This document shows, one piece after another, positions 1-64,000 of a DNA stretch of 64,000 nucleotides (positions are counted from its first letter, which is position 1; each line of letters begins with the position of its first letter). The position numbers and the translations under genes were made by a program. Under the pieces are notes generated by a model that searched no databases, had not been told where the DNA came from, and saw only the letters and a list, made by a program, of their open reading frames with translations. The stretch comes from Candidatus Babelota bacterium (GTDB lineage Bacteria > Babelota > Babeliae > Babelales > CAIQNR01). The stretch is taken from positions 32,001 to 96,000 of the forward strand of contig CBFHTA010000002.1 in assembly GCA_965658655.1 (NCBI GenBank), given 5' to 3'.

Positions 1-2
1 TT

Positions 3-782
3 TTGGTCACGTTTTTTTGCTGTTGGAAGAGAAACGCCAAGTTTAATAGTGGTGTCTAAGAAATCTAATCCTTCTATATCGTCGTGATTGCAAGTCCAAC
101 CACCAGAAAGCATTAGGTCACCAACGCCAGTTGTAGAGGCATCACCAATATTCAAGTCATAAGGAGAAGATGCGAGTGTGGTTGCCAGGTTACTTCCACT
201 TACAGCTATTTCTTCAGCTAGAAAACCAACAAGACGAATTAGTGCTCCACGACCAAGCATGCCCAATCGCGTAAAATCTGCAGTGCTTGTAATGTTTTTG
301 TGACTTATATTAGATATTTTAAGTTTTTTAATAGGTAGATTTGCGCTTAAGAAGAAGCCATTACAGAAGTTTTGGGTGTAAGAAAGATTTGCTTCAAACA
401 AGCTGTATTTACCATCAAACTTGATACCAATATCTGCATTTGGATGTATACCTGCACCTAAGGTCAAAGTAAAAAGATCTCCAAGCGCACCAAGTATGCC
501 ACTTGGGTCTCCGACAGCATTTACTCCTAGTGTACCGAGATGGTCAATGCCATAAATGCTAAGGGCATTTACTTTATCTTTGTTGAAGTCGTACCCTTTT
601 TTGGCACGTCCACCCATGAGTTCGAGCTCAAATGTTGCCATACAGTTTCGTTCGTAGCGAGTTTCGTGAGCAGTTTGCCCAGATCTGTGGCGAAATTTAG
701 TATTCATTTGCTTTGCGAATACTGTCATTGGAGCGAGAAGCAATGCGACGAAAAGGGCGCTATGCGAGAAGAGTTTCTTCAT
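3..782 (-). CDS. Secreted putative outer-membrane beta-barrel family protein (partial, runs off window start)
   Basis: Manual translation from ATG at 782: MKKLFSHSALFVALLLAPMTVFA signal peptide, open to the window edge. Segments GFFLSANLPI and GVGDLMLSGGW resemble GLYFRSHMPL and RLGDSTVTLGY of 20561..22111. Confidence 0.7.
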   Translation of the reverse strand, partial: MKKLFSHSALFVALLLAPMTVFAKQMNTKFRHRSGQTAHETRYERNCMATFELELMGGRAKKGYDFNKDKVNALSIYGIDHLGTLGVNAVGDPSGILGALGDLFTLTLGAGIHPNADIGIKFDGKYSLFEANLSYTQNFCNGFFLSANLPIKKLKISNISHKNITSTADFTRLGMLGRGALIRLVGFLAEEIAVSGSNLATTLASSPYDLNIGDASTTGVGDLMLSGGWTCNHDDIEGLDFLDTTIKLGVSLPTAKKRDQ

Positions 783-985
783 TCGTACTTCCTTTTTTTT
801 TGAAGGTTTATTAACTCTACTGATTTTTTCTCTCTATTAACTTTATTAGAAAATTAATAATAAAAAGTAAAGAGATTCGTTAGGTTCTCTGTGGTGTCTC
901 CTTGTATATGAAGGGTTCTTTGATATACTTTAATCATTATAGTTCTCATTCCTAATTACAACTTATCAAAAAGTCAAGGGACTCT

Positions 986-1513
986 ATGTTTGGTAAAAAG
1001 AAAGATTTTAAAGAGCCTGTTCAAGAGGGTTCAGAAAATATTGAAGAAAAAGAAATTAAAGATTCATCGATTGAGCAGACTCCAGAAGAAGAAAATGCAC
1101 TTGCTCAATTAGCACGATTGACAGCTGATTTTCAGAATTACAAAAAACGTGTAGAAAAAGATCGTGCAATGTGGATGGATCGTTCTTCTATGGATCTTCT
1201 TTTACCGTTATTGTCGGTTGTGGATGATTTTGATCGTGCGCTGCAAGATGCAGAAAAGAATAAAAATCAAGAAACGCTTCAAGAATGGATTAAGGGCTTT
1301 GCCATGATTCGTAAGGCATTGTACGATTTTCTTGCGCAACAAAAAGTAGTTGTTATTGAACAAGTACAAACGTTTGATCCATTGTTGCATGAAGCGGTTA
1401 TGCAGGTAGAGTCTGCTGATCACAAGAGTGGAGATGTTGTGCAGGTTATGCAAACCGGTTACATGTACAAAGATAAAGTTCTACGAACAGCTAAAGTAAG
1501 TGTTGCAAAATAA
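986..1513 (+). CDS. grpE: Nucleotide exchange factor GrpE
   Basis: Motifs ADFQNYKKR, FDPLLHEAV, GYMYKDKVLRTAKVSV. Confidence 0.97.
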   Translation: MFGKKKDFKEPVQEGSENIEEKEIKDSSIEQTPEEENALAQLARLTADFQNYKKRVEKDRAMWMDRSSMDLLLPLLSVVDDFDRALQDAEKNKNQETLQEWIKGFAMIRKALYDFLAQQKVVVIEQVQTFDPLLHEAVMQVESADHKSGDVVQVMQTGYMYKDKVLRTAKVSVAK

Positions 1514-2623
1514 CTACTTGATTATTGCAACAAGAAGTTCGATCACAATAAGAACAATAATGAGTGTGGAAAGTAAATCTTCTCTAATAGAGTTTACTTT
1601 GTTTTGATAAATTGAGCGTACATCTCTGATGATCTCGAGTTTTTCGTCAACAGAAGTTTTCCACGTATTAATCTCAAGTTTCTTAACAAGTAAATCATAA
1701 ACTTTTGAATAGTACGGCTCACCGGCGAGTTTAATGCTGTTGGTGAGTCGTTCTGTGATTACAGAAATTTCTACTTTAAGTTTAGAAAGTTCACTTAAAG
1801 GGTCATACAGAGTACCAATAAAAGGCAGGTATGAGTAGGGTGAAGGTTTCTGTATTGTTTGATTATAAACACTATCTAATTTACTATCGAGCAATTTATC
1901 GAAATACTGTAATTGAAGTTGTTGGATTAAGGCTTGTTCAAAAAAGTCTAATAATTCTTCTGGTTCTTTATCGTATACAAAAGCTGCTTCTGTATCGATG
2001 ATAACTAAATCTCGTTTGTAATACCCTGTGGTAGATTGCAAAATTTCTTTCATTTGGAATTCTGATATTGTTTGTTTTTCGAATCGTAGGGCAGAGGCAA
2101 TTGTTGGTCCATATTGCTTTATAAACATTGCATTAGAGGATTGCTCTGTTTGCGGTTCTATATGTGTTACCACATACGAGTTTCTATGATGAAATGTTTT
2201 AGCATGAGAGATATGGTCTTTTATTTGGTTAAGTAAATATGAAGCATCTTCTGTGCTTTTAATTTTATATTGTTCATTAAGCTTGCTGATCCTGCTTTGG
2301 AGTGTTTCTAAGGATCCTTTAAATGGTATTTTATAAATAATAGAAACTGCACCAAAGTGGTGTATGTTTGCGTATAAACATCTAGCCGTGTCAGGTGTTT
2401 GGCTGCTACATAACTCAATGGTTAGTGGCGTGTGAAAGTGTTTGAAATGTTTTGGCCAAGTGCGTGGACAGGTATGAATTGAAGGTAAAGCTTTAACCTT
2501 TTCTAGATCAACATCATCACCCATATCAAAGCCATAGAACAAATAGATTGAACCCGAAAATATATGTTCGGGTTCTTGAGAAATTTTTGTTGTGACAATA
2601 GGTTTTTTATTTTTTGTGTCCAT
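1514..2623 (-). CDS. RMD1/DUF155-like membrane-anchored protein
   Basis: 369-aa ORF with C-terminal coiled segment and terminal TM helix (EDLLSTLIIVLIVIELL); family assignment from recalled pattern. Confidence 0.55.
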   Translation of the reverse strand: MDTKNKKPIVTTKISQEPEHIFSGSIYLFYGFDMGDDVDLEKVKALPSIHTCPRTWPKHFKHFHTPLTIELCSSQTPDTARCLYANIHHFGAVSIIYKIPFKGSLETLQSRISKLNEQYKIKSTEDASYLLNQIKDHISHAKTFHHRNSYVVTHIEPQTEQSSNAMFIKQYGPTIASALRFEKQTISEFQMKEILQSTTGYYKRDLVIIDTEAAFVYDKEPEELLDFFEQALIQQLQLQYFDKLLDSKLDSVYNQTIQKPSPYSYLPFIGTLYDPLSELSKLKVEISVITERLTNSIKLAGEPYYSKVYDLLVKKLEINTWKTSVDEKLEIIRDVRSIYQNKVNSIREDLLSTLIIVLIVIELLVAIIK

Positions 2624-2641
2624 TCCTTATTATTCCTTTGT

Positions 2642-5600
2642 CTAAGATATAAATGCCTTAATGAAGTTAGTTACTTTATGACCAATTGATTTTACTGTTT
2701 CCCATAGATTAGTGAACCAGTTTTCTGTGTTTTGGGTTGTTATAGTTTCACTTGTTGATTGGTCTGAGTCTGTAGCACTAATTTTGTTACGTCTTGTTAA
2801 CGGCCTTTTTTGTTGTTGGTAATTAACAGGGCGATCAACAGGTACAAATTTTGATGATGTCGACCTTTTTTCGTCTCTATCGGTAACAGAACTTATTACA
2901 ATTGGAGTTTTAGGTTTTCGTAGCCACGATTTTATATCGCCAACAGGTGAAGTAAATCCTGTAAATCTTTCACCAATAGTTTTGCTTGAAGGCAATCCCA
3001 CTCGTGTTCCCAACGATTTGTTTCTTGGGGGTATAGGTGGTGCAAAGGTACTTGATGGTATAGCTGCAGGTACGGTTTGAGCAATGTTTTTCATTGTGGG
3101 TTTCTGTTCTTGTTTATTGTTTATAATACTATGATTTTGACGATTGTTGTCTGCATTTTCCTTTATTTGATCGTTATTATTTTTTGAATCGGTATCTTTT
3201 TGTATGTCTTCTTCTTTGATACTTCGTGGTGTAGAAGCAACTTCATCTTCTGTTCCTGTGTCTACAGGTGTAACAGTAGAACCGTTTTCGTCATCGCCAC
3301 CTCTTTCTGTCTCCTCTGAACTATCTGTATGAATAGGTCTTGGAAAACGAGGCATTGGATCTGTTAGTATATCTACTGTATCAGTATTGTCAGTATCAGT
3401 ATTGTCAGTATTAGTATTGTCAGTATTAGTATTGTCAGTATTAGTATTGTCAGTATTAGTATTGTCAGTATTAGTAGACATATTATGCGTCACTGTTACT
3501 AATGGTCTTTCTTTTGGGGTAACGGGTGGAACAACTCTTGGTGATTTTATCACTCTTCTTGGGGGGGTATAGGGGGCAATTCTTCGTTTGCTTCCAAAAA
3601 GCTCTTCGAAATATTGTATTAATTTTCCAACTCTTCCTCGACTAGGTTTCTCTATTCTTCTTAGAGGAATACGAGGAATACGTGGACAAGGGACTCCTCC
3701 TCTTTTGTCAACAACATTTGGTTTAACTTTTTTTCTGTCCCCAAAACGAAGACCAACCTTTGAAGGTTGCGCCACTCTTCTTGTATCAACATGTGGACGA
3801 CCGATTGTAGCAATATCCGGGTTAACTGGACGATTAAGACCATTTTTAAATTCTTCAACTCTTCCTCTTAGAGGAACACGTGGACGACCGACTCCTCCTC
3901 TTTTGGGAACAACATTTGGGTTAACTTTTTTTCTGTCCCTAAAACGACGACCAAACTTTGTCGGTTGCGCCGCTCTTCTTGTAGCAGCAACATCTGGGAC
4001 AACTCTTTCTGCGCCTCTAGAGAAAGGATTACTCAAAAAGTTTCTAAATTGTTCCCACATTCCTTGACTAGGTTGTTCTATGTCTCTTGGTCCAGTAGAT
4101 GGACGACCGTTTTGTTCGCTTATTGGTTGAGAAGCTTTTTTTGTACGTTTTTTTCTTTTTTTGACTTTATTCCAGTAGTTTCTGAATTTATTCATAGGGA
4201 ATTTCTTTATAGGCTTTTTAAAGTTTTTTGATGGTTCTGAAGTGCCTGTTTGTGATTCACTAGTCTTAGCTACTTTTTCTGCTTGTATCCTTCTTTTGGG
4301 AAAAATATGTGGAGTGTCGTTTGTTGGTATTTTTTTTACTTGTGTCGGTCTGGGGTTACTCTGTTTTATGCCTCCAGAAAGCCTTTCAAGGAGATTTGTT
4401 AATGCTGTAACGTTACCCTGTTCTATCTCTTCAGAAGCTTTTTTTGTACGTTTTTTTCTTTTTTTGAAGTTATTCCAGTAGTTTCTGAATTTCTTTATAG
4501 TGAATTTCTTTATAGGCTTTTTAAAGTTTTTTGATGGTTCTGAAGTGCCTGTTTGTGATTCACTAGTCTTAGCTCCTTTTCCTGCTTGTATCCTTCTTTT
4601 GGGAAAAATATGTGGAGTGTCGTTTGTTGGTATTTTTTTTACTTGTGTCGGTCTGGGGTTACTCTGTTTTATGCCTCCAGAAAGCCTTTCAAAGAAGTTT
4701 TTTAATGTTTTAACGTTACCTTGTTGTATCTCACTAATTTCAGCTACTTGGCCTGGTTGTACTGCTCTTCTTGGAGCAATATGTGGAATTTTGTCTAGTC
4801 GTATTTTTTCTTTCAGATTACGTACTTTTTGTGTTCGGTTATTATTATTAAACCATATATTTTTAAGCTCAGCAGCCTCGGCTTCAAGTAATCGAGTACC
4901 ATTATTTTTTGCATCTCGCCCAACTGATTTTCGTACTGCCGGTTGTCGCGCAGGATGAACAGGCAATGGGTTTAGTGGTTTTATTGGATCCGTAAGTGTT
5001 TTTCGTGGAAGTTGTTCAAGAATGCTTCTACGATTCTTCAGTTGTTGTATGATTCTTTTTGCAGCTTGGCGTGTTTTTGGGTGTACGCTCGCGGCACCAG
5101 TTGCTGCAAAACCTAATAATTTTACAAGTTCATCTTGGCGATCGGTAGTAAATTCTTTTATTCGTTCCAACGCAGAAGGGTTATTCTCTGTAGTTAGCAC
5201 TTTGCTGGGTTGGTCTTTATGCAGTACCAATGCTTTTGATTGGTTAGTAGCGGGTAATAGTGCTCTTCTGTTGTGTTGTTGTGTATAAAATGTTTGTAAC
5301 ATTTTTTCAAGCTCTGGTGCTAATGCTTGTGCAGCTTCTTGTGGAGTTTTTTGTCCTCCAGGGTTGAATATATTTGTTTCTAATATTTTATCTAGAAGTT
5401 TTTTTAAATCTTTTCTGTTAACAGTAATTCTTTGTGTTGGTCCTGTTTCTTTATTCTTTTGTTTAATAGGAACAAGTCCTGTTTCTTTATCTGTGTATGG
5501 TACAATTGCACTTGAACGTTGGTTTGTTGTTTGTTCAAAATAGTCCGCTAATTTATCCGCTATTTCAGCAGTGGTGGTTTGTGCTCTGTTGTATTGAGTA

Positions 5601-7762
5601 GGTGTGTTCATTGCATTTTGTAATAATTCTGCCAGTGTGGCTTCGTCAATTTTAACAATAAGTGCTCTGTTTGTTTCGTTTACTACCGGAGCGAGTGCTG
5701 TGTTTTGATTAAAAGGAATAAGTTCTTGTGCAGGATTATCAAAGGGTACAATATCGGCAGCAGGTCTTTGGTGTGGTATAACCGGTGCTTCGTCTCTCAT
5801 TGCTAACGCTTTTGGTTCGACTTCATTAAGTTTTAGTTCATCTTGGCGATCGGTAGTAAATTCTTTTATTCGTTCCCATGCAGAAGGGTTATTGTCTGTA
5901 ATTAACAATTCACTGGGTTGGTCTTTATACGGTACTAATGCTTTTGATTGATTAGTAGCGGGCAACAGTGCTCTTCTGTTGTCTTGTTGTGTATAAAATG
6001 TTTGTAACATTTTTTCAAGCTCTGGTGCTAATGCTTGTGCAGCTTCTTGTGGAGTTTTTTGTCCTCCAGGGTTGAATAGATCTGCTTCTAATGTTTTATC
6101 TAGAAGTTTTTTTAAATATTTTTTGTTAACAATAATTCTTTGTGTTGGTCCTGTTTCTTTATTCTTTTGTTTAATAGGAACAAGTCCTGTTTCTTTATCT
6201 GTGTATGGTACAATTGCACTTGAACGTTGGTTTGTTGTTTGTTCAAAATAGTCCGCTAATTTATCCGTTATTTCAGCAGTAGTGGTTTGTGCTCTGTTGT
6301 ATTGAGTAGGTGCGTTCATTGCATTTTGTAATAATTCTGCCAGTGTGGCTTCGTCAATTTTAACAATAAGTGCTCTGTTTGTTTTGTTTACTACCGGAGC
6401 GAGTGCTGTGTTTTGATTAAAAGGAATAAGTTCTTTTGCAGGACTACCAAGCTCTAATGTTTTTTGTAGGGGTGCTTTTGGATTTGCACGATATATATGC
6501 CATAACCCCTCTGGATGTTGGAAAGTTTCGGGTACAATGTGTGGTCGATTCAGTAAATCTGGATTGTTAAGTTTAATAGCTTTGGGTTGTTGTTGATAAG
6601 GAACAATCGCTTGTTGTGTAGCATGAGCAGGAGCAACAGCCATTGGTGCTGATTCCATTGGTGTTGATAGTGTAACTGCATTCGGAGTATCTAGTCTTTT
6701 TGCAATTGAGTTTGGTTGTGCAGCTGGTATTGCAATATCGTTAACTGGTGGTTGGTATGGCGTAACTTTGTCGTTTTGTTCTGCAAAGGGTGCAAGACTG
6801 GTTGGTAGATTTGGCGTTATAGCGAGTTCTCTAGGAACCTTTTCTACTGGTACAAGTGCAGCAGGTTGAGGTTGATGTGACATAACCGGTGCTTCTTGCC
6901 TAACTGCTAATGCTGTTGGCTCGGATTCATCTATAAAAGGGCGATGTGGTGTAGCAAGTGGTCGTTCAACTTCAGGAACAAAGTCATAGCCATCGTCATC
7001 TCCAAATATGCCAAAAGGAATTGTGTAGTCTGCTAAATGTTCGTTTGCATCTTTATTTTGAGCTTTTTTAGATTCTTCATTTTTTTTCTTATGATGTTTC
7101 ATAGAGGTTGATGTAATAATACCTGGATTTTTATTTTCATCATTTAAAATGTTAAGTAGTCCTTTTGAGGGTTCTGTTTCTTTTTTTAAATGATTTGCAA
7201 CGCCGCGCTCCAAGCTCTGGTTATATAACCCTGGTTGCTTGTGATCCTCAAAGAGGCGATTTAATCCTTTTGGTTTGTTTTCTTGAGGAGTTTTTTTAGC
7301 TTCCCCTCCTCCTACAACGCTTTTTTGTTCATATCCAAATAAGGTTTTAAAGAACTTGCCTAGGCTTGACTCACTCTCAGTTTGTAACGGATCTGTTCCT
7401 TCTTTATTGTCAGGATTATCATCATAATATTCTGCTGGAGCACCTAATGGATTCATAGAACTAAGTTCGCCGTTTGATTTAGAGTTGCCGTATTGAATTG
7501 TTTGAGGGTAATAAATTGGAGGTTTATAGGTGGATGCACTTTGTGGATAATTTTCGTTTTCTGAATAACCCTTTGCAGCTTTTGAGCTTGATAGAGGAGG
7601 TGTAGAAATTTTACGTACGAGAGCAGGCATATTTTTTGCCGAACGAACAGTAGGTGTACCTTGTGCTGAACGTGCAAAAACAGACATACCTCTTCCCGCA
7701 GCTGAAAATAAGCTTGTACTAGAAAATAGGGCAAGTAAAAGAACCATCCATTTTTTAACCAT
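2642..7762 (-). CDS. Giant secreted low-complexity repeat protein (~1706 aa)
   Basis: GGAGG RBS before ATG 7762, signal peptide MVKKWMVLLLALFSSTSLFS, several internal duplications. Confidence 0.85.
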   Translation of the reverse strand: MVKKWMVLLLALFSSTSLFSAAGRGMSVFARSAQGTPTVRSAKNMPALVRKISTPPLSSSKAAKGYSENENYPQSASTYKPPIYYPQTIQYGNSKSNGELSSMNPLGAPAEYYDDNPDNKEGTDPLQTESESSLGKFFKTLFGYEQKSVVGGGEAKKTPQENKPKGLNRLFEDHKQPGLYNQSLERGVANHLKKETEPSKGLLNILNDENKNPGIITSTSMKHHKKKNEESKKAQNKDANEHLADYTIPFGIFGDDDGYDFVPEVERPLATPHRPFIDESEPTALAVRQEAPVMSHQPQPAALVPVEKVPRELAITPNLPTSLAPFAEQNDKVTPYQPPVNDIAIPAAQPNSIAKRLDTPNAVTLSTPMESAPMAVAPAHATQQAIVPYQQQPKAIKLNNPDLLNRPHIVPETFQHPEGLWHIYRANPKAPLQKTLELGSPAKELIPFNQNTALAPVVNKTNRALIVKIDEATLAELLQNAMNAPTQYNRAQTTTAEITDKLADYFEQTTNQRSSAIVPYTDKETGLVPIKQKNKETGPTQRIIVNKKYLKKLLDKTLEADLFNPGGQKTPQEAAQALAPELEKMLQTFYTQQDNRRALLPATNQSKALVPYKDQPSELLITDNNPSAWERIKEFTTDRQDELKLNEVEPKALAMRDEAPVIPHQRPAADIVPFDNPAQELIPFNQNTALAPVVNETNRALIVKIDEATLAELLQNAMNTPTQYNRAQTTTAEIADKLADYFEQTTNQRSSAIVPYTDKETGLVPIKQKNKETGPTQRITVNRKDLKKLLDKILETNIFNPGGQKTPQEAAQALAPELEKMLQTFYTQQHNRRALLPATNQSKALVLHKDQPSKVLTTENNPSALERIKEFTTDRQDELVKLLGFAATGAASVHPKTRQAAKRIIQQLKNRRSILEQLPRKTLTDPIKPLNPLPVHPARQPAVRKSVGRDAKNNGTRLLEAEAAELKNIWFNNNNRTQKVRNLKEKIRLDKIPHIAPRRAVQPGQVAEISEIQQGNVKTLKNFFERLSGGIKQSNPRPTQVKKIPTNDTPHIFPKRRIQAGKGAKTSESQTGTSEPSKNFKKPIKKFTIKKFRNYWNNFKKRKKRTKKASEEIEQGNVTALTNLLERLSGGIKQSNPRPTQVKKIPTNDTPHIFPKRRIQAEKVAKTSESQTGTSEPSKNFKKPIKKFPMNKFRNYWNKVKKRKKRTKKASQPISEQNGRPSTGPRDIEQPSQGMWEQFRNFLSNPFSRGAERVVPDVAATRRAAQPTKFGRRFRDRKKVNPNVVPKRGGVGRPRVPLRGRVEEFKNGLNRPVNPDIATIGRPHVDTRRVAQPSKVGLRFGDRKKVKPNVVDKRGGVPCPRIPRIPLRRIEKPSRGRVGKLIQYFEELFGSKRRIAPYTPPRRVIKSPRVVPPVTPKERPLVTVTHNMSTNTDNTNTDNTNTDNTNTDNTNTDNTDTDNTDTVDILTDPMPRFPRPIHTDSSEETERGGDDENGSTVTPVDTGTEDEVASTPRSIKEEDIQKDTDSKNNNDQIKENADNNRQNHSIINNKQEQKPTMKNIAQTVPAAIPSSTFAPPIPPRNKSLGTRVGLPSSKTIGERFTGFTSPVGDIKSWLRKPKTPIVISSVTDRDEKRSTSSKFVPVDRPVNYQQQKRPLTRRNKISATDSDQSTSETITTQNTENWFTNLWETVKSIGHKVTNFIKAFIS
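3378..3476. repeat. 15-bp tandem repeat encoding (TNTDN)n
   Basis: About 6-7 units of gtattgtcagtatta. Confidence 0.95.
4131..4720. repeat. Intragenic tandem duplication, period 303 bp
   Basis: 4131-4417 nearly identical to 4434-4720. Confidence 0.95.
5127..6443. repeat. Intragenic duplication, period 708 bp
   Basis: 5127-5735 nearly identical to 5835-6443. Confidence 0.95.
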
Positions 7763-7990
7763 TTTAACCTCCAAAAGCCTAAATTAAGTTTATTTTGAAC
7801 TTATTTAGAGTATACCATAGATAGATCCTCAGAAACAATGGATCGGAGATGTGATACGCCGTTAAAGTATAAAAGTAACTATTCTAAGCTTAAGGTAAAT
7901 CGGATTTGAATATTATAGGGGGAGAATGATGCTGTTAGGTTTCTATATGGATTTTAAAAATAGGTTTAGAGCAAGTAAGTTAATTGTATT

Positions 7991-9811
7991 TTAGTCTTTC
8001 TTTAAAATACTTAAGAAGGCTTCTTGCGGAACTTCAACATTACCAACTTGTTTCATCCGCTTTTTGCCTTCTTTTTGTTTCTCAAGAAGTTTTCGTTTAC
8101 GACTAATATCACCACCATAACATTTTGCAGTCACGTTTTTACGCAAGGGCGCAACACGTTCACGAGCAATAATAGTAGCACCTTGTGCTGCTTGAATAAT
8201 AACTTCAAACAATTGTCTTGGAATTGCTTTCTTTAATTTAGCGGTAAGAACTCTTCCAATAGCATAGGCACTTTCTTTGTGTACAATAACTGCTAATGCA
8301 TCAACTGGACGAGTGTTTAGGAGAATGTCCATTTTGACTAAGTCTGCAGGTTCGTAGCCCGCTTCTTCATAATCAAAACTCGCATAACCAGAAGAAAGAG
8401 ATTTTATTTGATCGTAAAAATCTGTTGCAACTTCGTTGAGTGGAAGCTTGTATTTAACGATCATACGCGATTCATCAAGAGGTTCCATATTCTTTTGCTC
8501 ACCACGCTTTTTTTGACACAAGGTAAGAATGTTGCCCAAAAATTCTTTGGGAACAATAATGGTTGCGTCGATCATTGGCTCATAAATTGTTTGTATGTAG
8601 CTTCTATCAGGGAAGTCTGATGGGTTTTCTATTTCTAATTTTTTACCGTTGGTAAGCTCAAGTTCGTAGCGTACACTGGGTGCTGTAGCAATAACATTTT
8701 GGTTGTACTCTTGTTCAAGTCGTTGCTTGAATACATCCATATGCAAAAGTCCCAAAAATCCGCACCTAAAGCCAAGCCCAAGTGCAGGTGATGATTTTTT
8801 TTCTACTGTTACGCTTGCATCATTAAGTGTTAATTTTTCAATCGCATCGCGCAAGAATTCAAAGTCAGTATTTTCTATAGGGAAAATTCCGGCAAATACC
8901 ATGGGTTTTGCTTCTCTAAATCCTGGGTATGCTTCTACTGTTTGCTTGCTTAAATGAATAGTATCACCAACTTGTGCTTCTTTAACGGTTTTCATACCGG
9001 TAATAACATAGCCTACTTGGCCAGCATACAAAGCATCGGTTGGAGTTGGGCCTGGATACATAACGCCAACTTCAAGCACCTCGTAGCGCGCATTGGTTTG
9101 TGCTAAGGTGATGTTGTCACCTTTTTTTAAGGTGCCACTTTCTAACGTTACCAAACAAATAACACCACGGTACTCATCGAACCATGAATCAAAAAGAAGT
9201 GCTTTGAGGGGACTATCATTTTTTGTTTTTGGAGCGGGAATGCGCTCGATGATTGCACCGAGAATGTCGTCTATACCGAGACCTGTTTTTGCAGAAGCTA
9301 ATAAGATTTCGTCTTTTTTATAATCGAATAAAGAATCAAGCTCTCTACTTACACGGTCAGTATCTGCATTTGTCATATCAACTTTATTGATTACTGGAAC
9401 AATGGTTAAGTCTTGTTCAAATGCTAAATAAAAATTTGCCATTGTTTGTGCTTGCACTCCTTGGCATGCATCAACCAATAAGAGTGCTCCTTGGCATGCA
9501 TATAAAGAACGAGAAACTTCGTAGCTAAAATCAACATGACCTGGAGTGTCGATTAAATTAAGTAAGTATTCTTCACCTTTGTAGGTATAAACCATAGATA
9601 CTGTTTGTGCTTTTACAGTAATTCCTCGTTCTTTTTCTACTTGTAGTTTGTCTAAAAACTGTTCGTTCTTATGACGAGTAGAAAGTGTTCCTGTGACTTC
9701 TAGAAGTCTATCAGAGAGGGTTGATTTTCCATGATCAATATGAGCAATCACAGAAAAGTTGCGAATTTTGTCGGGAGTAAAAGTCTTTAATTTATCTTTA
9801 GTTAATTTCAT
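7991..9811 (-). CDS. lepA: Elongation factor 4 (LepA/GUF1)
   Basis: AHIDHGKSTL, DTPGHVDFSYEVSRSL, KCYGGDISRKRKLLEKQKEGK. Confidence 0.98.
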   Translation of the reverse strand: MKLTKDKLKTFTPDKIRNFSVIAHIDHGKSTLSDRLLEVTGTLSTRHKNEQFLDKLQVEKERGITVKAQTVSMVYTYKGEEYLLNLIDTPGHVDFSYEVSRSLYACQGALLLVDACQGVQAQTMANFYLAFEQDLTIVPVINKVDMTNADTDRVSRELDSLFDYKKDEILLASAKTGLGIDDILGAIIERIPAPKTKNDSPLKALLFDSWFDEYRGVICLVTLESGTLKKGDNITLAQTNARYEVLEVGVMYPGPTPTDALYAGQVGYVITGMKTVKEAQVGDTIHLSKQTVEAYPGFREAKPMVFAGIFPIENTDFEFLRDAIEKLTLNDASVTVEKKSSPALGLGFRCGFLGLLHMDVFKQRLEQEYNQNVIATAPSVRYELELTNGKKLEIENPSDFPDRSYIQTIYEPMIDATIIVPKEFLGNILTLCQKKRGEQKNMEPLDESRMIVKYKLPLNEVATDFYDQIKSLSSGYASFDYEEAGYEPADLVKMDILLNTRPVDALAVIVHKESAYAIGRVLTAKLKKAIPRQLFEVIIQAAQGATIIARERVAPLRKNVTAKCYGGDISRKRKLLEKQKEGKKRMKQVGNVEVPQEAFLSILKKD

Positions 9812-9907
9812 GGCCTACCAGGTAAAAAGTGAAAAACTTACTTCTAGAGTAGAAAAAGCACGTGAGATTGTCGAGTATTTGGTTTTATGAATCTGTCTTT
9901 TTAAAAC

Positions 9908-10023
9908 GAGTCATTCTGAGTGATTCCATAGGAATTGTATCAAAGGATAATAGAGAGCCATTTTTTTTACCATCCTTTGATACAGTTTTTGCTGTACTTG
10001 AGTCATTCAAAATGACTTAAGTA
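9908..10023. repeat. Nested palindromic (REP/MITE-like) element
   Basis: Perfect 13-bp IR tgtatcaaaggat 9936-9948 / atcctttgataca 9972-9984, with outer gagtcattctga / tcaaaatgactt arms. Confidence 0.6.
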
Positions 10024-10439
10024 GAAGGCTTTTTTAATGTTAAATATATGCAATAGAGTTTCAGAGATCGTAGTTTTTGTTTTTGGTTTTTCAACAAGGC
10101 GCATTTATTCGGCTTACTGTATAAAGAAGGGTTGACCTTGTCAGCCATTATTCGACAGAGTTTAATATGGAGATAATTGCTGAATTAAAACTGCGGTTTC
10201 TTTTTATGGCCCGACTGGCATCAGAGAATAGAGCAGCAATTAAAGGAGTAGTTCAAGGGTGCCGGGTAGTGTCTTATGTGAACCCTCTTCCTTCATAGTA
10301 CATTGGTGAATTTCTTTCTCTGAGCTTATTTTGGGACAGAATAATCGTGCATCCTTGTCTTATCTGCTTATTCGAGGTAATATACTCTATATTCGTCGAC
10401 TAATCGTAAGATCTGATCATTACTAAAAGGGTACAGGGT

Positions 10440-13205
10440 ATGTCAGCCGAAAAGGCCCAAGAAAAATTACCAAAGGGTATCAAACCAGTCCTCATTGAAG
10501 ATGAGCTTAAGAGTTCGTTTTTAGATTACGCCATGTCTGTGGTAGTAAGTCGTGCAATTCCAGATATTCGTGATGGCCTTAAGCCAGTACATAGGCGTGT
10601 TTTGTACGCTATGTATGAGCTTGGTTATCATTTTAATAAGCCCTACAGGAAATCTGTACGTGTAGTTGGTGATGTACTTGGTAAGTATCATCCACATGGT
10701 GATCAGGCAGTATATAATACTATGGTTGGTATGGTGCAAGACTTCGCGAAACGTTATCCATTGTTAGATGGTCAGGGTAACTGGGGTTCAGTTGATGGTG
10801 ACAACGCAGCTGCTATGCGTTATACCGAAGTGAGAATGAAAAAAATTACGCAAGAAATTCTTGCAGATATCGACAAAAATACTGTTCAGTTTGTACCAAA
10901 CTTTGATGAATCAACAACTGAACCAGTTATTTTACCAAGTCGATTGCCAAACCTATTAATCAATGGAACAGCCGGTATTGCGGTTGGTATGGCAACTAAT
11001 ATTCCACCGCATAATTTGGGTGAAGTAATAGATGCATGCTTGGCATTACTTAAAGATGAAAATCTTACATTCGAAGAACTTATTAAATTAGTTCCTGCAC
11101 CAGATTTTCCTACTGGCGGTATTATTTGTGGTCGCGGCGGTGTGCTTCAAGCGTACAAAACCGGTCGCGGTAAGGTTATGGTTCGTGGTGTAACAGCTAT
11201 TGAAGAAACCAAAAAAGGTGGCTCTGCAATTGTTATTACTGAGCTTCCTTACCAGGTAAATAAAGCAGAACTTATTATTAAGACTGCAGATTTAGTAAAA
11301 AATAAAATTATCGAAGGTATTTCTAATATTCGTGATGAGTCAGACAGACGTGGTATGCGTGTGGTTATAGACATTAAACGCGGTGAAATTCCTGATGTGG
11401 TTCTAAATCAACTGTATAAGTATACTTCGCTTCAAACATCGCTTTCTATTTTGATGCTTGGGTTGCTAGATAACAAACCAATGGTATTTACGCTCAAAGA
11501 ACTTATTAAGCAGTTCTTGTTGCATAGAGAAACGGTTGTGTATCGAAGAACTAAGTATGAACTTGATAAGGCAAAGTCTCGAGAGCATCTTTTAGAAGGT
11601 TTTATTATTGCGCTTGATAATATTGACGCAGTAGTTCAACATATTAAAAAATCTAAAGCAGCTGACGAAGCAATAGCAATTTTGGTTAAAGAATACAAGC
11701 TTTCAGAAGAGCAAAGTAAAGCGATTCTTGAAATGCGCTTGCAACGTTTGACTGGTTTGGAACAGCAAAAAATTCATAACGAAATTACAGAAATTAAAAA
11801 ACGCATTGAGTATTTAATGTCTGTATTGCAAGATCGAGAAGTTCTTAAAAAAGAAATTGAAGTTGAGCTTAATGAAGTTAAAGCTACGTACGACAACCCA
11901 AGACGTACTGTGATTGAAGATAGCTTTACCTCATTAACCGATGAAGATTTAATTCCTGATGAAGACGTGGTCGTAACTTTAACTCAAAAAGGTTATGTAA
12001 AACGTGTTGGCCTTGAAAACTACGGTGTGCAGCATCGTGGTGGTAAAGGTAAAATGGGTATGCAAAAGCTTGACGACAACGATGATGTTGTACGCGATAT
12101 GTTTGTTGCAAAATCTCATGACGAATTGCTCTTCTTTACGAGTCTTGGTCGTGTTTACAGTATGCGTGTATATGAAGTTGGTGAAGGTTCTCGTACTTCA
12201 AAAGGACGTGCAGTTATTAACTTGCTGCCGTTGGTAGAGGGTGAATCTGTAGTAAGATTACTTTGTATGCGAGACATGAAAGATAAAAATATTGTGATGG
12301 TTACCAAGAAAGGTATCATCAAAAAAACCGATGCGAAGTCGTTTGCAAAGATTCGTGTGTCAGGTATTCGTGCTCTTGGTCTTAGAGAAGATGACGCACT
12401 TTCATTCTGTGGTGTTTCTTCTGGGCAAGATGACATTGTTATTGCAACAGCATTTGGTCAGGGCATTAGATTCAATGAAAAAGAAGTACGTGCAATGGGT
12501 CGTCAGGCAGCAGGGGTTATTGGTATTCGCCTAAGAGAAGGTGACTCTGTTGTTGGGATGGAAATCATTGACGACGAAAATAAAAATATTTTGTTTGCAA
12601 CACAAAATGGTTACGGAAAGCGTACACGTGTAGGAGACTTCCGTGTGGCTCATCGTGGTGGTTTGGGTGTTCGAACAATCCCAACAGATCGTCGTAATGG
12701 TGAGGTTGTTGGGTTGGTTATTGTTAGTGAAACGTCTCATATTCTCCTCATCGATGATGCAGGGAAAATTATTCATCTGCTTCCAACCGAAGTTCGTACC
12801 ATGGGAAGACAGGCTAAAGGGGTTCGCCTTATTCGTCTTGATTCTGGGCGACGATTGATTTCGATTGCAGCATTTGATGAAGATGAAGACTCAGATTCTG
12901 AAGTAAGCTCAAGTGAAGGAGGGTCAGGTGGTGACAAACCTGAAACTAAAGCACAAGACGCAGCAGGGTCGCAAGAAGTAAAGGGTGCGATAAAGGCGTC
13001 TGAACAAGAAGAACCAGTTGCAGAAATTTCTGAAGAAGGTACAATTGTTATAGGTGCGAAGGAAGAAATAAGTAATGAACCTGAGAAAGCTGTAATGGCT
13101 GACCCTCAGGATGGAACAAAAATTTCAGCAGCGGCAACGTTGCTTGAAGATGAAATGAATGATACATCGTCGTTTGACAATAGTGATCAGACGATGATTT
13201 TTTAA
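10440..13205 (+). CDS. gyrA: DNA gyrase subunit A
   Basis: HPHGD, AAMRYTE, GyrA-box QHRGGKG, long acidic tail. Confidence 0.98.
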   Translation: MSAEKAQEKLPKGIKPVLIEDELKSSFLDYAMSVVVSRAIPDIRDGLKPVHRRVLYAMYELGYHFNKPYRKSVRVVGDVLGKYHPHGDQAVYNTMVGMVQDFAKRYPLLDGQGNWGSVDGDNAAAMRYTEVRMKKITQEILADIDKNTVQFVPNFDESTTEPVILPSRLPNLLINGTAGIAVGMATNIPPHNLGEVIDACLALLKDENLTFEELIKLVPAPDFPTGGIICGRGGVLQAYKTGRGKVMVRGVTAIEETKKGGSAIVITELPYQVNKAELIIKTADLVKNKIIEGISNIRDESDRRGMRVVIDIKRGEIPDVVLNQLYKYTSLQTSLSILMLGLLDNKPMVFTLKELIKQFLLHRETVVYRRTKYELDKAKSREHLLEGFIIALDNIDAVVQHIKKSKAADEAIAILVKEYKLSEEQSKAILEMRLQRLTGLEQQKIHNEITEIKKRIEYLMSVLQDREVLKKEIEVELNEVKATYDNPRRTVIEDSFTSLTDEDLIPDEDVVVTLTQKGYVKRVGLENYGVQHRGGKGKMGMQKLDDNDDVVRDMFVAKSHDELLFFTSLGRVYSMRVYEVGEGSRTSKGRAVINLLPLVEGESVVRLLCMRDMKDKNIVMVTKKGIIKKTDAKSFAKIRVSGIRALGLREDDALSFCGVSSGQDDIVIATAFGQGIRFNEKEVRAMGRQAAGVIGIRLREGDSVVGMEIIDDENKNILFATQNGYGKRTRVGDFRVAHRGGLGVRTIPTDRRNGEVVGLVIVSETSHILLIDDAGKIIHLLPTEVRTMGRQAKGVRLIRLDSGRRLISIAAFDEDEDSDSEVSSSEGGSGGDKPETKAQDAAGSQEVKGAIKASEQEEPVAEISEEGTIVIGAKEEISNEPEKAVMADPQDGTKISAAATLLEDEMNDTSSFDNSDQTMIF

Positions 13206-13229
13206 TCTCTTTTGTAAGGATACGAACGT

Positions 13230-13532
13230 ATGAAATTGTACGTAGGAAACTTGAGCTTTAACTTGTCAGATAACGATCTTAAAGCAAAATTTGAAGAATT
13301 TGGTGCAGTTGAATCTGCTAACATTATTACAGATCGTGAAACTGGCCGCTCTAAGGGTTTTGGTTTCGTTGAAATGGTTGACGCTGCTAATGCACAAGAA
13401 GCTATTGCACAACTTAACGGTTCTGACTACGAAGGCCGTAAAGTAATCGTTAACGAAGCTCGTCCTCGTCCAGAACGTACTGGTGGTGGCAGCCGTGGTC
13501 CACGTGGTGGAAATGGCGGAGGTCGCTGGTAG
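13230..13532 (+). CDS. RRM RNA-binding protein with Gly/Arg tail
   Basis: RNP2 LYVGNL, RNP1 KGFGFVEM. Confidence 0.95.
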   Translation: MKLYVGNLSFNLSDNDLKAKFEEFGAVESANIITDRETGRSKGFGFVEMVDAANAQEAIAQLNGSDYEGRKVIVNEARPRPERTGGGSRGPRGGNGGGRW

Positions 13533-13562
13533 TCTGTTTTCAGATTAACTTCGATTTTAAAG

Positions 13563-13591
13563 AAAAGGGTGTCTTCAAGGCACCCTTTTTT
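13563..13591 (+). terminator. Rho-independent terminator
   Basis: aaaagggtgtc-ttcaa-ggcacccttttt. Confidence 0.8.
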
Positions 13592-13605
13592 AATGGAATA
13601 CATAT

Positions 13606-13968
13606 ATGAAAAATTTTTTTTTAATTGTTTTTCTAATTGTTTGTTTTTCTCTCTATGGTAACGACCAATTACTTGATGCAGTTAATTCTGTTCGTTTAAA
13701 AATTGCTTTAGATAATTTAAACCGATTCTGTGAAAACATAGAAATGGGAATTAATATAGTGATTACAACTGCTGGCATACTTACCTATAGAGAATTAAGA
13801 CCAAAATTTTTTTGGGGTAAATACCCGGTATCGGCAGCTTTATTGCTGACATTCTTGTTAGGAGCAGGGTTGCATGGAGCGTTGCATCTTTATAAAGGCG
13901 CAGAAGCTAAAAAAATTACACAAAAAACTCTGAAATCTGATTTTTCTTTATGTACAAACAACAATTAG
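13606..13968 (+). CDS. Small orphan secreted/membrane protein
   Basis: Signal peptide MKNFFLIVFLIVCFSLYG, two hydrophobic segments, overlaps dprA start. Confidence 0.7.
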   Translation: MKNFFLIVFLIVCFSLYGNDQLLDAVNSVRLKIALDNLNRFCENIEMGINIVITTAGILTYRELRPKFFWGKYPVSAALLLTFLLGAGLHGALHLYKGAEAKKITQKTLKSDFSLCTNNN

Positions 13969-15050
13969 TTCTACATCTTTCTTTAATTGCATCAGTTGGC
14001 CCAGATAAAATAGGCAAGCTGGTAAAAGTTCTTAAAAAAGAAAAAAATCCTGCTAGCTGGTATGCTTATCGGCAACAAGATTTTATGCGTTTAGGGATGA
14101 CAGCACGGAATGCTCAAACCATTGTTGCGGGTCTTGCCAATGCGCAAATTCTTAAAGAAGAATTAGAACTTATCGAAAAATATGCGATTAACTGGACCAC
14201 GATTTTAGATGCTGATTACCCAGCACTTTTAAAAGAAATTCATACTCCGCCTGCAGTTTTGTATTGGCGAGGAGAACCGGTGTGGCAAACCACAGAAAAA
14301 ACAGTTGCATTTGTTGGCGCGCGTAAAGGTACGGCATATGGTCAGAGAGTCGTTAACGCTGTTATTCCAACTTTGGTTGCGGCAGGATACACTATTGTTT
14401 CTGGAGGTGCTTATGGTATCGATACTATGGCTCATCGAGCTACCCTTGAATGTGGTGGAAAAACAATTGTGGTGATTGGTGCAGGTCTTTTAATCCCGTA
14501 TTTGGCTGGTAATCAAAAGCTATTTGAGCAAGCGGCATCTGCAGGAAGTGTTGTAGTCAGTGCTTTTCCATTGATGCACGGTGCTGATAAATGGACATTT
14601 CCGGTACGTAATAGAATTATTGCTGGGTTGTCTCAAGGCTGTGTGGTGGTGCAAGCGGCTAAGAAAAGTGGTGCTTTGATCACCTCAAGTTATGCCTTAC
14701 AAGAAGGTAGACAGGTCTTTGCAGTACCCGGACCGTTTGATGATGAGCTAAGCGTAGGATGCCTAAATTTGATCAAGCAGGGCGCAAAAGTGGTGTGTAG
14801 TGCTCAAGACGTCTTAGAAGAATTTGGAGCTCAAGAAGAGATTTTTGAGCAAATAGAGATCTCTACGGTTGAAGCGCCTAAGCAAAAATTAGACAATTCT
14901 ATTTTAGTCCATTGCGCTCAACCAATAAGTTTATCTGAGCTTATTCAAAAAACAGGCTTAGAAGAAAATAAGCTTAAACAGGATCTTTTTGATCTTCAAT
15001 TAGATGGCAAAATAGAGCAAGATTTTGCCGGTCTATGGAAGCTGCTTTAA
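13950..15050 (+). CDS. dprA: DNA-processing protein DprA/Smf
   Basis: YPALLKEIHTPP, VSGGAYGID, FPVRNRIIAGLS, SGALIT, VFAVPG. Confidence 0.96.
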   Translation: MYKQQLVLHLSLIASVGPDKIGKLVKVLKKEKNPASWYAYRQQDFMRLGMTARNAQTIVAGLANAQILKEELELIEKYAINWTTILDADYPALLKEIHTPPAVLYWRGEPVWQTTEKTVAFVGARKGTAYGQRVVNAVIPTLVAAGYTIVSGGAYGIDTMAHRATLECGGKTIVVIGAGLLIPYLAGNQKLFEQAASAGSVVVSAFPLMHGADKWTFPVRNRIIAGLSQGCVVVQAAKKSGALITSSYALQEGRQVFAVPGPFDDELSVGCLNLIKQGAKVVCSAQDVLEEFGAQEEIFEQIEISTVEAPKQKLDNSILVHCAQPISLSELIQKTGLEENKLKQDLFDLQLDGKIEQDFAGLWKLL

Positions 15051-15133
15051 GTTTAAAACCTTGACCTGTTGAGGTTTTGGTTTGTGTTGCTACAATTATA
15101 AGTAGTATTTTAAGTGGATTTCTGGAGGTTGTT

Positions 15134-15332
15134 GTGAAAAAAAAACTAATATTTTTTATTTTTTCGACCTGAAGATGATTTGCGTGAGTTAAATAAATTA
15201 GCTGAGACACAAGAAAAGATTGCTAAAGAGAAAAGAGAGTTTTATGAAAATTTATCTCGCGAATCTCTTAAGCTTATGAGAGAGAGAGAAGGAATAACTG
15301 AGGAAGAGTGGAATAAAAAGTATGGCAAATAA
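15134..15332 (+). pseudogene. Broken signal-peptide start (VKKKLIFFIFS) fused to a 5'-truncated gene end
   Basis: GTG 15134 is homologous to the start of 16077..16469 and stops at 15170. In the +1 frame, 15168-15332 reads PEDDLRELNKLAETQEKIAK...WNKKYGK* with no own start. Confidence 0.6.
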
Positions 15333-15364
15333 GTTAGTCTAAAAATTGATTTTGAAAGGTTATT

Positions 15365-15733
15365 ATGAAAAAGTTTTTATTATTGACGCTAATATTATTT
15401 GGGAGTGTGTTTGCCAATATGAAACAAAATGCATTTAAAGAAAAGATGATACAAGAAGCCGAAAAGGAAATGTTTTGTGCTGAAAAAGATTTAAACAAAT
15501 CTCGAATAAAAAGATCTTTAGTGGCCACTTTTGGACTGTTGCTTATGATAGCATCTCTAGATAGTCATTTAAAGAATCATGATAATATTACGGGGCCAGT
15601 TTTGATGGGTCTAGTGGGTCTAGGAAATAGTCTTTTTCGATTTGAGCTAGAGTGGTTTATAAATAAGAAAAGTTATAGTAATGCAAATCGAGCTTTAATC
15701 AATGTTTTACGTAAAGTTGATGAGCAAAAATAA
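15365..15733 (+). CDS. Small orphan secreted/membrane protein (cassette 1)
   Basis: AAGG RBS, signal peptide MKKFLLLTLILFGSVFA, hydrophobic hairpin. Confidence 0.75.
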   Translation: MKKFLLLTLILFGSVFANMKQNAFKEKMIQEAEKEMFCAEKDLNKSRIKRSLVATFGLLLMIASLDSHLKNHDNITGPVLMGLVGLGNSLFRFELEWFINKKSYSNANRALINVLRKVDEQK

Positions 15734-15790
15734 TTATTGTTATAAGGTTATTTAAGAAGACCAGTTTTAGGGTTGCACCCGACTTTTTTA

Positions 15791-15978
15791 AAATAGAGAT
15801 CTCTACGGTTGAAGCGCCTAAGCAAAAATTAGACAATTCTATTTTAGTTCATTGCGCTCAACCAATAAGTTTATCTGAGCTTATTCAAAAAACAGGCTTA
15901 GAAGAAAACAAGCTTAAACAGGATCTTTTTGATCTTCAATTAGATGGTGAAATACAGCAAGACTTTGCCGGCTTATGG
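15791..15978 (+). repeat. Copy 2 of dprA 3' end
   Basis: 8 mismatches in 188 nt versus 14851-15038 (manual count). Confidence 0.97.
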
Positions 15979-16076
15979 CAAGTGGTTAAAACCTTGAAAT
16001 CCCACTCTAGTTGAGTTATTTCTCTTTTTTTGCTATAATTTTATAAGTTTAAATTAAATGACTTCTGGGGGTTGTT

Positions 16077-16469
16077 GTGAAACAAAAACTTATACTTTAT
16101 ATTTTTTCGAGTTTATTTTTAGGGTTGCACCCAAGTAATTCTTTTTTTGATAATGAGTTGAGTCGTACAGAAAAATATATTTCATTTTTAAAGTATAAAG
16201 AGTCGCAGCTAAGAGAAAAAGAGAAAGGAATTAAAACAAATTTAATGTTGCAATTCCAAAAAAACTTACAAAATATTACTATGGGGCCACCGAGACAATT
16301 AGGTTTAGTAAGGATGATTAGTTTAGCTTCTTTTTTAGTGAATTATGTGCCGGCTACTGTGCATTTAAGTTTGACTTATACTGATAACAAGACCACTCAA
16401 AAAGAGTTGTCTACCTGTAAAAATTACTCTGACATGCTTAAATCATTAAATAAATCTTTTATTGCATAA
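16077..16469 (+). CDS. Small orphan secreted protein (cassette 2)
   Basis: TGCTATAAT at 16031, GGGGG RBS, GTG start, signal-like N-terminus. Confidence 0.75.
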   Translation: MKQKLILYIFSSLFLGLHPSNSFFDNELSRTEKYISFLKYKESQLREKEKGIKTNLMLQFQKNLQNITMGPPRQLGLVRMISLASFLVNYVPATVHLSLTYTDNKTTQKELSTCKNYSDMLKSLNKSFIA

Positions 16470-16484
16470 GTTGGAAATTTTTTG

Positions 16485-16723
16485 CTTAGAAGAGTTTGGA
16501 GCTTAAGAGGAGGTTTTGGAGCAAATAGAGATCTCTAGGTTTGAAGCTCCTAAGGCAAAAGCAGACAATTCTATTTTTAGTTCACTGGGTTCAACTTATA
16601 AGTCAGTCTTGACTCATTTAAAAAACAGTCTTAAAAGAAAGTAAGCTTAAACAGGATCTTTTTGATCTTCAATTGGATGGTAAAATACAGCACGACTCCG
16701 CAGGTTTATGGCAGCTTACTTGA
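16485..16723 (+). pseudogene. Copy 3 of dprA 3' end, degraded with indels
   Basis: Matches 14813-15050 (cttagaag..ttggagct, aaatagagatctcta, aagcttaaacaggatctttttgatcttcaat) and ends KQDLFDLQLDGKIQHDSAGLWQLT*. Confidence 0.92.
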
Positions 16724-16756
16724 AGCCCTTTGTTTTTTTGCCTTTTCCGTTTATTT

Positions 16757-16765
16757 TGCTATAAT
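16757..16765 (+). promoter_or_regulatory. Extended -10 promoter upstream of rpmF
   Basis: TGCTATAAT; homologous elements follow dprA tail copies 1 (15088) and 2 (16031). Confidence 0.65.
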
Positions 16766-16832
16766 TATCCTATCTATTAGGCGCCTAAGGCGTCATTTCT
16801 ATTAAAGATTTTAGGCTACCAAGGAGTTTGTC

Positions 16833-17126
16833 ATGCCAGTACCAAAGAGAAAAAGATCTCGTCAGAGAAGAGATAAGCGTTTTGCTAACAAAGGCGTTAA
16901 AGTTCGTTCTATTTCAAGCTGTACCAACTGTTCAGAAGCTGTGTCTTCTCATACAGCGTGTATGTCTTGTGGATTTTATAAAGGCCGCAAAGTGTTAGCT
17001 ACTAAGTCTGACCGTTCAGTTCGACGTGCAGATGAGCGCAAAGAAAAAGAAGGAAAACAAGAAGCATTACGACAAAAGCTTGAAGCTCAAGCAGCTCCAA
17101 TTGAAGAGCCAAAAAAAGCTGAGTAA
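16833..17126 (+). CDS. rpmF: 50S ribosomal protein bL32 with charged C-terminal extension
   Basis: MPVPKRKRSR, CxxC...HxxCxxCGFYKGR. Confidence 0.95.
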   Translation: MPVPKRKRSRQRRDKRFANKGVKVRSISSCTNCSEAVSSHTACMSCGFYKGRKVLATKSDRSVRRADERKEKEGKQEALRQKLEAQAAPIEEPKKAE

Positions 17127-17173
17127 TCTTTTGTTTGAGTAGTATGAAGAAAAAACTATAGAGATCGTTCGTA

Positions 17174-17875
17174 GTGAGGATGAGCATGATACAAGCATTA
17201 GTCAAAGATTGGTACCGCGAAATTGTTGAAGATAAGTATTCACTTGCTTTAACCGTAGTAATAATTTGTGGTGGCGCCTATTGGGGTGGTAGCGAGTTAC
17301 GTTTGCGCTACAAAAAACACGTGGGTGGAAAATCACAGATTGTTGTTGCAGAAGCGATAGAAGAGTATGACAAAGCTTTATATAACCATCTTGAAAAAGA
17401 GGGTGGACAAGAACTTGCGTCGCAACAATTTGATGATGTTCAAATTGGTTTTGATACTATTTTAAAACAACATAGTGGTTCTTCGTTGGTTCCGTATGCT
17501 CTTTCGTTTCAAGCAGATACGTTTGCTTTAAAGGGTGACTTTAAACAAGCGCTTATTACTTTAGAGGATGGTATTAAAAAAATGTCTTCTTCTGCTCCTG
17601 GTTATTACTTACTCAAAACTAAATATGCGCTTTTACAACTTGATGCTCAACAAGAAACAGAAGGTGTTGCCTTACTGCGTGAACTTGCTTTTAATTCAAG
17701 TAATCCAACGTTTGATACAGCTGCCTTTTTCTTAGGTTACTACTACTGGGCTAAGCACGATAAAGATAAAGCTCGTGATGCTTGGAAGCAACTAGAAACA
17801 ACAGAAAATAGTAAGTCTAAAAAGGGTGCATCTCCTTGGTTGCAAGCGGTAAAAGAAAAGCTTCAAAACGTTTAG
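17174..17875 (+). CDS. Membrane-anchored TPR protein (YfgM-like)
   Basis: N-terminal TM helix followed by TPR-like helices. Confidence 0.65.
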   Translation: MRMSMIQALVKDWYREIVEDKYSLALTVVIICGGAYWGGSELRLRYKKHVGGKSQIVVAEAIEEYDKALYNHLEKEGGQELASQQFDDVQIGFDTILKQHSGSSLVPYALSFQADTFALKGDFKQALITLEDGIKKMSSSAPGYYLLKTKYALLQLDAQQETEGVALLRELAFNSSNPTFDTAAFFLGYYYWAKHDKDKARDAWKQLETTENSKSKKGASPWLQAVKEKLQNV

Positions 17876-17884
17876 GAATACGTA

Positions 17885-19306
17885 GTGGCAGATACTAATG
17901 TGCGAGTAAGGTTTGCGCCTTCTCCTACGGGAAATCTTCATGTGGGCGGTCTACGGACGGCCCTTTTTAATTGGTTATTCGCAAAACATAATAATGGTAT
18001 GTTCTTAATTCGTGTAGAAGATACAGATAAAGAACGCTCTAAAGTAGAACACATGCACGCGCAACTTCAAGCGCTTGATTGGGTTGGTATTAAGAGTGAC
18101 GAAAAACCGTTATTGCAATCTGAACGTTCTGAAGTTTATAACAAAATCCTTGTACAGCTATTGGAAGAAAAAAAGATCTATCGTTGCACCTGTAGGCCAG
18201 AAGAAATCGAAGAACGGGTTCGTGCAGCGGGTATTACCGGAGATCATTATGGTTACGATAGTTTTTGTCGAGATAAAGATCGTCAAGGGCATAGAGATAG
18301 ACCATCGGTACTTCGCTTTGCACTTCCAGAAGCTTTTAATGAACTTACCATTAACGATCTTATTCGTGGCAAAGTAACGTTCAAGCGTGAACAGTTAGAT
18401 GACTTTATTATTGTTCGTTCAGATGGCAGTCCAACGTATAACTTTGTGGTAGTTGTTGACGATTATGCTTCAGGTATTTCGCATGTTATTCGTGGAGAAG
18501 ACCATCTTTCTAATACACCTAAACAGATTTTATTGTATGAAGCATGTGGGTACGATTTGCCTAAGTTTGCTCATATCCCGATGATTCTAGGGCCAGAGGG
18601 AAACAGGTTGAGTAAGCGTGATGGTGCAGTTAATGTGCTTGCCTATCGTGAGGCTGGGTATTTACCTGATGCACTCTTGAATTACATGGTTCGTCTTGGG
18701 TGGTCACATGGCGATAAAGAGATTTTTACAAATCAAGAATTAATAGATTTATTCTCACTTAAAGCGGTAGGAAAAAAGGCTGCTATTTTTGATTATGCAA
18801 AATTAGAGTGGGTTAACAGCGTGTACATGCAAGAAGCATCTAGTAGTTCTTTGCTAGAGGTTATTGCAGAATATATTGACCTAGAGTGGCGTAATAAGGT
18901 ACAACAATGGACTGATGCACAGATTGCACAAGCCATTGAAATGTATAAAGGACGTGTAAAAACAGTCGGCCATCTCGCTCAAGTATTAGTTGAACTTTAC
19001 AACGGTCCATCTGAATATGCTAAAGAGGATATTGGTAAGTGGATGACAACCACCGCATGCGGATTGCTTGATCGTTTGATCCTTGTTCTAGAAGAGTATG
19101 ATTTTGAAAAAGAGTCTCTTAAAGAAGTGGTAAAAGCATTTTGCAAAGAGCACGAAATAAAGTTGGTAGTTATTGCACAACCAACTCGCATAGCGCTTAC
19201 CGGCGGTACTATGAGCCCAGGGGTATTTGACCTGCTTATTTTGTTCGGTAAAGAAGAAAGTATTACACGCCTTAAAGCTTTACAGAGGTTTTTAGAAAAA
19301 AAATAA
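17885..19306 (+). CDS. gltX: Glutamate-tRNA ligase
   Basis: RFAPSPTG, HVGG (HIGH), IRGEDH, RLSKR (KMSKS). Confidence 0.97.
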   Translation: MADTNVRVRFAPSPTGNLHVGGLRTALFNWLFAKHNNGMFLIRVEDTDKERSKVEHMHAQLQALDWVGIKSDEKPLLQSERSEVYNKILVQLLEEKKIYRCTCRPEEIEERVRAAGITGDHYGYDSFCRDKDRQGHRDRPSVLRFALPEAFNELTINDLIRGKVTFKREQLDDFIIVRSDGSPTYNFVVVVDDYASGISHVIRGEDHLSNTPKQILLYEACGYDLPKFAHIPMILGPEGNRLSKRDGAVNVLAYREAGYLPDALLNYMVRLGWSHGDKEIFTNQELIDLFSLKAVGKKAAIFDYAKLEWVNSVYMQEASSSSLLEVIAEYIDLEWRNKVQQWTDAQIAQAIEMYKGRVKTVGHLAQVLVELYNGPSEYAKEDIGKWMTTTACGLLDRLILVLEEYDFEKESLKEVVKAFCKEHEIKLVVIAQPTRIALTGGTMSPGVFDLLILFGKEESITRLKALQRFLEKK

Positions 19307-19324
19307 AAAGAAGAGGAGAGGGGC

Positions 19325-20284
19325 ATGAGAGTAGGGATGGTCTTTTCTGGGTATGGATCTCAATTTGTTGGTATGGGGAAAGAATTGTACGATGGATCTC
19401 GTCCAGTTCAAGAAATTTTTGAAGAGGCAGCAAGTTGTCTTGACACTAATTTTGTAAAATTATGTTTTGCATCCTCAGATGCTGATATCAAAAAAATAGA
19501 AAATGCGTATGTAACATTGTTTATAGTGGGTACGGCTATTGCTCAGGTACTTAAAGATGCGGGAGTAGAACCGGCTAAAGTTGCTGGCTATGATATGGGC
19601 GAATATACCGCAGTGGCAACTATTAATGGTATCAGTAATCCTGATGCGCTTTATTTATTAAAAAAATATGCAACACTTTTTCAGGCTTTGATAGACGAAA
19701 ATAAGTATTCTTTAGTACGCATTACCGGAATGAAGGAAGCTGAAGTCAAAGGCTTTTGTATGCAAGTTACAGGAGGTCAAGAGCGAGCAGATATTGCGGT
19801 GTATGAAACAGAAGAAAGTTTTGTGGTATCAGGAACTACAGAAGCAATGCAAGAACTTACTGAGGCAATAAAGAAAAAAAAAGGTGTGAAAATAAAAATA
19901 CTCGATGCCGGGGCAGGGCTTCATTCTCCTGTGATGGATGACATTGTTAAAAACGTAAAAATGTATCTGGAAAAAGTTGATTTTAAAGATACAAAAGTTC
20001 CGTTTATTAGTGGTGTTATTGCAGAACCATTGCAAACCGGAGAAACGATTCGAGCGTCGCTTATGCAACATATTCATGCACCTACACAATGGGCCAAAGT
20101 AATGCAGCTCTTTAAAGATTGCGATATTATTTTAGAAATTGGTCCAGGCGAGCATTTGCAAGACCTTTTGAAACAGGTTTATCCTGATAAAAAAATCTAT
20201 CGAGTCTTGACTCCCGAGGATGTTAAGCAAGTACAAGCAGACATGGGAATAGAGGTTAAGCCGAGCGTTTCTGAAGAAGATTAA
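19325..20284 (+). CDS. fabD: FabD (malonyl-CoA:ACP transacylase)-like protein, catalytic motif altered
   Basis: FSGYGSQFVGMG, GLHSPVM and EIGPG motifs present; GYDMGE in place of GHSLGE. Confidence 0.8.
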   Translation: MRVGMVFSGYGSQFVGMGKELYDGSRPVQEIFEEAASCLDTNFVKLCFASSDADIKKIENAYVTLFIVGTAIAQVLKDAGVEPAKVAGYDMGEYTAVATINGISNPDALYLLKKYATLFQALIDENKYSLVRITGMKEAEVKGFCMQVTGGQERADIAVYETEESFVVSGTTEAMQELTEAIKKKKGVKIKILDAGAGLHSPVMDDIVKNVKMYLEKVDFKDTKVPFISGVIAEPLQTGETIRASLMQHIHAPTQWAKVMQLFKDCDIILEIGPGEHLQDLLKQVYPDKKIYRVLTPEDVKQVQADMGIEVKPSVSEED

Positions 20285-20488
20285 TAGTTAGTTATTTATA
20301 AGTCATCCTGATTGATACATCCGTTTAATGGTGTTCACTTAGGGTGGCTTTTTTTATTACATTTATATCACTTGGAATGAACTAGATAGTGTTGTTTGAT
20401 TACATAAGAAAGCATTAGGTTTATCTCGAGTGTTTTTTTATAAAAGTAACGTCAACGAATTATACTATAATCATTACAATTGAGCAGC

Positions 20489-20520
20489 AAAAAAGGCCCG
20501 GAATTTCCGAGCCTTTTTTT
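20489..20520. terminator. Bidirectional terminator
   Basis: aaaaaaggcccgga-att-tccgagccttttttt between convergent genes. Confidence 0.8.
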
Positions 20521-20560
20521 AGTACTAGCTAAAGTCTACTAAGGTTTTACTACTATAACC

Positions 20561-22111
20561 TTAGACTGAGAAGTTGAATTGGAAACCAACACTCCAACGA
20601 TCGAATGTGTTGTTGTCTCCACCAGCGATGTGGTATGAACCGAGCATACCTACGCCTGGGTTCCACTCGTTGTCAGACCAGTTGTAGTTTAGTCCAGCGA
20701 ACAAAGTATGTTCTACAGCAGCTTTCATAAGAGCTGAGTCTGTAACCAAACGGTCGTTAGTAATCCAGTTAGCATTACCAGCACCAGCAGTTACATTAGT
20801 CATGCCTGTTGTGTTACCATCGATTTGAATTTTGCTAGCGAATGTAGCGTTACTCATGTTGTTAGTAGTGAAGTCATAAAGACCGTATGTATCAGCTGCA
20901 ATAGTATCTACAAATTCTTTGTGTTTTTCTTTGCCGTGTCCAGCAACTTGGTAACCAAAGTCTAGAGATACATTGCCCATTTGCCAGCAGAAAGTAATGT
21001 TTCCGTTGTAAACAACATCAACACCAATTTTTGCTTTTACTGTACCAACGTTAATCATGTTGTCTAATGTACCAGGACCACTAGTAAAGGCTGTAGCACT
21101 AGAGAACTTCTTAACAAGTAAGTAACGTGAGAAATCACCACAATCGGTAACATCGTAAGAACGTACTTGTTCGTTGTCAAACAAGTGAGCTGCGTGGAAA
21201 GTCATGTTTGCTACAAGTTGGTGCTCGTCATCTTTATCCCAAAGACGTGCGCCACCTTCTAGAGTACCACCAACACCGAAGCGACCTGCGTAACCAATGA
21301 TTGGTTCGAACATGTACTCAGCTTTGGTTTTTCCACCACCGCCAAGAACACCTGTAACACCAAGACCTAAGTGGCAGTGTTCTTTGTTGATGAAGTTGTA
21401 ACCAAGAGTAACGGTAGAGTCACCAAGTCTGGTTTCTGTTTGCTTACCATCGATTTTACCGTAAGACCACTTTACAGTGTCTGCAACAGTTTTATCACCT
21501 TTAAATGCAGCAATAGCGTCTGCATATGGTTTGTTAGCAATAACAACAGCATTAGTTTCGTCGTAAATATCACCCGCTACAAGGTTAGTTGCACCAAAAG
21601 CAGCTTTGTTGGTTTCTGTTAGTTCAATTTCCCAACGTGCATTTTGCAATGGCATGTGACTTCTGAAGTAAAGACCATCAAGCCATTCAGCTAAATCAAC
21701 ATACATACCAAAATCAATAACTAGATCTTGTGCTTTAGGTGCGAATTGAAGTTCAGCTTTGAAGTCGTTACCTAAAATCAAGTTAAGACCAGAAACTTCA
21801 GTATCATTCAGTGCACCTGTAGTATTTGCAGGTCCAATAATAAGAGTGTCGTTTCCGCCTGGAATTAAGTATTTACCGATTTCGCTACGCTTATTGTTAG
21901 CGCCGTATTCTAATTGAACTTTGAAGCAAGCTCTTAGCTCATCAGAATCGTGTTGATAAATAGAACCACTCCAGCCAACATTGCTAGAAGCTGTTCCTGT
22001 CATTGAAACTGGCATGAAGACAGATCGTCCACCAGTTGTTGCATCCGCGTTAACAGCCGCAACACTGAATAGCATTGCAATTGCCAACAAATTTATTTTC
22101 AAGAATTTCAT
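20561..22111 (-). CDS. Putative outer-membrane beta-barrel protein
   Basis: Signal peptide, alternating amphipathic strands, C-terminal WSVGFQFNFSV; biased codon use suggests high expression. Confidence 0.7.
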   Translation of the reverse strand: MKFLKINLLAIAMLFSVAAVNADATTGGRSVFMPVSMTGTASSNVGWSGSIYQHDSDELRACFKVQLEYGANNKRSEIGKYLIPGGNDTLIIGPANTTGALNDTEVSGLNLILGNDFKAELQFAPKAQDLVIDFGMYVDLAEWLDGLYFRSHMPLQNARWEIELTETNKAAFGATNLVAGDIYDETNAVVIANKPYADAIAAFKGDKTVADTVKWSYGKIDGKQTETRLGDSTVTLGYNFINKEHCHLGLGVTGVLGGGGKTKAEYMFEPIIGYAGRFGVGGTLEGGARLWDKDDEHQLVANMTFHAAHLFDNEQVRSYDVTDCGDFSRYLLVKKFSSATAFTSGPGTLDNMINVGTVKAKIGVDVVYNGNITFCWQMGNVSLDFGYQVAGHGKEKHKEFVDTIAADTYGLYDFTTNNMSNATFASKIQIDGNTTGMTNVTAGAGNANWITNDRLVTDSALMKAAVEHTLFAGLNYNWSDNEWNPGVGMLGSYHIAGGDNNTFDRWSVGFQFNFSV

Positions 22112-22482
22112 TTATTTTACTCCTTTTCAGATCCATATATTGGATTGAAATGTATCACCACAACAGTTAGTGTAAATTGCGAAGAATGTTTTTGAATTCT
22201 TCATTAACTTTGTCTTACGCTTTTTTTTTGCTTCCTCCTTTCGTAAGCTTCATTTAGTCTTCTTTAACTTTTTTTTTTACTCTTCTAGCCTTCTTAGGCA
22301 TCTCTTTCAAGCACACGCTAATACATTTCACTATACAAGTCAACTCTTTCCGTTTTAGGTGTCGACTCATTTCAACTTACTCATTATACTCACGTGAAGT
22401 TTAAAGTGTAAAGAATTTATATTGTACATATTTGCTTTACGCTGTTGTTTAGCATCTTACAAAATTATAAAAGGTCTTTGCA

Positions 22483-23280
22483 ATGCAGTTTTTCTATCTT
22501 TGGGCGTTTCTTCAAATTGTTCTTGAGTCTCTGCCGGTCAGTAGTTCGGGCAACGTTTATTTGTGGATTTCGACTTTTCACTCTGTTTTAAATTTTAATT
22601 TTTTGCCAGCAATAAATACGTTAGAGTTTGATTTTCTTTTGCATGGTCCTACCATTTTAATTGTTACTCTTTACTTTTTAGAGAGTTGGGTAAGCGCTCT
22701 CAGAGGGTATTTGAAGGGGGCGGGTGGAGCGGCTTCACTCTTGCTTTATTGTGCATGGGCTGATTTTCTTACTGCGGTTTGGTACGCAGTTTTTAAAGCA
22801 GTTGGAAAAAGTTGGTTTCCCTTATCTGTAGGTTTTTTTGTAACAAGTGTTGCGTTGCTTTCGTTACAGTGGTTGCCAAAAAAGGTTGCTTGTGAAAATG
22901 AAACGTTGTCTTTGTATCATGCAACTTTACTAGGCATGTTTCAGGGAATTGCTTTGCTTCCGGGGCTTTCTCGATTTGGCATAACGTATGTTGTAGCTCG
23001 TCATGCGCAGTATAGTTCGGAAAGTGCTTTTAGGTATTCGTTCTTGTTGCAAATGCCTTTGATTGGTGCTGCATTTTTAAAAGGTTGTTACTCATTTTAT
23101 TATTTTGAATATAAGGCCCAATTATTGCATCCATTGTTCGGTTTAACTATTCTGACAAGTACCATTCTTTCTTACTTTGCACTTGTTTGGGTTGGCATGT
23201 TGGTAAGAAAAAATCAGGTATATCTGTTTGGGTGGTATGTAATAGGATTAGCCGGATTGGCTGTAATGATAGGGAAGTAA
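22483..23280 (+). CDS. uppP: Undecaprenyl-diphosphatase UppP/BacA
   Basis: ESLPVSSSG and QGIALLPGLSRFG motifs, multi-TM. Confidence 0.88.
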   Translation: MQFFYLWAFLQIVLESLPVSSSGNVYLWISTFHSVLNFNFLPAINTLEFDFLLHGPTILIVTLYFLESWVSALRGYLKGAGGAASLLLYCAWADFLTAVWYAVFKAVGKSWFPLSVGFFVTSVALLSLQWLPKKVACENETLSLYHATLLGMFQGIALLPGLSRFGITYVVARHAQYSSESAFRYSFLLQMPLIGAAFLKGCYSFYYFEYKAQLLHPLFGLTILTSTILSYFALVWVGMLVRKNQVYLFGWYVIGLAGLAVMIGK

Positions 23281-23328
23281 AATTGCGCTCTAGCTGCGGC
23301 TACGGCGGATGATAGTAAAGGAGAAAGT

Positions 23329-25626
23329 ATGGCGCGTTATTCAAGACGAAATACACCGTTAAGTTCTTATGTTGATGTAGAAAAAGTAGTTGCTGTTTTG
23401 TGCGCGTTGTCGGCAGTGTTGGTTGCTGTTGCCCTTGGAACCTTCAATCCTCATGACGCTTCTTGGTTCTATTATTCAAGCAAGGGGGGAGTTGTTCAGA
23501 ATTCTGCAGGTTTTGTGGGTGCTGAGGTCGCTGCGCTTTGTTTTTATCTTTTTGGTACAGTGGCTTACTGTTTAGTTCCTTTTTTGGCGTATTGTGCTTT
23601 TTATGCGTATCGGTATAAAACTATTGAAAAAGAATGGGATCGTTTTGTTGCCTGTGCACTTTCAATCTTTGCTTTCTCAGGATTGTTTCATTGGTACCAT
23701 GCGGGATCAAAACCTTACATGATTGCGGGTGGTTCTGTAGGGCAATTAGTTGCGCAAACACTGGAAGGTTTTTTTGATAAAGTTGGATCCGTTGTGTTTT
23801 TGTACGCTTTTTCTTTAGCCATGATTCTAGTTATTACACGCATGAGCTTTATAGCGTTATTGCGCACTGTAAAAGATTGTTTTGTTTGGTTGTATGACCA
23901 TCGCCATTTGTGGTTGATTCCCATGGTGCGAGTAGTGCAAACGTTGTTTTATGCTATTAAAGTTCCCATTGTATGGACAGTAAAACATTTGTGGGGAGCA
24001 TTGCGGGGCGCTGATGTACAAGAAGCAGATGAATCGGTATTTGCATTTGAACAAGGTGTTGCTGATCAAATAGAAGAAACAGATGAGGCGTTTTGGAATG
24101 ATTATATTCAACGACAGTCACATTCGGGTGTAATGCCTTCTTCTGGAACTGTAGAAGCGCAAGAAGAAGAGGGTGTAGAGAGTGATCCATCTAAGCAAAT
24201 AAAAGCTCGCGTACAACCAACAAAAACAAACACACGTAAAAGTTATGCAGTTCCTTCTTCAGCTTTATTTTCACCATCAAATAAAGAAGCACACTCTGGT
24301 CGTGGAGATGAGAATAAACAGTTAGCCATAACGCTGGAAGAAAAATTAGAGCGGTTTGGAGTGTATGGGAAAGTTGTTTCTATTAAGCCTGGTCCAGTTA
24401 TTACGCTGTTTGAGTATCAACCAGATATTGATGCAAAAGTAAGTAAGATTTTGGCACTTGAGCATGATCTTGCTATGGCATTACAAGCATTGAGTGTGCG
24501 TATTGTGGCACCTATTCCTGGAACAAATAAAGTTGGTTTTGAGGTTGCTAATAAAGAACGAAAAAGTGTACACATGGGAGACATTATTCGATCTTTGGCT
24601 TTTCAGCGATCAAAAGCAATATTGCCGTTAGTGTTAGGTCAAGACACTACTGGAGATACCGTGATTGTTGACCTTCTGGACATGCCTCATTTATTGGTAG
24701 CGGGATCTACTGGGTCGGGTAAATCGGTTGCGCTCAATGCCATGCTTGCCAGTTTGTTATGCAAGTTGCCGCCTGATGAGTTGAAACTTATTATTATTGA
24801 TCCTAAGCGATTAGAATTTGCTGCAATGCACGATATTCCTCATTTGTTGTTTCCTGTAATTACTGAAGCACGTCGTGCTGCTCCAGTGGTTCGTTGGTTG
24901 GTACGCGTTATGGAAGAACGGTACGAGATGATGGCTGCTCAAGGTGTGCGTAGTATTTTTGATTATAAAAAAATGTGCAAGCAAAAGGGGCAACCGGATG
25001 AACTGCCATTTATTGTTATGATTATTGATGAACTTGCAGATCTTATGATGGTTGCAGGCAAAGATATAGAAGATAGTATCGCTCGTCTTGCACAAATGGC
25101 ACGAGCTGCAGGAATTCATTTGATTATTGCAACGCAACGGCCTTCGGTAGATGTGTTAACTGGTGTTATTAAAGTAAACTTTCCAAGCAGAATGTCTTTT
25201 AGGGTAACGTCTAAAGTAGACTCACGAACTATTCTTGATACTGGTGGCGCAGAGAGCTTGTTGGGTAAAGGAGATATGCTCTTTATGAATGCGCAAAGTT
25301 CTCGTATGCGCCGTGTGCATGGAGCATATGTGAGTGATGCTGAAATACATGCAATGGCTAATCATATTCGCGCACAACAAAAGGTTGAGTATACTGATTT
25401 GCAAGAGGCAATATCTGCGTATAAAACAGAAACAGAAGTTGCTGATGAGCCGCTTTTACCAGAAGTTTTGGAATTTTTGAAAACGATAGACGATATCTCT
25501 ATTTCTTCGTTACAACGTCGTTTTAAAATTGGGTATAATCGCTCTGCGCGTTTAATTGAATTGCTCGAGCAGCAGGGTAAGATTATGCCAGCCAGTGGTT
25601 CTAAAATGCGTAAAGTTATTCATTGA
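23329..25626 (+). CDS. ftsK: DNA translocase FtsK
   Basis: 4TM N-terminus, PHLLVAGSTGSGKS, DELADLMM, gamma domain LQRRFKIGYNRSAR. Confidence 0.97.
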   Translation: MARYSRRNTPLSSYVDVEKVVAVLCALSAVLVAVALGTFNPHDASWFYYSSKGGVVQNSAGFVGAEVAALCFYLFGTVAYCLVPFLAYCAFYAYRYKTIEKEWDRFVACALSIFAFSGLFHWYHAGSKPYMIAGGSVGQLVAQTLEGFFDKVGSVVFLYAFSLAMILVITRMSFIALLRTVKDCFVWLYDHRHLWLIPMVRVVQTLFYAIKVPIVWTVKHLWGALRGADVQEADESVFAFEQGVADQIEETDEAFWNDYIQRQSHSGVMPSSGTVEAQEEEGVESDPSKQIKARVQPTKTNTRKSYAVPSSALFSPSNKEAHSGRGDENKQLAITLEEKLERFGVYGKVVSIKPGPVITLFEYQPDIDAKVSKILALEHDLAMALQALSVRIVAPIPGTNKVGFEVANKERKSVHMGDIIRSLAFQRSKAILPLVLGQDTTGDTVIVDLLDMPHLLVAGSTGSGKSVALNAMLASLLCKLPPDELKLIIIDPKRLEFAAMHDIPHLLFPVITEARRAAPVVRWLVRVMEERYEMMAAQGVRSIFDYKKMCKQKGQPDELPFIVMIIDELADLMMVAGKDIEDSIARLAQMARAAGIHLIIATQRPSVDVLTGVIKVNFPSRMSFRVTSKVDSRTILDTGGAESLLGKGDMLFMNAQSSRMRRVHGAYVSDAEIHAMANHIRAQQKVEYTDLQEAISAYKTETEVADEPLLPEVLEFLKTIDDISISSLQRRFKIGYNRSARLIELLEQQGKIMPASGSKMRKVIH

Positions 25627-25744
25627 TAAACTAATAATATTTTGTTGGAGAAGGTAGGGTTTGTTCCTTACTGAATAACAAGTAAAATCTTGATCAGGTA
25701 ATTTTTTGCTTTCTAACACAAAATACTAAAGCCTTAAAAGAATT

Positions 25745-25778
25745 AAAAAAGGCCCAACAGTTTTGTCGAGCCTTTTTT
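25745..25778. terminator. Bidirectional terminator
   Basis: aaaaaaggcc...gagcctttttt hairpin between convergent genes. Confidence 0.65.
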
Positions 25779-25798
25779 GTATTTTAAGTTTTTCTGAT

Positions 25799-27172
25799 TT
25801 ACAATTCTAGTTCATCGTTATCAACTTCTAGTTCCTCGTCTTCGTTGAACGGATTTAAGAAGCAGATACCATTCCAAACACCTGTTAGGGCAGTATCACA
25901 AGCAGCTTTAGCGTTGTTCCAGTAGCTACTACCGTCAGTAAGGTTGATATTGAGATCAGAAAGTTTAACAACTTTTTTTCGTCTTAGCGCACCAGTTTTA
26001 AAGATTTCTTTTGGTGTAGTATATTTAAGTGTTAATCCTGAAACCTTATCTGTTAATACTGCTACTTGAGTAATTGCAAAAGTTTTTTCTAGTTGTGCAT
26101 GATTTGTAAGAGCTCGCACAGCATTTTCTTTAGCTGTCGTACTAGGAGCTGTCTTACATGCTTCTACAAGACGTTCTTTTTCATGAGTCCATTCTTGTAG
26201 ATTTTGACTCTCAATTTTCGTGCTATGTTTAAGTTTGAAACGATTAACTTCAGCAGTAAGTGCTTCTTCTGTATCAGCTGTTAGGGTAGTCTTCTTTTTA
26301 GGTAGTTCAAGGTTTAAACCGCGAGTTGCACTACCTAATTTCTTACTCATTAATCGAGTCGCTACGTAAGCACCTGTGTATGCACCCAAAGCTGAACAAC
26401 TTGTTGGAAAACCAGTGTGACGCGCAACAAGTGCAAGAGGAGCTGCTTTTACAAGTGTATGTGGAGAAAGTGTATAATCCATTTGAGTAATTTCAGCTTG
26501 GTAAGTAATGTCAAATTGAGAAGCATTAGGCAATTGCGTAGCACTTTTACGCTCATTTCCGTCTGTTTTGCAATCTTGAGCAAGTACAAAAGAATGTTTA
26601 ATAACATTATTCCATAATACTTCTATAAAGTTTTTGTGCTGAGTATTTCTTTTATCTAATGTAATGGTGTCAGACATGTTTAATGGTTTTGTAAGTAGTA
26701 CAGATGTGTCGTCTTGTAAAATAAGTGAAACTTCGTAAGTAAATTTAGCTTCTGGTAAATCTTTAATTTTAAGGTTTCTTTCCATAACTTGTGTAAATGT
26801 ATTTTTTGCTTGTTGTTCTTGCTCTTTGTTCCAACCGTTAAGTTTGACATACGCTGATCTAGAACCTATTTTAAGTTTAATCATAACTTTTTTAATGTCT
26901 TGAGTGTTTGCTATATCTACGGTACCAATTTGATTCTCTGAGTGAAATCCGTTTTGAATAACACGGTGCATAATTTGACCTGTGACCATTGCGGCTCCAA
27001 GAACACCAATGGTTTTCCAGCTCCATCCTTGTGGGTTCAATAAAGACCAAGAAGCAACTTCTTTAGCACCTTCAGTAACAACTGCAGCACCGGCATCAGT
27101 GGTATTTGTAATAGTTGGACAGTTCGCACTAGCAAGTAGTAAAACTGCTAAAAATAGATTTTTTCTTTCCAT
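25799..27172 (-). CDS. Orphan secreted protein
   Basis: 457-aa ORF, GGAGG RBS, signal-like N-terminus. Confidence 0.8.
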   Translation of the reverse strand: MERKNLFLAVLLLASANCPTITNTTDAGAAVVTEGAKEVASWSLLNPQGWSWKTIGVLGAAMVTGQIMHRVIQNGFHSENQIGTVDIANTQDIKKVMIKLKIGSRSAYVKLNGWNKEQEQQAKNTFTQVMERNLKIKDLPEAKFTYEVSLILQDDTSVLLTKPLNMSDTITLDKRNTQHKNFIEVLWNNVIKHSFVLAQDCKTDGNERKSATQLPNASQFDITYQAEITQMDYTLSPHTLVKAAPLALVARHTGFPTSCSALGAYTGAYVATRLMSKKLGSATRGLNLELPKKKTTLTADTEEALTAEVNRFKLKHSTKIESQNLQEWTHEKERLVEACKTAPSTTAKENAVRALTNHAQLEKTFAITQVAVLTDKVSGLTLKYTTPKEIFKTGALRRKKVVKLSDLNINLTDGSSYWNNAKAACDTALTGVWNGICFLNPFNEDEELEVDNDELEL

Positions 27173-27335
27173 GATTTATAACCTCCATAAACCCCATTTA
27201 AAATTCAACCATTTTCATAAATTATATAATAGAAAATATTTATTGCAAGTGGGGTGCTCCTTGCTTTTAAGCTTAGGGAGCTTAAAAAAAGTCCCACTCA
27301 GGCAGGACTTTAATTTCAATAGGCTTAAGTATAAA

Positions 27336-27770
27336 TCATCCCTGAGAATCATCAACTGGTGCGTTGTATCCGGGTTTTTCAGATTCATTTGAGTTATCGT
27401 TTCCCGAGTTTTTAGGCTTGTTTTCGTTGTATAGGGCTTCGAAAGGGTGGGGAAAGAAAGAACCTTCCGAAAACTCAGGTAAATTTAAGCGTGTTTCTCG
27501 AGAGTTCTCTTCTAGCCATACCCCTCCCTCTTTAAGCCTGTCTCCTATATTTTCTGCAATAGTTCCTAGATCTTGGCCTAAAGCTAATGAAGCATCGAAA
27601 AATTTCTGTTCAGAAGTGTTATATTTAGAATTTTTAAGATGCCATGCGGTACGAAGTCCAGTTGCAGCTACTCCGCTTAAAAGTACAAGTTTTCCGTAGG
27701 TTATTTTTGCATGACTAGTCTGTGAAACTCCTGCAAGTAAACCTAAACTAAGTATAAGTTTTTTGTTCAT
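27336..27770 (-). CDS. Orphan secreted protein
   Basis: AAGGAG RBS, MNKKLILSLGLLAGVSQTSHA signal peptide. Confidence 0.75.
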   Translation of the reverse strand: MNKKLILSLGLLAGVSQTSHAKITYGKLVLLSGVAATGLRTAWHLKNSKYNTSEQKFFDASLALGQDLGTIAENIGDRLKEGGVWLEENSRETRLNLPEFSEGSFFPHPFEALYNENKPKNSGNDNSNESEKPGYNAPVDDSQG

Positions 27771-28067
27771 TTTTAATGCTCCTTAAAATTGTAAAACTTT
27801 AGTTGGCGCTAGTATAGAGCATATTTAAAAATTGAGAAGTTCAATATTTGAGTCTTTTTTTTAAAATTTCCTTTAAGAAATTAAAGTAATAATTTTTTAA
27901 AGGGGTAGCGTTTTCTTTCTATAAGTAGACTAGAAGGATGTAAGTGTGAAAAGGTGAAAAAGCGTTAAGCTTAAATATTCTTGACAAATGAGCAAAAGAT
28001 AGACATCTTGTCGTCCTGTAATAGCTTTGATGTAATCTATTTTTTCAATCAAAACGGAGAGAATTAC

Positions 28068-29480
28068 ATGCATCTTACTGAGGGATTTTTAAAGGCTGTT
28101 CTTCCCGGAGCTTTAGTTCTGCATGGTAAGCTTGATTGCCAAGTTACCTTTTCGGTTGATTCGCGCTCAATCTTAAAAAGTGAACTGTTTGTACCTGTGC
28201 AGGGAGTTAAATCGGATGGACATTCTTTCTTGGAGCAGGCATTGTCTGCAGGGGCAGGTGCGTTTATAGCGCGGGACAAAAAATTTTTACTTGCTACGTT
28301 TCCAAAAGAAATACTTGATAATCGTCTTATTATTATAGTTGATAATCCACTCGAAGCGCTCTTTGAGCTTGCTTCAGCTTGGCGTGCTCGCTTTACGTGT
28401 AAAGTAATTGGTATTACTGGTTCGGTGGGAAAAACATCAACCAAGTACATGCTTGGTTCAATTTTAACGCAAGCGAATAAACGTTGCTTTGTTTCGCATG
28501 GTAACCAGAATACACTTCTTGGAATTGCTCTTAATATTGTACGTGTAAATGATGATCATCAAGTTGTAGTATTTGAGCTTGGTATAAATGTGCGTGGTGA
28601 AATGAAAAAACTTGCACAGTTTTTACGCCCAGACATGGCCATTATAACTGGTATTGGGCATAGTCACCTAGAAGGGCTTGGTAGTTTGGCAAGTGTTGCT
28701 TCAGAGAAACGTGCAATTTTCAGTTACTTTAATGAGTCGAGTATTGGGATTATTAATGGAGACCAAGCAATTTTGAGTGGTGTTGGATATACCCACCCAG
28801 TAGTTCGATTTGGTGCTAAAACAACTAATCAAGTACAAGCTCGTCGAGTAGCTATTAAAAAGAACAAACTTTCGTTTCTCTTAAAAATTTATCAAGAAAC
28901 TTACCCGGTAACCCTTAACCTTCAGCATCGGGGAATGATCATGAATGCGTTGGCAGCAACAACAGCAGCACATCTTTTAGATATTGATGGTGTTACTATT
29001 GTAGAAGCTCTTCAATCGCTACCTGAGCGTTCACAACGATTTGAGCGCTGTTCTCTTAAAGGTTATAGAGGGGTGCTTATAGACGATTGCTATAATGCTT
29101 CTCCTGAGAGTATGAGAGCAGCTCTTTTGGCATTAGAAGAGTTTGAGAGTTTGGGTAAGAAGGTTGCGGTATTGGGTGACATGCTTGAACTGGGAGAGAA
29201 TAGTGCTTTTTGGCATCGCCAAGTAGGAAGGTTTTTACGTAAGACTCCATCGCTGTCACACTTGATTTTGGTAGGCTCAGAAGTACAGTCTATGCAGAAG
29301 GTGGTTCCGGTAGGAATTCAGGTGGAAATGGTTTCGAGTTGGCAAGAGGCTATAGAACGGTTAAAATATACATTAGAGAATGATGCAGTTGTTTTGGTCA
29401 AAGGATCGAATGGCATGCAACTGCATAATGTAGTTGCCGCATTTACCGATAAAAAAAGTTCTGTACCCACAAGCTTATAG
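28068..29480 (+). CDS. murF: UDP-N-acetylmuramoyl-tripeptide--D-Ala-D-Ala ligase
   Basis: DSR, GITGSVGKTSTK, DDCYNASPES, LGDMLELG, VKGS; start moved to ATG 28068 (GGAGA RBS). Confidence 0.95.
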   Translation: MHLTEGFLKAVLPGALVLHGKLDCQVTFSVDSRSILKSELFVPVQGVKSDGHSFLEQALSAGAGAFIARDKKFLLATFPKEILDNRLIIIVDNPLEALFELASAWRARFTCKVIGITGSVGKTSTKYMLGSILTQANKRCFVSHGNQNTLLGIALNIVRVNDDHQVVVFELGINVRGEMKKLAQFLRPDMAIITGIGHSHLEGLGSLASVASEKRAIFSYFNESSIGIINGDQAILSGVGYTHPVVRFGAKTTNQVQARRVAIKKNKLSFLLKIYQETYPVTLNLQHRGMIMNALAATTAAHLLDIDGVTIVEALQSLPERSQRFERCSLKGYRGVLIDDCYNASPESMRAALLALEEFESLGKKVAVLGDMLELGENSAFWHRQVGRFLRKTPSLSHLILVGSEVQSMQKVVPVGIQVEMVSSWQEAIERLKYTLENDAVVLVKGSNGMQLHNVVAAFTDKKSSVPTSL

Positions 29481-29489
29481 TGATAGTTT

Positions 29490-30371
29490 ATGACATACCA
29501 TGTTCCTGTTCTTCTTAAAGAAACGCTTGAGGCACTTCGGCTTGAGCCAAATAAAACTTACCTTGATGTTACCTTTGGTGGCGGAGGCCACACTCGTGCT
29601 ATTCTTGAATCAGATCCTACTATTAAAGTTATAGGGCTTGATTGGGATAAAGAAGTTATTGAACGGGGCAAGGCATTACAAGAAGAGTTCCCAGACAGAT
29701 TAACATTGATTTGGGGAAGTTTTGCTCATTTATATAAACTTCTTAAGAAGCATAACATTACGCAGGTTAATGGAGTACTTGGAGATTTTGGTACCTCGCA
29801 ACACCAAATTCACAATAAAGATGGATTATCTTTTGCGAATAACACACCGCTTGATATGCGGATGTCTCAAGCACATCATAAAACAACGGCGTATCATATT
29901 GTGAATTTTGGGCAACCGGAAGAGTTACGAACAATCTTCTGGACCTATGGAGAAGAACGAAACACCAAAGAAATTGTGCAAAAGATTGTAGAAGAGCGAA
30001 AAAAGAAAAAAATTAAAACAACTGCAGATTTAGCTTCTATAATTGAACGTGTTTCGCCTAGACGATCACAGAAAATTCACCCCGCAACACGTGTGTTTCA
30101 AGCATTACGTATTTTTGTGAATAAGGAGTTAGATAATATTACATCATTTTTGCCGGCAGCGTTGCGTGTACTTGCTCCTGAAGGTCGTTTGGCTTGTATT
30201 AGTTTTCATTCATTAGAAGATAGATTGGTAAAAGAATTCTACAAAGAAGCTGAAGGATTACTCCAAGGTTCTATTGTTAAACCGTTTCCTGTGAAGCCAA
30301 GTGAGCAAGAGGTAGCAGAGAATTCACCTTCAAGATCCGCTAAGCTTCGGGTGTTTGAAAAAAAAACGTGA
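29490..30371 (+). CDS. rsmH: 16S rRNA m4C1402 methyltransferase
   Basis: HVPVLL, DVTFGGGGH, PLDMRM, SFHSLEDR, RSAKLR. Confidence 0.97.
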   Translation: MTYHVPVLLKETLEALRLEPNKTYLDVTFGGGGHTRAILESDPTIKVIGLDWDKEVIERGKALQEEFPDRLTLIWGSFAHLYKLLKKHNITQVNGVLGDFGTSQHQIHNKDGLSFANNTPLDMRMSQAHHKTTAYHIVNFGQPEELRTIFWTYGEERNTKEIVQKIVEERKKKKIKTTADLASIIERVSPRRSQKIHPATRVFQALRIFVNKELDNITSFLPAALRVLAPEGRLACISFHSLEDRLVKEFYKEAEGLLQGSIVKPFPVKPSEQEVAENSPSRSAKLRVFEKKT

Positions 30372-30468
30372 GTTTAAAGTTTGACAAATAAGCTGAGTGA
30401 CATTACATTAAGCACTGAAAGATAGTTTTTGCCCTTAGTAATGGGGCGCTCTAGACTAAAGGTTCAAA

Positions 30469-30786
30469 ATGAATATAACAGAGGTCAAGATCTATCCGGC
30501 TAGGGAGAGAGGCACTAGGCTCAAGGCATACGCAACAATAGTTTTCGACAACGCCTTTATAGTAAGGGACTTGAAAGTTATTGAAGGCGAAAAAGGATTG
30601 TTTGTTTCCATGCCTTCACGCCGAAGAAAAGATGGTTCTTTTAGAGACATCGCTCATCCGCTCAATGCAGAAATGCGTAAGCATATAGAAGAGCACGTAG
30701 TAGGTGAGTACGAAGTTGTAGAAAAATCAGGAGGTATTCCAGCCGATGATGGTGGGGATGATTCTGAGGCTCCAGCCGACGAGTAA
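30469..30786 (+). CDS. spoVG: SpoVG family nucleic-acid-binding protein
   Basis: MNITEVKI, KAYATIVFD, GLFVSMPSRR, FRDIAHPLN. Confidence 0.95.
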   Translation: MNITEVKIYPARERGTRLKAYATIVFDNAFIVRDLKVIEGEKGLFVSMPSRRRKDGSFRDIAHPLNAEMRKHIEEHVVGEYEVVEKSGGIPADDGGDDSEAPADE

Positions 30787-30813
30787 AAAAGACAGTAGTA
30801 ATAAAAGATTTGT

Positions 30814-30888
30814 TGGGGCGTAGCCAAGTGGTAAGGCATCCGGTTTTGATCCGGACATTCGGAGGTTCGAACCCTTCCGCCCCAGCCA
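30814..30888 (+). tRNA. tRNA-Gln(UUG)
   Basis: tggggcg acceptor, anticodon arm tccgg-ttTTGat-ccgga, ggttcgaac T-loop, encoded CCA. Confidence 0.97.
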
Positions 30889-30906
30889 TCATATTGTGAA
30901 AAAATT

Positions 30907-30930
30907 AGCAGACTTCGGTCTGCTTTTTTT
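30907..30930 (+). terminator. Rho-independent terminator
   Basis: agcagac-ttcg-gtctgct-tttttt. Confidence 0.9.
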
Positions 30931-30943
30931 ATTGAGGTAGTCT

Positions 30944-31660
30944 ATGAATACTGTTTTGTGGTTCTGTTCTTTTGTAGTTACAGTTCTTTTATTGTTCTGT
31001 TACTTTAAATTTCAGTCTCCTATTCCTAAAAACAATCGAAAAACAATAGTATTCGATTTTGATGGAACGCTTTGCGACAGTGTTCCTGTTCTAATCGAGG
31101 TTCTTAATGTTTTGTCTGATGAATTTGGTTATTCAAAAGGTGATCCTCAAAGAGAGCAAGAACTGCGTATGATGAGTGCAAAAAAGTTTATTTTGAATGA
31201 ATTAAAAGTTCCGATGTATCGTATGTTTTATTTTGAAAAGCGTGCTCGTCAAGAAGCATTAAAGCGTGTAGATAGGTTAGCATTGTTTGATGGTGTAAAA
31301 GAAGTTATAGAAAAATTGCAGGCTCAAGGATATTGCGTAGGCATTTTGTCTTCTAATTCTGAACAGGCGATTATTAAAGTGCTTGAGCGGGGCAATGTTA
31401 AAGTCGACTTTATTTATTCCGGTTCGAGTATTTTTGGTAAACATAAAGTAATTACTTCTCTACTTAAGGCTCGAGGTCTTTCAAAAGATAACATTGTATA
31501 TGTGGGTGATGAATTACGTGATAGTGATGCGTGTAAAGAAGTTGGTATAAAAATGGTAGCAGTTGGTTGGGGATTTAATGCTCCTGAGGCATTTAATAAG
31601 ATTGGCATAGAAACAATAGCTGATCCTGCTCAGTTGTTACAAAAGTGTGTTATTACATAA
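30944..31660 (+). CDS. HAD-family hydrolase with N-terminal membrane anchor
   Basis: FDFDGTL, LSSN, YVGDELRD. Confidence 0.9.
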   Translation: MNTVLWFCSFVVTVLLLFCYFKFQSPIPKNNRKTIVFDFDGTLCDSVPVLIEVLNVLSDEFGYSKGDPQREQELRMMSAKKFILNELKVPMYRMFYFEKRARQEALKRVDRLALFDGVKEVIEKLQAQGYCVGILSSNSEQAIIKVLERGNVKVDFIYSGSSIFGKHKVITSLLKARGLSKDNIVYVGDELRDSDACKEVGIKMVAVGWGFNAPEAFNKIGIETIADPAQLLQKCVIT

Positions 31661-31669
31661 GGTTTATTA

Positions 31670-32278
31670 ATGAATACATTATTATTAGGTTCAACATCGC
31701 GTCCGCGTCAAATTTTATTAGAAGATGCATTAATTCCCTTTATTGTTGTGGGTCACGATGCTAACGAAGATGACATTAAACATACTACTATCGAAGAAAC
31801 AGTCTTAAACATTGCGCGTTTAAAAATGCAACAAGTGTTTATGCCTGCTGATAGAAAAGAGGGCGATGTAATCTTTCTTCTGACGGCTGATTCAATGGGG
31901 TGTACTATGGATGGTGTTATTCATGGAAAACCAAAAAATCGTGAAGATGCAATTGCAAAAATACAAGCGTTGAGTGGAGAGTCTTCTACGTTTACAGGGT
32001 TTTGTGTTGAAAAAAGAGTGATGAAAAACGGTTCGTGGACAACAGAGGATAAACGTGAGGGTGTTGTAGGAGCACGTTGTAAGTTTCAAGTTCCTGATGT
32101 CTGGCTTGATCGTTATCTTGAAAATTCATGGGCATTAAAAGCAGCAGGTGCAATTGCTGTTGAATTATATGGGGCGCAATTCTTAAAATGGGTAGAAGGG
32201 TCTTCTACTGCTGTTATGGGCCTACCAATGTTTGAAGTTCGTCAATCGCTTGAAGAAATTGGATTTTTTAATTTTTAA
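31670..32278 (+). CDS. maf: Maf-family nucleoside triphosphate pyrophosphatase
   Basis: LGSTSRPRQ, TADS, HGKP, KAAGA, VMGLP. Confidence 0.9.
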   Translation: MNTLLLGSTSRPRQILLEDALIPFIVVGHDANEDDIKHTTIEETVLNIARLKMQQVFMPADRKEGDVIFLLTADSMGCTMDGVIHGKPKNREDAIAKIQALSGESSTFTGFCVEKRVMKNGSWTTEDKREGVVGARCKFQVPDVWLDRYLENSWALKAAGAIAVELYGAQFLKWVEGSSTAVMGLPMFEVRQSLEEIGFFNF

Positions 32279-32399
32279 TTATCGTTAGCATTTCGATTGG
32301 AACCAAAGCTCTTATTGTAGACTGTTTTATTTTTTACTAATTAATAATAAGTAGTACTATCGATGTCTTTTAAAATAAGTGAGAGTGTTGTTTTTAATT

Positions 32400-32900
32400 T
32401 CATTTCCTATCTTTAATTGGTCCTTCGAGCCAACTTGCATGGACACATGCATCGCAGGATCCAGCTATTGCTTCTAGAGGGAAAAAAGATTTTTTATTCA
32501 GAGCATCTCTGTGTTTTTTTGCTGCAGTGTAGTTATGTATATAAAAGAATGGCCCATGATACTTTGGATCAATTAATTCTTTTGTATTGTTCGATGTTAT
32601 AATTTCTCCTATCTCTTCAAAAGTTAAACCTGGTTTTTGGCAAACTGCCAAATATTGAGCTACTTTTGTAGTACCCATTTCCTTCATCGTCATATCTATT
32701 GCGCTGTTAATATTAAACATCTCTTTGCAGTCGGCTTGTATTTGTACAAGATCGCCTTGCATTAGACCTTCAGGCAGATATTGAATGTTTCTTTTGATTT
32801 TATATTTTTTGTTTTTTTCAATTATAGGTCCTGCATCGGCAGCAAAATTGTTTGTAAGGCTTACGAGTAAAAAGAGTACAAGTGTTTTTTTGTATTTCAT
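32400..32900 (-). CDS. Orphan secreted protein
   Basis: MKYKKTLVLFLLVSLTNNFA signal-like N-terminus. Confidence 0.7.
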   Translation of the reverse strand: MKYKKTLVLFLLVSLTNNFAADAGPIIEKNKKYKIKRNIQYLPEGLMQGDLVQIQADCKEMFNINSAIDMTMKEMGTTKVAQYLAVCQKPGLTFEEIGEIITSNNTKELIDPKYHGPFFYIHNYTAAKKHRDALNKKSFFPLEAIAGSCDACVHASWLEGPIKDRK

Positions 32901-33120
32901 GGTTTAATCTTTTTTTAATATTAAAAACTGCGAACTGTTTGTCATCATCTTTGATAGTTGCTTGAGCTCCTGTCGTAGCTTTCTCTGTTAAATTGTGGGT
33001 GTACCTCATTGATAGTAATTTTAGTACCTAACTTTAAACGTTCTATTTGAGGGTTATAGCTAAGTTTACTTGCTACCATAAGAATACAGAGTACGAGTGT
33101 TTCATTAATGCATATGTTTT

Positions 33121-33564
33121 TTAGTGGGTAATAGTTTTCTTGTTTGGTTTCCAGCACTTGAGTAATTCTTGAAATAAAATCTCTTGTGGGTTGCCTTCGG
33201 GATTATTCTCTATTTTTGAGGTTGCTTTTTCTACACTAAAATCAACAGTTGCTTTGTCGCATTCTTTGTTGTCTATATTGTCGATTGCTGGCATTAACTT
33301 TTTCTCCATGATGCGCTTCATGTTTTGTTCGCTTATGTTTTCTTGTAAAAGCGTTTCGAGTAAAGCTAAGAAGTCGACAATGCTATATTGTATGTCTTCT
33401 GTGCTTTTGAGTTCAGAGTTAACGGCTGTTTGGAGATCCTGTTTAAGTCCGTTTTCTAATGCATGACTGATAAGTTTTTTAAGTGCTTCTGATTCGTGTT
33501 CTAAAAGCCATTGAACAAGGTATAAGAGTTCGTAAGAAACAGTGAGTTGATTGTCGTTTACCAT
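33121..33564 (-). CDS. Hypothetical protein
   Basis: AAGGAG RBS, 147-aa helical ORF downstream of hspR. Confidence 0.75.
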   Translation of the reverse strand: MVNDNQLTVSYELLYLVQWLLEHESEALKKLISHALENGLKQDLQTAVNSELKSTEDIQYSIVDFLALLETLLQENISEQNMKRIMEKKLMPAIDNIDNKECDKATVDFSVEKATSKIENNPEGNPQEILFQELLKCWKPNKKTITH

Positions 33565-33656
33565 GATTTCTCCTTATCCCAAAAATCTTGCATATATTGC
33601 CTGTCTTTTAGCGTTACTTATTTTGCTCGCCAAAGAAAACCTTTTTTAAAAAAAGG

Positions 33657-34097
33657 TTACAATTGCTCTTCGTAGTCAACTTCCCAGTTATTTGCATCCT
33701 CTGTAGGTGAATTTATTTCTGATTCGGGAGTCTCTTTTCTGAGTTTGGCAAGACTTTGTGTTGTTAGTTTTATATCGTTTTTATGAGCGTTTTCCTGTTT
33801 GAGTAGGTCTTGTTTTGTTTCTTCAAACAAGTTGTTCATGTCTTTTTGCATCTTCTTTATTTGTCTTTGCAATTTAAGAATCATCTGAACACCCGCTAAA
33901 TTAATGCCTAGTTTATGTGTAAGATAAATTACTTCTTCAAGTTTGTTAACATCTTCTTCAGAAAAAAGTCTTGTGTTTCCTTCAGACCGTTTAGGTTGTA
34001 TTAATCCTTCACGTTCGTACAAACGAATGGTTTGCTGGTGTACAGAGAACATCTCTGCCACCGCTGATATAGAAAAAAAGGCTTTTTTGCGTTTCAT
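33657..34097 (-). CDS. hspR: MerR-family heat-shock repressor HspR
   Basis: SISAVAEMFSVHQQTIRLYEREGLIQPKRSEGNTRLFS, LGINLAGV; start moved to ATG 34097 (AGGA RBS). Confidence 0.85.
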   Translation of the reverse strand: MKRKKAFFSISAVAEMFSVHQQTIRLYEREGLIQPKRSEGNTRLFSEEDVNKLEEVIYLTHKLGINLAGVQMILKLQRQIKKMQKDMNNLFEETKQDLLKQENAHKNDIKLTTQSLAKLRKETPESEINSPTEDANNWEVDYEEQL

Positions 34098-34266
34098 GTT
34101 TTTCCTTACACTTATATCTAAGTCCCGTTCCATCCTACTTATCCTTTTATGGTACATTTCTCTTTTCACAAAGTGTATCATAAAACTTTTCACAAATCAT
34201 GCTCAATATGGTAGATATAAAAGGGTTTTGAGGGTGGTTCTGTAGTAAAGAAAGGAGTAAGAAGGG

Positions 34267-34902
34267 ATGAATAGGAAGATAATTATCACATGTTTAAGCT
34301 TAACCTGCTTGTTTATAGAGGCAAAATCGGTTCGAGTTGTTACAGCTCACTTTAAAGAAGAAAAAATTAATGGACATACGTTTATGTATCGTCTGGATGT
34401 GGTTGATGGGCGTAAGAAAGAACAGTGGGCTCTTAATGGTCGGCCGATTGCTCAAGTTGATTATGACACTAAAATTTTAGAAGAAGAGATGAATGAGCGT
34501 CGTGCAGAACGGGAGCAGGAGTATCAAAAACAGATTAGATTAGCCGAACTTAGAAGCAATATGGCAAATCAAGCAGTTAAGAAACTTCTGGCCAGCACGC
34601 TCCAGGAAATCGAGCAAGGTTTAGCTCAAATTGATCGTTATGAGTTAAATCCATATTTAGTCTACAGCAAGAGTAGCTTTTACGACGAACTTGACCTCGT
34701 CACTTTCAAAGACCAAACAATTCCAGAAGTTAGGCAGGTTTTGGCCGAAAATTTTGACCATGATCAGGCAAAAGAAAAATTAAGCTTAATTCAGTCCTAT
34801 CCGCAGCGGCTTTCAAGCTTATTTGAGGCTACTGTTCAAAATGCTATCAATAGTTGTGATGACCCTAAAAAACTTAAAAACTGGCTTCAGATGCTCTCTT
34901 AA
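34267..34902 (+). CDS. Secreted hypothetical protein
   Basis: RBS, signal-like N-terminus, coiled segment. Confidence 0.75.
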   Translation: MNRKIIITCLSLTCLFIEAKSVRVVTAHFKEEKINGHTFMYRLDVVDGRKKEQWALNGRPIAQVDYDTKILEEEMNERRAEREQEYQKQIRLAELRSNMANQAVKKLLASTLQEIEQGLAQIDRYELNPYLVYSKSSFYDELDLVTFKDQTIPEVRQVLAENFDHDQAKEKLSLIQSYPQRLSSLFEATVQNAINSCDDPKKLKNWLQMLS

Positions 34903-34995
34903 GCTCATGGCGGGTATTGCTATTTGTAATTTTTAGTGTATTCTAGGTTTTACTATTAAATGGAATATTTAGGGGGGAATGAGAGGTTTGTTATT

Positions 34996-35319
34996 ATGAA
35001 GAAAAATATTTTAGCGTTTATATTGATGGGTTTTATTGTGGGTGCTCAAATACAATGTGCAGATGCCCAATCAGGCAGTTTGTTGCGTTGGATTGTACCA
35101 ACAGTGGTCACAGCTGGTGTCGGTTACTATGTTTATAATGCATTTTTTAAGACTCAAAATGCGATCGAAGCAGATAAGCAAGAAAAGCTTACAAGGACAA
35201 AGAAGTATGTTCAAGCAAATAGGGCATCTAGAGGATTGAGTAATTCTGCAAGGCAGCTTGATGCAGTAAGAGAATTAAATGCAGCAATTAATAACAAGTT
35301 TAATAAGAATGTAGAGTAA
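34996..35319 (+). CDS. Small secreted/membrane orphan, N-terminal paralog of the next gene
   Basis: GAGG RBS; MKKNILAFILMG...IVPTVVTAGVGYYVY parallels MKKSILSFMLMG...VVPALVTVGALYYVW. Confidence 0.75.
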   Translation: MKKNILAFILMGFIVGAQIQCADAQSGSLLRWIVPTVVTAGVGYYVYNAFFKTQNAIEADKQEKLTRTKKYVQANRASRGLSNSARQLDAVRELNAAINNKFNKNVE

Positions 35320-35338
35320 GGTAACTAGAGAGGTTATT

Positions 35339-36400
35339 ATGAAAAAATCTATCTTAAGTTTTATGCTGATGGGAGCACTTTTCGCTCCGTTTACCTTTTG
35401 TTCTGCTGCTCCAAAAAGAAGTATTACTGCTTTGGTTGTTCCTGCTCTAGTAACAGTTGGAGCGCTTTATTATGTTTGGTCTCATTGGAACAGCTCTCGT
35501 CCTGTTTTTTCTCAACCTAAAAGTTACGATTTTGCTCTTCCTGCAGCAACAAAAAAACATACAACAACTATTGATGTTATGCCTGCCTCAGAGTTAGGTG
35601 CTGTACCAGCACAACAAGCAGTGAAATTAATGCAATATTCTGTTATGCAACAAGGAGAAAACAACGATGGCGGTGCAAGTTGTGGGTATCATGCACTTAA
35701 GAATGCAATTGGTATTTTAACTAAAAATCATAATCTCTTTAATGATAGAGCATTCATTAAAAGACAGTTTAGTTTAGATCCAGGGACTTGGCGTGAATGG
35801 GTACAAGCAAAGCAGGGTGATAATGGCGAGTGGGTTCATACTGAGTTTTATGCAGATTTAATTACACGTGCATTTAATGAACGCAATATTAGATGTGGAT
35901 GGTCTATTCTTAATTCGCAAGGTCAGGCTATTAACGATGCTCATGTAGGGGAAGATATTTATGGGGTTTTCCGAATGTTAACATCAGAAGATGCTTATAA
36001 ACATGCTTTCTTTGTTAATACTGCAAGTGGTTATAATGTAGGGCAGCATGGACATTGGTTTGTGGTGATTATGGAAAAAGAAGCTCATGGACCAACAACA
36101 TATACGGTAATGGATTCTTTAGGTCATGAAAGGCACGCCGATAATACTGTTTGGACTATTATTAAAAGTATTCATCGCATTGCAAAAATTACTAGTCCAG
36201 AAGTGTTAGGAGATGAAAAACAAAAGACAAAAGTTTTGTTGCTAGATGTGGTTAATGGTTTATCTGATCAAAAGATGAATACAAACCAAAAAGAGAAATT
36301 AACAAGTATGGTTTTAGATCTTTATACAATTTTGCTTTCCCAAGGTGCAGTTGATGAAGAGATAAAAAAGGCGATGGTCAGGTTTATGGTTTTGGTCTAA
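35339..36400 (+). CDS. Secreted putative papain-fold cysteine peptidase (Josephin-like)
   Basis: Q..SCGYHALKN, GHWFVV, VMDSL in Cys-His-Asp order. Confidence 0.6.
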   Translation: MKKSILSFMLMGALFAPFTFCSAAPKRSITALVVPALVTVGALYYVWSHWNSSRPVFSQPKSYDFALPAATKKHTTTIDVMPASELGAVPAQQAVKLMQYSVMQQGENNDGGASCGYHALKNAIGILTKNHNLFNDRAFIKRQFSLDPGTWREWVQAKQGDNGEWVHTEFYADLITRAFNERNIRCGWSILNSQGQAINDAHVGEDIYGVFRMLTSEDAYKHAFFVNTASGYNVGQHGHWFVVIMEKEAHGPTTYTVMDSLGHERHADNTVWTIIKSIHRIAKITSPEVLGDEKQKTKVLLLDVVNGLSDQKMNTNQKEKLTSMVLDLYTILLSQGAVDEEIKKAMVRFMVLV

Positions 36401-36430
36401 AAAAAGCCCCTAATTACAGGGGCTTTTTTT
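36399..36430. terminator. Bidirectional terminator
   Basis: aaaaaaagcccct-aattac-aggggcttttttt. Confidence 0.85.
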
Positions 36431-37524
36431 TATACGTTAAATTTAATGTGTAACCAATCACCATCTTGAACAATGTAATCTTGTCCTTCGGTTCTCATTT
36501 TGCCAGCTGTTTTAATAGCAGCTTCTGACTTGTGTTCAGCAAAGTCTTGATGGTTGCAAACTTCTGCACAAATAAATCCACGCTCTAGATCTGAGTGAAT
36601 TTCTCCTGCGGCTTTTCGTACAGTAATACCTTTTGGAATAGGCCATGCACGTGCTTCTTTTGGTCCAACAGTAAAAAATGTAATTAAACCAAGTTCATGG
36701 TATGTTTTTTGAATAACTGTGTCTAAACCCGAGATGGTCATACCGAGCATTTCGATCATTTCTTGGCGTTGTTCATCGTCAAGCTGCACAAGTTCATGTT
36801 CTGTTTTTGCGCATACAGGAATTACACGGTCTGAACCAAAACGCTCAACTAATGTTTTGAAATGTTTATTTTCTTTGTATGCATCTTCAGTAAAATCACT
36901 TTCAGATAAGTTTGCAACAACCAAAAACTTTTTAGTCGCAATTAACTCAGTGGTTGCTATTCCGCTTTCTAAGAGGGTGTTTCGCGCCTCTTCTACTTTG
37001 CTGTTAGTCAAAAAATGGTATAATTTTTTTAAGAGTTCAAGCTCTGCTTCGAGTGTTTTCTTTTCGGCTGGTTTGTTTTGTACCGCCTTCATTAAGCTTG
37101 GTATTTTTGCTTGACGTTTTTCGATAGATTCTAAATCTTTAAGAATTAATTCAGAAATAATAGTGTCGAAATGATCTAATGGGTCTACGGGGTCGTTGTT
37201 TTCAAAGCATCGGATAACATGCAGAATAACGTCTACTTCTCTAATGTGGCTTAAGAATTTATTTCCCAAACCTTCACCGCTTGCAGCACCTTTAACTAAT
37301 CCTGCAATATCAACAAATGATACATTTGCTGGAATGAGTTTTTTAGACTCATACACATTGGCCATTTCTGTTAATCGTGTGTCTGGCACTTCTGTGATTG
37401 CTAGGTGTGGGTCTATCGTACAAAATGGATAATTTTCTGCAGGAACCTGAGACTTGGTTAATGCATTAAAAAGGGTAGATTTTCCTACGTTTGGTAGTCC
37501 TACAAGGCCGGCTTTAATACTCAT
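36430..37524 (-). CDS. ychF: Ribosome-binding ATPase YchF
   Basis: GLPNVGKSTLFNA, ENYPFCTI, DIAGLVKGA, FFTVGPKE, IHSD. Confidence 0.97.
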   Translation of the reverse strand: MSIKAGLVGLPNVGKSTLFNALTKSQVPAENYPFCTIDPHLAITEVPDTRLTEMANVYESKKLIPANVSFVDIAGLVKGAASGEGLGNKFLSHIREVDVILHVIRCFENNDPVDPLDHFDTIISELILKDLESIEKRQAKIPSLMKAVQNKPAEKKTLEAELELLKKLYHFLTNSKVEEARNTLLESGIATTELIATKKFLVVANLSESDFTEDAYKENKHFKTLVERFGSDRVIPVCAKTEHELVQLDDEQRQEMIEMLGMTISGLDTVIQKTYHELGLITFFTVGPKEARAWPIPKGITVRKAAGEIHSDLERGFICAEVCNHQDFAEHKSEAAIKTAGKMRTEGQDYIVQDGDWLHIKFNV

Positions 37525-37638
37525 TGTTTTCGGAGCTTTCGTGCTTTTGGATAACTTAATTACAAGATTTCAGTGTATCATAAAACTTATATTTTGCATC
37601 AAAGATATCCTTTTTCCTGTGTACTTTTCTTTTTATAC

Positions 37639-37990
37639 GGGGTGTTTTGCCCACCCCTTATAAAAAGGGCGCAAACTTAGCAGTATGATTGGTTTAACGG
37701 GTCGATGGACTGACTTCGCCTTCGCTTTGCTTGTGGGTCATTTCACCCCGGTGCCCCTGATAAATGACTTTCTATAGTGTTCCTATATGTAAATGGAAGC
37801 CTTAATTGTAGTGGAATGACGATCTAAGATGCGAGCGTCTGTCCTTCGTAGCTTTAACGAAGCAACATGTTCGATTTTTTCACTGCAAGGGAGATCAAAC
37901 CGTCCTGGAGCTTTGTGCGTCTTGATTCCAGCAGGGTACTTGTCTACCCCGTTGGGTGATGCCCGCATAGGACTCCACTCTTTAAGCTCA
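37639..37990. ncRNA. Candidate structured RNA, family unassigned
   Basis: GC-enriched intergenic block with at least five local hairpins; no tmRNA, RNase P or SRP signature recognised. Confidence 0.3.
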
Positions 37991-38168
37991 GCAAAAAACA
38001 ACCGAAATTATTTTCAACAATAAAAAGCCAACAGATTTCAACCTCTTTTTAAGGTCAAAATAACAGGTTATGAGTTTTTTATTGCATTTTGTTTCCTAGA
38101 TATCGTATCCTTGTCTTTAAGCGTAAAAAAATGAAATCGGGCAGAAGCCCAAAAAAATGGAGAAAATA

Positions 38169-38792
38169 ATGAAAAAAACACTAAAAATAACATTGCTTCT
38201 GTCTCTTGCATATGCAGGATCAGCAAACGCAATGTATCATTACAATAATGATGGTTCTGGGAGCAATGGTTCTACGAGCAATCCTTTCTCTACGAGCAGT
38301 GATGATGATAATTTTGATTCATATCCTACGAGATCTACGAGCAGTGATGATAATAATTTAGATCCTATAAACGGTGGCTCTATGATGAATAGTACAGGTT
38401 CAGGTGTGCCTATTTCGCCATCTCTTAGAAGAGAACTTTCTACGATGAGTACATCTGCGGCTTATCAGCTAGGTGTAGCAAATGGTAGAAAAGCAGCAGG
38501 TGGTAGCTCAGGTGGAATGAACTCATATGGTAACTCAGGTGGAATGACCTCAGGTGGTAGCTCAGGTGGAATGACCTCAGGTGGTAGCTCAGGTGGAATG
38601 AACTCATATGGTAACTCAGGTGGAATGAACTCATATGGTAACTCAGGTGGAATGACCTCAGGTGGTAGCTCAGGTGGAATGAACTCATATGGTAACTCAG
38701 GTGGAATGACCTCAGGTGGTAGCTCAGGTGGAATGAGCTCAGGTGGTAGCTCAGGTGGAATGAGCTCAGATGATAACTTTAGTAGTTACTAA
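38169..38792 (+). CDS. Secreted Gly/Ser/Met low-complexity repeat protein
   Basis: GGAG RBS, signal peptide ending ANA, 9-aa repeats. Confidence 0.85.
   Translation: MKKTLKITLLLSLAYAGSANAMYHYNNDGSGSNGSTSNPFSTSSDDDNFDSYPTRSTSSDDNNLDPINGGSMMNSTGSGVPISPSLRRELSTMSTSAAYQLGVANGRKAAGGSSGGMNSYGNSGGMTSGGSSGGMTSGGSSGGMNSYGNSGGMNSYGNSGGMTSGGSSGGMNSYGNSGGMTSGGSSGGMSSGGSSGGMSSDDNFSSY
38498..38769. repeat. 27-bp tandem repeat, about 10 units of two main types
   Basis: SGGMNSYGN / SGGMTSGGS units. Confidence 0.95.
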
Positions 38793-38812
38793 GTTTAGTA
38801 TCTAAGGAAATT

Positions 38813-38846
38813 AAAAAAGGCACTTTCATTTGAGAGTGCCTTTTTT
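38813..38846 (+). terminator. Rho-independent terminator
   Basis: aaaaaaggcactttc-attt-gagagtgcctttttt. Confidence 0.85.
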
Positions 38847-38919
38847 AATTTCTAGCTTTTTTCAGATTACTTCTATTATCTTTAAAGTATCTTATTTTGA
38901 AATTAGAAGGGGTAATGGA

Positions 38920-41529
38920 ATGAAAAAATTGATTGTTTTGTTAGTGTTGTTATGTGGAACTGGTTCTTTTATGCAGGCACCAGATGCTTTCACAGATTTT
39001 ATGACTCAGGCAGGAGATCATGAAGATAGTGGAAATTCAATTAATAGTCAGTCTGATGGCGGAGAGGGAGATAAACAAGATAGCCAAGAAGAACAAATAC
39101 TTGATGATAGAGGTCATGATTCTCAATCATCCAATTCTTCTAGTCGAACAATACAAAGAACTATTTCTTGGGGTGATGATCCAGTAGAAGACCCAAACAC
39201 TGCAGGAAACAGAGGAGAAGGGGCTACGATTGATAACAATGCAAATATCCCTTCTGCAACACAGATGGCGACTGACAATGCAACAAGCGCATCACGAGGA
39301 TTATATCTAAAAGATACGCGTTTAGAAAGCGTAGATGATGAAAATAGCAATTTCTTTAGTTCCCTTTCTCCGGAAGATCAAAAGTTAATGCGAGATAATA
39401 GAGATTTAATCTCAGAACATATGATGGATAAACTTATTGATAAAAAATTATTTGGGGAGAGACCTTTAAGAGAAGGGGAAACCAGGGAATCTATTATTAA
39501 TAAATACAAAGGGCGGAAAATAACAGTTGAGGCACAGGCGCGACGTGCGGCATCTGACGATACAGGAGTAAAAAAACCAGTTGATCGTAGTCAGCGATCG
39601 TTAACTACGGAACGTGAGTTTGATCCTCAATATAGTCCTCTAGAAGTAAGCGATTCAGATAATGAAGAACAATTCAACATGCTTAATGAAAGTAGAAGTC
39701 AGACCGATGATAGCGAGAATCGTCAATTGGCGACAAGAAACACAATGCTTAATAATGATTCTCCAGATGTTTTTTTTAGGAGTCTTTCAGAAGAAGATAA
39801 AGGATTTTTGCAAGGACGCATTGATGATAATAATCAGACTTCAGCAATCAGAAAGATATTTGAAGAAGAAGGCTTGGAGGGGCGTTCTAAAAGAGATGTG
39901 TTTGATGAATATAAAGCTGATTTTGCTTCCGAAGAAGAACCTGAAAATTTGCAGCATTCAGAAGGTTTAGAAGGTGACATTAAAGAGCTCGAAGCAAAGA
40001 TAGAGAGAGGTGAGGGGTCGTATTCAGATGAACGTTATCTTAAGGAACTTAAAGATACTTTAAAGAAGAGACAGGAATCTTTAGCAAATATAATGGACGC
40101 AACAATGGAAAGCAAAGAAAGATTTTCTGGTGATTTAAACCTTACTCAACGAAGTTCAACCGAACTTGCCAATTATCGTTCAGAAGCTCTTAAAGATCAA
40201 ATTGAAAAGGCACGATCAAGACTTGCAAGAGTAGATCGTGCAGAGAAAGAAGACATTGCTAAAGCTCTTGAGCGATTGGGTGATGATGCTACTGATCAAG
40301 AAAAAGATGCCGCTATAGAAAAAGCCAAAGAAGGTTTAAGTGCCGATAGGAAAAGTCTTGAGGGCGAACTTAATGGGCTTTTAGCAAAAGATCAAACGGT
40401 GGGGCAGTATCTTACTATGAGCGATAGGGATCGAGCATTTAAGTTTCTAGATGCTGTTAGTCAAGAGGTTGACCAAAGGGAAACTTCTTTTGAACAACGG
40501 AAAGAAGGTGATCAAAAAGATCCTGCAACATTTTTTTCTAGCAGTAGGAGTATGCAGGATAGGCTGGGGAAGTATGAAAAGTTATTGACTTCAAAAAGTA
40601 TGAATGAATTAGCAGATGAAGATCCTCAATTCAAAGATAAAAGACAGGCTCTTCTAGATAGAGTTGAAAGTCAATTTGATGCTTTGAGAGATCGAGAAAA
40701 TGAGCTTCTTCCTGTTCGAGCAGATAAGATTTTGGAAGAAATTAATCGTTCAGATGAACAAGGGAAACGATCTTTTAATATTATAGAATCAGATTTAAAC
40801 ATGCTTGAAAAACGAATTGAAAAACAAAAAGAAAAGCTTGAGGAAGGTGAGGTTTCACCAGATCCAGGTAAAATGGAAAATCTTGATAAGGCTCAACAGA
40901 AAGTTCAAGAAGCATATGATAATCTTGGTAAAAAAATTATAGAAACATTTAACAAACAAGTTAATAGCTTAGACGGAGAAGTAGAGCATTATCTTGCTTT
41001 GAAAAAAGGTACTCGAACACAAGAAGAATATAATGTATTGAGCAGTGACGCAGGAAAAGTTTTTAATGAATTGGGAACTCGCATTGACAGTCTTGCCAAG
41101 CAAGAAAAAGCTTTAGGAGTTAAGGAAACTACAAAAAGAAGTTGGTGGTTTGGAAAAAAAAGAACCATCATAGATGACAGTGATGTGTCGGAAGAAGATA
41201 AGGCAAAAGTAAAAGAAATACAAGAACAGAAGGAACAACTGCAAGCGCTACAAGAACGATCAAGAGAAATGTATTCTCGGGTGGAAAATACCGATCCTAA
41301 AAATGCACGTGGTTTTAGATCTCTTAGAAAGCGTTTCCAATGGGGTTTTTTAAGTAGCGAACCTGCGCCAAAAAGATATTCGTTTGATGATTTGAGCCGG
41401 TTAGGCGATTCAGGACGAAACAAACTATCTAAAGAAAATTTGGAGCAATATTCGAACCGTATTAATCAGACTCAAGATCCTCAAGGCCAACCTAAAAAGG
41501 GTAGGTCTTTCTTTAGTAAAAAAGGCTAA
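38920..41529 (+). CDS. Large secreted acidic coiled-coil orphan
   Basis: MKKLIVLLVLLCGTGSFMQA signal peptide; start moved to ATG 38920. Confidence 0.85.
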   Translation: MKKLIVLLVLLCGTGSFMQAPDAFTDFMTQAGDHEDSGNSINSQSDGGEGDKQDSQEEQILDDRGHDSQSSNSSSRTIQRTISWGDDPVEDPNTAGNRGEGATIDNNANIPSATQMATDNATSASRGLYLKDTRLESVDDENSNFFSSLSPEDQKLMRDNRDLISEHMMDKLIDKKLFGERPLREGETRESIINKYKGRKITVEAQARRAASDDTGVKKPVDRSQRSLTTEREFDPQYSPLEVSDSDNEEQFNMLNESRSQTDDSENRQLATRNTMLNNDSPDVFFRSLSEEDKGFLQGRIDDNNQTSAIRKIFEEEGLEGRSKRDVFDEYKADFASEEEPENLQHSEGLEGDIKELEAKIERGEGSYSDERYLKELKDTLKKRQESLANIMDATMESKERFSGDLNLTQRSSTELANYRSEALKDQIEKARSRLARVDRAEKEDIAKALERLGDDATDQEKDAAIEKAKEGLSADRKSLEGELNGLLAKDQTVGQYLTMSDRDRAFKFLDAVSQEVDQRETSFEQRKEGDQKDPATFFSSSRSMQDRLGKYEKLLTSKSMNELADEDPQFKDKRQALLDRVESQFDALRDRENELLPVRADKILEEINRSDEQGKRSFNIIESDLNMLEKRIEKQKEKLEEGEVSPDPGKMENLDKAQQKVQEAYDNLGKKIIETFNKQVNSLDGEVEHYLALKKGTRTQEEYNVLSSDAGKVFNELGTRIDSLAKQEKALGVKETTKRSWWFGKKRTIIDDSDVSEEDKAKVKEIQEQKEQLQALQERSREMYSRVENTDPKNARGFRSLRKRFQWGFLSSEPAPKRYSFDDLSRLGDSGRNKLSKENLEQYSNRINQTQDPQGQPKKGRSFFSKKG

Positions 41530-41716
41530 ATCAGGGAATACGCAGCAATACGAATTAATGAATTAAATGAAAAGGTCTAAAATTTTCCTTTGAGATAGAT
41601 TTAAGGTCGGTTTCTTTGTTGAATAAGCTCAGGAAGGCTTTATTGGTCTCTAACCCTTGTTTTTACCACTCTAGATGAGCTACAATTATGTATATAATTT
41701 AGTTTAAAAAAGGTGG

Positions 41717-43159
41717 ATGGAAATGAAAAATTTAAAGCTTACAGTATTGTTTTTAGGATTGTCTTTGACTGGCTCAATTTGTTCAATGGATGGAGATATT
41801 GATACTATTGAAGGTCATCAATCTGTAGGAGATGAATTAAGTCCTGATAATGGTTTTGATACTCTTAAAGGTATGGAGCGTACAGGCGCTGGTACAGCTT
41901 CAGAGCCATCGGTAAGCGATCAAGATGACTGGGAGACCGCAAGTAACGATGTTGAGAGTAGACCATCCACTCCAGACAATATGATTGGGCAAAGTGGAGG
42001 TGCAAGTGACATTGGTGTAAGTTCTTTTGCTCCAAATGTTCAAGAAATGGATACTCACGAAGCGGACGTAGGATTAGATCTTAACAGCAGTCAAAAAAGC
42101 AACGATTTTTCTGATAGCGATGAAGTTGATTGGGAAAATGCTGTATTGCGTTCTACCGCTGATCGTACGGCTCGATTGCCTGAAGAGGAAAGAATACGTA
42201 CAGACCTCTTTGGTAATAGGGTAGACAGAGAAGGTAATCTCCTTAGTTCCAGAGATAGAGCGTTAGATTCTGGTTCCGGTTATATGGATGTAGCTCCTGA
42301 TGAGGATGGTAATGTTTCTGAGCCAAATGAATTTCGTATGGGTGATGACGAAGCAGATGCATCAAGTGATACAGAATTTGATGGAACACTTGATCAGATT
42401 AAAGAGCTTGGTGTTTCTAAGTCTGCCGACGAAAAAGGAAAGTTTACGATTAACCGTTTAGATGATCTTCTTCAAAATGAAGACCTTACTCCAGAACAAC
42501 GAGCACGAGTAGTCAAAATGTTAGATGATTACGAGCGTTACGTACGTGAGCGATCAAAAAATTGGTTCAGTAGAAGGATGAGTCGGTTAGAAGGTAACGA
42601 GTTTTATGATTACCAAAATGGACTTACTAAAGAACAGTTAAGAGATTTAAAGAAAAATAGAAACGGTAAAATGAGGGATGCGGTTTCTCTTTCAAAAATT
42701 ATAAGCGCCAAAGAAGGGTTAACCTCTGATGACCACTTAGGTCTTGCAACTCGAGTTGGTGGTGTTAACTTCTCAGATGGTTACGATCACTTACAAACCG
42801 CTTATGAGAAAGCTACAGATCCAACACAAGCAGGAAAAGTGCTTCAGTATCAAGATGATTATAAGCAATATTTAAATGATATAAGAAAACAAGAAAAAAC
42901 AGGCAACCGCATTAATACGCAACAAGCTTTGGATACAGGAAATAGATTTCATATTCAACATCTTAAAGATGCTGGATACGATACAACTGGAGCGCAAATA
43001 AAAGATGATCCAAGCCAACTTGCTCTTAGTTCTGAATCTGATATAGAAAATCAAGATGCACGACATAAACAGAATTTGGGGCAGTATTATTATGGTGGTA
43101 AAAGCGCACAACGCATTTTAGATAACTATAACGTGAGTGATGCGCGGAGTCTTGAATAA
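41717..43159 (+). CDS. Secreted acidic disordered orphan
   Basis: Signal peptide, D/E/S-rich N-terminal half. Confidence 0.85.
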   Translation: MEMKNLKLTVLFLGLSLTGSICSMDGDIDTIEGHQSVGDELSPDNGFDTLKGMERTGAGTASEPSVSDQDDWETASNDVESRPSTPDNMIGQSGGASDIGVSSFAPNVQEMDTHEADVGLDLNSSQKSNDFSDSDEVDWENAVLRSTADRTARLPEEERIRTDLFGNRVDREGNLLSSRDRALDSGSGYMDVAPDEDGNVSEPNEFRMGDDEADASSDTEFDGTLDQIKELGVSKSADEKGKFTINRLDDLLQNEDLTPEQRARVVKMLDDYERYVRERSKNWFSRRMSRLEGNEFYDYQNGLTKEQLRDLKKNRNGKMRDAVSLSKIISAKEGLTSDDHLGLATRVGGVNFSDGYDHLQTAYEKATDPTQAGKVLQYQDDYKQYLNDIRKQEKTGNRINTQQALDTGNRFHIQHLKDAGYDTTGAQIKDDPSQLALSSESDIENQDARHKQNLGQYYYGGKSAQRILDNYNVSDARSLE

Positions 43160-43258
43160 AGATTCAGATCAATAAAAAATGGAAGTAAAGGTTCTATTTA
43201 CTGAGAGCGAGTAAAAATCTTGGTGGTGGACGAATGAATAGAGAGTGGAGGTTTAGTT

Positions 43259-43990
43259 ATGAAGAAACGTATAGTCATAGGTTTACTATTTGTTGGTGCC
43301 GCGTATGGTGCGTATACAGATAATGGAAAATTAACGCACGAGGAATGGCCTTCTAGTAATCCGAACTATTTGAATGCTATTCCAGGAGAACGAAGTTCAG
43401 AACAAAGAAGAAAAGATTTATTGAGGTCTCATAAATTAGATGAACAAGTACCAAGAGCAACAATTTTGGATGCTTCTTCTCGAAGAAACGCTCCTAATTA
43501 TTTGAATGCTGCCCCAGCATTGAATAGTTCGCATAATACATTTCTTCCACCTTCTTCTGAGCCAACTCATGAAAGTTTAAAGGATATTCAAGAACGATTA
43601 GGTGGTACATCTTTTCAAGTTCCTCCTCCCTTACCCCCAAGAAGAAGTAAGAAGCCGGTAGCTAGCAAAGCTAAGCCTTCTCCAGATTATCTTAAACCTG
43701 ATGCTGTTGTGACTCAGCACAACGCTTTAGGGTTGGGCGATGAGGATGATTTTGGAACTGTTGTTACTAGATCTGGAAGAGCTGTGGTACAAGATGCTCC
43801 AGCCCCGCCCCCAAGACGAAGTAAGAAGCCGGTAGTTAAAAAATCTAAGCCTTCTCCTGATTATCTTGAACCTCACAACGCTTTAAACTCGGACGATGAA
43901 GATGATTTTGGAACTGTTGTTACTAGAGATGGAAGAGCTGTGGTACAAGATGCAGATGACTTTTTTGCAGGTTTTGAATCTGAACTTTAA
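43259..43990 (+). CDS. Secreted proline-rich orphan with internal duplication
   Basis: GGAGG RBS, signal peptide, duplicated PPPRRSKKPV..KPSPDYL..DEDDFGTVVTR.GRAVVQDA. Confidence 0.85.
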   Translation: MKKRIVIGLLFVGAAYGAYTDNGKLTHEEWPSSNPNYLNAIPGERSSEQRRKDLLRSHKLDEQVPRATILDASSRRNAPNYLNAAPALNSSHNTFLPPSSEPTHESLKDIQERLGGTSFQVPPPLPPRRSKKPVASKAKPSPDYLKPDAVVTQHNALGLGDEDDFGTVVTRSGRAVVQDAPAPPPRRSKKPVVKKSKPSPDYLEPHNALNSDDEDDFGTVVTRDGRAVVQDADDFFAGFESEL

Positions 43991-43992
43991 TT

Positions 43993-44048
43993 TTTTTAGA
44001 CTATAAAGAAAGCCGGCATAAAAACCGGCTTTCTTTATAGTCTAAAAA
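43993..44048. terminator. Long perfect hairpin / bidirectional terminator
   Basis: 24-bp perfect arms, 8-nt loop. Confidence 0.85.
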
Positions 44049-44060
44049 CGAAAAGAAAAA

Positions 44061-45971
44061 CTATTCGTTGATCTCTGCGTCAATTGTATCATCTTTTTTC
44101 TCAGATGATTCAGAAGAACCAGCATCAGCCGCGCCATCTTTACCAGCGGTAGCAGATTCTGCTTGTTTTTCTTTGTAAAGTTGTTCAGCAATTTTTTGCG
44201 AAGCAGTCATGAGTTCGTTAGTTGCTTTCTCTAACTCTTCTGCATTTTCTGCGTGTGTTTTTAACGCTTCTTTTGCAGTGTCTAGAGCAGCTTTTACTTT
44301 ATCAACTTCAGCTGCATCAACTTTGTCTTTTTGTTCGGTAATCATGCGTTCAACATCGCCAATCATACCGTCTAGCTTGTTGCGTTTTTCAACAACATCT
44401 TTTTTGTTTTTATCTTCAGCTGCATGTTCTTCTGCATCTTTTACCATTTTGTTAATGTCTTCTTCAGACAAACCACTGCTGCTGGTAATGGTAATGTGTT
44501 GCTCTTTTCCAGTACCTTTGTCTTTTGCCGAAACGTTAACAATACCGTTTGCATCAATATCAAAAGTAACTTCGATTTGAGGAACACCTCTACGTGCAGG
44601 TGGAATGTTGTCTAATTTAAATTGACCAAGCAACTTGTTGTCGCGTGCCATTGGACGCTCACCTTGGAATACCACGATGTCTACAGCTGGTTGGTTGTCT
44701 TCTGCAGTTGAAAACACTTGTGATTTTTTTGCAGGAATGGTTGTGTTACGTTCAATCAATTTAGTAAATACACCACCCATGGTTTCAATACCAAGAGACA
44801 ACGGTGTAACGTCTAGAAGAAGAACGTCTGTAACGTCACCACCAAGAACACCACCTTGTAAACCAGCACCCAAAGATACCACTTCATCAGGATTTACAGA
44901 TTTGCTTGGTTCTTTACCAAAGAAGTCTTTTACTAGTTCTTGTACCTTTGCAATACGTGTTGAACCACCAACGAGAATAACTTCGGTAATGTCACTTTTA
45001 GAAACATCTGCATCGGCCATTGCTTTTTTGCATGGTTCTAACAAACGATTAAATAAATCTGCACAAAGTGATTCCATTTTTGCACGAGACAACTTAATGG
45101 TTAAATGTTTAGGTCCGCTAGCATCGGCAGTAATGTAAGGTAAGTTGATTTCTGTTTCTGGTAGAGTAGAAAGCTCACACTTAGCTTTTTCAGCAGCTTC
45201 TCTTAAACGTTGCAAAGCCATCTTGTCTTGTTTTAAGTCAACGCCTTGTTCACTTTTAAATGTGTCTACTAAGTAGTCGATAATGCGTTGGTCAATATCG
45301 TCACCACCCAAGTGAGTGTCTCCATTGGTTGCTTTAACTTCAATAACACCATCACTAATATCAAGAATAGAAACGTCGAATGTACCACCACCAAAATCGA
45401 ATACTGCAATAGTTCCAGATTTCTTTTTATCTTGGCCATATGCAAGTGCCGCAGCTGTTGGTTCGTTAATAATACGTTTAACTTCTAAGCCTGCAATTTT
45501 ACCAGCATCTTTTGTTGCTTGTCTTTGTTGGTCGTTAAAGTATGCAGGAACAGTAATAACTGCTTCTGAAACAGGAGAACCAATGTAATCTTCTGCAACT
45601 TGTTTTAAGTGAGCAAGAATACCAGCAGATATTTCTTGTGGTGCATACTCTTTGTCTCGAGCTACAATGTTAACGCCGCCGTTTGGAGCTTTAACAATTT
45701 TGTAAGACAAATTTTCTGATTCGTTTTTCACTTCTTCAAAGGTGTGTCCAATGAAACGTTTTGCAGAAGCAATAGTATTTTCTGGATTTGTTACAGCTTG
45801 GCGCTTTGCAACAACACCAACTAAACGATTATTGTCTTTGTCGAATGCTACAATAGAAGGAGTTGTGTTGTTACCTTCTTTGTTAGGAATAACTTTTGGA
45901 GAGCCACCCTCCATGAAAGAAACAACTGAGTTTGTTGTTCCAAGATCGATTCCAATGATTTTTTTTGACAT
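44061..45971 (-). CDS. dnaK: Chaperone DnaK
   Basis: [31 protein letters not shown]. Confidence 0.99.
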
Positions 45972-46038
45972 ACTTTGACCCCTGTTTTAAATAAGTGTTT
46001 ATTTTCATTAGGTAAGCTTAATCTTAAGCTTGCCACAC

Positions 46039-46075
46039 AGTGTACAGCTCATAAAATCTTAGTCAAGTTTACTAA
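46039..46075 (-). promoter_or_regulatory. dnaK promoter with overlapping HAIR-like inverted repeat
   Basis: Minus strand TTGACT-16-TACACT; TTAGT-N7-ACTAA at 46059-46075 overlaps the -35. Confidence 0.5.
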
Positions 46076-46233
46076 TATTTTTTTATGGTCCAATGTAGGT
46101 GAGTGAGCTTGAGTCATTCTGTAATAAGCTCCAGGAAGGCAAACTCTTGTTTTTGAGGTTGTAAAACTGTTAAGCTTAAAGCTCGCTTAATTAAAGTGTG
46201 AAAATTGAAAAAGAAAACCCGGGGGGGAGTAAA

Positions 46234-47628
46234 ATGAAGTTAAAAAATATTCTATTAATTACCTTGTTGTTCGGTAGCGCAACGCTTGTGCACCAGGTTC
46301 AGGCAGCAGAAGATGTTGCAGCTATTGATGATGGAGAGACAGGAGAATCATCATTGAGTGGAGATACAGATGACGACGGTAACAGGGTATTAGATGATGA
46401 AACTTATGATGAACGGTATGGCGAAGAGGGTAAATCGTGGCATCAAAGATCAGCTCGTCAGAACTTTAATCGTGTAAAGAATTTCTTTAGTGGCACAAGA
46501 GATGTAAGAGCTAGTAAAGCAAACTTTAGCAGTTCTAGTCCGGAAGCATCATCTATTGGTACTGGTGGAGTGAACGCAAGTTCACAAGAACAGAGTATAC
46601 GTATTACGGCAGATAGAGGGCTTACATTGCAATCTAGAGATAACAGAGACAATCAATTGGTGCAAAACGCAAGTAATAAAGCCCAAGTTTTAAGAAATGT
46701 TTTTCAGAATGGAGATTCAATTGATTTAGGTAAAGACAGCAATAGTAGCTTTAGTTATGCAACTGCTGATAGCGATAGTCTTGGCAACGTAAAGGTTGGC
46801 TATTATGATGGAGAAGGAAATTTGCAAACAGAAAGTCTTGATCAAGGTAAAGCTCAAAGACTTATAAACGGTAAAAATTCAGAAAATGCAGTTGATACTT
46901 GGAGAAGAGCAGGAGAAAAACTAGGGCAATCGTCGGATCAGGAAGGTGATCCATTAAGTGCTCTGAGGGGGAGTATTGATCCTGATGGTGCGAGTGCAGA
47001 TGAAATTTTAAATGACCCTGGAATTAATAGAATTTCTGCAAGAAATGCAGCTGATACTTCGATAAGATCAGGAGCAAGGGCGGGTGATTTTGATGAAAAT
47101 GGAAATTTGCTTGATGGAAATGGAGATCCTGTTTTTGGTGATCCTGATGATAGCAATAGCAGAGTAAATCTTAACGGTCAAGATACTAGAGCAGTTGAAA
47201 TTCGTAAAAGTAGATCTGGATCAGGTTATACGGTAGATACTGATCTGGGACTATCTAAACGATTCACATCTGAGGAAGATGCTCGAAATTGGGTTCGCGG
47301 CGGTGGAGATCCTGTTTATGATTATTCTGACAGTCCTACTGACTCTGGTAATGAAGAGTATGATAATTCTATTATGGATTCACCATCACTCTCCTCCAGT
47401 GAGCAGCCATCTCGTCTTGACTCTGGAGCGCAGGATCTTGAAATGGATGATCCTGATGACTCTTATCCTGCACTTCCAAAAATATTAGATGCGCGTACTG
47501 GGGAAGAAGTGGACCCTGCAGATCCTAGAGCTTGGGGCACAGGTATGCGAATTGAAAAAGATAATAATTTAGCTAATCCACAAGGTTCTAGTTATACCGA
47601 TTCTCTTTCTGATGGTAGTTTTTATTGA
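46234..47628 (+). CDS. Secreted acidic disordered orphan
   Basis: GGGAG RBS, MKLKNILLITLLFGSATLVHQVQA signal peptide. Confidence 0.85.
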   Translation: MKLKNILLITLLFGSATLVHQVQAAEDVAAIDDGETGESSLSGDTDDDGNRVLDDETYDERYGEEGKSWHQRSARQNFNRVKNFFSGTRDVRASKANFSSSSPEASSIGTGGVNASSQEQSIRITADRGLTLQSRDNRDNQLVQNASNKAQVLRNVFQNGDSIDLGKDSNSSFSYATADSDSLGNVKVGYYDGEGNLQTESLDQGKAQRLINGKNSENAVDTWRRAGEKLGQSSDQEGDPLSALRGSIDPDGASADEILNDPGINRISARNAADTSIRSGARAGDFDENGNLLDGNGDPVFGDPDDSNSRVNLNGQDTRAVEIRKSRSGSGYTVDTDLGLSKRFTSEEDARNWVRGGGDPVYDYSDSPTDSGNEEYDNSIMDSPSLSSSEQPSRLDSGAQDLEMDDPDDSYPALPKILDARTGEEVDPADPRAWGTGMRIEKDNNLANPQGSSYTDSLSDGSFY

Positions 47629-47668
47629 TAGAACTTTGGGAATTAATATCGCTAGGAACTAAAGTAAT

Positions 47669-47700
47669 AAAAAAGCCGACAGTTAACTGCCGGCTTTTTT
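47669..47700. terminator. Bidirectional terminator
   Basis: aaaaaagccg.cag-ttaa-ctg.cggctttttt. Confidence 0.8.
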
Positions 47701-47716
47701 AATTTGTAATAATTAC

Positions 47717-49522
47717 TTATTTCTTTTTACGTTCGTTAGCTTTTAAATATTTTTTACGTAAACGAATAGTAGTTGGAGTAACTTCAATAAGTTCGTCTGG
47801 ACGGATCCACTCCATGCACATTTCTAGTGTCATTAAACGCGGAGTTTTTAGTTTTACAGAGTCGTCACTACCGGATGCACGCATGTTAGTAAGTTTTTTA
47901 CCTTTACATGGATTAACATCTAAGCAGTTGTCTCGTGAATGTTCACCAATGATCATACCTTCGTATACTTCGGTGTCGGCATTAACTAAAAGTTCTCCAC
48001 GAGCTTGTAAAGAATCGAGTGCGTATGCAGTTGTTTTTCCACGTTCCATAGAAATAAGTGAACCTTTAATACGAGTTGGAATGTCACCTTTGTAAGGTTC
48101 ATAGCCACTGAATGTTGAGTTCATGATTCCGGTACCACGAGTATCTGTTAAGAATTGACCACGGAAACCAAGAAGTCCACGCGCAGGAACTTTGAACTCC
48201 ATACGTACACGGCCACCACCAAGTTGAGACAAGTTAACCATGTCACCTTTACGGGTTCCCAAGTGTTGAATAACAGAACCTTGGTATTCTTCGTTAACAT
48301 CGATAGTTACAAATTCAATAGGTTCGCATTTTTTGCCATCGATTGTTTTGTAAATAACTTCTGGTGCAGAAACTTGAAGTTCAAAACCTTCACGACGCAT
48401 GTTTTCGATCAAGATACCCAAATGTAGTTGACCGCGGCCAGATACTTTGAATGAACTTGGTACATCGGTTGGTTCAACGCGCAAAGCAACATTGGTTTTT
48501 AATTCTTTTTCTAAGCGTTCTTTAATAACACGAGAAGATAACAATTTTCCGTCTTGGCCATTAAATGGTGAATCGTTCACGGACAAGTATACAGATAATG
48601 TTGGTTCATCAATTGCCACGTAGTCACATGGAATTGGGTTGTCTGGAGAACAGAGGGTAGAACCAATTTCTATTTCTTCACAACCAGCAAGGGCAACAAT
48701 ATCACCAAATTCAACGCTCTCTGTCTCGTATTTAGATAAACCGTGGAACTTATAGAGCTTGGTCACTTTCATTGGTTTGCTGACAACCTCGTTGTAACAG
48801 TAGACAAAAGTGTCACCAACGTTGAGCTTACCGCTCAACATTCTACCAACGGCAATGGTTCCCAAGAAGTCTGAGTGTTCAATATTGGTTACCAACATTT
48901 GAAGACCGTCTTCTTTTTCTGCTGGTGCAGGAACGTTGTCTAGAATTGCTTTGAATAATGGGTCCATAGAATCAGACTCGTCATTCATATCTGTCTTTGC
49001 AAAACCAAGCTTAGAAGAGCCATAGAGTACAGGGAAGTCAAGTTGATCGTCTGTAACTGCAAGGTCTAAGAAAAGATCTTGAATTAATGTTTCTGTTGCT
49101 TCTATTTGTGCGTCTTGTCTGTCGATCTTATTAATAAGAACAATTGGTTTTAAATTAAGCGCTAATGCTTTTTGTAGTACAAAACGGGTACCAGGGAGTA
49201 CACCTTCTGCTGCGTCAACCAAGAGCAAGAAGCCTTCGACCATTTGAAGAGTTCGTTCAACTTCTCCACCAAAGTCGGCGTGACCAGGAGTGTCTACAAT
49301 GTTAATTTGATAATCTTTATAATTGATACCGGTATTTTTAGCCAAAATAGTAATACCACGTTCTCTCTCGATGTCATTCGAGTCCATAACACGGTCAGTT
49401 ACTTTAGACTGATCTAGCGTGCCAGATTGCTGTAAAAGCTTATCTACGAGGGTTGTTTTACCATGGTCAACATGGGCAATGATAGCGATATTTCTTAGAT
49501 TGGAACGAACTTTTTTGGTCAC
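47717..49522 (-). CDS. typA: Translational GTPase TypA/BipA
   Basis: AHVDHGKTTL, DTPGHADFGGEVER, GRGQLHL, KKLTNMRASG, EVTP. Confidence 0.98.
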   Translation of the reverse strand: MTKKVRSNLRNIAIIAHVDHGKTTLVDKLLQQSGTLDQSKVTDRVMDSNDIERERGITILAKNTGINYKDYQINIVDTPGHADFGGEVERTLQMVEGFLLLVDAAEGVLPGTRFVLQKALALNLKPIVLINKIDRQDAQIEATETLIQDLFLDLAVTDDQLDFPVLYGSSKLGFAKTDMNDESDSMDPLFKAILDNVPAPAEKEDGLQMLVTNIEHSDFLGTIAVGRMLSGKLNVGDTFVYCYNEVVSKPMKVTKLYKFHGLSKYETESVEFGDIVALAGCEEIEIGSTLCSPDNPIPCDYVAIDEPTLSVYLSVNDSPFNGQDGKLLSSRVIKERLEKELKTNVALRVEPTDVPSSFKVSGRGQLHLGILIENMRREGFELQVSAPEVIYKTIDGKKCEPIEFVTIDVNEEYQGSVIQHLGTRKGDMVNLSQLGGGRVRMEFKVPARGLLGFRGQFLTDTRGTGIMNSTFSGYEPYKGDIPTRIKGSLISMERGKTTAYALDSLQARGELLVNADTEVYEGMIIGEHSRDNCLDVNPCKGKKLTNMRASGSDDSVKLKTPRLMTLEMCMEWIRPDELIEVTPTTIRLRKKYLKANERKKK

Positions 49523-49589
49523 CGTAGTCCCTTAATTAGTACTTATAGAGATATATTTTTTCCGATTATATGAGTCTAGTATACTAACA

Positions 49590-50930
49590 TTTTATTATAA
49601 AGAGAACTACAGGGTTAGTTAATCGAGGGGGACTCTGCTCTTTTTAGCTTGATTTACCCACTATAAGCTTTCTGTGAGAATATTGACCTTTATATGTACC
49701 GTTACTTTCAAGGGGGTAATTATGGTTCTCCGTCAAAGATTTAAGCTTTTGTTGACGTTGCGACCGACTTGTGGCCCGCATCGAGACAAATGTGTCGTAT
49801 AATGCTCAATGTATGGTCAACTTTTTATCGCCAGCGTACCCGAAAAATATTGAACTTTTATTAAAAGGGAGCACTTCACGCCATCACCACCGCTTTGGGA
49901 GCCTTTCATTGGCGGAAGACCTTTTACCCGGCCCTGCCAACCCCGCAGACGGGCGATTCCGCACTCCATCCGCGCCTTCCCCCCTATATGCCTACGGGGG
50001 AAAACTACGAGGGGGGAAGGCTTGATTACGTTTTATTCTTTATAAGGATTTTTAATCTTATTTATTCCTCCCCTTTTTATTATAAGGAGAAAACAAGGAG
50101 TAAAAGGAATGAGAGGAATAAAAGTAATAGCAAACGCTACCTCATAACAAAGTGATTATTATAAAAAATAAGAAAAATGTGATTATTGTCTCCATGATGC
50201 ACTTAACAAGATGCAGTTAAGTAGTTAAAAGGACTAGGGGACTAAGGGAATAAAGGACTAGAGGAAACCAATAGAAAACGTAACGTAAGGAAATTTATAA
50301 GAAAACAAGCACTCCGAAGAACAAGACGAAAGAAAAAAGAAAAGAAGACAAAGACTTAATGAAAAAAGAGGAAGAAGGAGAAGAAAAGGTCTTATCTTTA
50401 ATTGTCTTTATACCCCTTACCTACGTAACCCTTATAACCATATACACCTACACCCGAACACCTTACTAACCGAGATCCATACTCATCACCCACCCGAGTA
50501 CTCATGTATACGCATACTAACCAATCGAACGTAGATGGATCACCTACACACGTATAACCAATAGTACGTTCTTCCTTATCTTCTCATGCGCGAATAGTTG
50601 TTTCTTATTACTTCTGTTAATGAATTCAAAATCATAAAATGGATATACGCGGCGCCTCTTTCTTGGATGAGTTATTTTGTAGGCATTTGTTGTATATATC
50701 TTTCTTCTTTATCAACATATATACACAGAGAAAAAGAGAGGGCATTTCTCTGACTTATATATGTTCTGCTTTGTTACTTGCTACACCACGACTTTACATC
50801 TGTGTGTCGCTATTGTTTTGCGCTCTCTGAAGGGCTCCGCTTCTATGTGTGTAATGAATGTTAATATATTTATTGTTTTGTTACATATAAGATGTAGGTC
50901 TTTGTTCTAGGGGGTTTCTATCGTGCAGCT
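49590..50930. other. Compositionally unusual ~1.3-kb non-coding block
   Basis: GC-rich multi-hairpin segment, then purine-rich, C/A-rich and T-rich tracts; no convincing gene. Confidence 0.6.
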
Positions 50931-51005
50931 TATTTCTATGTTGACCACTCAAGTGAAAACATGCCAAAGTGAAGATTGGTGTATCTTTATATATAAGGAG
51001 AGAGA

Positions 51006-52364
51006 ATGAAGTGTCGCTTTTTCGGGTTATTCTTGTTGGTGTCTATGCAAGTTAATGCTGTAACTGTATTCAGTGATACAAACCCGCCTGGGAAATGGAC
51101 ACACGAAGAGGTTGCTGCCGGAAGTCTTGATAGTAGTTTTAGTTCCGATGGCAAGGTAACCACTGCTATTGGTAGTGGTAATGATAGTATTTGGGGAGTT
51201 GCTATTCAGCCTGATGGTAAGATTGTAGTTGCCGGTGAAAGTCATAATGGTTCAAATGATGATCTTGTAGTGGCGCGTTATAACAGTGATGGGTCTCTTG
51301 ATATGAGATTTGGGGATTCTGGCCAAAAAATTACTACTTTTGGTAGTAGCGAGGATCATGGATATGGAGTCGTGATCCAACCTGATGGTAAAATTGTAGT
51401 TGCCGGTGATAGTAATAATGGTTCAAATTATGATTTTGCTGTTGTAAGGTATAACAGCGATGGTTCTCTTGATGCTACTTTTAATAGTACCGGCAAAGTT
51501 ACCACTGCTATTGGAAGTGGTCACGACATTGGACGGTCAATCGCTCTTCAGCCTGATGGTAAGATTGTAGTTGCTGGTTATAGTCATAATGGTTCTGATT
51601 ATGATTTTGCCGTTGTACGGTATAACAGCGATGGTTCTCTTGATACTACTTTTAATAGTACTGGTAAAGTAACCACTGATATTAGTGGCGCTACAGAATT
51701 TGGATATGGAGTTGTGATTCAACCCGACGGTAAGATTGTAGTTGCTGGTGCGAGTTACAATGGTTCTGATTATGATTTTGCCGTTGTGCGTTATAACAGC
51801 GATGGTTCTCTTGATACTACCTTGAATAGTACCGGTAAAGTAACCACTGCTGTTGGAGCTAGTAATGACTATGGTAGAGAGATCGCTCTTCAGCCTGATG
51901 GTAAGATTATAGTTGCTGGTTATAGTGACAATGGCTCAAATGATGTTTTTGCTGTTGTGCGTTATAACAGCGATGGTTCTCTTGATACTACTTTTAATAG
52001 CACCGGTAAAGTAACCACTGTTGTTGGGAGTAACGATAGTTTTGGTTATACAGTGTTACTTCAATCTGATGGTAAGATTATAGTTGCCGGTAGAAGTAAC
52101 AACGGTTCAGATAATGATTTTGCTGTTGTGCGTTATAACAGCGATGGTTCTCTTGATACTACTTTCGATTCTGATGGTAAAATAGCAACTGATTTTGGAA
52201 GTGGAGCAGATAGTGTTTATGCTCTTGCTCTTCAATCCGACGGTAAAATAGTCGCGTCTGGATTAGCAGATAATGGTTCAAACACTGATTTCGCATTAAC
52301 TCGATATAGTAATAATATTGCTTCGCTTAAATTAGCAAAGCGAGACATAGGCTTTGTGGCGTAA
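51006..52364 (+). CDS. Secreted delta-60-repeat beta-propeller protein 1
   Basis: Repeats QPDGKIVVAG...DFAVVRYNSDGSLDTTF. Confidence 0.92.
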   Translation: MKCRFFGLFLLVSMQVNAVTVFSDTNPPGKWTHEEVAAGSLDSSFSSDGKVTTAIGSGNDSIWGVAIQPDGKIVVAGESHNGSNDDLVVARYNSDGSLDMRFGDSGQKITTFGSSEDHGYGVVIQPDGKIVVAGDSNNGSNYDFAVVRYNSDGSLDATFNSTGKVTTAIGSGHDIGRSIALQPDGKIVVAGYSHNGSDYDFAVVRYNSDGSLDTTFNSTGKVTTDISGATEFGYGVVIQPDGKIVVAGASYNGSDYDFAVVRYNSDGSLDTTLNSTGKVTTAVGASNDYGREIALQPDGKIIVAGYSDNGSNDVFAVVRYNSDGSLDTTFNSTGKVTTVVGSNDSFGYTVLLQSDGKIIVAGRSNNGSDNDFAVVRYNSDGSLDTTFDSDGKIATDFGSGADSVYALALQSDGKIVASGLADNGSNTDFALTRYSNNIASLKLAKRDIGFVA

Positions 52365-52454
52365 ATTTGGCATGTTTCTATCTTGACGAGACTGATAAAA
52401 ACATGTCAAAGTGAAGAACTAACCTGTCTTTTAACTAAGCGTAAGGAGAGAAAG

Positions 52455-53732
52455 ATGAAACGTTATTTTTTGGGGTTATTACTAGTGGTGTCTGCGCAAA
52501 TTAATTCTGTAGTTGTGTATAATGATGCAAATCCTCCCGGGAAATGGACCCATCAAGAGGTTACGCCTGGGGTAATAGATATTACTTTTGGTAGTAATAA
52601 TACCGGGTATGTAACTGCTGACTTGGGGATAAATGATCAAGATCATCAAATTAATGCTTTGGTTAAACAATCTGATGGTAAATTAGTAGGTGCCGGGTAT
52701 AGCAACAATTCGAGCGACAAGACACGTTGGGCCTTAGCACGTTTCAGTGAGGATGGAGTGCTTGATACTACTTTTGGTGGAAGTGATACAGGATATGTGT
52801 TTTTGAATTTCGGTGATAGCAATGTAGATCATACTCTTTATGCGTTAATTCAGCAAGCTGATGGTAAATTAGTGGCTGCAGGATTTAGCAGAAATTCAAG
52901 TGGATACAATAGATGGGCGTTGGCACGCTTTAGTAAAGATGGAGTTCTTGATACTACTTTTGGTGGGAGTGATACCGGGTATGTTTTCTTAGATTTTGGT
53001 GATAGTTCTCGTGATCATGAGATTAATGCTCTTGTAGAAACTTCTGAAGGAAAGTTAGTTGCTGGTGGTTATAGTGATAACACTGATGACGATGAACGTT
53101 GGGCCCTTGCAAGATTCAGTAAAGATGGCGTGCTCGATACCACGTTTGGTGGGAGTGACACCGGGTATGTTTTCTTAGATTTTGACACGGGAGGTCAGGA
53201 CCATGAGATTAATGCTCTTGTAGAGACTGCTGAGGGTAAGTTAGTTGCAGGTGGACATAGTGATAATGCAAGCAATAAAAAGAGTTGGGCACTCGCAAGA
53301 TTTAGTAAAGAGGGAGTGCTCGATACCACGTTTGGTGGTAACAGTACGGGTTACGTTACATTAAATTTTGGTGATGCTACAAGAGAACATACTTTGCGTG
53401 AACTGATTCTTCAGAGTGATGGAAAGTTGTTAGCTGGTGGTTATAGCGATAATACGAGTGATATGAATAGATGGGCAATTGCACGGTACAGTGAAGATGG
53501 AGTGCTTGATACTACTTTTGGTGAGAGTGGTACTGGATATGTCTTTTTGAATTTTGGTGATGATAGCAATGACCATGAAATTGATGCAATGCTTTTAGAG
53601 AGCAACGGAAAGATAGTAGTAGCGGGCGCAAGTGAACTTACCGGGAGTTATGAACGCTTTGCCTTGGCCCGTTTTAGTAATAATATTCCACCCCTTAATT
53701 TGATAGCTGCTTTTGCAGGAATGTTAGGATAG
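52455..53732 (+). CDS. Secreted delta-60-repeat protein 2
   Basis: Repeats DGKLVAGG...RWALARFSKDGVLDTTFG; start moved to ATG 52455 (AAGGAG RBS). Confidence 0.9.
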   Translation: MKRYFLGLLLVVSAQINSVVVYNDANPPGKWTHQEVTPGVIDITFGSNNTGYVTADLGINDQDHQINALVKQSDGKLVGAGYSNNSSDKTRWALARFSEDGVLDTTFGGSDTGYVFLNFGDSNVDHTLYALIQQADGKLVAAGFSRNSSGYNRWALARFSKDGVLDTTFGGSDTGYVFLDFGDSSRDHEINALVETSEGKLVAGGYSDNTDDDERWALARFSKDGVLDTTFGGSDTGYVFLDFDTGGQDHEINALVETAEGKLVAGGHSDNASNKKSWALARFSKEGVLDTTFGGNSTGYVTLNFGDATREHTLRELILQSDGKLLAGGYSDNTSDMNRWAIARYSEDGVLDTTFGESGTGYVFLNFGDDSNDHEIDAMLLESNGKIVVAGASELTGSYERFALARFSNNIPPLNLIAAFAGMLG

Positions 53733-53740
53733 TAGTACAG

Positions 53741-53880
53741 CTTCATTAAAACATAGGCCTCAAAGATAAGGCGCATATCGACATCTACATAAGTTGATGG
53801 CGCCTTTTTGCTTCCAAGACTCTTTCATACGGTACGGTTCAGATTATAATTTTGCGTTAGAACAATATTGCTTCTTTAGA
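53741..53880. pseudogene. Junction relic: displaced 3' end of the flippase-like gene fused to a delta-60 gene fragment
   Basis: 53800-53833 matches 55551-55584 at 32/34 nt; the following acggttcagat...aatattgcttc resembles 52102-52125 and 52313-52324. Confidence 0.8.
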
Positions 53881-54012
53881 GTTGGGTACCTCCTGGGGGA
53901 ATAGTAGGATAGCATCTTTTTTCTTTGTCTTTCTTCTATCTTGACGAAGTTGATAGAAACATGGCAGAGTGAAGAACTAACGTATCTTTTAACTAAATAT
54001 AAGGAGAGAAAG

Positions 54013-55389
54013 ATGAAACGTTATCTCATGGGGTTATTACTAGTGGTGTCTACGCAAATTAATGCTGAAACTGTGTATAGTGACAAAACTCCTCCCGGGA
54101 AATGGACCCATCAGGAGATGAAACCTACAGCTTTATTGACTTCCTTTGATGGTGGGAATGGTAAGATATCAAGTGATTTAGGGGCTAATACTGTTGTAAA
54201 GGGTATGGTAGTTGATAAAAACGGTGACATTTATGTTTGTGGTTCCCATGGATCTACAGCTCATGCTATGGTGGCTCGTTATAAAAAAACTTCTAACGGG
54301 GTTCATGCTTTAGATACTTCATTTGACGGTACTAATGGCTATGTGAAATTTGCTACCGAGGCCGCTTCAGTTGCCAATGCTATAGCTTTGGACGGAGAGA
54401 GTATTTATGTTGTTGGTAGCGGAACTGTGTCATCAGCAGGTAAATTAATAGCAAAACTTAAAAAATCAGATGGAAGCCTAGACACAACGTTTAGTACTGA
54501 TGGAATTTACCTTTCTACTGCTCTTGGAACAAGCGCAGTAGGTCATGGCATTGTAGTTGATGACAAACATGTATATGCGGTAGGTACAGACGGAACTGAT
54601 GCTACTGTTATAAAAGTTACTAAGTCAGCCGGTGTTGCAGACACTGTTTTTGATGGAGATTCTGGTACGGGCGGTAGCAATGGGGAGTTAACAGTCGATG
54701 TAAGTGGCAGTACTGACATAGCTTATGATGTTGTTGTAGATGGCACTACTCTTTACATTGTCGGTGATGGAGGAAGTGATTATTTTGTTGTTAAAATGGA
54801 TGCACCAACTGGAAAACTTCATACTGCTGCAAATGGCTTTACCGCATTTGCTACTAATGGTATTGCCTATACTTCTGGTGATTCCAATGCTGTGGCAAAA
54901 TCGGTAGTACTTGATAAGGATTTTCTTTATGTGGCAGGTAATAATGCAAGTACCTCTGCTGTTATACAAAAGTATAATAAATTAACAGGAGGATTGAAGG
55001 ATGATTTTGGTACAAGTGGTAGATGGGAAAGTGCTACTGTTGGTGCTCTTAATAGTGTAAAGCTCTTAAATAGAAAGCTTTATGTTGCGGGCGTAAAAAG
55101 TTCAAAAATGTCTGTAGCTCGATTGAATACGACAGGTACGAGTCCTTTAGATACTTCATTTTTTACTAATGGTTATGATGTAGCATTAGGAGATAACGCA
55201 ACACTTGGAGCAGTTGCTCTTGATTTTCTAAAGGAACCTCATTTACCAATTATACTTGCAGGTTATGATGCTAGTAGTGGGAACTTTATTGAATTAACTG
55301 TTTATGAAAACGATGTTGATATTCTTAGTGCTGCTCGCGTTGCAGGTCTTTCTGCTGGGCATCTTTCTGGTGGGCTCACCCATAGTTAG
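54013..55389 (+). CDS. Secreted divergent delta-60-like propeller protein 3
   Basis: Shared PPGKWTHQE N-terminus, LDTSF/LDTTF repeats; start ATG 54013. Confidence 0.85.
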   Translation: MKRYLMGLLLVVSTQINAETVYSDKTPPGKWTHQEMKPTALLTSFDGGNGKISSDLGANTVVKGMVVDKNGDIYVCGSHGSTAHAMVARYKKTSNGVHALDTSFDGTNGYVKFATEAASVANAIALDGESIYVVGSGTVSSAGKLIAKLKKSDGSLDTTFSTDGIYLSTALGTSAVGHGIVVDDKHVYAVGTDGTDATVIKVTKSAGVADTVFDGDSGTGGSNGELTVDVSGSTDIAYDVVVDGTTLYIVGDGGSDYFVVKMDAPTGKLHTAANGFTAFATNGIAYTSGDSNAVAKSVVLDKDFLYVAGNNASTSAVIQKYNKLTGGLKDDFGTSGRWESATVGALNSVKLLNRKLYVAGVKSSKMSVARLNTTGTSPLDTSFFTNGYDVALGDNATLGAVALDFLKEPHLPIILAGYDASSGNFIELTVYENDVDILSAARVAGLSAGHLSGGLTHS

Positions 55390-55397
55390 ATAATGTT

Positions 55398-56648
55398 TTA
55401 ATAATTAAAAAAAGCCATTAAGGTTGCGCTTAAAAGCCTCAGCGCCTGCACCATAACCACCCACTGTAAAAGAGATACAGCCTGAGGCCACGCAATCAAG
55501 CAACCGAGACCTAAGATATAAGGCGCATACGACAACCATAGAAGTCGATAGCGCCTTTTTACTTCCAAGACTCTTTCATATGGTGACAACAACACCTCAA
55601 ACATATATCCGAGTGCAACAATAAAAAATAACACTAACATTTCTTGTGTAAGTACCTGAGTCTTAACAAAGAAAACACCAATGGTTAAAAACGTTAACGG
55701 AATAATAAGCGCAATAACAGTTTTGAAAAGTCTTATGAATGCTTTTTCATATACTGTTTGTGTGTTGTTTAAAACAAGTGCGTAAGACAATAATGCTGTG
55801 TCTGATGAACCCAAAATTCTAATAGCAATACGTTGAAAAAAAAGTGCTCCATCGTGTACTACTTTAAAGAGGTTGGCAGGAATTGCTCCAAAAGCATTTG
55901 TTAAAAACGGAAATAAAAAGTTTCTTTCTGATAAAGATTTAATACAAGTTGCAGACCACATCATAAACGAATGTTCTAGAAAGGCTTTTGTGAGGCTTCT
56001 TAAAGAAGGAGCTATTTTTTTACTGTATGTTATTGTTTCTAAAAGATTTGGCAATAACGCTATTGAACCAATCAAAACACCACCATTAGAAGCAATTTTA
56101 GTTGTTAGTAAAAAAGTTACTATTTGTGTACTTGAATGGGGGTGGGCAAGGTACCAAAAGTTACATATCATTTCTGTGAGCATGCATACGGCTTGCAACA
56201 AATTGAATTGTTTTTGCCAAAAGTGCGCATGGTAAATCGTCTTGAAAAGCTCACTGACTCCACCTATTGCAAAGAGTGTAAGCGCGTAAGAAATAAATGT
56301 TTTTTGTGTAACAAAGTGCGAAAAAACATACCATATAATGGGTAATCCAATCAACAGGACAATTGATTGAAGTGTTAACACAAGAGCAATAAATTGTTTA
56401 TGTGTTTGTTGATGTTGCGCAAACTCCGGACAGTAGCGAGGAATCGACTTTCTAAAACCACAATCTAACCAGAGTAAAATAAGGAAAACAATACTATTTA
56501 TTGTGGCCCATGCTGAAAACAACTCAGGAGAAAGGGTTTTGTACAATGCGAAAGAAAGTGCAACGTAAAAAATTTTATAAGTGACATATAAAAAACTGTT
56601 CCATTGCAGAGCGTTTGAAAATTTTGAAAAAAGAATATTTTTATTCAT
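55398..56648 (-). CDS. Polytopic MOP-superfamily (flippase-like) membrane protein
   Basis: Many hydrophobic helices; paralog of the upstream gene (LQWN/IKWN, N.L.P, YER/YEK). Confidence 0.6.
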   Translation of the reverse strand: MNKNILFSKFSNALQWNSFLYVTYKIFYVALSFALYKTLSPELFSAWATINSIVFLILLWLDCGFRKSIPRYCPEFAQHQQTHKQFIALVLTLQSIVLLIGLPIIWYVFSHFVTQKTFISYALTLFAIGGVSELFKTIYHAHFWQKQFNLLQAVCMLTEMICNFWYLAHPHSSTQIVTFLLTTKIASNGGVLIGSIALLPNLLETITYSKKIAPSLRSLTKAFLEHSFMMWSATCIKSLSERNFLFPFLTNAFGAIPANLFKVVHDGALFFQRIAIRILGSSDTALLSYALVLNNTQTVYEKAFIRLFKTVIALIIPLTFLTIGVFFVKTQVLTQEMLVLFFIVALGYMFEVLLSPYERVLEVKRRYRLLWLSYAPYILGLGCLIAWPQAVSLLQWVVMVQALRLLSATLMAFFNY

Positions 56649-56706
56649 AATCCCTTGACCAATCTACTTAAGAAGGGTGAAAACTTTGCTTAGAATCGAT
56701 TCTCGT

Positions 56707-58086
56707 TTAAGGCTTTGAATAACCCCTACTAGAGCAATTTTTCGAGCGATTTTTGTACCAATATGATAAAAATGGAACTTGTTTTGGGGAAAAAATTAAA
56801 AGAGAAAGCCCAATAAGTAGTAAAACTCTTACACTAAAAATAAGAATAATAAGTACAAAAAAATTTAAATCTTGCAAACAAGAAAACAGAATGGCAGCAA
56901 CTAGAGAGGTTATTGCGTTGCATGCGAACAAGAAACTATTTTTGTTTTGGGCTGTAAAAAATTTTTCATACAACGTAAACAAGTGTTCAAGCAAATGCAC
57001 TATAAAGAAGAAACACATATAAAAAATTGCAGTTAAAGAAAGGGTGCTATGGTTTGCGGTATTGTAGAGAACCAGTCCAAAAAGTCCTGCCATAGATACT
57101 ATGAAGAAAAGTTTTACAGACAAACGAAACGCATCTTTTTGTTTTTCTTCGCCTAGGGTAGTTGTATCAGATAAAAAAGCAGCAGTTGGACTACAAATTT
57201 TATGTAAAAAATAAGTGAGTGTGTACGTTATGTTTTTTGCAAGCGTTGCAATACCTGCTTGAGTAAATCCAACCCAACCAACAAAAAGTGGAATGAGTAA
57301 ATTGCTAGAAAAAAGTGAGCGATTTATTTGATTTGCAAATGCAGAGAGTTGCGTCAAAAACAAGGAAGGCAATGTGTTGTTGTTGGTAGTATTGGGAAGT
57401 TCTTGATAATGCTTTTGGAAAAGGAATATAAAATATACTAGTGATGGAATACTTGATAAAAGAAAGGGAGTAATGATCAAAAAGAGTGAAGGCTTAACTC
57501 CAAAAAACACAGCAGTCCAAAATGCAACCATATAAGTACAGATGTTTGCAACCTCAATAGCAGCAGTTTGTTTATTGTAAAAAAGTAGTTGTAAAATTCT
57601 ACGCAATAATTTTCTGGCAGCTTCACATGCAATGAAGGTTCCCACAAAGAAACATTCGATTGGCGACAAATAATTAAGAGCGGGTATCATTTGCCACTTA
57701 ATTGTAATCAGTAACAGAAGGGGTGTTGAAAGCATCAGTACGCATTGAGGTAGCAAATAGCTTCGAATAAGTTTTCTGAATGACCATTTGTTTTTGGTCA
57801 ATTGTTTCATGTGAGGTATTAAAGCCATATCGAGTGCTCCCATTAAAAGGGGCACACATAAAAATGAGAATGAAATTAAAGATCCAAACTTACCGTATTC
57901 GTAAGTGCTGACCCATGCATAGAGGCTTACCTGATGGATAAAATAGAGGGCATGATACAGCACCGCCTCAATGGTATTCCATTTAATAGCGTGATAAAAC
58001 CTTTCCTTCGAGTTATTGAACTCGTTTGCATCGGTTTGTTTATTTTTGAGTGAGCCGTGTGCTACAGTATACGTGCTCTTCTTCAT
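56707..58086 (-). CDS. Polytopic MOP-superfamily (flippase-like) membrane protein
   Basis: Multi-TM ORF, same architecture as its neighbour. Confidence 0.6.
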   Translation of the reverse strand: MKKSTYTVAHGSLKNKQTDANEFNNSKERFYHAIKWNTIEAVLYHALYFIHQVSLYAWVSTYEYGKFGSLISFSFLCVPLLMGALDMALIPHMKQLTKNKWSFRKLIRSYLLPQCVLMLSTPLLLLITIKWQMIPALNYLSPIECFFVGTFIACEAARKLLRRILQLLFYNKQTAAIEVANICTYMVAFWTAVFFGVKPSLFLIITPFLLSSIPSLVYFIFLFQKHYQELPNTTNNNTLPSLFLTQLSAFANQINRSLFSSNLLIPLFVGWVGFTQAGIATLAKNITYTLTYFLHKICSPTAAFLSDTTTLGEEKQKDAFRLSVKLFFIVSMAGLFGLVLYNTANHSTLSLTAIFYMCFFFIVHLLEHLFTLYEKFFTAQNKNSFLFACNAITSLVAAILFSCLQDLNFFVLIILIFSVRVLLLIGLSLLIFSPKQVPFLSYWYKNRSKNCSSRGYSKP

Positions 58087-58297
58087 TTTTACCTTTCAAA
58101 ACAACATGAGGAGACCAATGAAGTATACCACACTTTTAACAGGTTTAAATCATCGGATCATTTTTGGGTTACGGCAAAATAGGCTAGAACAGGTGAAAAT
58201 AAGCGGGTGAAAAAAATATAAATCATGATATACTCTTATACAGCATGAATGAGCTTTTCCTATTGATGAGAGTATCTTTGGGAAGGGGAATTTTAAC

Positions 58298-58831
58298 ATG
58301 GCATTTTCTCTTAACGATAAGGTTGTTTACCCAGGTCACGGTGTGGCGTCTATTTGTAAAGTGTTCTCTCGAAATGTAGCAACTCAACAAATAATTTTTT
58401 TTGAGCTACAGTTTCAAAACAAAGATATGACGATTATGGTGCCTTCGGATAAGCTTGAAGAGGTTGGGGTTCGCCCACTCAGCTCAGTTAGCAAAATTAA
58501 TACAATGTTAGCAACGCTCGCTGAGCCGGCTAAGCGAGAAAAAACCTTTGAGCCAACCGCTACTAACTGGAATCGACGAAAAAAAGAATATCAAAATAAG
58601 CTCCGTACTGGATCTTTAGAAGATATCTCAGAAATCTATCGCGACCTTAAACATATTTCTCGCTTTAAAGAGCTTTCTTTTGGTGAAAAAAACCTGCTCT
58701 TGAAAACTGAAGCGTTACTTGTTGAAGAAATATCTGCGGCTAATAAAGTAGACGAAGACAAAGCTGTTGAGCGCTTACGCGCTTTATTTATGAGAAGGGT
58801 GGGACAGAATATTTCTACACAAGAGCTTTAA
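58298..58831 (+). CDS. carD: CarD family transcriptional regulator
   Basis: DKVVYPGHGV, GVRPL, NWNRR, LSFGEK. Confidence 0.92.
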   Translation: MAFSLNDKVVYPGHGVASICKVFSRNVATQQIIFFELQFQNKDMTIMVPSDKLEEVGVRPLSSVSKINTMLATLAEPAKREKTFEPTATNWNRRKKEYQNKLRTGSLEDISEIYRDLKHISRFKELSFGEKNLLLKTEALLVEEISAANKVDEDKAVERLRALFMRRVGQNISTQEL

Positions 58832-58885
58832 TATAAAAAAGTTTGCCGACTTCTTTTCTTTGCTGACTGTGTTATTATTACCTAC

Positions 58886-59815
58886 ATGAAAAATAAACTT
58901 ATAATTATCTACGGACCTACAGGGGTCGGAAAAACAGATTATGCACTGAGTCTGGGGAAAAGCCTGAATATCGAAATCATCAATGGTGATGTGGGTCAAT
59001 TCTATGAACCGCTGGCAATTGGAACTGCCAAGCCGGATTGGAAGAAAGAACCTATTCCTCATCATTTATTCGACGTTCTTGAAAAGCCAGAAGATTGTAC
59101 TGTGGTTAATTACCGATCTCTTGTCTTAGAAAAGGTCAAAGAGGTTTGGAGTCGTGGGGCATTTCCCGTTATAGTTGGTGGGTCAGGTTTTTATATTAAG
59201 TCGCTCTTCTTTACCCCTAAGGGTGAGCCTTGTGGTCAACAGGAAGCCTTAAGTGAAAAAACAGAAGAGCTTTGGCAGATTCTAAAAAAAAGAGATCCAA
59301 AGCGAGCTGCAGAAATTTATCAACAGGATCGCTATCGTATTGAGCGGGCGCTTGCGCTTCTTAATAAAGGGGCTACGCCGTCTGAGTGTGTTCCTGAGTA
59401 TGAATCGATAAAGGCCGATGTTTTGCTGTGTTTTTTAAATCGACCACGAACCGAACTTTATGATCGAATTAATCAGCGAACACATATAATGTTTGAACAG
59501 GGGTGGCTTGCTGAAATTGAACCTTTGATGAATACCGACTGGAAAGAATTTTTGGTTCGTAAAAAACTTATTGGTTATAACGATATTATTACTTTTCTAC
59601 AAGGTGATCGGACCGATCAAGAAAGAGAGTTTTTGTATACTTCTATCCAGAAAAAGACACGTAATTATGCGAAGCGCCAATTGACGTTTTGGCGTATGCT
59701 TGAAAAACTAATGAATCAGTATTTCGAGCAACCATCAAAAGCAATTGAGGTTGATGTTGCTCAAGTTACTCCAGAAAAGTTTAAAGAAAGTGTAGAGCGT
59801 TTTATTAAAGGATGA
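58886..59815 (+). CDS. miaA: tRNA dimethylallyltransferase
   Basis: GPTGVGKT, IGTAKP, PHHLFD, VGGSGFY, TRNYAKRQLT. Confidence 0.96.
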   Translation: MKNKLIIIYGPTGVGKTDYALSLGKSLNIEIINGDVGQFYEPLAIGTAKPDWKKEPIPHHLFDVLEKPEDCTVVNYRSLVLEKVKEVWSRGAFPVIVGGSGFYIKSLFFTPKGEPCGQQEALSEKTEELWQILKKRDPKRAAEIYQQDRYRIERALALLNKGATPSECVPEYESIKADVLLCFLNRPRTELYDRINQRTHIMFEQGWLAEIEPLMNTDWKEFLVRKKLIGYNDIITFLQGDRTDQEREFLYTSIQKKTRNYAKRQLTFWRMLEKLMNQYFEQPSKAIEVDVAQVTPEKFKESVERFIKG

Positions 59816-60525
59816 CGGTAATGAAGATCTGGGAAAAAATAAGAGATTTTACTGCTACTGCAACCACTCTGCGAGAAGACGAGACAGGGCTCTTTGTGCC
59901 TAATAGGCAAGTGAGTTGGTTGCTTTCGTTTGTATTACTGTTTGGTTTTTTAACTTTTATAACGGGTTATTTCTGGGGTCAAAGAAAAGCAATTGAACGG
60001 TTTGTAAATAAAGTAGAAGAAGAATCGTTTGCAGACAGAATTAGTTATTCACTTTATACCATGAACGACAGAGAAGTGAGTGAATTCGAAGCTCCAGATA
60101 GTGAAAATGGTCTAGGTGAATCCGAAAAAATTAACGAAGAAGGAACTGCGCAGCCATCAGTTGTTGTTGCACAAGCAGAAGTTTTACCTTCACAACAAGA
60201 ACCACCACAAACTATTCATAAACCTAATCCCACAACTGTTATGGATGAAGTTAACGAAAAACCAAAGCAGATATTTGTTGCTCCATTGGCTGGGTTTGGT
60301 ACACTACATGCTGCAAGTAGTTTTGCTCGTCGTGTGCGAAAGTTTGACTCTGATGTAAAAGTTAAAACTCGCATAAGTTCGACTCCAAAGGGTAAAAAGG
60401 TTGCATGGTATCAAGCTGTAACAGGAGAATTTGATGATCGTGAAGAACTCGAACGTATTCTCGGAAGAATAAAAACAGCTGAACATATTAAAGATATAAA
60501 GATTATTAAAAGAAGAAAGGTTTGA
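59812..60525 (+). CDS. Membrane-anchored protein with C-terminal SPOR-like domain
   Basis: TM helix, linker, LAGFG..AA..F, WYQAVTGEF. Confidence 0.6.
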   Translation: MTVMKIWEKIRDFTATATTLREDETGLFVPNRQVSWLLSFVLLFGFLTFITGYFWGQRKAIERFVNKVEEESFADRISYSLYTMNDREVSEFEAPDSENGLGESEKINEEGTAQPSVVVAQAEVLPSQQEPPQTIHKPNPTTVMDEVNEKPKQIFVAPLAGFGTLHAASSFARRVRKFDSDVKVKTRISSTPKGKKVAWYQAVTGEFDDREELERILGRIKTAEHIKDIKIIKRRKV

Positions 60526-60527
60526 GA

Positions 60528-60731
60528 GTGACAAGCACAAAGAAAGGTCAAAAAAAGCAGAATGTAATTGGTACAGGAATTTTAATAGGTGTGTTGGCGG
60601 CTCATCTTGGAGGGTTAACAGCTCCTGTTGTTTCAGCAGTAGCTAAAGCTAAATCAGCGCTGCGCAAAAAAGGTCCTAAAGCACCTTGCTGTAAATGTGC
60701 ATGCCCAGCGTGCCCCGGATCTGTTAAATAA
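60528..60731 (+). CDS. Small orphan protein: hydrophobic segment, basic tract, Cys cluster
   Basis: AAAGG RBS 7 nt before GTG 60528; ends PCCKCACPACPGSVK. Confidence 0.6.
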   Translation: MTSTKKGQKKQNVIGTGILIGVLAAHLGGLTAPVVSAVAKAKSALRKKGPKAPCCKCACPACPGSVK

Positions 60732-60756
60732 AATAGAAAAAATAGTTATTGGTCGT

Positions 60757-60837
60757 AAGCGTATTAATGAACAAGCTAAATCGGCTGAACACAGTAAAAA
60801 TATAAGAATTATTAAAAGAAAGGTTGTACGCTCATGA
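60757..60837 (+). pseudogene. Displaced duplicate 3' end of the SPOR-like gene
   Basis: Translates [26 protein letters not shown] versus ERILGRIKTAEHIKDIKIIKRRKV* at 60451-60525. Confidence 0.8.
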
Positions 60838-62786
60838 TCATTATGAAGCTACGAAAAGGACTCCAAGGACCGATTGGAAAAGGCATTCTGATCGCTCTTT
60901 TTGTAACAATGTTTGGTGGCCTTGGTTTTTCTGGTGTCATCATGCGTTTTGTAGGAGGAGGCGTAGAGGGTGTTGCTAGAGTAAACGGCTACAATATTTC
61001 AAACGGTAAGTTTCAAAGAGCAACCGAAGATGCTGATCATCAAATTAGAATGATTAGAAGTAAGTATGGTGAAAGTGCTGATCTTGTTATGCAAATAAAT
61101 GGGGTTAGTTCTAACCCTCAACAGACAGCTCTAAGTAACGTTATACAGAATGCTTTGTTAGATGAGTCTGCAGATAAAATGGGATTATACTTAGGTGCTG
61201 AGTACTTAGAGTCTCACTTAGGAAATCCTCAATTTATTTTAAATAGAATTGGCCACAAGCTTCCTCATTATGTATTCGATCAAAAGTATGGAATGAACGC
61301 AGAAGCGCTTATGCAATTTCTTAAAACTCCGCAAATGCGCGGTGTGGAGGACTCTTTGGGGGGTGACTTAAGAAGAGAATTTGGATTAATAATGATCCAA
61401 AGTGGTTTTTATCTTCCACAATTCATGCTTAAGGCAGTTTATAAAGAAGCGCATACAGCTAAAAAGTTTTCGGTTCAAACTTTTAGTTTAAGCAGTTTCT
61501 TGCAAAAAGAAAAAGCAAAAGGAATAGCCGATGAAAAGCTGGAAGCCTATTATAAGAAGCATAATCAGGTCTACGCTATTCCAGAAAAACGCTCGGGCAA
61601 CACATGGACTTTTTCAGCCGATACGTATGGTATAAAGATTACCGAAAAAGAAATTGAAAAAAGTTATGCCGACCACAAGCGCACACGTTACGTAGAAGCT
61701 CCAGCACAATTTAAAGTGCGAGAAATTGTCTTTAATAAATTAAAAGACAAAGGAGTCGTTGCTCTTAAGGAAGAAGCCGAAAAGATCTATGAAGAGGTTG
61801 AAAAGACCCCTAAGAAGTTTGCAGAAATAGCGAAGAAAGTTTCTCAATCTGCGACAGCGAGCAAGGGCGGCTTAGTAGAGTTCTTTAAACGTGGAACAAA
61901 AGACAAAGCCTATGAAAAAGCGGTTGTTCGGTTAAAAAAAGATGAAGCTATTTCTCCTGTCACTCAAATGGCAGATGGAAGCTTTGTAATTATACAGCGT
62001 GTTGCTCGTAAAGAAGCTACCTATAAAGCTCTGGGGCAGGTAAAAGAAAATATTGTAAAGTCTCTTAAAGAACAAAAGTTTAGAACTCGATTTTCTAAAG
62101 AGGCTGATCGGGTGGTAAAGAGTAGCGATAAAGCGTTGCTTGAAAAATTCATTAAAGAGCATGGCGGCAAAAAAGACACTGTTGGGCCGACAGAGCGTTC
62201 TGGAGAAGGATTCGGGCGTCGTCTGTTTATTTTGAAAAAAGATGGCCAATCAATGTCATTCTTGCAGGATGGCAAAGGTACTATTTTGACCCTTACTAAA
62301 AAAGAAGCTAAAAAATTCCCTGCACTTTCTAAGGTTAAAGACCAGGTAAAAGAAGATTATTTTGAGAAAAAAGCTACTGATGCCCTTAAATCTCAGATGG
62401 AAAATGCTCGCTCAAAGGCGATTGCTTCAGGTAATTTAGTTCCCTTTGAGGGAGGAAAAATAAGCTCAACCGGTTTAATTCAACCTACTAATACCGAAAA
62501 AATAAAGGAACTTACCAATAAAGGTTACCCTCACGGGTTTATGAGTCTTGATTGGGAAGGTGCAGTCGTTTCAAGCTTAAATAAAGATGGCGCTGTGGTA
62601 ATAAGGCTGGATGAGGTAGAGGAAATAGATAAAACACTCTACGCAGCAGCGAAGCGTAAGCTCCATAAAGATGCATTTAAGCGATTTGGACAAGGTTTTG
62701 CGACCTCCTATATTGCTTCTTTGTATAGAAATGCTACAATTAAAGTCAATGATCAATTGGCGCAATTGAAAGAAGTACAGCTATGA
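60834..62786 (+). CDS. SurA/PpiD-like periplasmic chaperone-PPIase
   Basis: N-terminal anchor, VARVNG, parvulin-like [16 protein letters not shown]. Confidence 0.8.
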
Positions 62787-63847
62787 AAAGAAAAACAACC
62801 GCAGCTAAAGCAGCAAAAAACGTAGAATCTCTAGATGGAAGCATTAAAAGTGGGACCTCTGAGGTAAAGCAAAAGGCTCTCGAGGTGACCTTTGCTCAAA
62901 TCGACAAGCAGTATGGAAAAGGTGCTGTTATGTTGCTGGGGCAATCGCCAAACTCTGAAGTTAAAAAGATTTCGACAGGTTCAATACTAATCGATAAAGC
63001 TTTAGGTGGTGGAATGCCGGTTGGTCGTGTAATTGAAGTATACGGACCAGAAGCTTCGGGTAAAACAACATTGGCATTGCACACAATTGCTCAAGCACAA
63101 CGTCAAGGTGGAATTTGCGCCTTTATCGATGCTGAGCATGCACTTGATCCTGGGCATGCAAAAAATCTTGGAATCAATGTTGATGATTTAATTATCTCTC
63201 AACCTGATTACGGAGAGCAGGCTCTTGATATTGCTGAAATGTTAGTAAGGTCTGGTGCGGTTGACATTATTGTAATTGATTCCGTTGCTGCTCTTGTTCC
63301 AAAGGCAGAACTGGATGGTGATATGGGAGATACGCATGTAGGTTTACAAGCGCGTCTTATGTCGCAGGCGTTACGTAAATTAACTCCTGTGATTCATAAA
63401 TCAAAGACAGTTGTGATTTTTATTAATCAGATTCGTCAAACGATTAATAGCCTTCCATTTGCTAATAAAGAAACAACAAGTGGCGGTAACGCATTAAAGT
63501 TTTATGCTTCTCTGCGTATCGATGTGCGTCGTATTGCGGCATTACGTAAGAATGATGTGCATGTAGGTAACAGAGTTGCAGTGAAGATTGTTAAAAACAA
63601 AGTTGCTCCACCGTTTAAACGTGTAGAGTTAGACTTGTTGTTTAACGAAGGTATTAGTCGCGAGCTCGATCTTTTAGATGCTTCTATTTTTTACAACGTG
63701 ATTTCACAATCAGGAGCATGGTTTGCTTATGAAGACAAAAAGATTGCGCAAGGGCGTGAGCAAGCATTGCACTTTTTAAAAGATAATAAAGAAATTGCTG
63801 ATGCAATTAGAACTAAAGTGAACGAAGCAATACAGGCTTCTGTATAA
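62783..63847 (+). CDS. recA: Recombinase RecA
   Basis: [37 protein letters not shown]. Confidence 0.99.
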
Positions 63848-63865
63848 AGCTAGGAACGAATTATT

Positions 63866-64000
63866 ATGAGAAAGGGTTCAAACCCCCAACAAGACAATCA
63901 ACGAAGCTATTAAGGCTCGTGATGTTCAACTGATTACCGAAGAAGGAGAAAATCTGGGACAAGTTTCTCGCGATGAAGCGCTTGAGCGTGCTCAACGTGT
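63866..64000 (+). CDS. infC: Translation initiation factor IF-3 (partial; start out of frame)
   Basis: INEAIKARDVQLITEEGENLGQVSRDEAL from 63897; the upstream ATG is one base out of frame. Confidence 0.85.

What the first reader, a model, noticed from the sequence alone, without database searches (positions are those of the whole stretch)
14813..60837. Recurrent gene-tail-replacing cassette insertion with no visible integrase
Seen: at three independent loci an orphan gene lies between the intact 3' end of a resident gene and a decayed second copy of that same 3' end. These are dprA (tails at 14851, 15791, 16485), the SPOR-like gene (60451-60525 vs 60757-60837) and the flippase-like gene (55510-55584 vs 53761-53833). 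Weaker traces occur at typA and ftsK. At dprA and the SPOR-like gene the distal relic directly adjoins the next housekeeping gene (the rpmF promoter; a TGA/ATG overlap with surA). Established: integrative elements often restore a target gene by supplying a new 3' end. Inference: here the cargo is single small genes (0.2-1.5 kb), the duplications are 70-240 bp of different unrelated genes, and no recombinase is in the window. That points to homology-driven (RecA/DprA) Campbell-type capture of small gene circles or duplication-then-replacement, as a genome-wide route for acquiring secreted effector genes without disrupting core genes.
Basis: partly seen in the sequence, partly recalled or inferred. 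Interest (0 to 1): 0.88.

Follow-up and report, generated by a model that had tools for sequence, protein, structure and literature searches.

The report
Gene-boundary duplications leaving displaced gene tails
In a tiny genome of an uncultured marine bacterium, short stretches that straddle gene borders have repeatedly been duplicated, leaving decayed second copies of gene ends beside small extra genes; this is a real, genome-wide scar of local duplication and insertion rather than a new kind of mobile gene cassette.

Summary
The three loci are real, sit at the stated coordinates and score well above chance. The "weaker traces" at typA and ftsK were not found. The pattern recurs across this 0.93 Mb genome and in two relatives. 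It also affects gene heads: 14 tail relics downstream against 8 head relics upstream.

The cassette-capture reading holds only in part.
- SPOR locus: the "orphan" is a decayed copy of the first codons of surA. This is a plain ~306-bp tandem duplication, and the same-genus genome G001 shows the undisturbed overlap.
- Flippase-like locus: the "orphan" is a paralog of its neighbour, so gene plus tail were duplicated together.
- dprA, younger event: a tandem copy of tail + rpmF promoter + start of ORF Y.
- dprA, oldest event (T3/Y), and several loci outside the window: unrelated AT-rich DNA lies between the copies. This matches the known but unexplained "insertion with long target duplication".

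The genome has no integrase, serine recombinase or rve transposase beyond two Xer-like genes. recA, dprA and comEC are present. Relics seem to persist because they carry the neighbour's signals, for example the rpsT terminator inside the ftsI tail.

Import from diverged lineages remains possible, since uvrA relic changes are synonymous and cargo differs in G001. This scan has reported the same insertion mode on other genomes. Interest is moderate.

The parts
13950..15050 (+). dprA, intact gene (366 aa)
   Evidence: Pfam DNA_processg_A, E 7e-69. Orthologs found in 29 of 31 genomes searched.
14813..15050 (+). T1, the functional dprA tail. Copy T2 starts at the equivalent of 14851; copy T3 at the equivalent of 14813.
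15069..15096 (+). Promoter-like site after T1 (TTGAGG-16-TACAAT with TG). It is a copy of the rpmF promoter region.
   Evidence: one of the three best + strand sites in 14700-17200. Alignment.
15136..15171 (+). Y' stub a: copy of the first ~36 nt of ORF Y.
   Evidence: Read from the sequence. IG1+stub against IG2+Y start has 93 of ~121 nt identical.
15172..15762 (+). 590-bp AT-rich insert that splits the Y' stub. It holds a 50-aa ORF (15180-15332) and ORF X (15365-15733, 122 aa, signal-peptide-like start). GACC is present at both ends.
   Evidence: GC 0.305, 2nd percentile of genes. X not found in 40 relatives at E<=0.01. Weak N-terminal match to the G001 ORF at the same site, E 0.003.
15763..15790 (+). 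Y' stub b: continuation of the Y copy up to about nt 70, joined directly to T2.
15791..15990 (+). T2, relic copy of the last 200 nt of dprA. The stop codon is lost.
   Evidence: 187 of 200 nt identical to T1. The differences are mosaic: 2 in the first 156 nt and 11 in the last 44 nt, Fisher p 1e-6.
16011..16039 (+). Promoter-like site after T2 (TTGAGT-17-TATAAT with TG). A copy of the rpmF promoter, now placed in front of Y.
16077..16469 (+). ORF Y (130 aa). An orphan, AT-rich, with a hydrophobic N-terminus.
   Evidence: Not found in 40 relatives (one noise-level match, E 0.008). Only itself in the 5.8-billion-protein search. GC 0.288, lowest percentile. No similarity to the rpmF/TPR region.
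16485..16723 (+). T3, the oldest dprA tail relic. It directly abuts the rpmF promoter.
   Evidence: 192 of 231 nt identical to T1. Changed codons: 11 synonymous, 20 non-synonymous. Three stops. Alignment.
16738..17126 (+). rpmF promoter-like site (16738-16765) and rpmF (16833-17126).
   Evidence: The promoter region is conserved in G001.
51006..53732 (+). Two tandem DUF5122 beta-propeller repeat genes (51006-52364 and 52383-53732).
   Evidence: Pfam DUF5122, E 5e-92 and 2e-55. Shared upstream/N-terminal block (families D8, D10, D13).
53761..53833 (-). Relic of the flippase-like gene's 3' region, lying between paralog 2 and paralog 3.
   Evidence: blastn 83.5% over 79 nt, E 1e-13. Two stops in the relic reading.
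53941..55389 (+). The 'orphan' at this locus. It is the third paralog of the DUF5122-type genes.
   Evidence: BLASTP against 52383-53732: E 5e-36, 38% identity over 279 aa, with a much more similar N-terminus. tblastn hits to both neighbours.
55398..56648 (-). Flippase-like multi-pass membrane gene (family not confirmed). The duplicated segment is 55510-55584.
   Evidence: No Pfam or NCBIfam family. The G001 ortholog is 70% identical and followed by a convergent repeat-protein gene.
59812..60525 (+). SPOR-like gene. Its last ~83 nt (60440-60522) are copy 1 of the duplication.
   Evidence: Pfam SPOR, E 8e-4, below the curated cut-off. Sequence and alignment.
60528..60731 (+). ORF67: decayed duplicate of the surA-like gene's first codons. 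Its GTG sits where the surA ATG sits in copy 2.
   Evidence: BLASTP residues 11-30 against 11-30, E 0.001. In a fixed start-to-start register, 51 of 105 nt are identical against a null of 27.8 +/- 4.9; none of ~22,500 offsets reaches that. GC 0.441.
60745..60837 (+). Relic of the SPOR tail. It keeps the ancestral end and the TGA/ATG overlap with the next gene.
   Evidence: G001 has the same overlap with no duplication.
60834..62786 (+). SurA/PpiD-like PPIase chaperone gene.
   Evidence: Pfam Rotamase and SurA_N_3. NCBIfam matches are below their cut-offs.

Best explanation
These are scars of short local DNA duplications (about 0.3-1.8 kb) whose ends fall inside genes.

How the pattern arises (established logic of tandem duplication):
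- A segment running from inside gene A to a point downstream is copied head to tail.
- The first tail copy stays attached to A and remains functional.
- The second tail copy is redundant and decays. It comes to lie next to the following gene.
- A breakpoint inside the downstream gene gives the mirror image: a decayed gene head upstream.

Shown for the window:
- SPOR/surA is a bare ~306-bp junction duplication.
- The flippase-like locus is a duplication of a DUF5122-type gene together with the flippase tail.
- The younger dprA event duplicated tail + rpmF promoter + the first ~70 nt of ORF Y.

Inferred:
- The copies arose in place by slippage, template switching or unequal exchange at short shared patches.
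- The tail copies later exchanged sequence by gene conversion.

At the oldest dprA event (T3, then Y behind a copied rpmF promoter) and at several loci outside the window, unrelated AT-rich DNA lies between the copies. That is 'insertion with long target duplication', and its mechanism is unresolved.

Why only such events are seen (inferred): the genome is about 92% ORF-covered, and gene ends overlap the neighbour's terminator, promoter or start codon. Only events that duplicate the shared stretch leave both neighbours working. The relic is then kept as the neighbour's signal.
For: The DNA after copy 1 is homologous to the DNA after copy 2:
- ORF67 and the surA head align in register.
- IG1 + Y' stub against IG2 + Y has 93 of ~121 nt identical.
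- The 482-aa ORF is a paralog of its neighbour, E 5e-36.

Single-copy or simpler states in relatives:
- In G001 the SPOR stop overlaps the surA start.
- rpmF lies 85-162 nt after dprA in 7 of 11 relatives' loci. In 2 it lies 614 and 711 nt away, and 2 loci lack rpmF.
- In G001 the flippase-like gene already faces one repeat-protein gene.

A textbook case outside the window: lysS tail + C2H2 zinc-finger gene + DJ-1 head is duplicated, with both relics in the middle spacer.

Heads as well as tails: at protein level the non-paralog hits are 14 tail-downstream and 8 head-upstream, against 2 and 0 reversed-query controls among 803-804 genes.

No mobility enzyme:
- PF00589 gives only two Xer-sized genes, both outside the window.
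- PF00239 gives 0 and PF00665 gives 0.

Relics carry the neighbour's signals:
- The ftsI-tail relic, read in the rpsT direction, is a 7-bp GC stem followed by a U run. It folds with z -4.9 and is kept in G000 and G001.
- The three best promoter-like sites in 14700-17200 each follow a tail copy.
- The SPOR relic and the P-loop-kinase relic keep the overlapping start of the next gene.

Most relics decay as untranslated DNA:
- T3 has 11 synonymous and 20 non-synonymous changed codons and three stops.
- The flippase relic has 3 and 9, with two stops.

Assembly: contigs of the probable source run cover every dprA junction with 0 differences, and a second sample holds pieces.
Against: - Y and the 590-bp X insert are unrelated to the flanking DNA and sit in the lowest 0-2% of genes for GC. 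Duplication alone does not explain where they came from.
- T1 and T2 are mosaic, 2 of 156 against 11 of 44 differences.
- In 36 nt of the distal part (up to the last codons), the functional T1 differs more from the G001 ortholog (10 of 36) than the relics T2 (4) and T3 (7). This is my count from the alignment. It needs gene conversion, a burst of change, or import.
- In the uvrA relic outside the window, 7 of 8 changed codons are synonymous (binomial p 8e-4). By my reading of the alignment, nearly all are derived on the relic. A decaying scrap should not look like this.
- Three sites hold other cargo in G001: ftsI/rpsT, rluB and dprA.
- Tail-downstream is the largest class, 14 against 8. The difference is not significant (my estimate, binomial p ~0.3).
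- My gene calls are a crude greedy ORF set.
- No other genome was scanned, so enrichment relative to ordinary bacteria is untested.
Confidence: 0.6

Rival explanations
1. Homology-anchored import. DNA from a diverged lineage carries the end of a core gene followed by an accessory gene. It enters by natural transformation. It recombines through the shared tail, either as a small circle (Campbell type) or as a linear piece with one homologous and one illegitimate end. This leaves tail - cargo - tail. The tails act as anchors for recombinase-free gene exchange.
For: - recA (62783-63847) and dprA are present, and a ComEC-family gene is present.
- In the uvrA relic 7 of 8 changed codons are synonymous, as if both copies had evolved as working genes.
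- The distal end of T1 is more diverged from G001 than T2 and T3 are. T1 and T2 show mosaic identity.
- The same site holds different cargo in G000 and G001 at ftsI/rpsT, with the relic present in both, and at rluB.
- Cargo with unrelated flanks is AT-rich: ankyrin, the 560-aa ORF, GNAT, X and Y are in the lowest 0-4% of genes.
- Furuta et al. 2010 (PMC2853133, passages read) report that most of their cases occur in naturally competent species.
Against: - SPOR/surA, the flippase-like locus, lysS/DJ-1 and the younger dprA event all contain copies of adjacent resident DNA, so they need no donor.
- Head relics occur upstream as well.
- By my reading of the alignment, nearly all uvrA changes lie on the relic branch relative to G001. 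Two diverging working copies would be expected to share them about evenly.
- X and Y have no homolog anywhere that was searched, so no donor lineage is visible.
Confidence: 0.25
2. Site-specific integration by a recombinase acting in trans, for example the two Xer-like tyrosine recombinases. This would resemble integrative elements that bring a substitute 3' end for their target gene.
For: - Two PF00589 genes exist in the genome, at C2:108488-109030 and C1:519236-519751.
- The outcome, an intact gene plus a displaced old end, resembles e14 or phage 21 in icd. That comparison is recalled from memory and is also named in note e1-7658106.
Against: - The duplicated stretches are unrelated sequences of very different lengths, 36 to about 240 nt.
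- Some are gene heads.
- No integrase lies in or next to any cargo.
- Several 'inserts' are copies of neighbouring DNA.
- Two tyrosine recombinases of 304 and 311 aa is the usual XerC/XerD complement (established knowledge).
Confidence: 0.03
3. Assembly artefact: repeats were wrongly expanded or joined in a metagenome-assembled genome.
For: - The genome is metagenome-derived; the run label is marine plankton metagenome.
- T1 and T2 share 156 nt at 98.7% identity.
Against: - Independent de Bruijn contigs of run X1 span T1 -> X -> T2 start (14978-15820), T2 end -> Y -> T3 (15918-16671) and T3 -> rpmF (16645-17100) with 0 differences. X1 may be the source of this DNA, so it is not independent.
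- A second sample, X2, holds 14750-15103, 15502-15733 and 16397-16653.
- The copies differ by decay, stops and indels, and the G001 assembly carries its own ftsI relic.
Confidence: 0.02

Closest known systems
Insertion with long target duplication (Furuta, Abe & Kobayashi 2010, NAR, PMC2853133: abstract, passages and Discussion read; it cites Nobusato et al. 2000 as its reference 37, which I did not read)
   Same: - DNA is inserted with no mobility gene and is flanked by direct repeats of tens to hundreds of bp.
- Those repeats are single-copy in a related genome.
- The repeats can include the 3' end of a neighbouring gene.
- The mechanism is unknown.
- Matching cases here: dprA T3/Y in the window; uvrA/ankyrin, ftsI/Ntox37, rluB, P-loop kinase, dnaE head and FKBP head outside it.
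   Different: - The cargo here is not restriction-modification genes. It is orphan ORFs, an ankyrin protein, a GNAT, and an Ntox37 toxin with a small partner ORF.
- Half of the window's events have no foreign insert at all.
- Here the relics can be read as the neighbour's terminator, promoter or start codon.
Tandem duplication units spanning adjacent genes (Tsuru & Kobayashi 2008, MBE, PMC2568036, abstract read) and transformation-triggered tandem duplication (Johnston et al. 2013, PLoS Genet, PMC3784515, abstract read)
   Same: - The unit of duplication or exchange is the 3' part of one gene + spacer + 5' part of the next gene.
- Duplicates can arise and be reshuffled by homologous exchange, including exchange with self DNA taken up by transformation.
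   Different: - Those papers treat a paralog cluster of a pathogen and 100-900 kb merodiploids bordered by IS copies.
- Here the units are 0.3-1.8 kb, border unrelated core genes, and have been fixed and have decayed.
Integrase-borne elements that supply a new 3' end to their target gene (e14 and phage 21 in icd; islands in tRNA/tmRNA genes). Recalled, not read here.
   Same: The target gene stays intact and its old end is displaced downstream of the insert.
   Different: - No integrase is present.
- There is no common att core.
- The inserts are 0.2-1.8 kb.
- Heads are affected as well as tails.
- Several inserts are copies of the neighbour.
Minimal mobile elements of Neisseria: variable cassettes between conserved genes, exchanged by transformation. 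Recalled, not read here.
   Same: The same inter-core-gene site holds different small cargo in G000 and G001, at dprA-rpmF, ftsI-rpsT and rluB.
   Different: As I recall them, minimal mobile elements leave no duplicated flank. Exchange between lineages is not shown here.

Membership tests
Tandem segmental duplication across a gene boundary | The DNA following copy 1 is homologous to the DNA following copy 2 (head-to-tail unit). | tested here: met
   - SPOR: ORF67 matches the surA head in register.
- dprA U1/U2: IG + Y start, 93 of ~121 nt identical.
- Flippase-like locus: the flanking genes are paralogs, E 5e-36.
- Not met for T2/T3 beyond the promoter copy.
Tandem segmental duplication across a gene boundary | A related genome shows the single-copy state. 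| tested here: met
   - G001 has the SPOR/surA overlap.
- dprA-rpmF are 85-162 nt apart in 7 of 11 relatives' loci.
- G001 has one repeat-protein gene beside the flippase-like gene.
Tandem segmental duplication across a gene boundary | The novel joint lies at a short patch shared by the two parental sites. | tested here: inconclusive
   At the U1/U2 joint (about 15785-15795), both parents (T near 14840-14855 and Y near 16143-16160) have a T run followed by GA. This was read by eye, with no statistics. The older joints are too decayed to read.
Insertion with long target duplication | The insert is flanked by direct repeats longer than 30 bp that are one copy in a genome lacking the insert. | tested here: met
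   - dprA T3/T2 flank Y, and 7 of 11 relatives' loci are empty.
- uvrA: an ~81-nt repeat, and G001 lacks both the ankyrin gene and the relic.
- ftsI: the relic is present in both G000 and G001. The other relatives' loci fetched were not inspected for an empty site.
Insertion with long target duplication | No integrase or transposase in or beside the insert. | tested here: met
   Pfam scans of the cargo and neighbouring ORFs. Genome-wide: PF00589 at two distant Xer-like genes only; PF00239 0; PF00665 0. Other transposase families were not searched.
Insertion with long target duplication | The inserted DNA is unrelated to the target's surroundings. | tested here: inconclusive
   Met for Y and the X insert (GC). 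Not met for SPOR and the flippase-like locus.
Insertion with long target duplication | The cargo is a restriction-modification system, as in the published screens. | tested here: not met
   Cargo ORFs have no R-M domains. One locus outside the window holds what looks by eye like a methyltransferase-like fragment. Pfam found no family for it.
Integrase-mediated element restoring a target gene's 3' end | The element carries an integrase, and the same att core is reused. | tested here: not met
   No integrase is near any locus. The repeats are unrelated sequences of 36 to about 240 nt.
Campbell-type or homology-facilitated capture from another lineage | One tail copy descends from a foreign allele, or a circular or donor form exists. 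| tested here: inconclusive
   - Hints in favour: uvrA synonymous-only changes and a derived T1 distal end.
- No joints were seen in contigs, which cannot show rare forms.
- No close relatives were found in the metagenome scan; the best hit was 46% identical on a short segment.

The most novel reading that the evidence does not exclude
In this clade of tiny marine genomes, the ends of core genes act as homology anchors for recombinase-free exchange of small accessory genes between diverged lineages. The exchange would use DprA, RecA and ComEC. The cargo would include toxin/immunity pairs, ankyrin proteins and orphan secreted proteins. The duplicated boundary stretch would be both the scar and the device that keeps overlapping terminators, promoters and coupled start codons of tightly packed core genes working. 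It would also hand a copied promoter to the newcomer, as with Y behind a copy of the rpmF promoter.
Probability: 0.2. Interest if true: 0.7.

Novelty: new member of a known kind. Interest (0 to 1): 0.42.

Why it matters
This shows how a very gene-dense, reduced genome can still gain or spawn small genes between essential genes without breaking them. It does so by duplicating the stretch that two neighbours share.

It gives unusually legible examples:
- a bare junction duplication at SPOR/surA, which may represent an intermediate state;
- a three-layer array behind dprA;
- a relic that doubles as the rpsT terminator.

It also extends the poorly understood "insertion with long target duplication" beyond restriction-modification cargo. 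For annotation, it warns that some "orphan genes" here are decayed copies of a neighbour's first codons.

Tried and rejected
- Strain-level comparison. A metagenome scan with DprA gave 33 loci. The best segment identity was 46%, on a short fragment, so there were no close relatives.
- Reads. Only Logan contigs were available. Laying three runs gave no joints, no loose ends of note and no circle junction. Contigs cannot show rare forms, so this says nothing about absence.
- Homologs of the cargo.
  - Y: 1 noise-level match (E 0.008, five stops) among 40 relatives, and only itself in the 5.8-billion-protein search at near lengths.
  - X: none in 40 relatives.
  - X against Y, and the G001 ORF against Y: no BLASTP similarity.
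- Y as a decayed copy of rpmF or the TPR gene: rejected. 144 of 300 shuffles score at least as high.
- Free local alignment of ORF67 against the surA head was not significant (81 of 300 shuffles). The homology rests on the fixed-register test and in-register BLASTP.
- The X insert against the G001 spacer was not significant (32 of 300). The best alignment does sit at both start codons.
- typA and ftsK traces: at null level.
- Empty-site check for the P-loop-kinase locus: the neighbour gene was not found in 5 relatives.
- Known RNA families in the spacers of the window, L002, L010 and L013: only one tRNA, at 30814-30885.
- Technical failures: one script failed on a BLAST option and was replaced. 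One reference had a wrong frame and was corrected.
- Ku/LigD and other transposase families were not searched.

Full report
**Setting**

- The window is G000:C2:32001-96000, part of a 928,713-bp genome in 4 contigs with GC 0.37.
- Completeness is estimated at 95%.
- The only runs holding this DNA are labelled marine plankton metagenome.
- I did not determine the taxon. Relatives in the same order have genomes of 0.7-1.5 Mb.
- Gene calls for the genome-wide work are my own greedy ORF set: 920 ORFs of at least 50 aa, covering about 92% of the DNA. It contains some spurious small ORFs.

**Observation**

All three loci exist as described.

*dprA (13950-15050, Pfam DNA_processg_A)*
- The last 200 nt recur at 15791-15990, with 187 of 200 nt identical.
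- The last ~238 nt recur at 16485-16723, with 192 of 231 aligned nt identical, three in-frame stops and indels.
- T3 runs straight into the rpmF promoter region, which is conserved in the same-genus genome G001.

*SPOR-like gene (59812-60525; SPOR only at E 8e-4)*
- Its tail recurs at 60745-60837 and ends in the TGA/ATG overlap with the SurA/PpiD-like gene.

*Membrane gene at 55398-56648*
- No family was found for it, so the label "flippase" is unverified.
- A segment of its 3' region (55510-55584) recurs at 53761-53833.

*Chance*
- In a Smith-Waterman scan of the last and first 120 nt of 806 genes against 4 kb on either side, reversed queries never exceeded 22.
- dprA scored 96 and SPOR 29.
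- At protein level (80 residues against 5 kb in three frames) the flippase tail scored 65. The threshold is 60, which 2 of 803 reversed controls reach.

*Not confirmed*
- The GTPase gene at 7991-9811 is LepA by NCBIfam (905 bits, cut-off 534).
- Its tail and the ftsK tail score at null level.
- No other gene of the window passes either scan.

**What lies between the copies**

*SPOR locus*
- The 67-codon ORF (60528-60731) is not foreign.
- Its GTG lies exactly where the ATG of the downstream gene lies in the second copy.
- BLASTP aligns residues 11-30 with residues 11-30 of the SurA-like protein (E 0.001).
- In the fixed start-to-start register, 51 of the first 105 nt are identical against 27.8 +/- 4.9 for other offsets. 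None of ~22,500 offsets reaches that.
- A free local alignment was not significant. The case therefore rests on register.
- G001 has the undisturbed state: the SPOR stop overlaps the surA start by 4 nt.
- The relic, not the working tail, keeps the G001-like ending.
- This is a plain ~306-bp tandem duplication of the gene junction.

*Flippase-like locus*
- The intervening 482-aa ORF is a paralog of the preceding DUF5122 repeat gene. BLASTP gives E 5e-36, and the first 60 residues are much more similar than the rest (family D10).
- In G001 the membrane gene is followed by one convergent repeat-protein gene. I judged its likeness to the DUF5122 paralogs by eye and did not scan it.
- The relic between paralogs 2 and 3 is what a tandem duplication of gene + flippase tail leaves behind.

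*dprA locus: three layers*
- Each tail copy is followed by a copy of the rpmF promoter region. The three best promoter-like sites on the + strand of 14700-17200 are at 15069-15096, 16011-16039 and 16738-16765.
- After T1 and T2 the similarity continues through a ribosome-binding stretch into the start of ORF Y, with 93 of ~121 nt identical.
- The first unit holds only a Y stub. The stub is split after ~36 nt by a 590-bp AT-rich insert that carries ORF X. It resumes for ~28 nt and then joins T2.
- The younger event therefore duplicated about 356 bp: tail from 14851, promoter, and the first ~70 nt of Y. Both parental sites share a T run followed by GA at the joint. I read this by eye, with no statistics.
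- The older event placed Y behind a copied rpmF promoter, between T2 and T3.
- Y shows no similarity to the rpmF/TPR region that a simple duplication would have copied.
- Y has GC 0.288, the lowest percentile of genes.
- Y has no homolog in 40 relatives or in the large protein collection. X likewise has none in 40 relatives.
- Whether X and Y are acquired genes or ORFs born in spacer DNA cannot be told.

**Relatives at the dprA-rpmF junction**

| Loci (of 11 relatives fetched) | State |
|---|---|
| 7 | rpmF lies 85-162 nt behind dprA |
| 1 (G001) | 614 nt, holding one 124-aa ORF and no relic |
| 1 (G003) | 711 nt, with no ORF longer than 67 aa |
| 2 | rpmF not in the locus |

Sources. G000 has 1,783 nt between the two genes. 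The junction is therefore a repeatedly used site.

**Genome-wide picture**

Self-BLASTN and the two scans give the following protein-level counts, after removing genes whose neighbours are paralogs over at least 30% of their length.

| Class | Hits | Reversed-query controls |
|---|---|---|
| Tail downstream | 14 | 2 |
| Tail upstream | 9 | 1 |
| Head upstream | 8 | 0 |
| Head downstream | 8 | 1 |

Tail-downstream is the largest class but is not significantly larger than head-upstream (my estimate, binomial p about 0.3).

*Clear tandem duplications*
- lysS tail + C2H2 zinc-finger gene + DJ-1 head, with both relics in the middle spacer.

*Relic abutting the next core gene, with unrelated cargo between the copies*
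- ftsI/rpsT: Ntox37 toxin plus a 97-aa ORF.
- uvrA: ankyrin protein.
- rluB: a 560-aa ORF whose C-terminus is the relic.
- A P-loop kinase: the relic is fused to what looks by eye like a methyltransferase-like fragment, with no Pfam family, and overlaps the next start codon.
- In mirror image, dnaE and an FKBP gene.
- Most of this cargo is AT-rich, in the lowest 0-4% of genes. The exceptions are the Ntox37 ORF at the 90th percentile and the 693-aa dnaE-head ORF at the 31st. Duplication-derived ORF67 and the DUF5122 paralogs are not AT-rich.

*In relatives*
- G001 carries its own ftsI-tail relic with a different cargo, a 328-aa ORF.
- G011 has a 207-bp, 93% direct repeat. It is formed by the tail of a 162-aa gene and brackets two small ORFs, one of which weakly matches an addiction-module antidote family at E 1e-3, below the cut-off.

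**Why relics persist**

- Read in the rpsT direction, the ftsI-tail relic is a 7-bp GC stem followed by seven U. It folds with z -4.9, and 0 of 200 shuffles fold as well.
- The hairpin is intact in the tail and the relic of both G000 and G001.
- The end of ftsI thus appears to contain the rpsT terminator on the other strand.
- Putting anything between the two genes requires two copies, one for each neighbour.
- The same logic fits the SPOR and P-loop-kinase relics (the overlapping start of the next gene) and T3 (adjoining the rpmF promoter).
- This is inference from the sequence and is not shown by expression data.

**Mechanism**

- No PF00239 or PF00665 match exists in the genome. PF00589 gives two Xer-sized genes outside the window.
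- recA and dprA are present, and a ComEC-family gene is present.
- The repeats differ in sequence and length (36 to about 240 nt) and affect both gene ends. That argues against a site-specific enzyme.

For three of the four window events the simplest account is in-place tandem duplication followed by decay. Some observations do not fit pure decay:
- T1 and T2 differ at 2 of the first 156 nt but at 11 of the last 44 (Fisher p 1e-6). The copies have therefore exchanged sequence, or one part has another origin.
- In 36 nt of the distal part (up to the last codons), the working T1 is further from G001 (10 of 36) than T2 (4) or T3 (7). This is my count on the alignment, and the numbers are small.
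- In the uvrA relic 7 of 8 changed codons are synonymous (p 8e-4). By my reading of the alignment, nearly all of them sit on the relic branch.
- The ftsI relics share a 3-nt indel with the tail of their own genome. That means either gene conversion or independent events.

Homologous exchange on these repeats is therefore active. Import from diverged lineages cannot be excluded for the loci with unrelated cargo.

**Assembly**

- Contigs of run X1 span each dprA junction with no differences. X1 is possibly the source, so it is not independent.
- A second sample of the same study holds pieces of T1/IG1, of X and of Y->T3.
- No alternative joint appeared. Contigs cannot show rare forms.

**Comparison with what is known**

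- The unrelated-cargo loci match "insertion with long target duplication". In that class, inserts carry no mobility genes and are flanked by repeats longer than 30 bp that are single-copy in a relative. It is reported mostly in competent species and its mechanism is unknown (Furuta et al. 2010, PMC2853133: abstract, passages and Discussion read). One of its figure legends notes repeats overlapping gene 3' ends.
- Transformation can itself trigger tandem duplications (Johnston et al. 2013, PMC3784515, abstract read).
- The e14/icd and Neisseria minimal-mobile-element comparisons are recalled, not read.
- Searches of this scan's notes show the same insertion mode reported on at least eight other genomes, and on this genome's uvrA locus. 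I reached the same closest-known class from the literature before seeing those notes.

**Verdict**

- The finding is a new, well-resolved set of members of known kinds of event.
- The functional twist, relics retained as the neighbour's signals, is worth testing.

Noticed in passing
G000 C1:516506-516577 (L013:3007-3078) and G001 L029:307-387: The 3' coding end of ftsI contains, on the opposite strand, a hairpin plus U run placed as the terminator of the convergent rpsT gene. The displaced ftsI-tail relic next to rpsT keeps this hairpin in both genomes.
   Followed up: partly
G000 C2:212533-212607 (L014:5534-5608): In the uvrA tail relic behind a 555-aa ankyrin gene, 7 of 8 changed codons are synonymous, and nearly all appear derived on the relic relative to G001. 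The stretch before it reads like the end of an ankyrin repeat. G001 has uvrA, a 161-aa ORF and dtd, with no ankyrin gene.
   Followed up: partly
G000 C2:209137-211733 (L014:2138-4734): A 521-aa protein has a C-terminal EndoU nuclease domain. It is followed by a 146-aa ORF and then a 141-aa ORF that copies part of the EndoU region (188 of 241 nt identical). This looks like a polymorphic-toxin locus with an orphan toxin fragment. The whole block is absent between the 161-aa ORF and dtd in G001.
   Followed up: partly
G011 locus L006:19-224 and 855-1061: A 207-bp direct repeat (93%) is formed by the tail of a 162-aa gene. It brackets two small ORFs of 52 and 110 aa. The second weakly matches an addiction-module antidote family, below the cut-off.
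   Followed up: partly
G000 C2:200860-200895 and 202684-202719 (L020): A 36-nt stretch of the rluB tail is 100% identical to the in-frame C-terminus of the following 560-aa ORF. G001 has a different 131-aa ORF at that site.
   Followed up: partly
G000 C1:478541-479954 and C2:1-3900: Eukaryote-like C2H2 zinc-finger proteins with signal-peptide-like starts occur as a tandem pair and as a multi-copy array at a contig end.
   Followed up: no
window 7991-9811: The translational GTPase gene here is LepA (EF4) by NCBIfam, well above the cut-off, not TypA.
   Followed up: yes
window 2642-7774: A 1,710-aa ORF on the minus strand has internal near-identical 300-nt repeats (4127/4430 at 95%; 5127/5835 at 93%) and a 15-nt tandem array at 3363-3482.
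   Followed up: no
window 38430-38805 and 43616-43953: There is a 27-nt tandem repeat array of ten copies inside ORF 38157-38792. There are also two ~80-nt direct repeat pairs inside ORF 43259-43990.
   Followed up: no
window 13230-13532: A 100-aa protein consists of an RRM_1 RNA-recognition motif (E 6e-23). It lies just upstream of the dprA operon.
   Followed up: no
G003 locus L010:2602-3308: The dprA-rpmF spacer is 711 nt long, with no ORF over 67 aa and no Rfam match. Its content is unexplained.
   Followed up: partly

Follow-up and report, generated by a model that had tools for sequence, protein, structure and literature searches.

How did three copies of the end of a housekeeping gene come to lie in a row, with small genes between them, in a genome of under one megabase? 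In most genomes of the order to which this Candidatus Babelota bacterium belongs, dprA and rpmF are separated by about 0.1 kb; here the junction measures 1,782 bp. We analyzed it in a 64,000-nucleotide stretch of contig CBFHTA010000002.1 (hereafter, the window), which derives from a metagenome-type assembly of four contigs and 0.93 Mb. A first-pass annotation had suggested that the junction may be an integron-like hotspot for gene capture anchored in dprA. The array is instead a neat case of a rearrangement already known in kind, and not a new gene-capture or recombination system.

The triplication of the dprA tail claimed in that annotation was borne out by a repeat search and by BLAST. All three copies lie at the dprA–rpmF junction, and BLAST found no others in the 928,713-base genome. 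The repeat family (D1) comprised 14851–15050 in the live gene, 15791–15990 (94% identity, ungapped) and 16524–16723 (66%, ungapped); with gaps allowed, BLAST put copy 2 at 86% and copy 3 at 83% identity to the live tail. We refer to the copies as T1 (live), T2 and T3, and to the segments that begin with T1 and T2 as units 1 and 2. The left borders are unequal: T3 starts from dprA position 14811 and T2 from 14851, about 40 nt apart, such that T1 has 14811–15050 in common with T3 and 14851–15050 in common with T2. T2 lacks a canonical start codon, and a deletion of about 9 nt has removed its stop, so that eight further codons are read; the ORF list contained no plus-strand ORF of at least 30 aa for it. 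T3 differed from T1 at 38 of 238 aligned nucleotides (12, 9 and 17 at the three codon positions) and is frameshifted, with one TGA and one TAA inside; its indels and its place ahead of rpmF were as first described.

Table 1 Features of the dprA–rpmF junction, in window coordinates.
Feature	Position	Strand	Remarks
up120, orphan small signal-peptide/hydrophobic ORF	13606..13968	+	overlaps dprA start by 19 nt
dprA, live gene, 366 aa	13950..15050	+	Pfam DNA_processg_A
T1, live tail	14811..15050	+	codes for the post-linker C-terminal domain of DprA
P1, promoter-like site, TTGAGG-16-TACAAT with TG	15069..15096	+	consensus match
SP1a, ribosome site and 5′ stump of signal-peptide ORF, pseudogene fragment	15117..15172	+	repeat D2, 88% to 16060-16110
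594 bp insert in the unit-1 signal-peptide ORF	15168..15762	+	probable borders, from the unit 1/unit 2 alignment
p122, orphan ORF	15365..15733	+	signal-like N-terminal segment, internal hydrophobic segment
SP1b, 3′ remnant of the unit-1 signal-peptide coding sequence, fused directly to T2	15763..15790	+	repeat D9
T2, young displaced tail	15791..16013	+	repeat search, alignment
P2, promoter-like site, TTGAGT-17-TATAAT with TG	16011..16039	+	consensus match, 10/12
p130, orphan ORF, GTG start, G-rich ribosome site	16077..16469	+	signal-like N-terminus, internal hydrophobic segment
T3, old displaced tail, pseudogene, original dprA end	16487..16722	+	alignment to T1
Native rpmF upstream block with P3 and leader	16725..16832	+	84% to sister genome G001 over 212 nt
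P3, promoter-like site, TTGCCT-16-TATAAT with TG	16738-16765	+	within the native rpmF upstream block
rpmF, ribosomal protein L32	16833..17126	+	Pfam Ribosomal_L32p, E=1e-18

The product of the live gene matched the Rossmann-like DprA core domain (PF02481) over residues 75–283 (E=7e-69; score 231.6 bits, cut-off 29.6), and dprA aligned at full length with its orthologs in 38 of 40 relatives. A recount over 14851–15038 reproduced the eight differences in 188 nt reported between T1 and T2, and the concentration of six of these in the last 31 nt was confirmed (hypergeometric P=2.8e-4). Synonymous changes made up six of the eight (binomial P=0.004 versus the 25% expected under free decay). Copies 2 and 3 had also been said to share variants against the live gene; ggt, cag, gac and tta were found in this state in the 3′ end. 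At three of these sites the sister genome G001 carries the bases of copies 2 and 3; at the remaining one it has caa, also glutamine, where the live copy has gag; on this evidence the live copy appears to be the derived one. The derived states fall mostly on the live copy, in a polarization that comprises eight sites, one pseudogene and one distant outgroup. A scan of the genome collection for closer relatives returned G001 again and no other, and the 33 related loci found in metagenome contigs reached 37–44% identity at best, none of them being closer.

Identity between units 1 and 2 was 98.7% in the tail body, 80.6% at the tail end, 62.6% (with gaps) in the promoter and 88.2% at the ORF start, and T3 holds a 33-nt identical run (permutation P=0.02). 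This patchy divergence suggests that gene conversion may have acted among the tail copies. The heterogeneity of this divergence, the clustering of the differences and the synonymous excess point to a mosaic origin, and a mosaic or imported end of the live dprA, as in icd/icdC, would fit. The proposal that the live C-terminus is a newly imported allele thus gains some support, from the synonymous bias, the derived states on the live copy and the 3′ clustering.

Behind each of the three tails lies an extended −10 promoter-like site with TG, as judged by consensus matches; over the whole region such sites numbered 12 versus 8.8 ± 3.4 expected, which is no enrichment. P1 is homologous to P2 (alignment z=9.7, 1000 shuffles). 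Descent of P1 and P2 from the rpmF promoter P3 was considered and set aside, the likeness not being significant (z about 1.8; 56–57 of 1000 shuffles). The repeating unit of tail, promoter and start that had been proposed therefore holds in part: the promoter-like site recurs after all three tails, but the module of a ribosome site and a GTG-AAA start (repeat D2, 88%) stands downstream of copies 1 and 2 only, and what comes after copy 3 is the native rpmF leader, with no GTG-AAA module. Among known RNA families, the segment 13000–18000 gave a single sub-threshold match, and the 707 bp dprA–rpmF interval of one relative (L014) gave none.

Copy 1 leads into an ORF reduced to a stump of 12 codons, with a GTG at 15134 and a stop at 15170–15172, lying within a listed ORF at 15077..15172. 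It is interrupted by the 594 bp insert, which carries p50 (15180–15332) and p122 and has no second copy elsewhere in the genome; GACC stands on either side of the insert, although a match of 4 nt may be chance. The remnant of the stump beyond the insert was recognized by a 16-nt exact match (repeat D9) between 15765–15780 and 16117–16132. In p122, the hydrophobic windows span residues 1–19 and 48–67, and its codon score of 0.19 is within the range of real genes; the score of p130 was 0.16. p122 had no Pfam or PHROG family, matched only itself among 1.84 billion representatives, was absent from 150 genomes of the order, and in the protein atlas had matches of 0.84–0.88, under the useful level. 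p130 had no family in Pfam, PHROGs or the protein atlas, matched only itself in 5.8 billion clusters, and was found in none of 150 other genomes of the order, where a single chance-level match (E=0.008) contained five stops. The cargo ORFs are thus strict orphans, without a phage or mobile-element family. BLASTP among up120, p122, p130 and p124 of G001 gave no sign of paralogy save for one N-terminal match; between p122 and p124, 15 of 35 N-terminal residues were identical (E=0.003), which is too weak for orthology. Elsewhere in the genome, small signal-peptide genes occur in at least four further tandem pairs. A shared N-terminal signal sequence is visible in three of these pairs, and two of the pairs contain repeats of 73–194 nt (88–91%) that span the gene starts, so local duplication of such genes is common here.

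The age of the copies can be read from the rpmF side. The gene order dprA–rpmF–TPR–gltX is kept in relatives, and the dprA–rpmF distance is 81–214 bp in 16 of the 21 relatives that have rpmF downstream. The conserved match to the upstream block of G001 begins at window position 16725, directly adjoining T3. This adjacency and the short distance in relatives identify T3 as the ancestral end of dprA. With T3 the oldest copy and T2 a young one, new material came in on the dprA-proximal side, which is the direction of growth that had been claimed. The accompanying claim of decay graded with distance stands for the order of T3 and T2, but the gradation is blurred by the patchy divergence. For every relative, the final 240 nt of its own dprA were searched against its locus, 1.2–1.5 kb downstream, leaving aside L030 (whose match was without the C-terminus) and L004 (the window itself); none of 28 relatives had a second tail, the only hits being chance matches of up to 23 nt. 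An invariant interval had been named as evidence against a growing array; the interval does vary, from 81 to 707 bp, yet tail copies were found in no relative.

Because the assembly is of metagenome type, two strain variants might have been stitched in series, or a repeat wrongly expanded, and an identical stretch of 58 nt (14851–14908) exceeds the word size of the Logan contigs, such that entry to and exit from the repeat cannot be paired from these contigs alone. For the same reason, the contigs would formally also fit a chromosome lacking unit 1 together with a 940 bp circle, although no joint of an excised circle was reported among them. Contigs from run X1, assembled independently from public reads, nonetheless spanned 14978–15820 (T1 end, cargo 1, T2) and 15918–16671 (T2 end, p130, T3) with zero differences, and T1 was recovered without differences in runs X2 (14902–15103) and X3 (14896–15139). 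Depth in the Logan contigs was 18–25 in shared pieces and 8–12 in unique parts, about twofold; an artefact is hard to reconcile with the equal depth of the unique parts (7.9–11.6) and the doubling of the shared ones, with the presence of the same pieces in X2 and X3, or with the joint of signal-peptide remnant to tail, which cannot derive from a single-tail strain. We consider an assembly artefact very improbable. Among the sequencing runs listed for the locus, none was of RNA. Run X4 contained fragments of a relative at 85–92% identity; its contigs leave 15089–16540 uncovered at 85% likeness, which is no sign that cargo is missing. These fragments hint that the relative may have two different tails too, in which case the array would be older and recurrent.

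The joint ahead of T2 links two non-homologous points of local sequence, SP1b and dprA position 14851; the only candidate microhomology there is a T-run in both parents, with no clean fit. Unit 1 is collinear with unit 2. The irregular joints, the signal-peptide remnant and the P1/P2 homology indicate that unit 1 is unit 2 in rearranged form, as a copy or an allele, and not foreign element DNA. We somewhat favor an origin by two successive illegitimate-recombination duplications at a variable junction, without a dedicated recombinase, and we infer the following route. In a first event, a block of the DprA C-terminal tail, a promoter and p130 would have been set ahead of the original tail, and the latter (T3) would have stayed beside the rpmF promoter and decayed. 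In a second event, a block of T1, P1 and the start of a similar signal-peptide ORF would have been set ahead of T2, with dprA position 14851 joined to a point inside the signal-peptide coding sequence; the unit-1 ORF would have been left as a stump, further split by the 594 bp insert with p50 and p122. The last 31 nt of T1 and P1 would come from a diverged but functional allele that either entered from a related strain through one-sided-homology (HFIR-like) or unequal recombination or is itself a population mosaic, and the tail bodies would have been held alike by recency or by gene conversion. Within this reading, an imported allele and an in-genome tandem duplication followed by conversion appear about equally probable. 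As the incoming block brings its own tail, dprA stays intact, and a swap of the DprA C-terminus follows as a by-product; every event gave DprA a new end, in line with the claim that each insertion swaps it. Homology-facilitated illegitimate recombination (PMC3240628) is a candidate route, one that would yield exactly the second event from a homologous anchor, the dprA body, and an illegitimate joint. The genome encodes, besides DprA, RecA and a ComEC-type domain match.

The hotspot reading of the first-pass annotation, a cassette platform with site-specific insertion at the dprA-proximal end, draws on the ordered small units with one short ORF each, the newest of them beside dprA as in integron arrays, and on the variable interval length among relatives. 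The machinery of an integron is missing: there is no adjacent IntI-type gene, no attI and no attC. The only tyrosine recombinases (PF00589) in the genome are two proteins of about 304–311 aa, encoded at C2:108488, roughly 60 kb from the array, and at C1:519236 on another contig; the segment 12500–18500 contains none. DNA folds at the joints (15700–15810, z +0.21; 16430–16540, z +1.30) showed no attC-like hairpin, and the repeat search gave no inverted repeats at the unit ends. Integron cassettes have no promoter of their own and are transcribed from one common promoter, and their insertion causes no duplication of the gene alongside; here consensus matches place a promoter-like site in each unit, and the end of the neighboring gene is duplicated. 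The borders are unequal, one joint falls within a fragment of a gene that has its homolog in the next unit, and there are just two units, with none in 28 relatives. An integron-like platform is thus scarcely credible. The same low probability applies to the idea that the spare tails serve as silent donors from which conversion introduces variation into the DprA C-terminal domain. The patchy identity among the copies would suit such conversion, but T3 is frameshifted and contains stops, there are only two donors, relatives have none, and DprA, being cytoplasmic, would offer no evident selective reason for variation.

More weight is due to decayed integrase-driven elements, a prophage or island, that targeted the dprA 3′ end twice in tandem and supplied a replacement tail, their integrase and nearly all their cargo having later been deleted in a shrinking genome. 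The inserts are flanked by direct repeats of the 3′ end of an intact target gene, and there are precedents: phage 21, like e14, sits in icd. The cryptic prophage e14 of E. coli K-12 lies in the icd 3′ end and supplies a replacement end as here, the original end is kept downstream as a C-terminal fragment pseudogene (icdC) like the displaced tails, and the live and displaced ends differ chiefly at synonymous sites near the stop, as do T1 and T2 (PMC13626634). This matching pattern of differences keeps a decayed integrative element under consideration. The successive rpsI islands of Macrococcus (McRI-mecD with McCI) likewise stand in tandem with direct repeats that include the gene 3′ end (PMC5341023); there, dprA is island cargo and rpsI the target. 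The prophage e14, however, measures 15 kb and brings a site-specific recombination system of its own (PMC13626634), and the Macrococcus islands have an integrase, a 61-bp core att site and excised circles (PMC5341023), none of which were seen at dprA. The inserts at dprA are 0.7–0.9 kb and have no recombinase, and the 1.8 kb junction contains no integrase, excisionase, phage or conjugation gene, the tyrosine recombinases being distant. Unlike e14, the dprA array has unequal borders (homology reaching to 14811 or to 14851), unit-to-unit homology that points to local duplication, and two stacked rounds. Since the left neighbor of T2 is homologous to the interior of unit 2, an extra deletion ending exactly inside T2 would be required, and no second tail occurs within 1.2–1.5 kb downstream in the 28 relatives. 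Among the titles and abstract openings listed by a literature search, none named dprA as an attachment site, which is not proof of absence in print. On balance, we regard decayed integrative elements as unlikely.

Two illegitimate duplications at the junction, the origin that we favor, would leave a joint-by-joint record of how a 0.93 Mb genome can still acquire orphan genes, equipped with promoters, at a housekeeping junction that is otherwise conserved, and of how such acquisition can, as a side effect, give a gene a new end. For annotation, the two dprA-like fragments here should be taken as pseudogene debris. DprA is a protein that processes incoming DNA. A broader and quite doubtful reading is that recombination feeds the junction as a nursery for secreted or membrane proteins specific to the lineage, in a genome that is reduced and probably host-dependent: DNA of related strains would be anchored on the dprA body and illegitimately joined, each capture adding a promoter-equipped orphan and swapping the C-terminal domain of DprA. 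If the imported-allele reading is true, the live end of dprA would testify that a lineage with a very small genome recombines with related strains.

The genome comprises 928,713 bases in four contigs and is 95% complete, and all sampled members of the order have genomes of 0.7–1.5 Mb. In relatives the conserved gene order is gyrA-(rrm)-dprA-rpmF-TPR-gltX; in the window dprA and rpmF are separated by 1,782 bp. The last 200–240 nt of dprA, the domain after the linker, occur in three copies (T1 to T3, from dprA to rpmF), all in this region and none elsewhere in the genome. Repeat and genome searches and contigs of public run X1 thus confirmed the three tails described in the first-pass annotation. 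Each is followed by a TG-extended promoter-like site (P1 to P3), as had been proposed, whereas the ribosome site and GTG-AAA start said to accompany it were found after T1 and T2 only (repeat family D2, 88%). Homology to dprA begins at 14811 for T3 versus 14851 for T2. The best-conserved tail blocks are also 73–77% complementary over 35–40 nt to the rpmF 3' end (inverted repeats I1–I3), probably by chance.

Features of the dprA-rpmF array and of related loci (window positions unless a contig or locus is named)
Feature	Coordinates	Description
1710-aa ORF	2642–7774, minus strand	long internal DNA repeats
Repeats in 1710-aa ORF	4127–4732; 5127–6450	303 nt tandem, 94.7% identity; 616 nt, 95.3% identity, spaced 708 nt apart
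up120	13606–13968	120-aa orphan ORF between RRM protein gene and dprA; overlaps dprA start by 19 nt
dprA	13950–15050	Pfam DNA_processg_A, E=7e-69
T1		live dprA end
Signal-peptide half after P1	15117–15167	ORF ends after 12 codons
Insert	15168–15762	594 bp, GACC on both flanks; carries ORFs p50 and p122
Signal-peptide remnant left of T2	15763–15790	28 nt of p130 coding sequence, including 16-nt exact match (D9)
T2	15791–16013	no canonical start (no ORF ≥30 aa listed); stop lost through ~9-nt deletion
T3	16487–16722	indels, one TGA, one TAA
rpmF	16833–17126	L32
Best-conserved tail blocks	14965–15004; 15905–15944; 16643–16677
rpmF 3' end, complementary	17096–17135
Tandem signal-peptide gene pairs	C1:409163–410000; C1:215691–216581; C1:478541–479954; C2:84383–87389	last pair = window 52383–55389
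Relatives' rhodanese-domain ORFs	L020:2690–3130; L033:2709–3179	coordinates approximate, maybe off by one
Relative's long interval	L014:2602–3308	707 bp

X1 probably represents the source sample, which would make it dependent on the same data as the assembly. Two of its Logan contigs show no differences: one links the T1 end via the first cargo to T2 (14978–15820), the other the T2 end via p130 to T3 (15918–16671). Depth was 7.9–11.6 in unique parts versus 18–25 in shared tail pieces, and T1 was confirmed by two runs of the same study (X2 and X3). Because the identical 58 nt opening T1 and T2 are longer than the word size of these contigs, it is the original assembly that pairs entry with exit; formally, a chromosome lacking unit 1 (T1, P1 and the split ORF after them) plus a 940 bp circle is possible. 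Run X4, from a different study, contains fragments of a relative (~85–92% identity). In one of its contigs, tail sequence resembling the live copy runs straight into the block upstream of rpmF, and another tail fragment differs from that tail at one site at least; these could be two tails or two strains.

Among relatives, rpmF lies downstream of dprA in 21 of 28 loci, with a gap of 81–214 bp in 16 and 403–707 bp in five. The interval is thus variable in length, as anticipated, but extra tails did not materialise: a second copy of the own dprA tail was found in 0/28 loci. In the sister genome G001 (DprA 68–70% identical), the gap of ~604–610 bp holds one 124-aa signal-peptide ORF (p124) and no tail copy was found in it. 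The block upstream of rpmF is 84% identical between the two genomes over 212 nt and begins at window position 16725, three bases past the T3 stop, which marks T3 as the original end of dprA, in its old position. T1 and T3 differ at 38 of 238 aligned nt (12, 9 and 17 by codon position, as expected of a pseudogene) and T1 and G001 at 59 of 226; the two genomes thus separated long before the T3 event. The proposed polarity, with the oldest tail at rpmF and new material next to dprA, is largely upheld by the position of T3 beside the conserved block. The public label of the G001 contig (L005, also L073) names a free-living gammaproteobacterial species, which is at odds with a 0.8 Mb sister genome and looks wrong. 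Two other relatives carry a signal-peptide rhodanese-domain ORF in the interval (PF00581, E=1e-9, in L020; judged by eye only in L033). To the eye the L014 interval is rich in G+C; none of its ORFs exceeds 67 aa, nothing in Rfam matches it at gathering score, and it could represent a decayed gene or an RNA not yet described.

Eight of 188 nt distinguish T1 from T2; although based on few sites, tests indicated clustering (six of them within the final 31 nt, P=2.8e-4), synonymy in the dprA frame (six of eight, P=0.004 against 25%) and a 33-nt run in T3 identical to T1 (permutation P=0.02). Identity between units 1 and 2 (the latter T2, P2 and p130) is 98.7% in the tail body, 80.6% in the tail end, 62.6% with gaps in the promoter region and 88.2% in the ORF start. 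Where the copies vary, T2, T3 and G001 are mostly alike and live T1 is derived. Change is expected to be faster in a dead copy than in one that is live, so the pattern points to a diverged but functional allele as the origin of the T1 end and P1, the tail bodies being homogenised or recent. The suggested swapping of the DprA C-terminus was largely right.

The cargo ORFs p122 and p130 matched no protein family, and homologues were absent from 150 genomes of the order as well as from 5.8 billion clusters (p130) and 1.84 billion representatives (p122). Both combine a signal-like N-terminus with an internal hydrophobic segment, as do up120 and p124; up120 shares this build without detectable similarity to the cargo ORFs. 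Codon scores of the small ORFs (0.16–0.23) fall in the low part of the real-gene range (5th percentile 0.146), although part of this test is trivial for frames free of stops. At least four tandem pairs of small signal-peptide genes lie elsewhere in the genome. In three, the N-terminal signals are visibly shared and near-identical, whereas the C-terminal ends, as far as displayed, are different; the fourth (C1:478541/479337) has similar sequence at either end. Repeats of 73–194 nt (88–91%) cross the gene starts in two pairs. This suggests that promoter-plus-signal modules are often duplicated or converted locally in this genome.

P1 is homologous to P2 (z=9.7), and the insert parts two halves of one signal-peptide sequence; unit 1 thus corresponds to the left part of unit 2, of which it is a copy or allele in rearranged form, with a joint from gene interior to tail start. 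Such a joint is a signature of illegitimate recombination, not of a site-specific system. The integron-like hotspot envisaged at dprA found no support, each defining feature that could be tested failing: the joints fold no better than shuffled DNA (z +0.21 and +1.30), both tyrosine recombinases of the genome are far from the array, and one joint lies inside a gene.

We favour, with some confidence, the view that a variable junction underwent two rounds of recombination of the illegitimate, or one-sided-homology, type. Each round would bring in a tail, promoter and small ORF and displace the earlier tail; RecA and a ComEC-type domain match are present in the genome. The main rival, decayed integrative elements, draws on E. 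coli e14, where icd/icdC likewise has a displaced C-terminal fragment with mostly synonymous differences (PMC13626634), and on the Macrococcus rpsI islands, described as accreted in tandem (PMC5341023). The dprA array resembles both, but retains no integrase or element gene, its tail borders are unequal, and its two units are homologous to each other, which makes this origin unlikely. The dprA-rpmF array is a new example of an already known kind of rearrangement.
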